Assembly: GCA_951406725.2 (NCBI GenBank)
Contig: OX597822.1
Coordinates: 81,778,001-81,842,000 of the forward strand
Source: Octopus vulgaris
Lineage: Eukaryota
Direction: 5' to 3'
Length of the DNA stretch: 64,000 nt
Both the position numbers and the translations under genes were made by a program. Under the pieces are notes generated by a model. The model was given only the letters and a program-made list of their open reading frames with translations, searched no databases and was not told the DNA's origin. Shown here piece by piece: positions 1 to 64,000 of the stretch; position 1 is the stretch's first letter; each line of letters starts with the position of its first letter.

Positions 1-112
1 GTATCTGTTTCAACACATGCTTTCACATCAGGAATTGTGCAACACAAATTGATAAATGTATTTATGCTAGCATGGAAAGTAGACATTAAATGATGATGAT
101 GATGATTTATAT

Positions 113-410
113 ATCATCGTCGTCGTTTAACGTCCACTTTCCATGCTGGCATAGGTTGGACAGTTTGACCGAGGACCAGCAAGCCAGAAGGCTGCTTCAA
201 TCTGATCTGGCAAGGTTTCTACAGCTGGATGCCCTTCCTAACGCCAACCACTCCGAGAATGTAGTGGATGCTTTTTACGTGCCACTGGCATAAGGGCCAG
301 TCAGGCAACACTGGCAACAACCACATTTGAATGGTGCTTTTTACATGCCACCGGCACGGGAGCTAGTCAGGTGGCACTGGCATTGACCACACTCAAATGG
401 TGCTTTTTAC
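113..410 (-). mobile_element. 5'-truncated RTE-LINE 3' UTR/tail copy (family R)
   Basis: The minus strand reads ...GTGGCACGTAAAAAGCA...GGTTGGCGTTAGGAAGGGCATCCAGCTGTAGAAAC...GCATGGAAAGTGGACGTTAAACGACGACGATGA. Related copies lie at about 1900-2080, 24268-24480, 34425-34740, 36325-36515, 40822-41310, 44765-45065, 53160-53308, 54370-54620 and 57935-58325. A tail-to-tail partner lies at 64-105. Confidence 0.8.
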
Positions 411-1269
411 ACACACACAAGGATAGGCATATTAAAAGGTGTCCATAGGGAAACCCATTTAAATAAAAGGGTTGGGAACCCCTGGTTTATATCGTGGTTT
501 ATAACAGAAGGTACCTGCCTAAGATGCTACAGAGTGGGACTCAACCTTGAGTCATGGTGGAAAGCAAACTTCTTATCACATATTCACACCTACATCTATT
601 CCAAACATAGAAATCTAAAAACAATCTCATATAAAAGAATAAGGAAAATGCTGGGAAGGATTTTCAAATCTCTGCTTAAATGAACAAGTGCATGGGTTAG
701 TGAGGTGTTTTCAAGCAGAGCATCTCATTTACTTCCATTGTCATCATCAGACCTGACTTCCTGAATTCTTTCTTTCTTCTTCTTCTTCTTCCTCCCCTTC
801 TTCCTCTTCTTCTTCTCTGAAAGGGAGTGCCCTGCCACATCAAAAACGGTAGAGGAATTGGGGCCGAAACCGGACATGGTTCCTCCTGATGATGTCTTTA
901 GGCACGGGATCCTATAAAGAAGCTGTGGAGGTAGTGAACCACAAAACGTGGTTGGAATTCCTTATATTTATGGTGCAACCAGAAATTTGATAACTGACAA
1001 TTATTCCAAAACAGATCTATAAAATGATTCTTAAATAGAAATAATACATTTCTAAATCTCTCAGAGAGATTTATACAGTAGTATAAAGTGGTGGTGTGCT
1101 GTCGACTTAATATGACAGTCCCATGAAAGGGAATAATACTACTGCTATTTAGCCCTAGGAAGCAGCACCGCTTCCTGTCAGCCTTGATACATTTCCTAAC
1201 CTTAACCTTAATCCTAACCCTTATGTTTACAAAGGGGGAGATAAGCACCTCCACCCATCTAAGCCAGCA

Positions 1270-1312
1270 TCCAGAGACTAGTTTCTGAGTCATTGCTCAT
1301 CATCGGTCTGGA
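1270..1312 (-). ncRNA. Minimal type I hammerhead ribozyme motif (PLE-type, U4C variant)
   Basis: Minus strand: TCCAGA-CCGATGA-TGAG caatga CTCA-GAAA-CTAG-TC-TCTGGA. This gives a 6-bp stem I, a 4-bp stem II, a palindromic CTAG stem III and a GUC cleavage triplet. The core differs from CUGANGA only at position 4. Confidence 0.7.
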
Positions 1313-1508
1313 GTAGCATGGCTTGCTAGCTGTTGATGTCTATCTACCTTTGTAAGCATATAATAAATTCTAGTGAAATACATTCAAAAACAAAACGATG
1401 CTTTTACATCATTTCAGTCTTTGCAGCTAAAAGCTTTCAAAGAAATAACTGCAGAGTTGTCCACATTACACATGTCCTGGGTATTCTGAATTATGCCGTG
1501 TTCTATAG

Positions 1509-1572
<64 letters not shown>

Positions 1573-2399
1573 TTCTTTTAAATGATTTTCATAAGTGTTA
1601 CCAAAGATACCGTTTTCACCAGACAACAAGGAGTCTCAGTCCGGTGCTCTAACAGATGTATTTATGAGTTAATTACATGGTTAACGGTCACAGATATGTT
1701 GTAAATGGCTGGATCACTTGCCAAAACAATAAAAGTAATTTATGTTCTGTAATGAATGCATTGGTATTGTACCATGAAAAGATGGATGTAAAATGATGAT
1801 GTTGATAATGTAGCTCTCACTAAAAACTTGTAGTCATGTGTTTCTGTTTGAAATTATCGTTATAAATATTATATTATTACTGTTATTATAAATCATTATC
1901 ATCATCATCATTTAACACCTGTTTTTCCATGCTGGCTTGGGTTAGATGGTTTGACAGGAGCTGGCAAGATGGAGAGCTGCACCAAGCTCTAATTGTCTGT
2001 TTTCACAAGGTTTTTATGGGTGGATGCCCTTCTTAATGTCAACCACTTCACAGAATGTATTGGGTGCTTTTTATGTTGGCACCAATAGAGAAGTGATTTG
2101 CTGAAAGGTGGATAAGTGTTGAGAACAGTTCAGGTGAATTGGTTTACTCTCAGCATATGCCATGTACAGAGAACACATTTTGCAGGGGCACTTGCTCTTG
2201 GTAGTATAACCCTTAATGTGAGTAGCTCCTTGATTGGTCCTTACACCCCCCCCCCCCCCCCCCGCCTTTTTTTTTACATGCCTTAGTTTTCTATGCTGGA
2301 TTCTTTTTATTAATGTAATTGATTCTGTGGAGACTCCCCAGTATTTATAAATTACTCTTGTAATACACCCCTTGTCTGTGATTTTGTGACAAAGTAATA

Positions 2400-2810
2400 C
2401 AATCATTATGATTAATATTTTATCTTGTACAACACAGCAACTGTGCTGGAGACTGTGACAAAGTATCCTCTATCTGTAATCACTGGACTGAGGGTTATAT
2501 TCTTCATTTAGATTTCAAGAATTCTGTGGATGGTTTGTGCAGTTCCAAGCAGCACTGTTCTCTGTAGATTGCTCTATTTTCACATTTACCTCTATCTTTT
2601 CAATCTAGTTTGTGACCTTCATACTTATTGTACCCAGAGCTCAAATAAAAACATATATATAACTCTCAACTTCTTCAACGAACCCAGTAATTTAATTTCC
2701 CATTTCAAATCATGTCTCACTTGTCTTCTCTTTCTCATACTCTGTCATCATCAGAACCTGCAATTTCTATGATTAAACAGGTTTTTCCTTCTTTATTCAT
2801 ATACATTTGA
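2400..2810 (-). mobile_element. Decayed 3' end of an R4/Dong- or NeSL-like non-LTR retrotransposon (restriction-like endonuclease C-terminus)
   Basis: Minus-strand translation with stops and frameshifts gives NKEGKTCLIIEIAGSDDDRV...DLKWEIKLL...ALGTIS...LQRTVLLGTAQTIHRILEI*. This matches the IDVAxP / KYxxL / GALG / LQKxxLLGTAxILRxVL pattern. Confidence 0.65.
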
Positions 2811-2905
2811 ATTGATGTGATTGACTTCACACTCCCTTTAAAATTCCTGGCCTTGTGCTAAAAATTAGAATTATTTACATTTTTGATTATAGTTGTTTTT
2901 TTTTC

Positions 2906-2995
2906 TTTTACCTTTTTTTCTTTTACCTTTTTTTTCTTTTACCTTTTTTTCTTTTACCTTTTTTTCTTTTACCTTTTTTTTCTTTTATCTTTCTT
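2906..2995. repeat. Pyrimidine-rich minisatellite, about (CCTTTTTTTCTTTTA)n x5
   Basis: Directly visible tandem units of 15-17 bp. Confidence 0.85.
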
Positions 2996-5862
2996 AGGTG
3001 TGTAGGTACATCTATTTATCCCTGTTAAAATTATCATCTAACTTTTAACTAACATGGAAAATCTGTTTTAGCAATATTTGGCAAGCCTCCCTCAAATTAC
3101 ACCCTACTGTCTTAAGAGAGGAGGCAGACACTTTAAACAATGTTGTCTTTGGTATACAATGTCCATGTAAAAACTCCTGGCTCTGTTCAGTCTTAGTTAA
3201 CCTGAGGATAAGCAACAAAAAGAACACCCTTTAATTCTGTAATATACACCCATGAGAGTGCAAATTTATTTTTTTACAACATTGTTAATTTCTATTATGT
3301 CCCACATACACATACTTGCATGCATAAATATGTATGTGTGTGTGTGTATATATATGTATGTACACACACACACACACAAGTATGTTTTTTCTAAATATAT
3401 AACAAACTAGGTCATTGTATGAAAAGCAAGGAAGTGCAGCTGGCAAGTTCTTGGATTTAATTTTTGATTCTTAGAAACGCCCACCAAAAACTTTCTTTTT
3501 CCTATGCCACCGCCATCATCATCATCAGCAGCAGCACCATGGTGGTGTTGCTGGTGGTGAAAAGACAGTAATTGATTGAGTGCCAAACTAAATTCTTGAC
3601 ACTACTTAGATTCTACCTCCAGCTGTATTTTAAGGTCTTACTGGGGTTTTAATTTTAATTTCCATCTGTCTCAGTATGAATATAGTAACATCTAGATTAA
3701 CATTTAATTAATTGACTAATATACACCAACCTTCTTGGAAATATGGGGGGGGGCTGTACTGTAAACTTGTAAGAGACTCAATCAGACAACAATTCCAAAG
3801 TCGTAAGGAACTGACAAAAAGTAAAGTTGTCTTCCCTTCTGAGACCCCTTCATAAGTGAAGCCATGATCAGCATCCATTTGGCTGGACAAGCAAGATTAC
3901 CTAAGACTATATTATCCAATGCATCTTTACTCGTTTAGTTTTTAGGGTGTGAAAGTATCTACACATTTAAGTCTGAGGCATATCTAAGAGATTAATTGAT
4001 AAATTCTTTAACAAAATAGCTTTGAAATATGAAAACTTTGATACGATTAGACTGTTATGAATGCGAAATATTTATATCTGGAGTTTTAGGCTTCTGTAAG
4101 AAATTGTTAGATAGACTCTAGTCATGCTACTCCTCTCTGGCCAAAAACCCGTTCTGCTCTGGCCCTTTTCTCTCATACTTCTCACTCACTCCTTATTTTA
4201 TGATCTTTAAGTTCCCACCCCTCACTCAGCGTGTGTCATCTTTCAAGTTGCATGGCAACCACACTGGTGCTGGTGGCATGAAAAGAAACACTCAGTACAC
4301 ACTGCAAAGTGGTTGGCATTATGGAAGACATCCAGTTGTAAAAACCATGCCAAACAGACAGTAGATGACAATGCAGTCCTTGGACCCACTGGATCCAGAA
4401 ACCAGCCAACCCATACCAGCATGAGACATGGATGGTAAATGATGATGGTCGTGGTGGTGGTGGTGGTGGTGGTGGTAGTTATAATGGCTTTGTAAGAATT
4501 TATTTTATATACTTTTTATTATGAATGATATCAGTGTTTAATATACTGCTATGAAGGCAAAAGGCTTCTGTTTAGCTTCAGGTCAGTCCTGACTGTGCAA
4601 ATCTATGATCAATAGAATTGCTACCATGATCATCCTGACATTTTGTCAGGAAACTATATTATCCAATGTGTCCTACTTTCTTGAAAATGATAGGATGTGA
4701 TCTGATAGTGAATTACTTAACTGCTATTTCTAGGAGATCAACCAGCTGCATAGTATCACCAACATTTGTTTGGAGGTTAACAGTTGAAATGTAAGAACCT
4801 GTGTTATGTAAATAATCATTAGATAGACTCCGTAATAATTTATTTTATTTAGTTTTAAAATACAAACTTTATGTGGAGCATATGTAAGGAATCCTTACAT
4901 AAACTTTTTAACAACTTTATTTTACACAGATTTAGTCATGTTCAGTTGTATGTGTCTAAAAGTAGATTATATGATAAATGAAAGTATTCAATTTCATTTT
5001 CTGTGAACATTCTTCAAGAAGTCAGCATTTGAGGGTGTTCTTGTGTTATATTACATTTTAACCAAACCACCTACACACTGGAATCAGATGTATTGAATAA
5101 ACGATTTCTTAATAAGGCCATTGGATATTGTAAATTGTCAAGAGTTAAACTGTCTTTCGTGATATAGCTCTGTCCATCTTCAGTTTGAGTTCAAACCCTG
5201 CTGAAGTTAATTGTAGCTTTTCTCCTCGCTGGAGGTAAGCCAATTTAATCAACTGACTGATACTTTATTTTATTGACCTCAGAACAATTAATGGTTAAGT
5301 TCATCTGGGCAATAAAAATAACTGTAGAAATAACTATTGTAGTAACAATCTTGTTTTGTTGTTGTTGTAGCAGTTTGGAAGAAACAACAACAGAAATTGA
5401 AAAAAAATAATAATAATGATAACAATTGTGAGGAAAAAAATTATATAACTTTTCCAAGAAGTCATTACACTAAAGTTGCATTGTAACGCAATAAATATGT
5501 TTATCATGACAATTGTTTTTCATGAAGATCGCATTTCTAAATTGTTTAATGTTTAAACATTTCTGCTTTTCTATGCCAACCAGTGTTCAATCTTGTACAT
5601 CTACTTTGTAATTCTTTCATTACTACTTAGGCAAGTAGAGCTGAAAAGCTATGTTTTGCTAATGAGGCCAGAATATAACTAAACAGATCCAGAGTTATTT
5701 CCCATGCTTACCAAAGCAAAAAGTGCAGGCATGGCTATGTTGTTAAGAAGTTCACTTTGCAACCACCTGGTTTCAAGTTCAGTTACACTGCACTGCAACT
5801 TGGGCAAGTATCTGCTATAGCCCTAGGCCAACTAAAGTTTGTTAGATGGAAACTCTGGAATC

Positions 5863-5895
<33 letters not shown>

Positions 5896-6320
5896 GCTTG
5901 ACAATTGGTGTTGGTTTCTTTATGGCCTCATAACTTAGCATTTCAGTACGAACTGGAAGCAGTGCTACACACTCAGACAAGCAGTAATGTATCATGTATA
6001 GAGAGTTGAGTGTGATGGTGTTGACATATTTCGAAGCAGATGTGATTTAAGCTTCTCTTGAAATTGAATTCAACATAAGAAAAACCAACAAGTCATTTAT
6101 CAGTTTTTCAAAGCTGCCACTGCTTGCAGTAGTAAGCAGTAATATTACCCTGTGGTAGTCTGTTTATTGTTAAGTGCTTTAGTTTCTATTACAACTAGTT
6201 AGGAGGAATAACATGCAAACTGCTAACCTTTCTCTTTTTTTTCTTTTGCTGGCTGTCTAGCACCTTATTAATATAACTATCCTTCTTCTAAGTATAATAC
6301 TACATTAGAAATTCCAGGAG

Positions 6321-6373
<53 letters not shown>

Positions 6374-6736
6374 AGACCAAAGTGTACGTACGCCGCTATG
6401 TATATAAAATACAAAATGGGACAACAAAACATCCAGATAGACGATACAAAGAAAACAAGGATGGGTCATTCAGAGTTTTCTTTCTTCAGTCGAGTACCAG
6501 ATTATCTTCGCAATTTCGGCTGATTATACTCAAGATTGCTTCAATCTGGCCAGTCCCAAGGAAAAACTAAGCTAAGAGCATTATATTCCTTGGAAGAAAG
6601 CAGCAGATGCATACAAAAACAAGGACGAAAAAAACAATGTTACACAAATACAATAAAAATAATAATAACAGGATGTAACAACAGGTGTCCTTCCACGAAT
6701 TAAATTAAGCTGACATGTGAGGAAATGAAGCCTTAT

Positions 6737-6928
6737 ATCTCCAGCTGGCTATACGACACGATCTATGTCCTTACATTTTCGAACAAGGGTATCTAGCATC
6801 TCTGCTCAGCTCAAAATAATATCTGTATATCACGATTTCTGGGTATTGTTTTGAGCTGAGTGGGGATGCTAGATTACCTTGTTCAAAAATATAAGGACAC
6901 AGATTGTGTCATATAGCCAACTGGAGAT
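6737..6928. mobile_element. Foldback/MITE-like near-perfect palindrome
   Basis: The left arm ATCTCCAGCTGGCTATACGACAC...GCTCAGCTCAAAATAATA is the reverse complement of the right arm TATTGTTTTGAGCTGAG...GTGTCATATAGCCAACTGGAGAT. Arms are about 85 bp with a spacer of about 20 bp. Confidence 0.75.
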
Positions 6929-7512
6929 GATATTTCCTAGGGTTAAATTACAGTAGCATTAGTCCTAAATCAGGACTGCCATGTTATGTTGGCAAGCAAT
7001 CTTTACTACAAAGTACTGTTGCTGAATATCTCATGTTATGAGATTTAAAAATAGTAATTTTCTAAGAAAGGATTTTGCTGTAAAAAATATAAAAATAATA
7101 ATAATAAAATGATAGTGTTTAGTGTGTATAAGTAACAAGAATTGGAAGAGTGATGACGGTGGTGACAGCAGTGTCAAAAACCTGAGACTGTAATGTGAAT
7201 TCAATACCCATTCAAACCATTTCAGTTCACTTACTCCTTGTTCCTGTAATTTCTGGTTGCAGTCAATCACTTGGAGAAAGAAGACTTGTTCACAATTCTT
7301 GAAGGGAAGTTAAAACTTCCATTGGGGTCCTAACAACCTTAAATAATGATTTCTAACTTTGTGCAAATTCAAAAATTCTCTCAAGGTAAAGAGTGCATTT
7401 AATTGGATAATCCCAGTTTTTTTGTTTTGTTTTTTTAGTTACTACTTATTTCATTGAGCCTGGAAGGATAAGAAAATTGGAAAAGGTTATAACAAAATGC
7501 AAGACCTTTAGT

Positions 7513-7742
7513 TTAACCCTTTCGTTACCAACCCAGCAGAAACTGCTTCTGGCTCTGTAGTACAAATGTCTTGTTTTCATAAGTTTTGAATAAAAATCTT
7601 CCACCAAACCTTAGTTACATTTATGTTCCTAACACTAGCTTAATGATAACTAAGTTATTGTACTAAATTCTTTGTTATATTTAAAATTAATTGAAAGAAA
7701 CACAGAACATCTCAACAGAAATATAGTAAGAAAAAGGGTTAA
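7513..7742 (+). mobile_element. piggyBac-type MITE, copy 1
   Basis: TTAA|CCCTTTCGTTAC...GTAAGAAAAAGGG|TTAA: TTAA target duplication and CCC/GGG termini. Near-identical copies at 7766-7987 and 39314-39541. Confidence 0.85.
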
Positions 7743-7765
7743 AATATATAATAGAGAAACAATTC

Positions 7766-7987
7766 TTAACCCTTTCGATACCCACCCAATTGTAACTGGC
7801 TTTGGCTCTGAGTACAAATGTCTTGTTTTCAAAAGTTCTGAATTAAAATCTTCCACCAAACCGTAGTCACAATTTATATTCCTAACACTAGCTTAATAAG
7901 TTATTTTACTAAATTCTTTGTTATATTTAAAGTAATTGAAAGATAACATGGAGCATCTCAAAATAAATACAGTAATGAAAGGGTTAA
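7766..7987 (+). mobile_element. piggyBac-type MITE, copy 2
   Basis: TTAA|CCCTTTCGATAC...GTAATGAAAGGG|TTAA, with the same internal sequence as copy 1, 23 bp downstream of it. Confidence 0.85.
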
Positions 7988-8189
7988 TGCTTCAGACTCT
8001 GCCATTCTACCACCCTGGATATATCAATACTAATAATAATATATAACTGAGTTTATTCCAGATGAGTCATGGATAGTTGGGTTTATAAAGGGTTGAACGA
8101 CTGGCTGAAGGATCAGATGTTTTTTTTATCATTGTCACTGATAGTTATTGTTCTTAGTATTGTTATTTATCCTTAGCTGAGTCCTCAGT

Positions 8190-8552
8190 AAACCATCCTT
8201 CCATCCATATTCTTTGCCCTGGAAAGGTCATGGGAATAAAGTCCTCAGACTCTTCCACTGTAGGGTCCTATCAGCAGCAGCTGTCATGACACTTTCTGGC
8301 TGGATTCCCAAGCATGACCACCTAAGACTGTGGATATCATCCAACCATCTCATCCTTGGTCTGCCCTTAGATCTCCAGCTGGTTGGTTCAGCTTGAAGAA
8401 TCCATCTCGTGAGCCTTTCCTTCAACACTGATCACATGTCCATAGCACTAGAACTGTTGCCTCTCAATGTGGAGAAATAGTTTGTTTGACCTGGGGAGAC
8501 TCCTTGATCTCCAGGTTACCCATTCCGTCAAATAACATTACTCCAAAGATCC
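8190..8552 (-). mobile_element. Decayed RTE/RTE-X LINE ORF C-terminus
   Basis: Minus-strand translation gives RIFGVMLFD...IERQQF*CYGHVI...ERLTRWILQAEPTSWRSKGRPRMRWLDDI, matching the RTE WxGHV...R.RGRP..RW.D motif. Confidence 0.75.
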
Positions 8553-10384
8553 TATGCAATAAACCTATTAACGAAAATCATTCTAATCCTGATTACCCCA
8601 TTTGTGACATGATGATATGTAGGACAAGATAATTCAAAGAGTTCTTCCTTTTTGAAGATGATAAAGTGTGATTTGAAAGAGATTTGGCTGCTACTTCTAG
8701 CATGTTGAGCAACCACATACAGATTTCTGCATTGGCTCATCTTACCACTGTTGTGGTGTGCTGTTAATCTAGTGACTCAGTTCACTTGGTTGTAAATGGA
8801 TACCAATATTTTTGTTTTTGCAACTGTTGTCCCTATTCTGCCTGTTTTTGCCATTTCCTGTCTTCATTATTCATTCCATCTTTTCCCCCGCTTTTGTTTT
8901 CTTCTTTTGTCTTCTTCCCATCCTTCTTTTACCATCTTTTAGTCAAAGTATCCTTTGTCACCTTCTTTTCCTTTCCTCATCCCTTCTTCTTCTTCTTCTT
9001 ATTATTATTATTTTTACCCCCACACATCAACAGTTAGCATCCCCACCATTCATAACATTGTCAACACTGACTCCTGTCAGTCTGGAAAGTTCTGTATCAG
9101 TATAAAATATACACTCTGAAATTCTTGACCATATTTATAGCATTTTTACATTAGAACATCATTCATTTTTCTCCCTTTTCTTCTCTCATGTCCACTAAAA
9201 AGAGTACAACAATGTATTCTAAAATTAGAACCCATTCTATTGGCTGTCTCTTACTAGAAATAATTATGCAATTGTTTTCCTTTATACCACAAAACTACAA
9301 TTTAAAAATACAAAAAAAAAATGTATGAAAAAGAAAGCATTCAATGGGCGTTGGTTTGTTGGTTATTTCACATTCTTTCTATTAAGCATTGCTTTTGAGA
9401 AAATTGCCAAGTGTTTTAGCATTTTTCAATTCCAAGTCAATTAAATAACACCTTGACTCTTTTCTTGGGGATTTAACTATCAACTATTGTAGCTTTGTTT
9501 TCCAATGCATTTCATTATATTTGTAGCTCAGTGTTGCATGTAATGCAGTGCAACATGCTATTGGCCTTATCGATCAGCTAAATTAGCTCAGAGTAAAACA
9601 CATTATCTTTTATCATTTACCTGTTTTAGTCATTTGGCTGTGGCCATGCTGGAACACTGCTTTGAATTTTTTTTTTAAGCCTAGCAGTTATTCTCTTGGT
9701 CTCTTTTGCTGAACCACTAAGTTACAGGGGATTTAAACACACCAACACCATTTGTCAAGCTGTAGTGAGGAGCAGACACACACACAAGTGGCTTTTTACA
9801 ATTTTCATCTACCAAATCCACTTACAAGGCTTTGGCTACAGTAGAAGACATTTTCCCAAGGTGCCATGCAGTGGGACTGAACCCAGAACCATGTGGTTAG
9901 AAAGCAAGCTTCTTACCACACAATCACACCTGCGCCTATTAACTCATACTGTCTTGAGCTCACTGGCTCTTCATACTGACTTGAGCTCACTGGCTCTTCA
10001 TACTGATTTATCCTCATTGATTCTTCAGACTGGATTAACGTTTGGATTTTGCTTGCTGTCTCTTTCATTTGGCCTTTGTTTACTGGCTCTTTTATCTGGC
10101 TTTGAGCTTGCTGGCTCTCAGGTCAATTTGTTGCCCTAAACCCTTGCTCAAACAAAACAGGGAAGAAAAGAAATAGAATTTATATAAAAAATGAAAAAAG
10201 GCATTGGAGGGGCAATGCATACCTTGCGTGCAGATAAATATTTTTCGCAAATTATAGTGAGGCTTACAGTGTATTACTTACCCGTGCTTTTTAATTAAAC
10301 TGAATTAAGTTTTGTAAGTGTTTGACTAAAAGTGGATTAGAAGCCTAAGTAGATGACAGCTAAAAGTAGACTTGATAAAATATT

Positions 10385-10592
10385 GTTTTCTACTCTAGGC
10401 ACAAGGCCTGAAATTTTTGGGGAGGGGGCCCATCGACTAGATTAACTCCAGTACACAACTGGTACTTAATTTATCAACCCCGAAAGGATGAAAGGCAAAG
10501 TCGACCTCAGCAGAATTTGAACTCAGAATGTAAAGACATGAAAAACCGCTAAGCATTTCGCCCGGCGTGCTAACGCTTCTGCCAGCTCGACA
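10385..10592 (-). mobile_element. tRNA-derived SINE family S2
   Basis: Minus strand: GAGCTGGCAGAAGCGTTAGCACGCCGGGCGAAATGCTTAGCG...GAGTTCAAATTC (B-box)...GACTTTGCCTTTCATCCTTTCGGGG core. Many other copies, e.g. 12580-12960, 14525-14735, 26050-26255, 60235-60425. Confidence 0.8.
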
Positions 10593-12159
10593 ACTTTAAA
10601 AAATTGACTTGATAAAATATTTCGTAGAAAATTGAGAAGTGTTTTCAATGTCTTACACTGATGGCAGGCAAATCAAACATACTGTAGGTCATTGCAGGAT
10701 ATAAATAATATGACCACTTACTTATTGGGAAATTTGTTTTTGTTTTTTTGTTTTTTTCTTAAGTATCACTATTATAGGTATTTATATCCTGGTGAAATTT
10801 TTTAAAAATCAACTCAAAAAGGAAACCTCAGATCTATCACTACACACACACACACACACACAAAGTCGCATATCTATGTATTTATGTATGTATATACCCA
10901 CACATGTCTATGTGTATAGGTACACCATGATCTATACACACGCAGATGAGGGTCAGTTGAAATGATATATATATATGTATGTATGTCTGTACTGTTCCAT
11001 GATATTATGGTCAACAAAAAAGTACTCCATCCAGTGAGAGATAAGTAATATTTGATAAACATAATACATGCTTTTATGTGTTAGTAATAGATTTTTGTGC
11101 TGAGAACATGCCAGAATGATGCATATCCTGCTTGCACATAAATTCTTTTGCAAAAAATCTGCAGTCAAAACATTTTGATTCATCCGTCCTCCAGTTTTGA
11201 AGATAATCAAACCAAATGTTCATCATTTCGAGCCACTCACCCAATGAGTATTTCTGCCAAATTTGGTGAAAATCCATTCAGACGTTTTCCAGTAATTTTG
11301 CAAACACACAGACAAATACGAGTGACTACAATACTGTGCTTTTGCTTACGCACACAGAGTAAAAGTGTTAAAGGTATTATTTTACTTGCTTCGGTCATTG
11401 GAATGTGGTCATGCTGGAGCACCACCTTAAAGGTTTTTATTTTTTGTTGAAGAAAGTGACCCCAGGACTTATTCTTTGTAAGCCTAGTAATTATTCTATC
11501 GGCCTCTTTTGCTGAATTTATGGAGACATAAACACACCAACATCAGTTGTTAAGCAATGGTGGGAGGAACAAACAAAGACACATATACAATAGTCTTCTT
11601 TCAATTTCTGTCTACCAAATCCATGCACAAGTCTTTGGTTGGCCTAAGGCTACAATAGAAGACACTTGCCCAGTGTTCCTGGTGGTGGGACTGAATGCAG
11701 GACCATGTGATTTGGGCACAAACGTCTTTACTGTACAGTCACTGAAAATTTGCACATTCATCAAACTCTTTTTCTATCACAAGAAAAACAAACTTGATAC
11801 AGTATTTTTTCTAACAAAAAAAAGAAAGAAAGCTTTGGTGTATGGCTGTTTGTGTGCATATATACACACATATACACATAAAATGGCTCGATAACAGAGC
11901 AAGGTGTGGCCAGATAATATTTAGTCAACATGTTCTATTGCTATAAATCTAATCTTACACCAAAAACTTGAAGATATTTGGTGGGTTTGCTTAAACGTCA
12001 TCGTCCAACAGAATGTCTGATTATAAAGAATGTTTCTGAGGACAATGATCTGTTTTGTTACATCAATTTGTAACTCAGTCTTTCAGTAAAATATTTTACA
12101 TGGCATAATTCTCTCCTATTTCTTCACTCTTGCTGTTCCAGTCCAGCTCTGTAGTGGCT

Positions 12160-12525
12160 TTTGCTTTGATTTGATTTTTGATTTCACAAGTCTTGAAGAT
12201 CACCATTGCTCCGATCACCATTGATATCACTTTTACATTGCCCTCTCGCGTTCCATACAGTCTTGCCATTTCCACTTTCAATTCGGAGTACTTGATGATT
12301 TTTTTTAACCTCTTTACTCACAACATTCATGTCATTTGATATGGCTACATCAATGATCTGACAGTATTTGTCTCTCTTATTTAATTTGACAATATCCTGT
12401 CTGACAGTGTTCGATTACACGATCCGTCTGAAAATCATTGTCCCAGAATATCATTACTTCTCCACCCTCCTGCATAACTTTACTTGGTACATGTTCATAC
12501 CAGTTCTCTGTTACTCCATATTATT
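12160..12525 (-). mobile_element. Decayed restriction-like endonuclease domain of an R4/NeSL-type non-LTR retrotransposon
   Basis: Minus strand with two frameshifts gives NWYEHVPSKV...IFWDNDFQTDRVIEHC/RQDIVKLNKRDKYCQIIDVAISNDMNVVSKE/IIKYSELKVEMARLY...VISMVIGAM, matching the W-D-TD-RPDIV-IDVAxP-KYxxL-PIVIGA signature. Confidence 0.8.
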
Positions 12526-13125
12526 ATTTAGCAGGATCAATAGAATGTCAAACCAAATATTTGTTTTAATTTCTCCAGCTATTTAAATTCTGTGTTCAAA
12601 TCCCACCAAGGTCAACTTAATCTTTTGTCCCTTTCGAGTCAATAAAATAAAGTACCAGTTGAATAATAGGGTTGAAGGCCTCAACTAAACACCCTCCCAT
12701 CAAAATTACTGGCCTTATGCCCAGATGGAAACAATTATTCCTTTTTTTTGTTTTCATAATTTCAAGAGTGCTGGATAAAATGGGGTTTGGAGGTCAGTAG
12801 ATGGCATCAACACCAATGCTCAACTGGTACTTATTTTATTGATCCTGGAAGGATGAAAGGCAAAACCAACCTCAGCAGGATTTGAACTCAGAATGTAGAG
12901 TCGAAAAAAAAAGGCTGCTAAGTATCTATTCCAGTGTGCTCATGATTCTGCCAACCCACTACTTTTCTCTTAACATTTCCAGGAATTAGGTAAATACCAT
13001 TAGGGCATCCAGCCGTAGAAATCATGCCACATCAGATAACAGAAACCGTCCAACCCATGCCAGCATGGAAAACAGGTGTTAAATGATGATCAATATGTAA
13101 GTGGTTAGATAAGACTATTTTACCT

Positions 13126-13524
13126 GGCGCAGGAGTGGCTGTGTGGTATGTAGCTTGCTTACCAACCACATGGTTCTGGATTCAGTCCCACTGCGTGGAA
13201 CCTTGGGCAAGTGTCTTCTACTATAGCCTTGGGCAGATGAAAGCCTTGTGAGTGGATTTGGTAGACAGAAACTGAAAGAAGCCCATCGTATATATATATA
13301 TATGTATGTATGTGTGTGTATGTTTGTCCCCCTCTTCATCACTTGACAACCAATGCTGGTGTGTTTATATCTCCGTAACTTAGCTGTTTGGCAAAAAAAA
13401 GAAGATCGATAGAATAAGTACTAGGCTTACAAACAATAAGTCCTGGGATTGATATGTTCGACTAAAAGGCGGTGCTCCAGCATGGCTGCAGTCAAATGAC
13501 AAACAAATAAAAGAGTAAAAGAGT
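13126..13524 (+). mobile_element. tRNA-derived SINE family S1, full-length representative
   Basis: Head GGCGCAGGAGTGGCTGTGTGGT with A-box-like and B-box-like motifs, a CORE-like CCTTGGGCAAGTGTCTT, an internal (TA)n(TG)n tract and an (AAAGAGTA) tail. More than 15 copies occur in the window. Confidence 0.85.
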
Positions 13525-14373
13525 GATGAAAAGTTTTAAGAATATTTTAGTTCAAGTCCAATTTGTGTGGTCCAGACAATGCCAGGGGAGAAGCAACATG
13601 TGACTGCTGTCCTATAGCTTAGCCTGCAAACCCAACCAACCAACCACTAAAGCAACTTGTGTAGGGATGGATAGGGATGAATTTAATGTTCACACCTCGA
13701 GGGTGATCAACCTGTGTTACATCAATTTGGACAGAGCTGATTGGGTTATTTAACTTTGACTCAAACTGTTAATACAAATATTTATTCACCATCACGATTG
13801 ATTGTACACGTGTGTGTGTTTAGGTGTCTGTGAACTTGTGTGACTGAATTCTATGCTTACTGGATGTGTTAATCTAATTATTTATGTCAATAGGTTATCT
13901 CCCTTGTAATTTTATCTTCCAACATGATTGCTAAGAATTATTGCCTCTAGCTGGATAGTCTTTTCTGGGGACACAGTGAAAAGATAATTCTAACTAATGA
14001 CTTGGATTATAATTCAAGATTTGGATTATAATTCACAGAAAATTGAAAATATACTTCATTATCATGGTTGTCATCATTATTATCATCATTGTCATTATTA
14101 TTGTTATAATTATTATTTATTAGTATTGTTATAAGAAAATACTATTATGTTTTTTTATATTTCATTTAATTTTGGTTTTGATTTTTTAATGCCCACAAAA
14201 CCCCACACTGTTTTTGGATATTGCCTGAGTCTCTCATCCATTACACCCCCTCCCGCCCCCATGTGACATTTAAGAAAGGAAACGTACCAGTTGCTTCCTG
14301 GGGTCGATCTAATCAACCGGTCCTCTTCCCAAAAATTTAGAGCCTTGTGCCTAAAAGTAGAAAAGATTATTGG

Positions 14374-14523
14374 CACTGGTGTAGCTAGTGTGTGCCACCA
14401 GGAGCAGTCCTTCCATTTGCCACCCCTTGACCCCACATAAAACACATATTACCTACAGCAGACCCAAAAGTGGTGCCCCTCTAAAGTTGCTGCCCAGGGT
14501 GGACTGCCCCTGCTGCACTAGTG
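14374..14523. mobile_element. hAT-type MITE
   Basis: Terminal inverted repeats CACTGGTGTAGC / GCTGCACTAGTG, flanked by a perfect 8-bp duplication ATTATTGG (14366-14373 and 14524-14531). Confidence 0.75.
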
Positions 14524-15102
14524 ATTATTGGCAGAAATAGAGTTGAGAGTCAAAATAAAGAAATGCTTTGTCGTATTTCTTCTGGCTTTTTGTATTCAAG
14601 TCCCACTGAGGTCAGCTTTGCCTTTTATCCTTTTGGGGTTAATAAAATAAAGTACCGGTCAAGTAGAAGGGTCAGTGGTATCAACTAACTCACTCTCCTC
14701 AAGATTGCTGGCTTTGTGCCAAAATCTGAAACCATTCACCCTTTTGCATTTCAAGCAGCCGTATCCGGCCAAAATATCTTACCCGTTACATGTCCAAACC
14801 AGCTAGATTTGGCCTCTCACACTTCCTCTACAATGTCCTTCTAAAAATAAGCAACCACATCATCAAAATCTCAAAGTTATGAGAAAATGCATGATTAATT
14901 CAAAATAATATAAACAAATAGGCGCAGGAATGGCTGTGTGGTAAGAAGCTTGCTTCCCAACCATATGGTTCCGGGTTCAGTCCCATGGCATGGCACCTTG
15001 GGCAAGTGACTTCTACTATAGCCAAGTACTAGGCTTGCAAAGAATAATTCCTGGGTTTGAATGCTTCGACTAAAGGCGGTGCTGAAGCACTGCCTTTAGT
15101 CA

Positions 15103-15653
15103 AAGCTGTCATGTGTGGGACGGATCCGGCTATCAGCTAAATCCATTGTGAAGATTGCTCCACCGCCCTCTTTTGGCTAGGAGAAGCAGGCAATTTTTAT
15201 TTGTCTGGTGGCTGTAGCAAAAGAGGTAGTATGGTGGACCCATTTGAAAGGGCTAAAGCACAGATACTTTCCTCTTTGGCCAAGCCCTCATCAACTTGCT
15301 CAAGTTTCACTTGAGAAGGAAGTTGAGGATGGAGAGGGAAGTTTTGCCTTGTAGTAAGTTTGTTGAAAGGTGAGTGAATGTTGGAAGAATAGCCAGTGTG
15401 AAAGGACCAATTCTGAGCTTCCACCTGTAAAAAAAGAAGAAGGGCTCTTGCCCTGTTGTTCAGGCACCTGTGGCTTTTGTGAGTTTTTCCATGAGGACCT
15501 TAAAGCGCCTCCCTTATTGGGAGTTTAATTTGTTCCACTGTTTTGGTATTACATTGTATACACGCGAAACCCCATTCTTTCCTGTTTTTGTCTTTTATGT
15601 TGTTGCATGTCTTTTGATGTTTTGTATGTGAGCCCTTGTGGCCAATAAAATAA
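15103..15653 (+). mobile_element. 3' end of an L1/Tx1-like LINE (ORF2 C-terminus plus 3' UTR)
   Basis: Translation gives ...AIFICLVAVAKEVVWWTHLKGLK/...ALINLLKFHLRRKLRMEREVLPCSKFVER*VNV...HL*, with the K..IW..R and F...W pattern of L1/Tx1 ORF2 ends. A T-rich UTR follows, ending in AATAAAA. Confidence 0.6.
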
Positions 15654-15954
15654 TTATTATTGTTATTAGCAGCAGAACGAAAAGAATGACTGGCAAAATA
15701 CTTGTCAATAGTTATGTCCCTTTACTTTCTAAGTTCAGTTTCTCCTCTAGCTTGAGTTTGATGTCACAGTTCTTGGACTGAAGAAATAAGACCCCAGGCA
15801 ATTACTGTAATAAGATACCATTCATACACTGGATTAATATAATCAGTTGCATGCTGCTCTCCTCTCCCAAACATGCTTCCTTGTACCCATGTTAAATATT
15901 ATTATCACTAAGAGGAGTGGGGTGGGGTTGGGGTTGAAATGTTAGGCCAAAGTT

Positions 15955-16375
15955 ATATTCTTTTATTCTTTTACTTTTTCCAGTCAATTGACTGTGGGCA
16001 TGCTGGAGCACTGTCTTTAGTTGAACAAGTTGGCTCCTGGACATCTTTGTAAGCCTGGTACTTATTCTATCAGGAGCTCTTTTGCCAAACTAAGTTATGG
16101 GGATGTAAACACACCAACATCGGTTGTCAAGCGATGGTGGGAGGACAAGCACAGACACACTCACAAATATATACATACATACATATATATATATATTTAT
16201 ATATATACACATACAACAAGCTTCTTTCAGTTTCCGTCTACCAAATCCACTCACAAGGCTTTGGTCGGCCTGAGGCTATAGAAGACACTTGCCCAGGGTG
16301 CCACGCCATGAAACTGAACCACGAACCATGTCGTTGAGAAGCAAGCCACTTACCACACAGCCACACCTGCACCTA
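15955..16375 (-). mobile_element. SINE family S1 copy
   Basis: Reverse complement of the 13126-13524 element, including the internal microsatellite. Confidence 0.85.
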
Positions 16376-16592
16376 TGGTTCACTTTTTTTTTTGTCTTGT
16401 TTCAGTCATTAGACTTTGGCCATGCTGGGGCACCGCCTTGAGGAATTTCTTAGACGAATGAATTGACCTCATCACTTAATTTTTTTAAAAGCCTGGTAAA
16501 TTATTCAATCAGTCACTTTTTACCAAGCTGCTAGGTCTTGGTTGTCAATTGGTGTGGGGGGGGGCAAGCAGACACACACACACACACATAAA

Positions 16593-16798
16593 CGAAGGCA
16601 TACTGAAAAGTTCCTGGCTTTAAGGGTATCACGAAAGATCTGGATGGAGGCCCAACTTTCTGAATTCTCTTACAGGGCTTAGAATAACTGAAGCTGCAGT
16701 GTGTGAATCTGAGAGGAGAATATCTTAAATAAAATCATAATTAACTGATCCTCCTGTATTTTCTTTTACCCAAAGCCAGGAACTTTTCAACACCCCTT
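16593..16798 (+). mobile_element. mariner-derived MITE nested in the microsatellite of an S1 SINE (host about 16390-16962, minus)
   Basis: TIRs (TGAAAAGTTCCTGGCTTT / AAAGCCAGGAACTTTTCA). The interior resembles a mariner transposase end (GL..L......CV.L.GEY). A second copy lies at 56828-57040. Confidence 0.7.
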
Positions 16799-17363
16799 TG
16801 TGTGTGTATATATACAAAGAGCTTCTTTTGATTTCCATCTATCAAATCCACTTAAAAGGCTTTGGTTGGTCCAATGTTATAATAGAATACACTTGCCCAA
16901 GGTGCCTCACAGTGGAACTGAACCCAGAACCATATGATTGGGAAGCAAACTTTTTACCACGCAGTTATTATTCTGTGTGTGTGTGTGCGTGTGTAATCTT
17001 TAGTTTTATGCTTATGTGTGTATAATTAAAAGCAGTACTTTGTGAGGATGTGAGAGAGAAAAAGTGAGTGAGAGTTGGAAAGGAATAAAGGAGAAATACC
17101 TTGTGAACTGAAGTGGGGGGGGGTAAGGAAAAGGAGGAGAGAGAAAGGGGTTGGAAACATATCTTTTTACATTATGTTATTGAACCAAATCCAAAAGATG
17201 TTATTTTTTATTGGGGTGAGGGCAGAAGGTGAAGATTAAGTGAAAGTGATACTACAGAAAATACAAACTTCCCATTCCTGTAAGAATAGTCACACACACA
17301 CATACATACACGTGTTCATTTAGACTGGAACCAACGATTAAGTAATCATTGCAGGAAGTGATA

Positions 17364-17395
<32 letters not shown>

Positions 17396-17859
17396 CCAGA
17401 ATGTGGAAAGGCTTGTGGTGTTCTGCATCAGCAAAATTTATATTTATTGATAAACTGTAAAAGTTGCTAAGTTTTACAGTGTTGGGAGTAAGGCTTCCAA
17501 TTGCTTCAGGCAAAAATCTGTCTTTTGGGAGCATAAAAAATCTTTCTTTATCCTTATCCCATGAATGCAGAAAGTGTCAAAAATTCCTGTCCCACTCACG
17601 TACAAACTCAGAAACTCCATACTTTTTAAACACACACACACACACACACACTTTTGCTTTTTATTTTGTTTTTACCAGTTTTTTGTATAATAATTAACGC
17701 TGCTCTGGCTTCCCTTCTCTCCCTGAACTAATCCCTTTACTTGCACATTAATTTATTTTAGCTTAACCATTCTTATTATTTTGTTGTGTCTGGGGAGAGT
17801 CACTCTCTCTTTTCGTGCCTTATTATTTAACACACTCACTGGTTCTATTTCCACTCATT

Positions 17860-18221
17860 TACTCTTTTACTTGTTTCAGTCATTTGACTGCAGCCATGCT
17901 GGAGCACTACCTTTAGTCGAGCAAATTGACCCCAGGACTTATTCTTTGTAAGTCTAGTACTTATTCTATCGGTCTCTTTTTGCCGAACTGCTAAGTTACA
18001 AGGACGTAAACACACCAGCATCGGTTGTCAAGCGATGCTGGGTGGACCAACAGAGACACACAAACACACACACACACATATATATCTATATATATACGAC
18101 GGGCTTCTTTCAGTTTCCATCTACCAAATCCAGTCACAAGGCTTTGGTCGGCCCGAGGCTATAGTAGAAAACACTTGCCCAAGGTGCCACGCAGTGGGAC
18201 TGAACCCGGAACCATGTGGTT
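17860..18221 (-). mobile_element. SINE family S1 copy interrupting an older inverted repeat
   Basis: Reverse complement of S1, truncated at the head. The flanks (about 17770-17860 and 18222-18247) both match the reverse complement of 18530-18665. Confidence 0.8.
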
Positions 18222-18257
18222 TGTGTCTTGCAACCTATTCAATAGTCATACAGCTGA

Positions 18258-18400
18258 ATATATAGTGCAGTACAGCTAGATACAGATGAAATGCATGCTT
18301 TAGAACTACCACCGAAATTCGCTACATATAAAAAGGTCAGAAAAATTGATTGTCAATCTGAAATTGAAAAAAATGTTCTTAAAATTAAGATGGAGGTTAG
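18258..18400 (+). pseudogene. Penelope-like element ORF N-terminal fragment
   Basis: IYSAVQLDTDEMHALELPPKFATYKKVRKIDCQSEIEK, then after a one-base slip in the A-run MFLKLRW. This matches the PLE N-terminal L..dE...L.L.PKF...E.E....KLRW pattern. Confidence 0.55.
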
Positions 18401-18531
18401 GACAATACAACAACACAAACATACAAAGCCAAAACAAGGACGATGTTGATGACAACAACAATAGCGGCAATAACAATAACAACAATTATAACCACATTTC
18501 CCACTCAAACAACTAAAATGAGAGTCAACGA

Positions 18532-18568
18532 TTATTGAAAAGGTTGCAAGACACAATGAAAATTTTAG
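18532..18568 (+). ncRNA. Decayed minimal hammerhead motif with a U3-A8 core
   Basis: TTA-TTGAAAA-G-GTTGC aagac ACAAT-GAAA-AT-TT-TAG. Reverting two CpG-type transitions gives a perfect GTTGC/GCAAC stem II. The inverted copy at 18222-18247 supplies CTA for stem I. Confidence 0.45.
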
Positions 18569-18729
18569 GAAAAACAAGTAAGTAAATGAGTGGAAATCGA
18601 ACCAGTGAGTGTGTTAAATAATAAAGTACTAAAAGAGAATGACTCTCCCCAAACACAACAAAATATGCTTCAACACACGAATTCACATAAAGAATCTGGC
18701 AAACCAAATCCCAAAACGAAGCATTCTTA

Positions 18730-19239
18730 TAATGTAATAACTTCCTCACACTCATACCCTTGCACACATTACACCCTCCACACTTCCCTTGCCTTCCCTT
18801 TGGCTTCATACTTACACCCACTCCCATTTCTTCACATCCTGGCTTTCCTCAGACAAACCCCCACTGATCTTACCACCATACTCCCACACTTGCACACTCT
18901 GTCACACATACATTCATCACTCTCCTCATCTGCTGATTTCCAAACATGGATACACTTCTATCCTTGCACATACACGCCCCTGCTTTCTTCTTGTTTTAAT
19001 TCCCTACCACCACCCCACACACACAGAACTGCATTCCAACCTGACTAAAAACTCCTTGCCAGTGGTTTTATTTCTTTCTCACCAACTTTTCCTCTTTCTA
19101 CTCCTCTCTATTCCGATGAAGGACTAATGTCCAAAACATTAAGCTTCTTACTCCTAAGCATTAATCTAACACAGTGGTAAACACTGTATCCTGCCTGAGT
19201 TTTCTTGTATATTTTTCCCTTTTATTGTTCCTTGCATTT

Positions 19240-19245
<6 letters not shown>
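18730..19245 (+). mobile_element. PLE pLTR-like segment (C/T-rich tract plus decayed hammerhead at 19113-19143)
   Basis: CCGATGA-A-GGAC taat GTCC-AAAA-CA-TTA equals CYGATGAAGGAC...GTCCGAAACGTTA after two CpG-type transitions. The segment ends in (TA)n. Confidence 0.5.
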
Positions 19246-19289
<44 letters not shown>

Positions 19290-19619
19290 TGTGTACCCAC
19301 TGACGCGAACTTCGCCTAGCAAATTATTTTATTTGTTAATTAAAGTTTGAAACCTAGGTCTGGCTGTAAAAAAACACTGTAAAAGTTTTTATTTTTCATT
19401 CCCTTCGAAATTGCTCTTAAATGTGGATTTGGACGTTTTGACTGCTCCTTCTAGCATGTAAGGTAGCCTGTTAAAGGTCACCTCTTTTTGTGTTTAAATG
19501 TACATCACATCACTCATCGCTTTAGGAAATCCCTATAGCAGGGAGGACGGAGTAGACAAAACTACTTATTCAAGAAATTCATTCATTCTTTTATTTATAA
19601 CGACATGCTAGAGGACCTA

Positions 19620-19900
19620 TAATTTTGACCAGAATATGATATTCCAGGGCAACATTGATCTCGACCTGAAATGGGGATTTAAACCCTGTAGGAACCCACC
19701 AAATAAACCCTATCTATTAAGGTTCAAAGAGGAACTTATAAGTATGATTACAACAGTATCAGATTTAATCGTAATCAATTAAGGAACAATTAATGTTTGA
19801 TGATAAACTGGATAACTTGATCAAAGAACTTAGATGATCTTTAGGGATCCTAGTACATGCAGATAAATTTGGTAATTTGTATGATGTAAACGAGTGTTCC
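19620..19900 (+). pseudogene. Decayed Penelope-like element ORF, region leading into the RT
   Basis: KWGFKPCRNPPNKPYLLRFKEELISMI/...FDDKLDNLIKELR*SLGILVHADKFGNLYDV matches the GFKS...PP....L..FE.DL..MI...F...L...I......LLV.ADK..N.Y pattern of invertebrate PLEs. Confidence 0.65.
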
Positions 19901-20299
19901 ATTAACATAAGTTTCATGTGGAATAAACAGGACACAGGGGGACAAGACTGATCCTTTAAATTACAGGTATATAATGCTTCCAGCAGGTTTCCATACTTTT
20001 AGAAATTAGTGATCTTTCTTTCCTTCTCTTGTTAGTAACAACTTTCTCTTTCCCCCATCTCTCTCTCCCTCTCTCATAACTTGTCTCTTTCCTTCTCTTT
20101 TCCTGTCTGTCCCTAAATGTATTGCAGTTATGGGCATATACAGACACATGCATTCACAAAAGCATGTCACACACATGTTCACAAAACATACATAGATGCA
20201 CCCAGAAACACAAGCAAACACACATACACACACACTCTGAAAGTGGTACACACTAACACATTTACAATACACACAGGTACTTGTGTATACACAGAAAAA

Positions 20300-21180
20300 C
20301 CTCATCGCATATATATACTCACATGGAAACACATACACACACACACACAAAGCATACACATTCACTTGTGAATACACAGAAGTACACACACACTAACACA
20401 TGTAGGTGACACACACACACACACTAACACATGTAGGTGACACACACATTCACTCACATACACACATACAAAGCATACACATTCACTTGTGAATACACAG
20501 AAGCACACACACACACTAACACATGTAGGTGACACACATTCACTCACATACACACACACACAAAGCATACACATTCATTTGTGAATACACAGAAGCACAC
20601 ATACACACACTAACACATGTAGGTGACACACACATTCACTCACATACACATACACACACACTAACACATGTAGGTGACACACACACAAAGCATACACATT
20701 CATTTATGAATACACAGAAGCACACACACACACACACACTAACACATGTAGGTGACACACACATTCACTCACATACACACACACACAAAGCATACACATT
20801 CATTTGTGAATACACAGAAGCACACACACACAGAGGCACACTAACACATGTAGGTGACACACACATTCACTCACATACACACACAAAGCATACACATTCA
20901 TTTGTGAATACACAGAAGCACACACACACACACACACTAACACATGTAGGTGGCACACACATTCACTCACATACACACACACAAAGCATGCACATTCATT
21001 TGTGAATACACAGAAGCACACACACACACACTAACACATGTAGGTGACACACACATTCACTCACATACACACACACAAAGCATACACATTCACTTGTGAA
21101 TACACAGAAGCACACACACACACACACATGTAGGTGACACACACATTCACTCACATACACACAGAGATACACATACACAT
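20300..21180. repeat. CA-derived compound minisatellite, unit about 90-100 bp, about 8-9 copies
   Basis: Recurring module CAAAGCATACACATTCA(C/T)TTGTGAATACACAGAAGCAC(AC)nTAACACATGTAGGTGACACACACATTCACTCACATA. Confidence 0.9.
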
Positions 21181-21474
21181 TTAATTTTAGAATATTAATA
21201 TATTGCAGGATATTATTTATCAGCTGCAGTGGTTATTTATTCTCATTTATGTTGTAGTTGTTGATGCTGTTGGTTGTGTTGTTGTTGTTGTTGTGTGTTG
21301 ATGTCATTCACATTGCACTTGTTGTTGTTGTTGTTGTTTTCATTGCAGTGCTTGTATTGTTATTGTTCCTGTTGTTACATTCAATGTCTTTATCTTGTCT
21401 TCAGAAGCACAGATAGTTCTTAATGAGATTATTCTTAGCAGCCATCAAAATGTCAGTTGCCTTGGTAATTAACA

Positions 21475-21514
<40 letters not shown>

Positions 21515-22580
21515 TGAGTGTGTAAACTGAACCATCATTGCTGTCATCATTATAATCACTATCTTAATTTACCTTCATCGTCATCCAGATTCTTCGTTGA
21601 TAGCTGATAGCTTGGCTAAATAATTAGAGCATCCGACAAAATGGCTTGTGGTATCTGTTTTGGTTCTTTACAATCTGAGTTCAAATCCCACTGAAGTCAG
21701 CTTTGCCTTTCATCATTTTCGGGTCAATAAAATAAAATATTAGATACCATTTCCCTCAAACCAGTCATATTCAGCGTAAGTATTCTCCTTGTTTTATGTT
21801 CAAACCAACCAGATCATGCCTCTCATACCTCTCCTACAATGTCGTTCTAAAAATAAACAATAACATCTTTGAACTCTTGAAACTATGAGATAATGCTTGA
21901 TGAATTCAAAAGCACATGGCTTAGTGGTTAGGATGTTCACAATCGTAAGGGCATGAGTTCAGTTCCCAGTGGTACATTGTGATGTTGAGCAAGACATTTT
22001 ATTTCACATTGCTCCAGTTCACTCAGCTGGCAAACAATGAGTGGTACCTGTAATTCACATGGAATCTCCCAGAGAACTATGTTAAGGGTACATGTGTCTA
22101 TGGAATACTCAGTTGTTCGGTTTACTGGGTCGACTGTAAGCTTCGTTGTCGTAAGGCTTTGCACCTTATATAAAAAACGATTTATTAAAAAATTGGACGA
22201 GGGTTGCTGAGACAGTAGAGTAGTCAGACAAATTACCTTGTTGTGTTTAGTTATGTCTCTTTATAAGTTCAAACTCCACCCAGGTCAGCCTTCGCCTTTC
22301 AGTTGTTTGACATATGTTATAGAGTGGATAATATATAAGTTACAAAAGAGCCTCGTAAGTTCTTCTTCTTCGAGATGTATAGTCTCTATGTGCCACAAGG
22401 AATTCTAAAATTTTGAACAGGCTTTCGATCGATCGACCAACCGACGGACGGACAGATATATATTTATTTATTTATTTATAGTATTTTATACCATTATAAA
22501 TCTCTATATATGAATTCACCTAAACGGGTCTATTCTATATACTGGCCACTGATAAAATTTTGAATGATTTTATTCTTAAA

Positions 22581-22665
<85 letters not shown>

Positions 22666-23084
22666 TAGATACGTAGAGTCATTGTCATCATCGTCATTAT
22701 CATTGTGTGAAGACGGAACTTGCTTCCTAATTGTGTGGTACCTTTGGCAGATTTTGTCTATTAATGACCCCAGGCCAACAAATGCTTTGTAAGTGGATTT
22801 CACTGACAGAAACTAATCCATTGTGTGTGTGATGTGATGTGATGTGATGTGATGCGATGCGATGATTCTAAATGAGTATCATGTGTGTCATTACACATGC
22901 AATGTCATTTGTTTCTAGTCTTCTGCAGAAACCATTTTTGGCCGTGAGGAACTCTTACCCCACTTGGAAATAGGGGAAGTTTGGTAACAGGCAGGGTGTG
23001 TGGCCATAGAAAATCTGCCTCAAAAAATTCTAATTTGTCCAATGCAAACCTGGAAAAGTGAGCATTCAAATGATGATGATTATA

Positions 23085-23405
23085 ACTGGTGCTCCGTCAA
23101 TTACAATGGTGACTGTTCCAGTTGATCCAATCACCAAAATGGCCTTGTGAAGATAACGTGCAAGTGGCAGAGCACTCCACAGACACATGTGCCCTTAATG
23201 TAGTTCTCAGAGAGATTCAGTGTGACACACAATGTATCAAAATTGGCCCTTCTGAATTACAGGTACAATTAATTTTTGTCAGCTCAGTGAGCTGGTGCAA
23301 CATGAAATAAAGTGTCTTACTCGAGGGCATATTGTGCCAATGGGAATTGAACTCATGACCTCACAATCATGAGCTGAATACTTTACCCACTAAGCCACGC
23401 TCCTT
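23085..23405 (-). mobile_element. tRNA-derived SINE sharing its 3' body with family S3
   Basis: Minus-strand head GTGGCTTAGTGG...GAGTTCAATTCC. The 3' part matches 44330-44500. A related copy lies at about 21915-22160. Confidence 0.7.
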
Positions 23406-24089
23406 CACATTGTGTTTATGTGTGTGCGTTTGATCTGATATTTGGAATGGTAGATTTCTTTTTAAGATTGCTTTTCATCAGGTTATCCATGACCTTCACG
23501 TATACACTCTCCAAAGCTGATAACATCGATTTAACTGATACTCAGCTTGCAAGCTGACACCTGTTGGGAGAATATGGTTGGCAGTTTGCAGAATCCTAAT
23601 CATAAGACCCTAACAAGAGAGCTTTTGAATGATTCCTCAATGTGTTAATGTGCTACGTACATGAATAAAATCTCCTTCAGAACATTCTCTACCATCTTTA
23701 GAAAGTCATAGATACATTATATAATGTAGCCCTCGATTCAATATGACTTTAAAAAGAAAGAAAAGCAAGAATAAAAGAGGATATTGGCAGCTGGATTGCC
23801 TTTCATCTTAAATCAGAACTGACCTTTAATTTAAACAACAAACAACAACAACATTTCCAACATATTCTAGATGGTGGGGATTGGGAAAAACTGTTTATTA
23901 CATATGACTGGCCAAGCTGGAGTAACAGGGATAGATGCCGAGAAGTACTGAGACAGGTGTGTTATGTAATCTTCAATGAATGTGGTATGTAAATCGCTAA
24001 TTCTGTGGTGTAGTTTTTTTTCTTTACAATGTGCCAGGGACTGGTAATATTTCTTAATAATATTGATTTATACTGGAAACAATGTATAT

Positions 24090-24265
24090 AATTATGGAGA
24101 TGTACTTGCATAGCAAGTGACCTGATCTGAGATTGTGTGCTGAAACAAAAACAGTTACAGCATGGACGGTGTTTATAATCCATTTAAAATATTTAAATTT
24201 AATTTGTCAAAATATTTTTGTCACTTTGAGACCGCAACCAGTTCACTGACAAAATTCCATGCTGT
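24090..24265 (-). repeat. PLE pLTR-like repeat copy 1, with hammerhead-like motif at 24203-24253
   Basis: Direct repeat of 24585-24797. Minus strand: TTTGTCA-GTGAACT-G-GTTGC ggtctcaaa GTGAC-AAAA-ATAT-TT-TGACAAA. Confidence 0.6.
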
Positions 24266-24584
24266 ATATATCATCATCATCGTTTAACGTCCGTTCTCCA
24301 TGCTAGCATGGGTTGGACGGTTCGACCAGGGATCTGGGAAGCCAGAAGGCTGCACCAGGCTCCGGTCTTATCTGGCAATGTTTCTACAGCTGGATGCCCT
24401 TCCTAACGCCAACCACTCCGTGAGTGTAGTGGGTGCTTTTTACGTGCCACCTGCACTGACATGCCACCTGCACTGACGTGCCAGCTGGAAACGATGTTTC
24501 CTAGGGCTAAACAACAGTAACATCGTCCCTTGCAGGACAGCCACATCATGTTGGCAAATAGCCTTTACTTTATATATATATATA

Positions 24585-24797
24585 TTACGGAGATGTACTT
24601 GCATAGCAAGTGACCTGATCTGAGATCGTGTGCTGAAACAAAAACAACTGCAGCATGGAAGGTGTTTATAAGCCATTTAAAAACACACAAAAATCGTTAG
24701 ATTCACTCCAACATTTAAATTTAAATTTAATTTGTCAAAATATTTTCATTGCTTTGAAACCATGACCTGTTCACTGACAAAATTCTGTGCTGCACGC
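24585..24797 (-). repeat. PLE pLTR-like repeat copy 2, with G3-C8 hammerhead-like motif at 24731-24781
   Basis: Minus strand: TTTGTCA-GTGAACA-G-GTCAT ggtttcaaa GCAAT-GAAA-ATAT-TT-TGACAAA. Stem I is a perfect 7 bp. Both copies converge on a GTCGC/GCGAC stem II when CpG-type transitions are reverted. Confidence 0.6.
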
Positions 24798-24827
24798 ATG
24801 TAATGAATATTATAAAAGTTGACAATT

Positions 24828-25047
24828 TTATCTTTTATTCTTGTACTTGTTTCTACAGTCACTTTGACTGTGGCCATGCTGGAGTACTGCCTTTAGTCGA
24901 GCAAATCAACCCCAGTACTTATTCTTTGTAAACCTAGTACTTATTCTATCGGTCTCTTTTGCCAAACCGCTAAGTTACAGGGACGTAAACACACCAGCAT
25001 CAGTTGTGAAGCGATGTGGGGGGAGAGAGACAAACACATACACACAC

Positions 25048-25082
<35 letters not shown>

Positions 25083-25251
25083 CATACACGATGGGCTTCT
25101 TTCAGTTTCTGTCTACCTAATCTATTCACAAGGCTTTGGTCGGCCTGAGGCTATAGTAGAAGACGCTTGCCCAAGGTGCCACACAGTGGGACTGAACCCG
25201 GAACCATGTGATTGGTTAGCAAGCTACTTACCACATAGCCTCTCCTGCACC
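24828..25251 (-). mobile_element. SINE family S1 copy
   Basis: Full-length reverse complement of S1. Confidence 0.85.
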
Positions 25252-27057
25252 TATGTTTACTTTGTAAACAAATAATACAATATTACAAGCGTTTTGTAAG
25301 CATTTCATAATGTTTCTTTCTTTACTGGAAACTTTCCGCGTACCGGCAGCTGATGGCTCGCGGGCCAGTACCAGTCCACTGACCACCACTTTGAGTAGCA
25401 CTGGTGTAGAGGATGCTGCAGATGTAATGGAGAAGGGAAAATGAAGAGGAAATATATCTGCGACCGAAAGGAATTAGGGGATCACAGCAACTAAACTACC
25501 ACTAGTTACCTCAAATCCTTGCTTCTAACTTTTGCTATTTGTTTTACTTTTAGTATGTTTCTGTTTTTTTTTTTCATTCATTCTACATAATTTTGTGTAT
25601 TCTTAGGCCCTAATTTTGTGATTTTAAAAAAAAAATAATTGCTGTTTGACTTCTTTTCCATTGCTAACGTCTTTGGGAAAATGTTGGAGCATATCTATCT
25701 TATATTTCGTATTCTAAAAACCTATTTTAAAATTCTCGTGTACATACTGGAAAGAGAAGCAAAAGAAATCTATATGAAATGTATTTAGTGCTAGAAAATA
25801 AAAACATAACAAGAAAGATTCATCCATATGTTAGAGAGGAGGCTTTTCATAATAAATATGGTGTGAGAAATATATAAAAATGAAAAATAAAAATGTAAAT
25901 TTTTTTTTATGGAAGAATAATTCCAATTAGAACGAAAGTCTAAAAGAGCTAATGGGGTTCTCTTAATAATTTTCACAATAACGATAATAGTGATGATGGT
26001 GGTGGTGTTGGTGGTGGTGGTGGTAGTGGTGGTTGCTGATGGTGGTGGTTCTTTCTAATTTTGGCCTAAGGCCAGTAATTTTGAGGAGAGGAGGTGTGCT
26101 TGATTGGTACTTCATTTTATCCCCCATCCAACCACACACACACACACACTGCAAAAGGATGAAAGGCAAAGTTGACCTTGGCATGAGGTTCTGACCTTGG
26201 CAGGAAGAAATGCCACTAAGCATTTTCTCTGATGTGCTAATGATTCTGTCAGCTCCCCACAACAGCAACATGTTCATATGACTTCTTAATATATTCTTCA
26301 CTTGAGCAGCCAAGTGTGGCAGTGTATGAAACATTCAAGACACAAATGTCATTTTACTTCAATTCCATAACCAACATTTATTTCTTCTTGCTCTTTTTCT
26401 TCTTCTTCTCTTGTCTGTTTTATTTTTAGGCTGTTCAAAGCTAACAAGAGGAGAATAAGTTTTAACAAGACATGTTTCAATTTTCAAGTAGTTGTTTAGC
26501 CTCAGTTTAGCCATGATCAAGCCAGCTCACAATCAAAGACAATCCAGCAATGACTATTCTATCTTTTTCCTATGTACAGCGAATCCAATTTGATGAAAAT
26601 TTGACTGCTATTTCTAGCAGGTTGAATGACTTCATAAGTAGTTTCTCCCCTTGCTGTCTCAGCTTTACATAAGTAGTCAAGTGTGGTGTTGTGTGAATCC
26701 AGACAACAAATAAAGATATTTTTAGTTCAAATACAGAACAAATGTTATTTTAAAAATACTTTATGATGTGCAACACAGCGTGAATTAAAAGGGTTGAAAA
26801 GAATTCAGATTCAGTGTATCCTTTCTGGTTTAAGGATGTGATTTAAGGAAGAGTTAGCTGCTATTTCTAGCAAGACGATCAACCACCTTAAGTTTCCTCA
26901 TTTGCACAGGTCTTGCTTCTAGGTTACACCGTTGAATCCTGTCATGTTTAACCTTTTAGCTTTCATGTTATTCTGCCAAATGTATTGCCCATTTATTCAC
27001 ATTGTTTTGAATTAATCACTCATTATTTTGTAGCTTGAAAACTTCAATGGCATACTC

Positions 27058-27670
27058 TCTCTCTTTTACTTGTCATTTGACTGTGGCCATACTGGAACAC
27101 TGCCTTTAGTTGAGCAAATCGACCCCAGGACTTATTCTTTGTAAGCCTAGTACTTATTTTATCGGTCTCTTTTGCCGAACCACTAAGTTATGCGGACATA
27201 AACACACCAGCATCGGTTGTTAAGCAATGTTGGGGGGACAAACACACATACATACATACATATATATACACATATACAACGGGCTTCTTTCAGTTTCCGT
27301 CTACCAAGGAGTGGCTGTGTGGCAAGTAGCTTGCTTACGAACCACATTGTTCTGGTTTCAGTCCCCCTGCATGGCACCTTGGGCAAGTGTCTTCTACTAT
27401 AGCCTCAGGCCAACCAAAGCCTTGTGAGTGGATTTGGTTGACAGAAACTGTAAGAAGCCCATCATGTATATATGTGTGTGTGTCTGTCCACCCACCATCA
27501 CTTGACAACCGATGTTGGTGTGTTTACGTCCTCATAACTTAGCGGTTCAGCACAAGAGACTGATAGGATAAATACTAGGCTTACAAAAGAATGTCGTGGG
27601 GTTGATTTGTGCGACTAAATGTGGTACTCCAGCATGGCCACAGTCAAATGACTGAAACAAATAAAAAAAT
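27058..27670. mobile_element. Head-to-head inverted pair of S1 SINEs
   Basis: 27058-27306 is a 5'-truncated minus copy that abuts a near full-length plus copy starting AGGAGTGGCTGTGTGG at about 27307. Confidence 0.8.
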
Positions 27671-28779
27671 AAACAGACAGACAGACACACATTTTCATAC
27701 ATGTGTATTCATACATATGTATATATGATTTTTTTTCTGCGTTTTGTCTTGTGGGATTTAAAGCAATAACAAAACAAATCTCTCACACACACATTTAGCA
27801 TATCATTGATACATACATCCTCATTACATTAAATCCTTTTTAATGCTATTTAGGATTATGTCTTGCAATCAATACTCTCTATTTGTAACCTTGATTATGC
27901 ATCTCACATTTGCCTACAGCTCCCATTAACTTTACAATGTCGTTGATGAGTACTGCAGATTTCTTAATTCAATATTACAAGGTAACAGTTGCTATTTTTT
28001 ATTGTTGTTGTTTAGTCTGAGATCTGCTTTGATCCTGTAAATCTACATTCAAAATTCTTCCCATCGTGATTATCCCATGTTATTTTCGGATATAATGTTG
28101 TCTTGGATGTCATTATTTTCTTGGTCCTTTATTTTTAAAAGATGATAGTGTGTTATTTGGTGGATATTTTACTGCTATTTCTAGCACTTCATACACCTAT
28201 GTATAGACTTCCTCGTTATTGTTATTGTTTAGCACCAGATTAGCTTGATTCAATGGGTCTATAATCAAGGTCATCCTTATTCTGTATTATTTTCAGTGTT
28301 TCCCAGGACAACATTATCTGGCATGTCTGTCATTGCTTTAAGATATTAAGGGTGTTATTCGAGGGAGATTTGACTGCTATTTGTATCTGTTCCAAGAACC
28401 GTGTTGAACAATGTGTCTGTCTTTTTTAAAACAGTAGGGTATCATTTGTAAGATTTGGCTGTTATTTCTGTCTGATCCAACATCCATGTCAAAGCTCCCA
28501 TGTTGGTCCTCTTCTTTTGTTATTGTTGTCACTTAACCCCATGTCAACCTTGATTGAGGGAACTTATGATCAGAAGCACTCCAAATAGACCCACCCTGTC
28601 CTTATGTACAAGGAACACAGACCCACAAAATCCCAAGGGACTTTTTTTAAGACCGTAGGGTGTAATTTCACAAAACTTATTTCTAGCAGGTCAAACAACC
28701 ATTTAGAAGCTCCCAATACTGTCTCTAATAGGTTATAAATAAAAGGTTTAAATTCCCAGTTTCTGTAATGTATATATTT

Positions 28780-29140
28780 TTTTCCCCCAAGTCCATCACA
28801 GGAGTACCAAAGGTGAATGTACTGTACATAGAATTATGTAGAAAGTGGACAGTGTATGAGTCATGAAGTGGGGGGGGGATATCAGGTGTAGTGTTGGCGA
28901 ACTTCAGGAAGCATGGAGGTTTTAAAGGATGCAATGTCTTGACAGCTAACAACTGATGCAGGTAGTTTGTTCCATGCTTCAGCATTCCTGAGTGTGAAAA
29001 TATGTTTTCAAAAGTCATGGGAGCTGTGCTGTTTTCTGACTTTGTAGGCATGCCCACATGTGTGTTAGACACATGGAGCTCAAAAAGGTGCTCCAGGCGG
29101 TTGTTGGCACAATGGCTAATAATTTTGTAGGTATTTTGCA
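28780..29140 (-). mobile_element. CR1-type LINE 3' end remnant
   Basis: Minus strand: TYKIISH...HLFELHVSNT/AYKVRKQHSSHDF*KHIFTLRNAEAWNKLPASVVSCQDIASFKTSML, matching the CR1 FFxxRVVxxWNxLP..VV......FK motif. Confidence 0.75.
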
Positions 29141-30002
29141 AGTTAGTTGCCAGACATTGGAGTGTCCATCTGTAGAAACCATGCTAAAGCAGATATTGGA
29201 CTTCAGCACAGTCATCTGGCTCTTCAGCTTCTTTCAAACTGTCCAACCCATACCAGTATAGAAAAGGGACATTAAAGGGCGATGATAATGATGGACAAAA
29301 TACTTCATATTATTTAGTTACACCTCTTTACATTCTACATTCAAACCTTGCTGAGGTCAGCTCTCAATTTTCATCCTTCTAAGAATTCTTAGAATAATAT
29401 CCCAATGAAGAACCGGCATTGGTTCTATTGACTCTATCACTTCCATATTCATTTCTGATCTTGCATCAAAGGTAGAAGTCAGTCTTCAATTCATTATTCT
29501 TCTTATTACTGTTGCAGAATCAGTAAAACAGCTGATAAATTACTTTTAGTGGAATCCGTTTTCCAACCTTTCCATTCTGAGATCTGATTCTGCTGCTGCA
29601 GATTTTACCCTTTCATCTCCTTGGAATGATACAGACACACATACATGCATATATCTATAAATATATATATATATAAAAGCATATAGAAGTGCAAATCTAT
29701 TTCTCTTTCTCTCCCTCTCTCTTTCTCTTTATATATAATTATTATATATTTATATATTTGTATGCCAAAGTAGACAGTGGAGCTTGGTGCAGTCTTCCGG
29801 CTTATCAGCTCCTGTAAAACCATCCAATCCATTCCAGCATGGAAAGCAGCTGTTAATCGATGATAATGATGTATGTGTATGTGCCATCCATCCATCCATC
29901 CAAGAATTGTGCAAAGACACCAGACATGTTAAATGCTGTCTGAGCTACTTTCATTGCATGAAACTAATAGTAGCTCATAAAAATATATATTGTGTTTATA
30001 AA

Positions 30003-30072
<70 letters not shown>

Positions 30073-30999
30073 TCAGTAAAATTTAGATTCAGTTGAATAT
30101 GGTACTTAAGTTAAAGGCACCAGAATTTAGTATGGTATTATCTATATAATTCAAAATGGGGTGATTGTTCAATTAAATAGTTGCATGAAACGATCGTACT
30201 GCATTGCTTCTGGATATCCTTGTTGCTTATTTTGATATATATATATATATATAAATTATAATATGTATATATATAATATAATATGCATGCACACACACAC
30301 ACAGTCACTTCCTTGTCTTTGTCAGCATTGTATGTCATGCGATGTACCTACATTGTAATGTTGTCATAGCTTAATATTTTCTCAATATACTTTCATGGTT
30401 TCCTGCCACAGAAAGTACTCATTGTTTTGCATTATGAGTTCAAATCCTACTGCAGTCCACTTCACTTCCCATCCTTTCAGAGTCATTCAAATAAAGTACT
30501 GACCAATCACTAGAGTTGAGGTAATTGCCTTTGCGGTATTTAGTTACATCCCTTTGCCAAATGAATTCCTATCCTGTTGATATCCAATTCCTATAAAATC
30601 CACAGTTTTACTTGCTGGGTTCAAATACTGTTGGGATCATTTTTATCTTACATCTTAGGATGATTAAATGACTGATGAATAAGATTAATGTTATTCATGT
30701 ACTTAAAAGTCAATGGCTGTTGTTTAGATGTTTGCTTTGCAACTACACAGTTCCGTGTTTGATCCCATGATGTGCCAACTTGGATAAATATCTTCTACCA
30801 CAGTCTTGTAATATCTTAGGAATAATTTTGGAAGATGGAAACTGTGCCAAATCCTGTTTTGTATTCTATTTATTTATTTACTTACTTATTTATTTCTGTG
30901 TTTGTTTGAAAGAACAAGATTTGTGGATACCAAAATAAAGCATTCACTGATTTAGAAGGTATTGTTCTGTATTTTCTTTGAGTGAGTTTCACAATGTTA

Positions 31000-31381
31000 G
31001 TTTTGTTTCGATTAGAATGCACCATAATATATGCCTGTGTGTGTTTGCGCGAGAGAGAGAGAGAAAGGATGAGTGTGTGTGTGTGAGAGAGAGAAATGGT
31101 GAGAGAGAAAGTGTGTGTGTCTGAGAGAAAGAGGGTGAGTGTGTGTGTGAGTGTGTATGTGTGTGTGAGAGAGAAAGTGTGTGTGCATGTCTGTGTGAAA
31201 AAGAGGAGTGTGTGTGTGTGTGTGTAAGAGAGAGAGACTTTGTGCATGAGGAAGTGTGTGAGTTGGGGGGGAGAAGAGGAGTGTGTGTATGTGAGAGAGA
31301 GAGAAAGAGAGAGACTGCATGAGAAAGTGTGTGTGTTTGTATATGAGAAAGAGAGAAAGAGAGAGACAGTGAATGGTAAAA

Positions 31382-31415
<34 letters not shown>

Positions 31416-31440
31416 AGAGTGTTATGTGTGTGCTTGTTTA
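31000..31440. repeat. Compound (GA)n/(GT)n microsatellite field
   Basis: Directly visible alternating GA and GT tracts. Confidence 0.85.
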
Positions 31441-31920
31441 TATTGATGTACTCAGTGCAGTGAACAAAAGTATCACTGAGTTACATCCCTTTATGCTAAG
31501 GTGGACTTAGTCATTCAATGAATAGCAACCAATAACATAATTACCAGACTAAATATTGAGGCCAATATAATTCGATTAAAGCCCTTGAAACTAGCATCAA
31601 GGGCAGGGCAGGGTAAGGCAGGGCAGGGCAGGGCTGCAGTCAAAACAAGCAAGTAAAAGAAAGGACTAAAGGAAGTGTACTTTTGTATACAAACATACTT
31701 GTACACATTATGAATGTGTGTGTGTTTGCTTATATGCACTGAAGTGAATCAGTATAGAGTTTCCTATGTGTGTATGTGTTCTCCTGTCTATGTACTAGTG
31801 TTTGTATATTTTCACATATACAAACATATAATATACATATAATTTATATATACATATTATAATTTATATATATATATATTATATACATAATTTATATATA
31901 TATGTTGATGTGTATGTACC

Positions 31921-31959
<39 letters not shown>

Positions 31960-32556
31960 CTAATTATGTACAACAATAACTTTGTGTCTGCATGTTTGCG
32001 TTTCATAATGTGTTAGTGTGTGAATAAAAAGAATATTTTGTGCTCTTCTTTGTCACTAAATTTTTACATATTCACGTGATATTTGATTGTGTAATAGACT
32101 TGGTCGCACACACATACAGTCACATTTTTTTACATCGTTTTTGTTTTTTCCTTTTTCTGTAACCTTTGCCACTGAAATGGTAGATACTACTGGAATTACC
32201 AAGGAAACCTGATGTAAGATGATGCAGTTATGTTGTTACATTAACATGCACCTGTCTTTTCCTGGAACAAAATGGATCACTGGGAAGTGGTGGCAAGTGG
32301 AAGCTTGCATTAATAAACATTGGCTGAAGTGTTCCCCACACAACTCTATACCTTTCAACAGAAGAAAACTAGTAGCTGTGTGTGTGTGTGTATGTGTGTG
32401 CTGTAGATTTGTCTATCCCAAATCTACATACCTACCTTTCCTACCTACCTACCTACATTCCCACATAGATAAATCTGTTCATTATCTGTTTATTTATAAC
32501 TCTTTTTATCCCTCTATCTCGTGTGTGCAGGGAGGGTGTGTGTGTATGTATATATA

Positions 32557-33503
32557 TTGGGTCATCCCATAAATAATGAGTTTTTTTTTATACTGCTTTT
32601 ATTTTTCAAAATTAAGACAAACCGAGTTCTTTTTTAATCTAAAATATATTCTCCATCATTTTCTACAATGTTCTTCCATTTATCTGGTAGACTTACAAGG
32701 CACTTCTTCCAAAATTCACAGGCCTGTGACGAAAAATACTCCTCCACTACTGTTCTGACCTCATCTACAGAATTAATACTTTTTCCATCCAAATGATTTT
32801 GAAGACTGTGGAATAAATGATAATCAGATGGTACAGTGTCCGGCGAATATGGTGGGTGGGGCATCATTTTCCATTCAAACTGCTCCAGCCTTTCGAATGC
32901 CATCCTTGTTGTATGTGGCCAAGCATTATCCTGATGGAAGAATGTCTTTCATCTTTGAACCAAAGATGGTCATTTTTCTTCTAGCGCTGACTTAAGCCGC
33001 TCAAGTTACTCACAGTAGATCTCTTTTATTATCATTTGGTTTGGTTTTAAAAGTTCAAAGTGGACTAAACCTTTCATATCCCACCAAACAGATAACAACA
33101 TCTTACATGGGTGAAAACCTTCTTTAGCCTAGGGTGTCTGTGTTTCTCCTTTCCCTACTTGCTGTCTTCAGCGCTTGACATTTTTATAGAGAACCCATTT
33201 CTCATCACCAGTCACTATTCGGTCCAAAAAAGGTTCATTCGTGAGACATGGCAGCAAAGCAGAGCGCACATTCACTCTCTGCGTGCGATTAGACTCAGAA
33301 AGTTTGTGAGGAACACATTGACCCAATTTGCTGACTTTACCAATGGCACGCAGGTGTCGATGAATGGTTGAATGACCAAATCCAAGCTTCTCTGCTAATT
33401 CCTCAACAGTTACAATGGAATTTTGTTCCACCAGGGTTTGCAGGACATCCTTGTTGAGAACTACAGGTCTTCCAGGACATGGCTCATCTTTTAGACTGTA
33501 GTA
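32557..33503 (-). mobile_element. Decayed mariner (DD34D) transposon, 5'-truncated
   Basis: Minus strand gives TVEELAEKLG...VPHKLS...IVTGDEKWVLY...LSVWWDMKG...FFHQDNAWPHT...HPPYSPDTVPSDYHLF...ENDGEYILD*, with in-frame stops. The TIR TTGGGTCATCCCATAAATAATG begins after a TA at 32557. Confidence 0.92.
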
Positions 33504-34826
33504 GAACTGAACCTGAAACCAACTGATTGTAAAGCAAGCTTCTTAACCATGCCTGTGCCTATGTGTGTGTGTATTTCCACTTATCTACCTGCCTATCTAC
33601 CCATCCACCCTGTCTCCTATTGTGTTTATGTTGCTCTTGAGTTGTATTAATGTGCATTCATCTCCCTTGAGACAATTTAGGTTACATAGGAAGTTGTTTA
33701 GCTCAGCCCAGCCCAGCCCTGATTAATCTAAAACATTCTAGGCATGACCATCTAGAACTGTAGAATATTATGTGTCCTTCCTGTTCCATAAAGAAGTAGA
33801 GTGCAATTTGACAAAGTTATGACTGTTATTTCTAGTTGTTTTGATGGCCACATAAACACTTCACTTATCATATGGAAAGTAAACAAGAGGTGGTTTAGGG
33901 GTGTAATGATAAACATTACAATAGCTGGCTAAGGTTACAGACCCAAGGTTAGAAACTGAAATTTCTGGTTAGATTACAACTTCCTTTCCCACCATTATCA
34001 ATTTTGAATAAGGGGGAAATCTCTATGTGGTCACACAGACTGCATGTAGTAGTAGCCAAACCGTCATCAAATCTCACTCAGCTACCTTGGAAATGAGACA
34101 CATTGAATAATATAGTTGCAAGTACAGTGTCCTTAAAAAGAGACTGGATGGTCATGGTAAGAATGCCTTTGATCACAGGTCAGTTTGATCAGTGTTGTGC
34201 TGGGGCTAACAACTAGTTTTGAATCTTTATACGTAATTAGCCAGATTACTTTTTATAAACATACTTCTTACCTCTCTCTCTCCCTCCCTATTCTCCTATT
34301 CCTCTCACACTCTCTCCCCCCATAATCTCCCTTTCTCCATGGGTATTTATTTCTTATATCATCTATCTGTTCATTTTCATTTTGTGTGTTTTACAGCTTA
34401 TAATAATAATAATAATAATAATAATCATTGTTTAATGTCTGCTTTCCATGCTGGCATGGGTTGGACAGTTTGACTAAGGACTGGTGAGCCAGAAGGCTGC
34501 ACCAGGCTCAATCTGATCTGGCAAAGTTTCTACAGCTGGATGCCCTTCTCAACGCCAACCAGTCCGAGAGTGAAGTGGGTGCTTTTTCATGCCACCAGTA
34601 TGAAGGCTGGTCCGGTGGCACTGGCAATGACCATGCTCTAATGTTGTTTTTCAGATGCCACCGGCACACGTGCCAGTAAGGTGACACTGGCAATGATCAT
34701 GCTCGAATGGTGCTTTTCACGTGCCACCTGCACAGGAACGAATGTGTGGCCATGGCAACAATAATAATAATGATAAAATTATTGTGTATAGCGCTTGTTC
34801 CTCTGCGCATCTGTTTGCCTATCAAA

Positions 34827-34900
<74 letters not shown>

Positions 34901-35570
34901 ATGTGCACATATCAATCCATTTCTTTATCCTTCCATCCTTCCTTTGTGTATTGCTATTTAAGTTCCTGTTTGTGCCTCTATCTTATTAGACTTTGTAGCT
35001 TCACCCACCCCAGCACCACCACACTCTATTGACCTACAAATTAGTATTACATCATAGCTGACACCAATATCACAATTGATCTGATCTCTTACCTATACAT
35101 CAAGACATCCGATAATCGTTCTGTCCACTCAGGTTATTGTTTTGTTTGTGTACATGTCTCTTCTTACATATTCATGTCAACACACTTGTATGAACATGTA
35201 CGGGGTGGCATCAAAAAGTTCCCGTATTTACCGGTGGCACGTAAAAGCACCCACTACACTCTTGGAGTGGCTGGCGTTAGGAAGGGCATGCAGCTGTAGA
35301 AACTCTTCCAGATCAGATTGGAGTCTGGTGTAGCCATGCTAGCATGGAAAACAGACGTTAAACGATGATGATGATGATGATATATATATATATATATATA
35401 TAGGAATTCCCTGTGATATAGATGTAATGTGTTTCTGAAAAACTTGCTGTAACATAAAATTCTATGATGCAAATTTCCCATTGATTTTCATGTTATATAG
35501 TGAGTGCTGATGCATGCTAACAGACGAAGGGAAAAACCCAACAAAAACAAGCAACATGACCACTTTTATA

Positions 35571-35986
35571 CTTTTTTACTCTTTTACTTGTTTCAGTCAT
35601 TTGACTGCGTCCATGCTGGAGCACCACCTTTAGTTGAGCAAATCGACCCCAGGACTTATTCTTTGTAAACCTAGTACTTATTCTATCGGCCTCTTTTGCC
35701 AAACCGCTAAGTCATGGGGACGTAAACACACGGTTGTCAAGCGATATTGGGGGAACAAACACAGACACAAACATATACACTCATACATATATATATATAT
35801 ATATATATATACATACATATATACGACAGGCTTCTTCCATTTTCCATCTACCAAATCCACTCACAAGGCTTTGGTCGGCCCGAGGCTATAGTAGAAGACA
35901 CTTGCCCAAGGTGCCACGCAGTGGGAATGAACCCGGAACCATGTGGTTGGTAAGCAAGCTACTTACCACACAGCCACTTCTGTGCC
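35571..35986 (-). mobile_element. SINE family S1 copy (young)
   Basis: Full-length reverse complement of S1 with CpGs largely retained. Confidence 0.85.
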
Positions 35987-36829
35987 TACTTGAAAATAAT
36001 TTCTAAACATGCACAGTTTAATATGTATAAATAGACACATTGAAAGAAATATGTTTGGGAATAAGAATTTCAATGAGGTACATTGTTACCACAAAGGATG
36101 CTATCTACCGTCTGTGGTGAAAGTAGATGACAGAATGGGAATTACTGGAGGATGGGTGCAGATGAAGATGCTATTCTCTATCTTAGGGTTTACCTTCATC
36201 ATCAACTTCTATTTGAGGGGTGAAAAACTTATCCAAAATTCTTAGTATATTGGACATTGTCTCTTTGTACAGGTCAGTGTATGAACTGATATCATCATAT
36301 ACACCTCTTGTAATTTTTATTTTCCATGCCGGTGACACATAAAAGACACCCAGTACACTCTGTAGAGTGGTTGGTGTTAGGAAGGGCATCCAGCCATAGA
36401 GACCAAGCCAAGACAGACAATTGGAACCCGGTGCAGCTCTGACATATCAGCTCTGGTCAAACCGTCTAACCCATGCCAGCATGGAAAACGGACGTTAAGT
36501 GATGATGATGATGATTCACAATCAAGGTTGTTTGCCAAGTTTTGCAAATATTCCTCTATAAGTACCAACCCTTTTGCAAGTCACTTGTTGCTATGGTGTA
36601 TACTTAATTAAATTCAATTAATTAAAATTTCAAAGTTATCTTCTCTGCTTTTTTAAATTATTTAGTTTTTGTTCTTTTACCAGAATTAAAAAGTCATTAA
36701 GATAATGATTACTCTTGTGACTAAAAGTGTTAATGAAAGTAATTAAAATTTCCTGGCTTACTACTTCAAATTTCCTAGTGTCCAGCAGATTTCCATAGGT
36801 ATGCTTCCTCAGTCATTCTTACACACACA

Positions 36830-36885
<56 letters not shown>

Positions 36886-38432
36886 TATGCTCTCTTGTAT
36901 GTGTGTGTGTGTGTGTGTGTAATATTCATGCCCTAGTAGTGTACTCCCTCTTCCAATATGCTCTTACTCTGCCTATTTCTACCCTTTTATAACTACCCCT
37001 ACTTTGTCTTGTTCATTAGTTCCTACACTTAGCACCCTACCCAATCCTTTCACCCCCAAGTACTGCAGTGCTTTCAAAACACCCCTGTGCCTATGCTATT
37101 AGTGTCATAAGTGCTTCTTTCAATTAAATGGTGTCTAATCTTATTTGGCTTGCTTAATGTGTGTGCCTGCATGCACTTATGCTTTTGTATTTTATATATA
37201 TATATATATAGGTGACTGAAATTTCATGTGTTAAGCCAGATTAGCACAGATTCCTAATATTTATTAAGTCCTTTCCTCGTTTCGCTTATTGTCAAGGTTA
37301 CATTCTTTTTAAAGATGCATCTTTTATCCCGTTTGTCTCTCTCAGCTCATCTCACTTCTTTCTTTCTTCACATCATTTCTCTTTCCATGCTTTTGACACA
37401 CCTTCAACATTCAATGCCCATGTTTTTACTTCCATGTTGTATATTGCAACCTATTATCTGCTTGCTGTGTATTAAGTTCTCCCATCGATTCACATATTGT
37501 CAAGGTTATGCTATTTTTGAAGTATATATTAATGTTCACACAGATTGAAGACGGTGGTTGTACGAGTCATGTCACTGATAATGTGTTGACAACTGTGTCG
37601 GCAGTTAGATCAATACTATATTATAAAACGAAAAATGTTGTTTTTGTTGTTTAACTCAAGGCAAGAGCTGCAGTGATCAAGAACATTCCAGTCATGACCA
37701 ATCCAATCATTTTTCCCCACTGTCTATATCTTGGGTGACTTTTCAAATGTGTCCTTCTGTTTAAGACAGTAATTCAGTAATGTGTGATTTGAGAAAATTT
37801 TGGCTGCTATTTCTTGCACGTACATATTCTTTTTCTCAGCTTTGTCAAAGGAAATGTGTTGATAGCTGTGAAAGCTCTTAAGTAATGCTTTTAGATCAAT
37901 ATAATATAAATTAATGTCATCATCATCATCATTTTACAGCTGTGTCTCCATCCTTGCATCATTTGATGTTGAAGCACAGCATCTCACTATGAACTGAGAC
38001 TTTTTACCATCTCCTTTTTCAGATTCAGCATCCTGAGATTAGCTTTTCCCTACCTCATCCCATATCTTTCTTGGTGTTCCTTTTCTGCAAATGGCTTCTA
38101 CTTGATTCACTCAACATTCCTTTATCCAAGTGTCATCTTCCCTATGCATCACATTTATCCAAATGAACTCATCCTGCTTTCTGTCACACAACATTTGATT
38201 CCCTTACAGCTGATTCTTCTCTCAGCTCATTTGTGCTTGGTCATTGATGCACAGTAACATGTCATACCCAGTAGCGAATAGCCATTTCGTTTCTTATCAC
38301 CTGTTACATGTCCTCCACATTTAATGTCCATGCTTCACTACCATGTATGCAAGCATGTACAATCTGTCATTCACTTGGAGAAGATCCATTCATTGCCATC
38401 AGAGATAAAAGTCCCTTGAACTTTTGCCACCT

Positions 38433-38690
38433 TTCTATATTTGAGAGATGAGGGATTATATACATTATTTACATTATCTACATTTGACAGATATTTGTCC
38501 TCATCTTGTTTGTTGTTAACAAAACGTTTTGGCTGAATAATAATAATAATAATAATAATACCTTAGGAATGAGAACCCAGGTTCGAAATTTCCCCAAGAC
38601 ACCTGATGAAGGCTGGAGTGTATATCAGCCGAAACGTTGTGTTAACAGCAAACAAGATGAGGACAAATATCCGTCAAATTTAAATAATGT
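38433..38690. mobile_element. Inverted pair of the hammerhead-bearing element H, inserted in the RTE remnant
   Basis: 38433-38536 is the reverse complement of the element's 3' part, and 38537-38690 is a plus copy starting in (AAT)n. The flanks TTTTGCCACCT (38422-38432) and TTTTTCCACCC (38691-38701) match at 9 of 11 positions, a probable target duplication. Confidence 0.8.
38598..38643 (+). ncRNA. Minimal type I hammerhead ribozyme with an intact canonical core
   Basis: GACAC-CTGATGA-A-GGCTG gagtgtatat CAGCC-GAAA-CG-TT-GTGTT. Stem I is 5 bp and stem II is 5 bp. Stem III is a loopless palindromic ACGU, as in dimer-type HHRs, with a GUU triplet. Confidence 0.75.
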
Positions 38691-39313
38691 TTTTTCCACC
38701 CTGTTTTAATCTGGCTACTATACTGGTGGAATACTATTTCCACTGCTAAATATGTTACCTAGTTAACAGAAATTAGCAGCTGCTTCTTGGGAGTCTTTCA
38801 AGCATTTAAAGTATTTATTTCATGGATACTCTTGCTACTAACTGCTCTTAGACATTTGCATACAAAGTCCTTCTGTGTCAGTCTGTCTGTGATTCCACTT
38901 TATGTCTTTCGCACTAATAGCATACATTGAATACACTGTATGAAATTTCAAGCTCCTACTCTTCTGTATATTGAGCAGCATTTCTCAGATGACAGCACAA
39001 TCTTGTCTCCTTTCTTGTTAACAAAAACCTCTGTGTTTATCACTATCATCATCATCATCATCATTTAACATCTGTTTTCCACACTGGTATGGGTTGGATA
39101 GTTTAACAGGTGCTGGTAAGGTCATGGGCCACACCAGGCTCCATGTTTGTTTTGGTTTGGTTTCTACAGCTGGGTGCCCTTCCTAATGCCAACCACTTTA
39201 CAGAGTGGCACTAGGTGCTTTTTACAAGGCACCAGCACCACTGCTTTACTAGATTTAACTTAATATTTCTTGATTCAAGGCTTCATTTCCATATTTGAAA
39301 GTTCTCAAATCCA

Positions 39314-39541
39314 TTAACCCTTTCATTACTGTATTTATTTTGAGATGCTCTGTGTTTCTTTCAATTACTTTAAATAGAACAACGAACTTGGTAAAATAAC
39401 TTGGTTATCATTAAGCTAATGTCAGGAACATAAATTGTGACTAAGGTTTGGTGGAAGATTTTATTTCAGAACTTATGAAAACAAGACATTTGTACTACCG
39501 AGCCAGGGATGGGTTCAGCTGGGTTGGTAATAAAGGGTTAA
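39314..39541 (-). mobile_element. piggyBac-type MITE, copy 3
   Basis: TTAA|CCCTTTCATTAC...GTAATAAAGGG|TTAA, the reverse complement of the 7.5-8.0 kb copies. Confidence 0.85.
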
Positions 39542-40361
39542 TAGGTTCAGCTATGAGAATGAGGTCATTAGCCTAAAGGACTTACCCTTGTCAACCAAGT
39601 TTAAACTCTTCTATCATGGCTTGGATAACAGTAATAAACAGGAGGGCCTAAGTGCTGAACCCTGATGGACACCTTGCAAGTTGAATTCCTTGTTGAACTT
39701 ATTACTAAATCTCATCTTGCTGACACCTCTGTACATGCCTTGCACATCATTCACAAGATATTCACTTCCACCATTCTTGTTTCAAAAACTTCTGGATCCA
39801 GTTTACTGCAGAATCCCATTTCTATCTCAGCCACAAAACAATAAGCACGAACTGAAAAAAACAGAGTTTGTTTTTGGCTTTTAGGTTTCCAAATAACTAT
39901 TAATAAAAGGAAGTAAACTTTATTACAAAATGGCTGTTGAGTCATGGTTGTAAAGTTAAACAAAAATCAAGCAAATAAACATTGGGAGCATATCACTGAC
40001 AGTGTTAATGGGGGAAACTTGACCTTGGTATTTTTACCAAATTATGGTAATCTGAGGTCAGATTCTTTACAAGTATCCTCTCTTGGGGTAACATTACTGG
40101 ATAACAGGGTGGGATTGTAAAGAATCTGTTCTCTCAGAAAACTAAAACTTGTTATTCTTTACTTGTACATTACGGTTTACTTTGTTTATGTGTTCAAATA
40201 TAACAGCAAAACAATCCAGTTTCGCAGACAACTTACCATTAGTGAATCATCACCATCATTCTCATCATCATCATCATCATCATCATCAACATCTTGGACA
40301 TTGCTGTCGAGTTCTGGGATTCATAGGGCCACTTGCCTGGTTTTCATGGCATAATATAAGT

Positions 40362-40617
40362 CAGTGGTTCCCAAAGTGGGCGATATTGCCCCCTGGGGGC
40401 AGTGGAAAGTTCCAAGGGGGTGTTGAAGGGGAGCAATAACGGGGTAGTGATTCATGTAAAAACAACAAAATAATGGGTTTATTAGGTTAAGTTTTATTTG
40501 TGAAATACAGTTGCTTTGAATTTGCTTCAGAAAGAGGTTTATGGTTGTGATGGGGGCGCTAGGAATGTGGCCTGGGTGTCAAAGGAGCGGCAGCCTGAAA
40601 AAGTTTGGGAACCACTG
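40362..40617. mobile_element. hAT (Charlie-like) MITE
   Basis: TIRs CAGTGGTTCCCAAA / TTTGGGAACCACTG, with an 8-bp duplication ATATAAGT / ATACAAGT. Confidence 0.88.
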
Positions 40618-41399
40618 ATACAAGTCACAAAGATTACAACATTCCCCATGGATTGGAGTAACATGAAATGAAGTTGTTTTGCTCAAAAACACAGCACACT
40701 GCCCAGTCCAGGAACTGAAACTACAATCATACAATTGTGAATGCAATGCCCCAACCACTTAGCCATGCATCTTTATTAATGACTATTTTCTTTCGTTCTC
40801 ATTGATGTAAAAGACAATCAACATCATCGTCGTTTAACATCCATTTGCCATGCTGGCATGGGTTGGATAATTTGACTGAGGACTGGTATGCTGAGAAGCT
40901 GCACCAGGCACCAATCTGATCTGGTAATGTTTCTACAGCTGGATGTCCTTCCTAACGCTAACCACTCTGAAAGTGTAGTAGGTGCTTTTTATGTGCCATC
41001 GACACAGAAACCAGTCAGGTGGCACTGGCATTGGCCATGTTCAGATGATGTTTTTTTATGTGCTACCTGCACAGGAGCTAGCTGGGGCAGGAAGGCTGGC
41101 ATCGATAATGTTTGGATGGTGCTTTTTACATGCCACCAGCAGAGGGAGCCAGCCAGGCGGTACTGGCAATGACCCACACATGAATAGTGCGTATTGCATG
41201 GCACCAGCATGAGAGCCAGTCAGGTGGTACTGGCATCAGCCACAACTACAATTTCCATTTGATTTTTGATTTCACTTGATTCATTAGGTCTCCTCAAGCA
41301 CGGCTTATCACCCGATACCTTTTTCTTTTTAATTTTTATAATGTTGATGTACACAGGACAGGTCTTTCCTTCACAATATCCACATCATATAAGTGTGAT

Positions 41400-41740
41400 A
41401 TAAGAGGGATATGATGTCAACATCCACAGACTTGCACAACTGTGTTAAGTTCCAAGTTTTCAGGGACTTTCTTGTTGTAGATCTTTTAAACAACATTAAG
41501 AACTGCTTTGATTTTTATCACTGAAAGGGTCTTGATCATGGCAGTTTCATGGGGAATAAAACAATAAGTTGTAACTATTTCTGGCTTCATGTTTCCAGCC
41601 AACATTACAAAACCCTTGAGGGTAACCATACTTGTATGATTTTTCTCAAGAGTCTCGTAATGCCCTACTTGTAGCATTATCAGTGTAAATTCCAACACAG
41701 TTATTCCAAGATATTTCTGGGGCTGTGAAGTACAAGCTTA
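41400..41740 (-). pseudogene. Decayed hAT (Buster/Charlie-type) transposase fragment
   Basis: Minus strand ISWNNCVGIYTDNA...GFVMLAGNMKPEIVTTYCFIPHETAMIKTLS...AVLNVV resembles W..CVGICTDGA...G.......P.I..THC.IHRE.L..K.L. Confidence 0.7.
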
Positions 41741-42019
41741 GAGTTACAAAAATATCTTTTATCAGTGCCAGTTGCATTAAGCTCCTTTAGGAAAGAAACT
41801 TGTTAGGATATATAATCTTTCTGAGTAAACATAACAAACCTCGTTAAGTGACATTTCCCTGTTATGCCTGCTTTTCCACCATCGTCTTGTAGGGTACCTT
41901 TTATCTTGTACCTTAGTTATTACAATCATTGGACTGCAGCCATGCTAAAGCTCTGCCTTGAAGGGGTTTTTCAGTGGAACAAATGGACCCAGTAATTATG
42001 TTTTAAGTCTGGTATCTGT

Positions 42020-42465
42020 TGTGTCAAGCATGAAGAGTTGGTGAGAATGTTGGAAGAACTCGAGATTGATGGGAAAGATCTAAGAATGATTTGAAATTTG
42101 TATTGGGGCCAGAAAGCAGCCATCAGAGTGCATGGAGAATTGGGCAACTGGACTGACATTCAGAAAGGCATCTGGCAGGGTTGTATTTTATCACCTGATT
42201 TATTCAACTTGTATAGTGAGAAAGCTCTAAGCAAGATCAAGATAATCGCAGGGCTACAACTGAAGGAAAGGAATTATAACAATTTGAGGTACGCTAATGA
42301 TACGGCTTTGTTTGTGGACACAGAAGAGAAGCTACAGGGATTGATTAATATCATGACTGAGGAGAGTGGAAAGCTTGGATTGACGATTAACTGCCAGAAA
42401 ACCTTCTCAGTGGTCTGTACCGAGAAAGCACAAGTACCCGCATGTCGCTTGACGGTGAATGAAAC
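42020..42465 (+). pseudogene. RTE/BovB-like reverse transcriptase fragment
   Basis: KHEELVRMLEELEIDGKDLRMI*NLYWGQKAAIRV...KGIWQGCILSPDLFNLYSE...NNLRYANDTAL...GLTINCQKT. The catalytic YADD is mutated to YAND and there is an in-frame stop. Confidence 0.9.
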
Positions 42466-43073
42466 TTTGCCTTTCATCCTCTCACTGCCTAGAGCAGAAA
42501 AGACTGTGAGTGAAGACATTTGCTGAGGGTTCTGTGTAGTGAGATGGAACTTGAAGCCACATAGCTGCAAACTGAACTATTTAATTACATACCTTTAGGT
42601 GTGCTTACACACACACACACACACTCACACACACACACACACACACACTGGGCTTTTGCACAGCTTCCATCTGTCAAATTCTTTTCCCAAGGTATTGGTT
42701 AACCCAAGACTGTAGTAGACGATACTTAAGACACTTGCTAAAGCTGTCAAACCAGGAGCTATATGGTTGTTAAGCAAGTTTCTTAACCACAAAGCTATGC
42801 ATGCATCTCTGTATACAGAATGAAAAGGGATACCGGAAATAATGTAAAAATACTTGAATATAAACCTTATGATGATTATGTAAGAGCTGTTTTGTCACAG
42901 GTTTTGAGAGATGATTTTTGTAAAATAATTTTCATAAAATTCTTTTTGTAAAACAGTCTTCCATTGGTGATTGACAGATTTAACCCATCTGTAATTAGAA
43001 TTCCTTCTAGAGCAAATAATTTTCTTGTCTACACTCAGACACAAGTTCAGACTTCTTATTTGTTAGGGAGTAA

Positions 43074-43544
43074 TCTATATATATATAACTCAACTTGTGT
43101 GTCTGTGTGTTTAACTTCCCGGCACATCTCCTCCTAGCCAACTAATCATAGAACCACCAAAAATGGGTCACTTAAAGTTTAGGCAAATGAAAATTGAACT
43201 GCGCTATTTCTGTTCCGAAATTCATCTCGCAAGTGCAAAAATCGATAATGTGTCCCATGCATTGAATAGTGAACTTTACTCAGTCAGCTGTTTGATGTGA
43301 ACTGTGTTCACCACGCGTGCAAGCATGCATAAATTGCATGAAAAATAAAAAAATCAAGATATAAAAACGAATCGCCGTAAACATTGTAGAAATTCGGCAA
43401 GGAAATGAATTTTCGGGATGTAGCCTGGAGGGTTTTTTCGTATTAATCGTTTGGATTTTGTAAACACATACCAATTGTTTTCATAACATTTTTAACGCTT
43501 TGAATTGAATGTGACCATTTTGCAAAGCCGGGCAATACTGCTAG
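43074..43544 (+). mobile_element. Non-autonomous Helitron-like element
   Basis: Starts A|TCTATATATATAT, followed by a TGTCTGTG tract, and ends ...GCAAAGCCGGGCAATACTGCTAG|T. It has the 5' TC and 3' CTAG termini, an AT target and a degenerate subterminal hairpin. Confidence 0.7.
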
Positions 43545-44076
43545 TCTTTTCATAAGATACTGAATTTTTCTGCAATGCAGAGTATGCATCTGTTGGATTC
43601 CTTCATATATGGGGACTGGTCATTTTCGGTGACTCACCAACCTATTTCAATGTTATCTCTTTGTACTTTAAGGTGTCAGACTTAGACAATGACGTTTATG
43701 TATTTTGGATGCTGAAAATAGATTAGATGTTACATAGATATTTTAAAAATTAAATGAATTGAGTGTCAGACTGGTAGTCATATTTTGCGTGTACGTGCAT
43801 GTGTGAGCACATGTATCAGTGTGTGTATATATGTGTGTATGTACATCCTTCATATCTACCATATAACTGCATTTCAATCTTGATAAATTGTAGCTATTTC
43901 CAAGCAGTATCATCCTTATATAAAAACAAATTTTCCAACTAATTTTTAATGTCTGTGTGTGTGTGTGCGTGCGCGTGCACACACACTCAACAAACATAAC
44001 ATAAGGCACACAACAGAATATACTTCAACACACGAACTCACATAAAGAATCTTGCAAACCAAATCCAAAAACGAAA

Positions 44077-44116
<40 letters not shown>

Positions 44117-44126
44117 TATAAAATAT

Positions 44127-44502
44127 GTGGAGGTGCAATGGCCCAATGGTTAGGGCAGCAGACTTGCAGTCATAGGATCACAGTTTCGATTCCCAGACTG
44201 GGTCTTGTGAGTGTTTATTGAGCGAAAACACCTTTAAGCCCCATGAGGCTCTGGCAGAGGGTGGTGGCGAACCCTGCTGTACTCTTTCATCACAACTTCC
44301 TCTCACTCCTTCTTCCTGTTTCTGTTGTAGCTGTATTTCAAAGGAGCCAGTCTTATCACGGTCTGTGTCACACTGAATCTCCCTGAAAACTACGTTAAGG
44401 GTACACCTATCTCTGGAGCACTCAGCCACTTGCACATGAATTTCATGAGCAGGTTGTTTCATTGATCGGATTACTTGTAACCCTTGTTGTAACTGATGGA
44501 GT
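44127..44502 (+). mobile_element. tRNA-derived SINE family S3
   Basis: Head with A-box TGGCCCAATGG and B-box-like GTTTCGATTCC. The body is shared with 23085-23290 and 22050-22160. Confidence 0.75.
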
Positions 44503-45156
44503 TTCATGCTATATATATATATATACTGATCTTTGTTTTTATGTTCTGTTATAATAAAAACAGTTTTACATTAATCTTAAGGGTTACTCCATACTTTTGT
44601 AGAATACAAATTTATTATTATTTAATAAGACTAGCATTGACAGGGACTTCAAAGTTTCATTCAGCTGAGCCATCATTGGACTGTCTGGTAATTGCTTAGC
44701 TGGGCAAAAGTTTGAAGTCACTGTCAATACTATTCTTGCTGAAGAATAACATGTCATTATCATATTCATCATTGTTTAATGTCAGCTTTCCATGCTTTCC
44801 ATGGGTTGGATGGTTTGACTGAGGTCTGGAGAGCCAGTGGCTTCACCAAGCTCCAATCTGATTTGGCAATGTTTCTACAGCTGGATGCCCTTCCCAATGC
44901 CAACCACCCTGAGAGTGTAGTGGGTACTTTTTACATGCCACTAGCACAAGAGCCAGTCAGGTGGCCCGGGCATTGATCGTGTTTGGATAGTGCTTTTTAT
45001 GTGCCACCAGCATGGGAGCCAGTCAGGGGGAACTGGCATTAGCCACGTTTGGATGGTGCTTTATATGTGTGTTTATTTTTATGTCACTCCTCTTCAGGTA
45101 AAAGTATAATATAATATAAGAGAGAGAGAGAAAGAGACATATAAATTTGTACATAT

Positions 45157-45335
45157 TTGGTGCCTTATAATTTAACACACACACTGGTAAAAATTCTATT
45201 TATTTATTTTTTTTTTATTTTTCTAAAACTATTGACAATTTTAGAAAAATAAAAAAAGAAATAAATGGAAATTTTACTGGTGAGTGTGTTAAATTATAAG
45301 GTACCAAAAGAGAATGACTCTCCCCAGACAAAACA
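45157..45335. repeat. Palindromic inverted pair of the 18530-18720 repeat family
   Basis: TTTGGTGCCTTATAATTTAACACAC...TTTTCTAAAA, then ctattgac, then AATTTTAGAAAA...GTGTGTTAAATTATAAGGTACCAAA. A further piece of the family lies at 44008-44080. Confidence 0.75.
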
Positions 45336-45357
45336 GTATATAAATATATATATATAT

Positions 45358-46210
45358 AAGTTCTTTAAAAATTTATCTTAATATTTCTATTCGTTGTTAC
45401 TACGTTTATTCATACATTGTTACGAAAATTTAACCTTTTAAGGCTACTTTCAAGCCTTCGCCATAACTTGATTTATCTTTCTATCTCTCTCTCTACAAAA
45501 TTTAACCTTAGGCTAGGCTACCTCAAGCCGTAATCCCATCTCTTCCCATCTCTTTCCATCTTTCAGCCATTTGGCGGTCTTTTTTCCTCCTCTTACCATT
45601 ACGATTCTACAATTTAAATTCCCAATTCAACTAACTTACTTCTTCAATTTCAACTCCCGACCGATGTCCGCAGCAAGTTCTTTAAAAATTTATCTTAATA
45701 TTTCTATTCGTTGTTACTACGTTTATTCATACATTGTTACGAAAATTTAACCTTTTAAGGCTACTTTCAAGCCTTCGCCATAACTTGATTTATCTTTCTA
45801 TCTCTCTCTCTACAAAATTTAACCTTAGGCTAGGCTACCTCAAGCCGTAATCCCATCTCTTCCCATCTCTTTCCATCTTTCAGCCATTTGGCGGTCTTTT
45901 TTCCTCCTCTTACCATTACGATTCTACAATTTAAATTCCCAATTCAACTAACTTACTTCTTCAATTTCAACTCCCGACCGATGTCCGCAGCAAGTTCTTT
46001 AAAAATTTATCTTAATATTTCTATTCGTTGTTACTACGTTTATTCATACATTGTTACGAAAATTTAACCTTTTAAGGCTACTTTCAAGCCTTCGCCATAA
46101 CTTGATTTATCTTTCTATCTCTCTCTCTACAAAATTTAACCTTAGGCTAGGCTACCTCAAGCCGTAATCCCATCTCTTCCCATCTCTTTCCATCTTTCAG
46201 CCATTGGCGG
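45358..46210. repeat. Tandem repeat, 317-bp unit x about 2.7, nearly identical copies
   Basis: The unit start AAGTTCTTTAAAAATTTATC occurs at 45358, 45675 and 45992. Confidence 0.95.
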
Positions 46211-47178
46211 TGCGCCCGCCCCCCCCCCACCCCCACCACCAATACCGATGAACACTGTTCTCACCCCCACCACCAATACCGGTGAACACTGTTCTCACCG
46301 CCAACACCACCAATACTGGTGAACACTGTTCCTCACCCCCCACCACCAATACCAGTATACCCTGTCCTCACCATCTACACCGGATACGCCTTACTCATCT
46401 ACACCGGGTACGCCCTACTCCCTCCTCCTCCCCCCACTACCCCTTCTCCTCATATGCTTTCACTGTGAAAAGACAAGCTGCTAGCGCCATAGCTCATCAA
46501 CTGCCCACCGATCTTACGCTTCCTCCTGACACTGCTTCATTCCGACTATCCCCCTTTAGCACCCTCCCGCCTCGTAATATCCTACGTTTTTATTTCTTAG
46601 GAACCTACACCAACCCTTCCTGCCATCGTTCCTCCTTACCCCAACCTTCCCCACTGGTTGCTCCCCTATATTACCCACCTCAACTGGACCCCCCTCCCCA
46701 ACTCAACTCTAGAATATCTGTATTCTTTCCTCTACCTAATAACGTTACTCAGTGACGATAACGAATGTCTTTATTTCTTAGGAACCTACACCAACCCTTC
46801 CTTACTCAGTGACGATAAATGCTGTGACTACAAAGACCCGGGCTGCTTTCTGCAGCAATTCCACATAACCCCCTACTCATTCTAAGTACCCCGGATCCCC
46901 AAAGTACCCTGGATCCCCAAAGTACCCCGGACCTCGTTGCCCCCGTGCCGCTGACACGTTAAAATGCTCGAACCGATCGTGACGATGCCGGACCCTCCGG
47001 CCCCTGTGCAGGTGGCACGTAAAAAGCACCCAATCCACTCACGGAGTGGTTGGCGTTAGGAAGGGCATCCAGCCGTAGAAACTCTGCCAGATTCAGACTG
47101 GAGCCTGGTGCGGCCCCTGGCTTCCCAGACCCGGTCAAACCGTCCAACCCGTGCTAGCGCGGAAAGCGGACGTTAAAC

Positions 47179-47214
<36 letters not shown>
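45358..47214 (+). mobile_element. Putative young non-autonomous composite retroelement (317-bp monomers, C-rich VNTRs, RTE 3' tail)
   Basis: Bounded by (TA)n on both sides and CpG-rich throughout. It ends in an undecayed family-R tail with about 12 GAT repeats and has no recognisable ORF. Confidence 0.55.
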
Positions 47215-47782
47215 ATATATTAAAATCAAAATAAACAACAGGATGTCAGTGCCGGACTGACTTGGTGCTTTAACTTAAGTATCTAATTCAACTGAATCTC
47301 AATTATATATATACATAAAAGGATGAAAGGAAGAAAATTTTTTTCCCTTTCATCATTATTAACAATGTGTATTACTATAATAATCCCTAACATATCATCA
47401 AGATTTTCTCCTTATAAGTTAGTGATAAACCAGTGAAATTTTTGGACTATTTAATCTCTAATGAGGATCTGTCATCCTCAAATTGACTATATATATGTAT
47501 GTATGTATAGAGAGTTTGAAGTGGTGTACAGGAGGTGGTCAAAATTTTGGACAATCCTTTATTAGCACTTTCATTTTCTGAACTTGTTAACACAAAATCA
47601 AAATGGTAAAAACAGAACATTTTGTTGTTCATTTATATGAATTGGATGTTTTTCTGCTTTGTTTAGATGAGAAATTTTTTTTTTTTTTTGAAAAAAGCAG
47701 GAGACAGAGAGAGAAAGAAAAAAACAAAGGGGATTGAATAGAGAGAGAGGTTCCAGAACAATATATATATATATATATATAT

Positions 47783-48267
47783 ATCAGAATCGAAATCGAT
47801 CAATGGAATTTGCGGATGTGTTACCAGTGCCGGTGGCATGTCGAAACTCTACTTGTGAAAACCCGTTGAGGCAAGTGAGGATCAGAATCGAAATCGATCA
47901 ATGGAAATTGCAGATGTGTTACCAGTGCCGGTGGCATGTAAGAGAACTTTCCGTTTCGCGACCGTTGCCAGCACCGCCCCGTTTCGTGTCCGTTGCCAGC
48001 CTCGCCTGGCCCTCGTGCCGGTGGCACATAAAAAGCACCATCCGTTCGTGGCCGTTTGCCAGCTCTGTCTGGCACCAGTGCGGGTGGCACGTAAAAAGCA
48101 CCCACTACACTCACGGAGTGGTTGGCGTTAGGAAGGGCATCCAGCCGTAGAAACACTGCCAGATTTGACTGGGCCTGACGAAGCCTTCTGGCTTCACAGA
48201 CCCCAGTAGAACTGTCCAACCCATGCTAGCATGGAAAACGGACGCTAAACGATGATGATGATGATGA
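47783..48267 (+). mobile_element. Young family-R (RTE 3' UTR) insertion with a duplicated 5' segment
   Basis: CpG-rich and flanked by (TA)n on both sides. About 57 bp (ATCAGAATCGAAATCGATC...GGTGGCATGT) occurs at both 47783 and 47881. Confidence 0.8.
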
Positions 48268-48390
48268 TATATATATATATATATTGCCAGATCAGATTGG
48301 AGCCTGGTGCAGCCTTCTGGCTTGCCAGTCCTCTGTCAAACCATCCAACCCATGCCAGCATGGAAAGCGGACGTTTGATGATGATGATAT

Positions 48391-48426
<36 letters not shown>

Positions 48427-48484
48427 CCCTCTGTATTTCATATCTTCTCCACAATAATTAATACTCAAACATTTTCTCGCACCT

Positions 48485-48530
48485 TCTCTGATGAAGGGAT
48501 ATATAAAATATCCTGGAAATAGCTGTAAGA
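48485..48530 (+). ncRNA. Minimal type I hammerhead ribozyme motif
   Basis: TCT-CTGATGA-A-GGGATAT ataaa ATATCCT-G-GAAA-TAGCTG-TA-AGA: canonical core, 6-7 bp stem II, near-palindromic (C/T)AGCTG stem III and a GUA triplet. Confidence 0.65.
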
Positions 48531-48599
48531 CCTTTTCTTGATAAATGTTGTGAAATCTGGGTTTTTTTTCATCTCATTCTGTCAATTTTTATACATACA

Positions 48600-48647
<48 letters not shown>

Positions 48648-49202
48648 AGGACACTAGCCAACAACATCCGCACTGTTAAATTGAACCCCTACACACAAAG
48701 TTCCAAACTGAATGTCTGAACCACACAGCCTTGGCTGCACTCATTTATATATACATATATGCACACACACACATCTATACACCCTCACCACACATACATA
48801 TGTGTGTATATGTATCTATATCTGTAGTTACATACATATATAAACACATACACATGTGCAGCTGTTTTGATTCTTCTTGAGTTTCTTTAGTCACATTCTT
48901 TTTAGTATAAAAATAAAACAACCAAAAAATTAAAAAAGAGCAACAATATCAGTAATGGAGTCACTAAGTCTGTCAGTGATTAGTGAAAGAATACCAAGCT
49001 GAAGTCTTACTACTGACTGTTTTCACTGCAATGATACAGTCCTGTGGACATATCATTGGTAGGTTTACTTTGACTTACTAGACTGGTACTGTTCATGACC
49101 ACTATCACCCAACTAAATTGTTTTAAATCTAAACAAAACATATCAAATGGTATTACTAATAATAATTACAGTAATAATAATAATGATAATAACAATAATA
49201 AT

Positions 49203-49675
49203 TACATTATTTTTATTTTAACGGATATTTGTCCTCATTTTATTTGTTGTCAACACAACATTTCGGCTGATATACCCTTCAGCCTTCATCAAGTGTCTTG
49301 GGGAAATTTCGAACCTGGGTTCTCATTCCTAAGGTATTTTTTTAATGTTGTTGTTGTTCTTCTTCTTATTATTATTATTCAGGTTATTGCCTGGAATCGA
49401 ACTCGGAATCTTGGGCATATGGCATAGTGGTTAAGAGCGCGGGCTACTAACCAATCAATTCCAGGCAGTGACCTGAATAATAATAATAATAATAATAATA
49501 ACAATAACAACAACATCGAAAAATACCTTAGGAATGAGAACCCAGGTTCAAAATTTCCCTAAGACACCTGATAAAGGCTAGAGGGTATATCAGCTGACAC
49601 GTGTTAACAACAAACAAGATGAGGACAAATATCCGTCAAATGTAAATAATTCCTCATCTCTTAAATATAAAACTG
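49203..49675. mobile_element. tRNA-headed, hammerhead-bearing element H as a head-to-head inverted pair
   Basis: The plus copy (49413-49675) has A-box TGGCATAGTGG, a tRNA-like GGGCTACTAACC, (AAT)n and a decayed HHR at about 49563-49606. The minus copy (49203-49414) keeps the B-box GAGTTCGATTCC and an HHR at about 49252-49297. Confidence 0.8.
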
Positions 49676-49929
49676 TATAATAATAATAAAGGGGGTTTTA
49701 TCTTTCTCTTGTTTTTCTTTTTCCTTTACTGCTTTGCAAATTACTTGGTGACTTCTCTCGTGCCACAGGAAAAAGCACTCAGTATGCACAATGAGTGGTT
49801 GGCATTAGGAAGGGCATCCAATGGTAGGCACTGTGTCAATAGCTGACACTAGAGTTCAATGCAGCCTCATGACCCCCTGACTCCTACCAAACCGTCTGAC
49901 CCATACCAACAAAGAAGAGAGACATTAAA

Positions 49930-50341
49930 CGAGCTGGCAGAAACGCTAGCATGCGAGGCGAAATGCTTAGTGGTATTTTGTCTGCCGTTACGTTCTGAGC
50001 TCAAATTTCACCGAAGTCGACTTTGCCTTTCATCTTTTCGGAGTCAATAAATTAAGTACCAGTTACGTACTGGAGTCGATGTAATCGACTTAATCCGTTT
50101 GTCTGTCCTTGTTTGTCCCCTCTGTGTTTAGCCCCTTGTGGATAGTAAAGAAATAGGTATTTCGACAGCTGTTACATTCTGAGCTCAAATTCCACCAAGG
50201 TTGACTTTGCCTTTCATCTTTTCGGGGTTGATTAAATAAGTACCGGTTATGCACTGGGGTCGATGTAATCGACTTAATCCGTTTGTCTGTCCTTGTTTGT
50301 CCCCTCTATGTTTAGCCCCCTGTGGGCAATAAAGAAATAAA
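49930..50341 (+). mobile_element. Tandem dimer of SINE family S2 (L1/Tx1-like tail variant)
   Basis: Two consecutive bodies, each ending TGTTTAGCCCC(T/C)TGTGG...TAAAGAAATA. Confidence 0.8.
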
Positions 50342-51934
50342 TGATGAGATGTGGATGTTTATGATGTAAGCACAAAGCCTGAAATTTGCAGGAGATGAAT
50401 AACGATGAATAACTGATTATATTGAAGATCATATACTTAACTGGAGTTCCTGGAGAATGAAAAACCAAAGTTTTTCATTGGAGGGATTTAAAATGAGGAC
50501 ACAAAGATCTATAACAAAATACCACAAGGCATTTTTTCTGATACTCTAACAATTCTGCTAATCTTCCACTCTAAAGAGGACAGAGTTACCTACCAGAATC
50601 AAGCCAAGTGTCTACCATGTCCTGGACAACTTCTATGTCATTATATATTGAGACCACAAAATAATTATTTCTAATATAAGTGCATGGTTTGAGATTTGGG
50701 GGAGGAGTTCAGTCTTTTAAATCAGCCCCAGAGGGATGAAAGGCAAAATTGTCTTCCGCATTTATTATTTGTCCATTCTGTTCCATGAAACTGATGGCTA
50801 ATCAAAGGCCAACATCCTCAGCCTTGCATTTTTCTATATTATTTATGCCTATAAATGTTTGGCAACAACTTGCCTCGTTTCTTGTATCTGTACATACAGG
50901 TCCATATCTTTTGGCTCAGCTAATTATGGTAATATAATATTATTTTAGACATCATCTTGGCTGAGTTCCTTTCAATTGTTGGGCTTCAGGGTGGCAATGA
51001 CTGAGACCTTTGGCATTATGTCATATGCTTGAGAAGACACATCAAGCCAGTGGCATGTAAAAGCACTCGTTACGCTTTTGGAGTGGGTGGCATTCGGTAG
51101 GACTGTAGAAAACCATGCCAAATCAGACTGGAGTCTGGTGCAGCCTCCCACGCCAGTATTGACAATGGACGTTAAATGATCATGATCTTGTGCTATCTGT
51201 AACTGTTTCCTTGTCAGTGTACGAAAATTCCTTATGTCCCTTGCAAGACGGATATATTAATGATTTTATTGGTTCCCCAATCCTCAGATGCTTGTTCAGG
51301 AAGACTATCATCTTCATTTGACACACAAGTCTACTAAAGCAATCTTCTCTCGGCTAGTTCTTATCTTTGAGTTATATTAGCTGTGTTAGAGAACAAAATG
51401 TTAATGTTTCCACTTATTAAAATGTGTATGCTCCTCTTACTACGAGTGAAATCATATTTTTGTATCATTATGTCTTGTGATAATAATATAGTTTTTGTTT
51501 TTTTTTTTATCACAAATATTCATCTATTTAAAGTCTTTTTTTATGTTCTTGCTATGTGTGTGGGTGTTACTGTTTATTGTTGCTTTAAATGTCTTTTAAG
51601 TAACTTTGGAAAGATATGTAACAAGTGTTAAAAAAAAAGATAACTCCATTTTACTATGTCTACTCTGGTAATTTGCAAATTAAATTATCCACTTCAGCAA
51701 CAGTTAAGTTATTGATGACTTTGTATAGCAGCTGAATATTCTGTGCTGTTTATTGATTAGTGCCAATCTTCTGAGATGTGGTCAGCCATCTGTAAAATAG
51801 TCCCTCGGGAATCTCTCTCACTCTCTCACCTCTTTTCCACACATCAGTTGCATAAGACAAGGAATGTATTTACATTCATATTATTCATTATCACAGCTAA
51901 GGCTTTCTAATATATTTAAATTTATCTGATATAA

Positions 51935-52350
51935 GAGTGCAAGCATGGTTGTGTGGTTAAGGAACTTGCTTCCCAACCATATAGTTTCAGGTTCAGTCCT
52001 ATTGTGTGGCACTTTAGGCATATGTCTTCTGCTATAGCCCTGAGCTGGCCAATGCTTTGTGAATAAATATGGTAGACAGAACCTAAAAGATGCCTATCGT
52101 GTGTGTGTGTGTGTGCATGTGTATGTTGTGTCTTCTTATCTTGACAATGAATGTTTGTTGTAAATGAACGTCATTCATTTCCAATGCTGTGTGTAAACCT
52201 GTCTGGCCCTGAAGAAATGTTACCTTGCTTGAAAACAGGTAAGGGTTGATAACAGGTGTGGCGGGGGGCATCTGGCCATTGGAAATATACCTCAATAAAC
52301 TCTGTCTGACACATGAAAGCATGGAAATGTGGACATCAAAATAATGATAT
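51935..52350 (+). mobile_element. Chimeric SINE: S1 head with an RTE-type tail
   Basis: S1 head and core run to the (TG)n tract, then a different body ends CATGAAAGCATGGAAATGTGGACATCAAAATAATGAT. The same body occurs at about 22730-23080 and 58330-58578. Confidence 0.65.
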
Positions 52351-54729
52351 CTCATATATCATCATCATCATTTAATGTCTGCTTTCCGTGCTGGCATGGG
52401 TTGGACGGCTTGACAGGAGCTGGCAGGAGCAACACCTGGTTCCATAGTCTGTCTTGATATGGTTTCTACTGCTCATACTAATGCCAACCACTTTACAGAG
52501 TGTACTGTATACATGTGTGTGTATGTATATATGTATATATATTTGTCCCACCCATGCTAGCATAGGACATAGACGTTAAATGATAATTATGATGATGATA
52601 TATCCTTATAATTTACCTTATTTGTTCCTATGAACAGGTTTCATCCACAAGAAAATAGAAGCTTAATTCAGTAATGTTTGCTCATTTTTGTTTGTGTTTA
52701 GTTATTTTGTACACACACCACAAGAACTATATGTGTGCATGTGTGTGCACATACATACATACATACATACATATATATGTATGTATGTATATATATATAT
52801 ATATATACTGTTAATCCTGAGTGGATTACTCATATTTTGTTTGCATCGTATCCACTCGTCATATTCACACACAGCTTCAAGCCGATGTCAGTGTGTCTGA
52901 TTGATATGGTTGCTTGTTAGTGACATTTAGTAATCAAACTTTTCTCTAGCCATATCTTTTGTCTTCAGCCTGTGTCAGTCACTGGACTGGCCATGCTGGG
53001 GCGCCACCTTGAATTTTAGTCGAACAAATTGACCACAGGACTTAGAGTGTAGTATCTATTCTATTGGTCTCTTTTGCTAAACCACTAAGGGAATTGGTTA
53101 CAGTAGTCTTTGTGACATTTAAGTGGTGGATGAGTGAAAAACACAGATAAACCGAGACACATCATCATCATCATCTAGCGGCCGTTTTCCATGCTAGCAT
53201 GGGTTGGACGGTTCAACTGGGGTCTGTGAAGCCGGAAGGCTTCATCAGGCCCAGTCAGATCTGGCAGTGTTTCTACGGCTGGATGCCCTTCCTAACGCCA
53301 ACCACTCACAATAATTATATGACAAGCTTTCACATATTTCTCATCTACCAAATTCACTCACAAGGCATTAGTTGACATTGGGCTATTTGAAGGCCTTTGC
53401 CCAAGGTGCCATTCAAGGAGATTGAACCCAAAATCATGTGGTTTTAAACTGAGCTTTTTAACCATGAAGTCATGCCTAGAAAGGAAAGTGAAGAATATTC
53501 TGGATAATGTTGTCTGAGAAGCACCAAATGTGCAAAGACAATATAGACAAAACTGAAATACCTTTGATCATAGGTTTGCTCGGTAACACCTGACTTGGGG
53601 CTAAACAACTATACAGCTCAACGTATCCACAGGGGTGCACACATCCACCAGTATGCACAGACATCAACCTGCATACACATTTATATATATATATATCACT
53701 CCATGTACATACATGTGCATGTATAAACATACTCTTATCTATGCACGTGCCTTTACGTGTACACATACCTCACAGGCACACACTTACATACATATTCACA
53801 TTTTACACGTACACATAAATACATCCGCTCTCTCTCTCTCTAAAACACACACACATACACACACTTAAATATGCATTCATTCACACACATACACACACAC
53901 ATCATTGAACATACACCAAAATCTTGTTTACCCCACTGTTAATTAAGATGAACCGGCACCAGTAATTGACCTTAAATATTGTTAATTAAAAGAGCTGCTA
54001 ATTAACTTAACTGCTAATTAAAAGAAACTACTTAAAGCAAGGGGTGGGGGTGAAAGGATGTTTTTTTTAAATTTATTTTCTTTCTTTCTATGTTACTACT
54101 TATTCACACTGACATCTTAGCATGTTAACAGGTATTTATTTCTTGTTATTAATTAATTAACTAACTAATTATGTAACACATCAATTCCAATCTGACACAA
54201 ATAGTCTCTTTCTACATTTCAGTGGTTGTTTAGTTGTTATCATTGTTTCATTCCAGGGTCAATCCTGATGGACCAAAACCTATGATAAGAAACAGCAGTG
54301 TAGCTAGATTGTGCACCTCCTGGGGTAGCTTTTGATGTTACCCTCTATCCCACCTGGGCATTAGGAAGGGCCAGTGGCACGTAAAAAGCACCATTCAAGC
54401 ATGGTCGATGCCAGTGCCACCTGACTGGCCCTCATGCCGGTGGCATGTAAAAAGCACCCACTACACTCTCTGAGTGTTTGGCTTTAGGAAAGGCATCTAG
54501 CTGTAGAAACCTTGCCCGATCAGATTGGAGCCTAGTACAGCCTTCTGGCTTGCCAGTCCTCAATCAAACCATCCAACTCATGCCAGCATGGAAAGCTGGC
54601 ATTAAATTATGATGATGATGATCCAACTGTAGAAACCCAGCCAAAGCAGACAATGGGATCTGGTGCAGCCCCTGGTCTTGCCAGCTCCACAAAATGGTCC
54701 ATCCCATGCTAGCCTGGAAAATGGACATA

Positions 54730-54925
54730 TGATGACGATGATGGTGTTGACAGTGATGATGGTGTTGACAATGATGATGTTGACCATGATGACGATGATG
54801 GTGTTGACAATGATGACGATGATGGTGTTGACAATGATGACGATGATGGTGTTGACAATGATGACGATGACAATGATGACGATGATGGTGTTGGCAATGA
54901 CGATGATGACAACAATGATTATGAT
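54730..54925. repeat. 24-bp VNTR (GATGACGATGATGGTGTTGACAAT)n grown from an RTE (GAT)n tail
   Basis: Visible tandem units directly after a family-R tail. It accounts for the low-complexity ORFs here. Confidence 0.85.
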
Positions 54926-56827
54926 CGTAGTGCCATAAATGAAGACGCATTGCCTTATTTCTCTTCTCAGAACAAGGGACTCTGCAGTGATTCCTATGTT
55001 GGCTTCAAGTAACAATAGTTTATTTAGTGCCAGATCAGCTCTGATGCAGGAGCCCTCTGATTAAATACATTCCTGACATAACCATCCAGACTTCATTTTT
55101 AGAAGTTTATTGGACTACATTATTTATTGTCTTCTATTTTCCTGGGTTGTGATTTGATGGCAGCTGTTTTTAGCAGATCTAATAATCACCTAAAGGCTCC
55201 CTCCTTGATTTGTCAACTGATAAATGAAACTTTCCTTGGCATTTGATCCTATCTCACTGTAGTCAAAAACCACTTTGGGAGTTTCACATACTTAAGGGAA
55301 ATGTTTCATTGGAGTTCTTGAAATATTTCTTATTATTTATTAAATAAATGCACATTTTTCTATGAACTACCACAACAACCACCACCACATCAACAACAAC
55401 AACAATTACAAATACTACAACCGTAACTACATCAAAACAACAAGAATAACAACTACAATAAGCAAAATAAGTTAAAAACTGAAACCACCAGTTTTATAAT
55501 AGTAAACCATTACAAGAAACTCCAAATAACCATCAGAAGCCGTAACAACAATGACAGCCAGCGTTATCGCAAATAGTAGTGGTTAGCAAGAACAATCACA
55601 ACAGCAGTAAACTACAACAACAAACCTGCAGCAACTACAACAACAACAACAACAGTTACAATAAATATTATAATAGCAATTGTAACATTCTTTAAATATA
55701 TATTACAACCAAAAGTATTTCTGGAATGTGAGACCTCTGAGGACTAATTCTAAAAGAAAAGGAAAAAATTCTGTAGAATATATTTCTAGTGTTGTGGTAG
55801 AATCATGGGTTCAAGTTTCACTGGGGTCTCACCACTGAACCTGGAACCATGTGGTAGCTTGCTTTCCAACCACATAGTTCTGGGTTCAGTCCCACTGCAT
55901 GGAACCCTGGGCAAGCATCTTCTGCTTTGGCCTCAGGCTGACCAAAGCCTTGCAAGTGGATTTGGGAAACGGAAACTGAAAGAAGCCCATCGTATATATA
56001 TACATATATATATATATATGTGTGTGTGTGTGTATGTGTTTGTGTGTCTTTGTTAATTGCCCCCATCATCGCTTGACAACCAATGCTGATGTGTTTACAT
56101 CACCATAACTTAGTGGTTCAGCAAAAGAGCCCAATAGAATAAGTACCAGGCTTACAAAGAATAAGTCCTGGGATCAATTAGTTCGACTAAATGTGGTGCT
56201 CCAGCATGGCTGCAGTCAGATGACTGAAACAAGTTAAAGAGTTGAAGCTGATAAGTAATAGATAGATTGTGTGTGTGTGTGTTTGAAGATGTGTAACCCA
56301 AATGGAAAGAACATTAAGCTCAATTATAAGACCATGAGCTTGATTCCTCTGCTGAGTGCTGTGTTGTAATCTTGAGCAAGACACTTCATTTAACATTGCT
56401 ACAACTTTTTCAGTTGGATATGAATCACAGCCAAGCACTGGTACATTTCTAACTCTCCCCTTCCAAGTATCAAAACCTCATTGTTCTGCTGGACCAAAGA
56501 GTGTCATTCCAAGAGGATGCCTATATCCACCTACAACTATACAGCAATCTAGAACAATTTGCAAAAGCATAACGTGTGCCACTCAGTTGTACTCATTTGT
56601 AAGTGTCACCTGTTCTTAGTTCTACATACACACACACACACACACACGCGGTTGCACTGACATTATATATATAGGTGCAGGTGTGGCTGTGTGGTAAGAA
56701 GTTTGCTACCCAACCACATGGTTGTGGGTTCAGTCTTGCTGTGTGGCACCTTGGGCAAGTGTTTTATACTACAGCCTTTGGCTAACCAAAGCCTTGTGAG
56801 TGGATTTGGTAGGCAGAAACTGAAAGA

Positions 56828-57040
56828 AGAGCATACTGGAAAGTTCCTGGCTTTGAGTAAAAGAAAATACAAGAGGATGAGTTAATTATGATTTTCTTCA
56901 ACATATTCCCTTCGCAGATTCATACACTTATTGCAGTGGTCCTACAGTTTTTCTAAATCCTGTGAAAGAACCCTGAAGATTGGGCTTCTAGCCAGGCCTT
57001 TCACAATACCCTTAAAGGCAGGAATTTGTCAGCATTTTCT
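56828..57040 (-). mobile_element. mariner-derived MITE nested in an S1 SINE (host about 56673-57245, plus)
   Basis: Reverse complement of 16593-16798, with TIR AAAGTTCCTGGCTTT. Confidence 0.7.
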
Positions 57041-58724
57041 CATATACATATGTGTTTGTCCTCCTACTGCTTGATAACTGGTGTTAGTGTGTTTATGTCC
57101 CACATAACTAAACAGTTTGACAAAAGAGACTGATAGAAAAAGTACCAAACTTTAAAAAATGTCAGTACTTGGGTTGATTCATTCGACTAAAATCCTTGAA
57201 GGTGGTGCCCTAGCATGGCTTGCAGTCTGATGACTCTAATAAGTAAAATATTTTTAAAATACATATCAATGCTGGTGTGTTTACATCCCTGTAACTTAGT
57301 GGTTTGGCAAAAGACATCAATAAAATAAATACTAGGCTTATAAAGAATAATGATTTGTTCAACTAAAGGTGGTGTTCCAGCATGGCCACAGTCAAATGAC
57401 TGAAACAAGTAAAAGAATAAAAGAATAAACCAACATTCAACAAGCCTCATATGAGGAAAAGACTTCATGTCACAGTCAACCTTTTACTTGATCATTTGAC
57501 CCCTGACCTTATTTTACCATATATCTGGCACTCCACCAGTGCTACAGTATAGAGAAAAATAAGCCATCCACCAGTAAACTGGTGTTACAGGCTGAAAGGG
57601 TTAAAATATATATTAAAAAACTTTTGGAGACATTGCAGGATGAAAACCATCTTGTGAAAGGCTGGATGGACTCAAAAGAGCCAATGTTCTTGCAGTTATG
57701 TGAGCATACTCATGTGCATATACGTGAAATTATTTACATTGCATCATGTAAATAAATGTACATAGGAAATAGATGGTCTTTGTTGAAACCCATGATGTTT
57801 GTAGTCTCTGGCCAACTTGTTTTATATTTCTTATACTTGTAGGTGTTTTAAAATTCAAAGAGGATTTGTAAGCCAGAACTGAAAGAAGCCCATTGTATAA
57901 AAATATATAAATTATATAAATGAAACAAAATCCAAGCTGTGGCCAGTGCCTGTTCAGGTGGCATGTAAAATGCAACATCCGAATGTGGTTGATGCTAGTG
58001 TCCCCACACTGGCTCCTGTGCCGGTGGCACATAAGAAGCACCATCCAAATATGGTCAATGCCAGTACTCCCTGACTGGACTACATGGCAGTGGCACGTAA
58101 AAGGCACCAGCCAAATGTGATTGATGCCAGGCCCACCTGACTGGAAGTGCTGGTGGAACGTAAAAAACACCACTACACTTTCAGAGTGGTTGGTGTTTGG
58201 AAGGGCATCCAGCTGTAGAAACATTGCCAAATCAGATTGGAGCCTGGTGCAGCTGTTGGCTCTCCAGACCTCAGTCAAACTGTCCAACCCATGCTAGCAT
58301 GGAAAACGGACGTTAAACGATGATGGTGTGTGTGTGTCTGTTAGCCATGACATGGTGTCATAGTTGTAAATGAGTGTCACAGACTTACAAACTGTGTCAT
58401 TCATTTCCAATATTCTGTGAGAACATCTCTGACCAAGGAGAAATATTACACTGCTTGGAAACAGGTGAGGATTGGCAACAGAAAGGACATCTGGCCATTA
58501 GAAAATCTGCCTCAATAAACCCCATCTGACCCATGCAAGCATGGAAAAGTGGGCATTAGAATGATGATGATGATGATGAGAATAACACATGTAGCACAAA
58601 GATTTGCCACTTTAAAATCTGATGTGTTGGTACTTTTTTAGCCCCCCCCCCCCCCACTTATCCCCTACCCCAAGTCAGCACTTTCTAGAATTACTGGCAG
58701 ACAATGGACTTTTTGTTTCTGCAG

Positions 58725-59007
58725 TCAGGGTATGATATACATCTATGATAATGAAATATCACTGCTTCCATAACATCCTTGCTACATGAGGGTACGTGGA
58801 AGGAGTAGTAGAGGCAGAGGGTGCATTTGTGATCTTCTGGTCCCCTTGCATGACTGCTTCCCCCTATGAAGTGCCAACAGTGTTGAAGAGATGGAAACTT
58901 CGTCTCACCATACTGGTGGATGTCTTCATCATTGTAATAACCCATGGCAGAGAAGCAATACAACTTAAAAGGAGGAAGGAAACACAAAAAAGCAGTCATA
59001 CTGAACA
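58725..59007 (+). other. Candidate spliced exon, possibly containing a start codon at 58944
   Basis: Non-repetitive sequence between an acceptor-like CTTTTTGTTTCTGCAG and a donor-like CA|GTAAGC. The CCCATGG start opens MAEKQYNLKGGRKHKKAVILN up to the donor. I recognise no homology. Confidence 0.3.
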
Positions 59008-59194
59008 GTAAGCTGACAGTCACAACATATGTGTGTGTATGTATGCATTATATGTATGTATATGTATGTATATGAACTCACATACATACATGCATATATA
59101 CATACAGAGGCACATATATTTATTATTATGAAGGAAACTGAAAGCTCATTAAGTAGACCTAAAAACCTATTTATATACACTATGTGTATGTATG

Positions 59195-59247
<53 letters not shown>

Positions 59248-60461
59248 GGAGAGGAGAAAATAAATTCAGAGGCCTATGTATATATTCATTCAATCCATAT
59301 TAACGAAATTCTTCATGGTATACAAGACACATATATAGATGCAATCATCTATATGATATATAAAAATTTCTAAGCATCTATAAATACATACATATAGAAT
59401 ATATATATATATATATATATATAATTGCAAGCACATGCACTTTTTTATATATTTATATTTATGAATTTGTATATATTTATAAATTTTTGTATATATCATC
59501 ATCATTTAACGTCCGCTTTCCATGCTAGCATGGGTCATCCAACGCATGGAAAGTGGACATTAAACAATGATGATGATGATGATATACACGAAAATTTATA
59601 AACACATACAAATTCAGAAATAAATATATAAAAAGTGTAAGTCCATAAGTGTGCTTGCGAATATATATATATATATATTCTGAAACATATCTACACACAT
59701 GCACTAACACAAATATTCATCTCTATGTTTACATGTATTATAAAGGAAATGTTAATTAGATCTGAAAAGATATGTGCAGAGGTCATTATATGTGCAGCTG
59801 TGTTCATTATACATACATACCATTTTTAGTAAACTCCTCTTCATAGGCAAAACGAAAACGGAATAAAATATAAATTGTCAAATATCAGTTATTCAGTTTC
59901 TATGGCTTGTAAAGGACTGAGATCACAGCATTGCCCCTGGATGGGCTGCTAGTCCATTGCAGGGTACTCATTTACAGCTGAGTGGTTAGGAGCAGTGAGA
60001 AATAAATTATTTTGCTCAAGGGCACAACACACTACCTGATGTAGGAATTATGATTGCAAGTGCAACACCCTGGCAACTGGGCACTGTCCCTTCATTATAG
60101 CATAGTAAAAAGTGCAGTTATTATCAATATTACTGCACATTAACAGAACCACTAAGTGTTAAATAATATTGCCATATTCATTCCAGGTTCAAATCATTGA
60201 CATGATTTTGTTAAGCAGGAATCCAAAATATTGATTTCAAATTTTGGCACAAGACCAGCAGTTTTGGAGAAAGTGGTATGTCTATTACATTGACCTCAGT
60301 GCACTGCTGGTACTTGTTTTATTGATTCCAAAAGGATGAAAGGCAAAGTTGACCCTGGTGGCATTTGAACTTAGACCATAAGCCCTTTAAGCCCTTTACC
60401 TGGATCACAGACAATTCTGTCAGTTTGAAAAATATTGTTTGCATGCTGGCATATGTATGTA

Positions 60462-61298
60462 CTAGCTGATGTACCCGGTAATTACCAGGAAAGTGGGGCT
60501 TATCCCTTGGTTCCGTTCTCCTAATTGTTTCGCTAATCCAATAACAACAATACAGAGTATGTAGCCCTTAAAACAGTTTTTGTGCATTTACAGAGAATAC
60601 CGAACTGTCTTACACAGGATGTTGTTTTTAGGCATTCCCAATAAGTTATGAATACCCAAATTGTGAAGTCAGTTATGTAATAATATGAAATTAGTTACCC
60701 GATAGTAAGAATTCAAATAAAGTAGCCCCGAAAAGGGCTTTAATGCATTCCCAGAGTATATAGAACTTAGGAGGAAATACTAATAAGGTATATATACTAA
60801 AATCGTGAAGCATGTTACAAAATAACAGGCTAATCAGATATGAGATAATAACAATTCAAAGTAAATAACTCTGAAAAGGGCTTTTGTGCATTTGCAGAGA
60901 ATATTACCCTCAGGGGCATTAGTGTTGTTATATTCATGAATAAGTCACTAACTGAAATAAAAGGATCTATTGTTTAGGAAAATACTATTTACTTGTTTAA
61001 GGGTTGTACTGGATAAATTGCGAAAATAACAGTTTAAATACTAAGAAATAAGCATACTCAATTTCATTTTTACCAAATAATTTAGGAAAATGAATGGTTT
61101 TTTCCCCTTGGATATATATACAATGATCCCTTCCAGGGGCTCTATTATCGATTTTTCCAACAATCTGAGTATGCCATGAGGTTTCCAGACCCGAGTTCTA
61201 CTTACTTGTCAAGTTTCATTATAATTGATAAAACGATGTAGAAGAAGTTAGCTAACAACTCCACAAACACACCCACAGACAGAATTTCCCACAGTAGA
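60462..61298 (-). mobile_element. Non-autonomous Helitron-like element
   Basis: The minus strand starts A|TCTAC...TCTGTCTGTGGGTGTGTTTG and ends with the hairpin CCTGGTAATTACCGGG followed by ...CAGCTAG|T. Internal degenerate repeats of about 140-150 bp. Confidence 0.7.
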
Positions 61299-63094
61299 TT
61301 TCTCTGAAAAAATTTCAACCACATGGTCAACTTGGGCTAAACACCAACTACCTTTTGCTAACATTTCATAACCCACAGATAACACTTGTATCAGTTATCT
61401 TCAACCTCCGTAGATCTTAAATGTTCAGCGTCCATCAGCTATTCCAATATGGTATCAAAGTGATTATGCTTGTTTCATGTGAGAGCTATAATATTCATCT
61501 CGCAACTTTTACATATTTCAATCATTAGACTGTGGCCATGCTGGGGCACTGCCTTGAAGGAGTTTTAACTGAATAAACCGACCTCAGTACATTTCTATTA
61601 TTTTTTAAGCCTGATACTTATTCTACCAGTGTCTTTTGCCACACTAAGTTACAGTGCCAAAAACATGCTGACACTAGTTGTCAAGCAGTGGTGGTGGACA
61701 GACACACACACACACACATATATATGTAGGATGGGCTTCTTTCAGTTTCTTTCGACTAATTCCACTCACAAGGCTTTGGTCAGTCCGAGGCTATAGTAGA
61801 AGATACTTGCCCAAAGTGTCACGCAGTGGGACTGAACCTGGAAACATGTGCTTGGGAAGCAAACGTCTTAGCAAATTCTGTAAATCCATAACGCACTGCC
61901 CTTCATTTCTCTGCTCAACCTGTCACCAAATCTCAGTTCTGAGGTGGTTAAAGATAACTGCTGCTAATGCCGGAGGTATATCTTCTTGTATCAATTGATT
62001 GATTACTTGCTCGTTTGATTGATTTATTGATTAACCAATTCTGGTTAATTTATTGGACATAGAAACACAATGCTTTGTGCTGTTCTTCAAAGACAATAAA
62101 CAACCAATACATTAAGAATATTTTGCAGAGAAATCAAAGAAGAGTGGCCAATTTGTCTGTGTGTGAGGTGGAGGTGGGAGGGGCGCCGGTATAAACAACA
62201 CAAGTAGTTTGGTCTCCTTTGTTTTCATTCTTTTCTTCATATAAAAACACTCATATTCACTCACACACTTCTCCCTCTCTCTCTCTCTTTCTTATGGTCC
62301 TGTTTCCTTTTCTCTCTCTCGTCTTCCTGTACACACATACATCTGTACAATCAAGTATTTTGTTCCCTGTTCTTTCTCTCCCCCCCTCTCTCTTTTCCAC
62401 ACACACACACCCACACACACTTGCCTACGCTTGTAATACAACATCCACCTTAATCTCGCCACTCCCAACTCTTAAGTACTAGTAATTCATTAGTGTTGAT
62501 ACTAGTGACTATATTGCTTTTATTCCGACATAACATTATTCATTCTTGAATATCAGTGAATTGACAGAATCTGTGGTACATCGGAAAGCTACATTACTCA
62601 ATTTAGTCATATATTTTATATCCTGAGTTCAAATTCCACTGAAGTGACTTTATTTTTCATCTGACTCAGAATGTGTCACAGTTAAGTACTAGTTAAGTAC
62701 TGATTGGTCTGTTTGACTGTTCTTTCCTCCCTTAAATACTTAGCTTTCTACCTATTTTAGAAATGGTTAGTGGTAGCATCAATAGAATTTGGGACGGAAT
62801 GCTCTTTTAGTATTTGGTAACATTCTTTTGTTTTTCCAATTTCGGTCAGTGGTTCTCAACCGTCATCGTCGTTTAATACCCATGTTCCATGCTGGCATGA
62901 TGAGTTGGACAGTTTGACTGAAGGCTGTGCCAGACTCCAATCCGATCTGGCAAGTTTCTACAGCTGGATGCCCTTCCTTAAGCCAATCACTCTCAGATTG
63001 TTGTGGCTGCTTTTTATGTGCCACCAGTACAAGGGCCAGTCAGGCGGTACTGGCATGTTTTTTTTTTTTTTATCTGTGGACCTCTTTGATTACT

Positions 63095-64000
63095 ATCTTA
63101 TTTCTTTATTTCCCACAGGGGGCTAAACGTGGAGAGAACAAATAAGAACAGACAAAGGGTTCAAGTCAATTACATCGACCCCAGTGTGTAACTGGTACTT
63201 ATTTAATCGACCCTGAAAGGATGAAAGGCAAAGTCGACCTCAGTGGAATTTGAACTCAGAACATAACGGCAGATGAAATACCACTAAGCATTTTACCCGT
63301 CATGCTAACACTTCTGCCAGCTCACCTTCTTCTTTGGTTACTATTATATTTGCTGGATTTTCACAGCCATTTGATGTTTAAAAACTAGTTTTATTAAGGC
63401 AGCAAGCTAGCAGAAACCTTAGCACACTGGGCGAAATGTTTAGCAGTGTTTCGTCTGTCTTTACGTTCTGATTTCAAATTCCGCCGAGGTCGACTTTACC
63501 TTTCATCCTTTCGGAGTTAATGAATTAAGTATCAGTTATGCACTGTGGTCGATGTAATTGACTTAATCCCCTCCCCTCAAATTTGAGGCCTTGTGCCTAT
63601 AGTAGAAAGGATTATTAGTATTTGGGTGGCAAACTGACGGAATTTTTAGAGAATCTGAAAAAAATGCTTTGTGGGAATTTCTTCCTATTCTGAGTTCAAA
63701 TCCTGCTGGCATTTACTTCACCTCTCATTCTTTTGGAGCTGATAAAATAAAGAAATAGTCAATTACTGGAGAGGGGATGATATAACCAGCCAATTCCCCA
63801 TTCCACCTGAAATTTCTGGCCTTGTGCCTTAATTTGAAACATTATCATTAATAATAATAATGATGATAATAGGGCTACAGGCTGGCAGAATTATTACTGC
63901 ACCGGGCAAAATGCTTAGCGGAATTCCACCCATCTGAGTTCAAATGTCACTGAGATTAACTTTGTCATTCATCCTTTCGGGGTCAAGAAAACTAATACCA
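63095..64000. mobile_element. Cluster of four S2 SINE copies (one minus, three plus)
   Basis: Copies at about 63095-63325 (minus), 63398-63615, 63620-63845 and 63875-end, each with GAGTTCAAAT-like and TTCATCCTTTCGG-like motifs. Confidence 0.8.

What the first reader, a model, noticed from the sequence alone, without database searches (positions are those of the whole stretch)
1270..48530. Hammerhead ribozyme set whose cores covary at the 3-8 pair (C-G, U-A, G-C) across unrelated repeat families
Seen in sequence: six unrelated repeats share one grammar of stem I, 7-nt core, usually one extra nucleotide, stem II, GAAA, a short palindrome, UH and stem I'. The cores are CUGAUGA (38603, 48488), CCGAUGA (1270-1312 minus, 19113), UUGAAAA (18535) and GUGAACA (24731-24781 minus). 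Positions 3 and 8 are complementary in all six of these motifs. Established: C3 and G8 form a Watson-Crick tertiary pair in the active hammerhead, compensatory swaps retain activity, and PLEs carry minimal type I HHRs with palindromic stem III that act as dimers. Inference: this genome hosts several PLE-associated ribozyme lineages, including non-canonical cores that CUGANGA-based searches would miss. I cannot tell whether these variants are already described.
Basis: partly seen in the sequence, partly recalled or inferred. Interest (0 to 1): 0.82.

Follow-up and report, generated by a model that had tools for sequence, protein, structure and literature searches.

The report
Octopus retroelement hammerheads with swapped core
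The six motifs are mostly decayed copies of hammerhead-shaped RNAs from the ends of octopus repeats (two are tied to Penelope-like jumping genes, the rest likely are), and three sister jumping-gene lineages carry three different complementary versions of one core pair (C-G, U-A and an apparently unpublished G-C), which suggests the self-cutting fold is still selected, though cutting was not tested.

Summary
All six motifs are at the stated places and belong to dispersed repeat families of an octopus genome. The 3-8 complementarity holds at family level: C-G in four families, U-A (25 of 29 copies) and G-C (81 of 88). Two corrections: the two CCGAUGA cores are private mutations of CUGAUGA families, and the U-A and G-C families are sister Penelope-like (PLE) lineages, not unrelated. 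A third sister lineage has C-G, so one clade shows all three pairs. The G-C hammerhead lies about 1 kb behind a 1,025-codon open RT/GIY-YIG frame in a very young family (about 1% divergence) and folds as a hammerhead. Minimal PLE hammerheads and natural U3-A8, including the exact UUGAAAA core, are published. Natural G3-C8 was not found in ten literature searches, but one key paper was unavailable, and this scan has noted G3-C8 before in phages and protist PLE tails. Against strong catalysis: other amplifying families carry uncompensated A9C, A6U or U4C changes, most copies derive from uncut RNA, and no cleavage was shown. Verdict: new variant of a known kind.

The parts
1270..1312 (-). Canonical-type (6-bp stem I, 4-bp stem II) type I hammerhead motif; family core CUGAUGA, this copy has a private U4C change; C17
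   Evidence: folds with stems I and II, z -2.68; homologous to a U3-A8 family
18221..18250 (-). Short inverted piece of the U3-A8 element end, the inverted 5'-truncated arrangement typical of PLE insertions
   Evidence: profile match E 0.001; sequence
18258..18446 (+). Fragment of a PLE open reading frame, 47% identical to residues 158-225 of the G3-C8 family's protein
   Evidence: tblastn E 2e-12
18532..18568 (+). U3-A8 hammerhead motif (core UUGAAAA, U17); family has a 5-bp stem II and a 3-4-bp stem I; this copy has decayed stems
   Evidence: this copy does not fold as a hammerhead
19110..19143 (+). Relic hammerhead of an old family (family core CUGAUGA; private U4C; G12 reads A; stem I lost)
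24203..24253 (-).
24731..24781 (-). G3-C8 hammerhead motif (core GUGAACA, one extra G, palindrome AAUAUU, U17, 7-bp stem I); stem II damaged by CpG-type changes in this copy
38598..38643 (+). Intact minimal hammerhead motif, CUGAUGA, 6-bp stem II, 5-bp stem I, U17
48485..48530 (+). Hammerhead motif, CUGAUGA, 7-bp stem II, longer palindrome with one private change, A17
49252..49297 (-).
49543..49652 (+). Further decayed copy of the 38603 family (G8A, GAAA lost), inverted to the previous one

Best explanation
The motifs are hammerhead-shaped ends of dispersed octopus repeats, two families tied directly and the others likely tied to Penelope-like retroelements, and the swapped 3-8 pairs are likely compensatory changes kept by selection for the self-cleaving fold in active elements, while most window copies are predicted to be dead. 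Shown: a GIY-YIG frame (with RT where the copy is long enough), then a microsatellite-rich spacer, then the hammerhead on the same strand 0.5-1 kb downstream, in three sister lineages with G3-C8, U3-A8 and C3-G8. Inferred: in element RNA stems I and II fold locally; two motifs (tandem copies or two RNAs, probably helped by the element's protein) pair through the palindrome to make stem III; 3 and 8 pair in the active site; the RNA is cut slowly after N17, trimming or circularising a minority of transcripts. Inferred: U17 in the G3 family avoids the inhibitory G3-C17 mispair.
For: Family-level pair counts: G-C 81 of 88, U-A 25 of 29, C-G 34 of 34, 40 of 48, 24 of 24 and 7 of 9; two further U-A families 25 of 26 and 17 of 17. 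In 800 kb taken at fixed positions, with 3 and 8 left free, 29 of 30 hits in recurrent families were Watson-Crick (7 of the 30 from one tandem array) against 8 of 30 singletons. In 600 kb, 10 of 11 strict hits were Watson-Crick against 0.8 hits per shuffle. Three sister lineages (endonuclease 44-51% identical; two of them sisters with support 99 in a quick tree) share a homologous 5-bp stem II with compensatory changes and differ at 3-8. Six homologous canonical-type motifs show two-sided changes in 11 of 14 pairs, the 3-8 pair being 3 C-G and 3 U-A. The G3-C8 motif is letter-identical in 26 of 26 copies in 16 of 16 loci chosen for long open frames, median ORF distance 0.9%, and its predicted lowest-energy fold is the hammerhead outline. 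Four subfamilies differ in 5 of 9 loop II columns and 0 of 32 core, stem III and stem I columns. In a lizard PLE hammerhead C3G or G8C alone abolished cleavage and the double change partly restored it (PMC11167929 passages).
Against: No cleavage was observed; the read data were contigs only. Amplifying families carry uncompensated core changes: A9C in 9 of 11 copies of the C-G sister lineage including its youngest, U or C at position 6 in a family of 24 copies, U4C in two families. 35 of 69 aligned G3-C8 pieces start 18-29 nt upstream of the core, so they were copied from RNA uncut at that site, and there is no pile-up at the predicted cut. The double-hammerhead dimer scores -28.6 kcal/mol against -32.7 for the best dimer fold and -30.8 for two monomers. 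The monomer fold is not exceptional (z -1.43, 15 of 200 shuffles as good). In the 16 young loci paired copies were all on opposite strands. Flanks also vary little between subfamilies (7 of 59 columns), so that conservation test is weak. Cleavage was not needed for insertion in vitro (PMC11167929).
Confidence: 0.68

Rival explanations
1. The hammerhead fold is kept as a structural signal (for example binding by the element's protein, or a stop or switch point for reverse transcription) and cleavage by the G3-C8 form is negligible.
For: Uncompensated A9C, A6U/C and U4C in amplifying families; 5' ends of copies cluster just upstream of the motif (22 of 28 at 18-25 nt); hammerhead mutants did not affect insertion in vitro and no reads ended at the cut site in the lizard element (PMC11167929 passages); Naiad PLEs spread without canonical hammerheads (PMC8557442 passages).
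Against: The 3-8 pair belongs to the catalytically active conformation (PMC8495972 passages; that it forms only there is recalled), so repeated double changes that keep it are better explained by selection on the active site. The 5' cluster also coincides with a splice-acceptor-like sequence.
Confidence: 0.24
2. The complementarity is a by-product: a few master elements fixed core changes by drift and amplified regardless, and the reader picked motifs that happened to match.
For: Few independent switches (three U-A backgrounds, one G-C); single copies break the pair freely (49252-49297; 8 of 48 in the 38603 family); families were grouped by me.
Against: All 13 family majorities seen are Watson-Crick. 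Dealing position 8 at random among 9 C, 3 U and 1 G families gives 1 in 2860 (families are not fully independent). The descriptor left 3 and 8 free. G-C needs two changes from either other pair.
Confidence: 0.08

Closest known systems
Minimal hammerheads (min-HHR) in the pseudo-LTRs of metazoan Penelope-like elements (Cervera and De la Pena 2014, PMC4209133)
   Same: Type I layout, extra nucleotide before stem II, G10.1-C11.1, palindromic or absent stem III, frequent U17, mostly single truncated copies, inverted pairs; U3-A8 variant described, with UUGAAAA listed for a Schistosoma mansoni PLE (supplement Fig. S3).
   Different: No G3 core and no octopus entry among the representatives I read; no clade with three pair states described there.
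Natural hammerhead core variants (Perreault et al. 2011, PMC3088659)
   Same: U3-A8 covariation in nature; A6C and U4C natural variants with low activity.
   Different: Section 8 names no natural G3-C8; the variant examples it locates are phage and viroid RNAs.
Laboratory C3G/G8C double mutant (PMC11167929; PMC8495972; PMC3884650)
   Same: Same pair; partial rescue of cleavage, also in a PLE hammerhead; G3-C8 reported as less active with C17 than with G17.
   Different: Engineered; here the pair is the natural state of a multicopy, recently active element, with U17.
Non-LTR retrozymes (bioRxiv 10.64898/2026.07.22.740005, abstract)
   Same: The 1270 family is homologous to canonical-type hammerheads found here in 359-nt and 362-nt tandem units.
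   Different: The 1270 copy is a lone insertion; one 362-nt family has U3-A8 and one of its loci has a PLE frame upstream.

Membership tests
Hammerhead ribozyme, type I | Stems I and II flanking the core, GAAA, A15.1-U16.1, H17 | tested here: met
   Met in family majorities except the 19113 family (G12A in 8 of 8); covariation; many single copies fail
Hammerhead ribozyme, type I | Consensus core CUGANGA | tested here: not met
   Met by four of the six families; the 18535 and 24731 families have UUGAAAA and GUGAACA; Rfam models did not hit any
Hammerhead ribozyme, type I | Watson-Crick pair between positions 3 and 8 | tested here: met
Hammerhead ribozyme, type I | Site-specific self-cleavage after N17 | not testable with these tools
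   Only contigs were available; DNA copy ends show no pile-up at the site
PLE minimal (dimeric) hammerhead | Palindrome in place of a stable stem III, allowing a dimer | tested here: inconclusive
   Palindromes present; the modelled double hammerhead is 2-4 kcal/mol less stable than alternatives
EN+ Penelope-like element | Single frame with RT and C-terminal GIY-YIG upstream of the hammerhead, same strand | tested here: met
   G3-C8 family: 1,025-codon frame, GIY-YIG E 1.8e-5; Pfam RVT_1 did not hit it, RT rests on the YVDD motif and on homologues named RT-domain proteins. U3-A8 family: decayed endonuclease. Not shown for 1270 and 19113
EN+ Penelope-like element | 5' truncation, inverted or partial-tandem copies, microsatellite targets | tested here: met
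EN+ Penelope-like element | Clade (Neptune, Nematis, Poseidon, Hydra) | tested here: inconclusive
   No named references in the tree; the clade is deeply separate from the 781-codon family; a Cys-rich linker points to Neptune or Nematis (PMC8557442 passage)

The most novel reading that the evidence does not exclude
An actively spreading octopus retroelement carries the first natural G3-C8 hammerhead in an animal, it really cuts, and its two sister lineages use the other two pairs, so one clade has run the classic 3-8 rescue experiment in nature and shows that PLEs are selected for ribozyme catalysis even though insertion in vitro does not need it.
Probability: 0.4. Interest if true: 0.65.

Novelty: new variant of a known kind. 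Interest (0 to 1): 0.48.

Why it matters
Whether PLE hammerheads do anything for the element is open: they are weak in vitro, dispensable for insertion in the one reconstituted system, and have been suggested to be passengers. A pair of the active site kept through double changes in sister lineages is genetic evidence for selection on catalysis, and gives three matched natural RNAs for a direct test. It also means CUGANGA and UUGANAA descriptors undercount animal hammerheads.

Tried and rejected
Rfam gave no hammerhead hit. The window-only shuffle test was weak. A genome search for the position-6 variant family returned nothing, the tool skipping very common words, so that family rests on 24 copies in fetched loci. 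No PLE frame was found beside the 1270 family in 30 loci and two extended loci, nor for 19113. No RNA holder is on record for the G3-C8 stretch; runs were guessed RNA or unknown, contigs only, so nothing follows on expression or cut ends. My first pair count had stem I two columns out of register and was redone. The tree is the quick one, without bootstrap, and lacks the decayed U3-A8 frame. No recurrent A3-U8 family appeared in the loci scanned, which is under 0.1% of the genome. Rejected: CCGAUGA as family core of 1270 and 19113; 'unrelated' families; reading the window copies as live ribozymes. Lunse et al. (PMC5785218) and Przybilski and Hammann 2007 (PMC1986816) were not held; file 1 and part 3 of file 2 of the PMC4209133 supplement were not seen.

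Full report
Setting. The window is G000:C9:81778001-81842000 of a 2.8-Gb genome. A protein that NCBI labels Octopus vulgaris (P0001) matches this genome at 100% over 44 residues in three places, so the animal is that species or a close relative. The window is repeat-rich.

Observation. On their own they are weak. With a descriptor for stems I and II, GAAA and UH, the window gave 3 sites against a mean of 1.2 and a maximum of 3 in 30 shuffles, and only 38603 and 1270 of the six passed. Rfam found no hammerhead among 76 matches. I therefore searched the genome with each motif and aligned the best 8 to 30 loci. Five motifs belong to families with about 950 to 2,450 first-look candidates; 19113 has 8.

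Family cores. Counting non-redundant copies in all fetched loci: the 24731 family is GUGAACA with G-C in 81 of 88; the 18535 family UUGAAAA with U-A in 25 of 29; the 1270, 38603, 48488 and 19113 families CUGAUGA with C-G in 34 of 34, 40 of 48, 24 of 24 and 7 of 9 (two of those nine look like false pattern matches). CCGAUGA is private: 2 of 34 in the 1270 family and only the window copy among 8 in the 19113 family, where G12 also reads A in 8 of 8. Stem II is a perfect 5-bp helix in the majority of both non-canonical families but is damaged by CpG-type changes in the window copies.

Is the covariation more than chance? In 600 kb taken at fixed positions, a strict descriptor with 3 and 8 free gave 11 hits, 10 of them Watson-Crick (7 U-A, 3 C-G), against 0.8 hits per shuffle in 5 shuffles. 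In 800 kb with only G5 and A9 fixed, 29 of 30 hits in recurrent clusters were Watson-Crick (7 from a single tandem array) against 8 of 30 singletons. All 13 family majorities I saw are Watson-Crick, 9 C-G, 3 U-A, 1 G-C; random assignment gives 1 in 2860, an overstatement because families are related and grouped by me. Among six homologous canonical-type motifs, including the 1270 family, 11 of 14 pairs change on both sides and the 3-8 pair is C-G in 3 and U-A in 3; no shuffle of 500 and no slid register matched this (six sequences picked by me).

What carries them. Most copies are short 5'-truncated ends, often with an inverted partner. Two of 30 loci of the U-A family have a decayed GIY-YIG frame ending 0.55-0.7 kb upstream on the same strand, and the window copy has a PLE frame fragment directly upstream (18258-18446). 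Two of 27 upstream-selected loci of the G-C family have a related frame, one with an RT motif. Searching with that endonuclease found 150 matches of a young subfamily; 18 of the 30 loci returned hold the motif within the 1.5-kb flank, one with G8 and one partial. In 16 loci I chose for the longest frames, 16 have it about 1 kb behind the stop and all 26 motif copies are identical from stem I to stem I'. One frame is open for 1,025 codons with a GIY-YIG domain (RVT_1 did not hit, RT rests on YVDD and named homologues); median distance over the last 1,200 coding bases is 0.9%. No variant at G3 or C8 reached 5% in contigs of four runs under four organism codes. So G3-C8 is the state of a recently spreading autonomous element.

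A clade with three states. P0001 is the sister of the G-C family's protein (support 99, quick tree), and four of four loci of its lineage have a C3-G8 motif about 0.5 kb behind the frame. The three endonucleases are 44-51% identical and the three stems II are homologous with compensatory changes. A distant 781-codon PLE family (RVT_1 and GIY-YIG) has UUGAUAA downstream in 13 of 25 cases, and a 99%-identical U-A family related to 1270 occurs in 362-nt tandems, with a PLE frame upstream in 1 of 30 loci. U-A thus appears in three separate backgrounds. For 38603 and 48488 PLE linkage rests on one locus each; for 1270 and 19113 it was not found.

Mechanism. The young G-C motif's lowest-energy fold is the hammerhead outline: 8-bp stem I, open core, 5-bp stem II (z -1.43, not exceptional). 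By the model of PMC4209133 two such motifs pair through the palindrome to make stem III and cut after N17. In a lizard PLE, C3G or G8C abolished cleavage, the double change partly restored it, and cleavage needed protein (PMC11167929). G3-C8 was reported as less active with C17 than with G17 (PMC3884650), which fits U17 here; but U17 is common in PLE hammerheads anyway, so that link is only inference. I judge slow, dimer- or protein-assisted cleavage most likely (0.68).

Against. Nothing here shows cutting. The modelled double hammerhead is 2-4 kcal/mol less stable than alternatives. Paired copies in the young loci are inverted, though same-strand pairs exist (L004; window 24203 and 24731). 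35 of 69 aligned pieces start 18-29 nt upstream of the core, so came from uncut RNA; 5 start within 8 nt of the cut site, inside the palindrome region, which is not a clear signal. Other amplifying families have uncompensated changes: A9C in 9 of 11 copies of the C-G sister, U or C at position 6 in a 24-copy family, U4C in two families. Insertion in vitro did not need cleavage (PMC11167929). A structural, non-cutting role keeps 0.24.

What is known. Seen: PMC4209133 main text parts 1-2 of 4 and supplement file 2 parts 1-2 of 3; PMC3088659 passages and section 8; passages of PMC3884650, PMC8557442, PMC8495972, PMC6765202, PMC6155905, PMC11167929; abstract and a term search of bioRxiv 10.64898/2026.07.22.740005. 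PLE minimal hammerheads and natural U3-A8 are described, UUGAAAA included. Ten searches returned G3-C8 only as a laboratory variant. Lunse et al., which I recall reports a very large set of PLE-linked variants, was not held and could contain it. Earlier notes of this scan report G3-C8 in phages and in single protist PLE tails (unchecked by me), and nothing on this genome.

Verdict. Real, largely a known kind; the G3-C8 family and the three-state clade are a new variant, with a direct test available. Interest 0.48.

Noticed in passing
L392-L395 about 904-953; L333, L110, L386, L165, L207, L208: A very young PLE lineage (open frames up to 1,312 codons) has a hammerhead motif with C instead of the conserved A9 in 9 of 11 copies; older copies have A9, and N17 changed from C to U in the youngest.
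   Followed up: partly
L168, L181, L187, L194, L200, L205, L311, L383, L385: A common family has U or C at core position 6 (CUGUNGA, CUGCCGA) with intact stems; 24 copies in fetched loci. Not present in the window.
   Followed up: partly
L192, L180, L205; L167, L225: U4C is a family-level state in relatives of the 48488 family (3 of 3) and in another family (8 of 12), though private in the two window motifs.
   Followed up: partly
L372:3062-4560; L351, L357, L368: Retrozyme-like tandem arrays: 359-nt units with a canonical C3-G8 hammerhead, and 362-nt units with a U3-A8 hammerhead, the latter 99% identical across the genome.
   Followed up: partly
L327 about 5400-5425; window about 24795: G3-C8 copies start preferentially about 20 nt upstream of the core (22 of 28), at a branch-point, pyrimidine-tract and AG-like sequence, recalling the intron end next to the Drosophila virilis Penelope hammerhead (PMC4209133).
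   Followed up: partly
L286: A G3-C8 element end lies 1.6 kb upstream of a U3-A8 element's endonuclease on the same strand; L333 holds a G3-C8 element next to two ends of the C-G sister lineage. PLE families appear to insert beside each other.
   Followed up: no
window 45358-46211: A 317-nt tandem repeat, 2.7 copies at 99% identity, flanked by pieces of the U3-A8 element end at 45155-45318.
   Followed up: no
window 6785-6881: A long near-perfect hairpin (Rfam MIR5070 at 53 bits, far below its cut-off of 100), probably a small inverted-repeat element.
   Followed up: no
window 23338-23399, minus strand: A tRNA-like match (31 bits, cut-off 29, E 0.017), possibly the head of a SINE.
   Followed up: no
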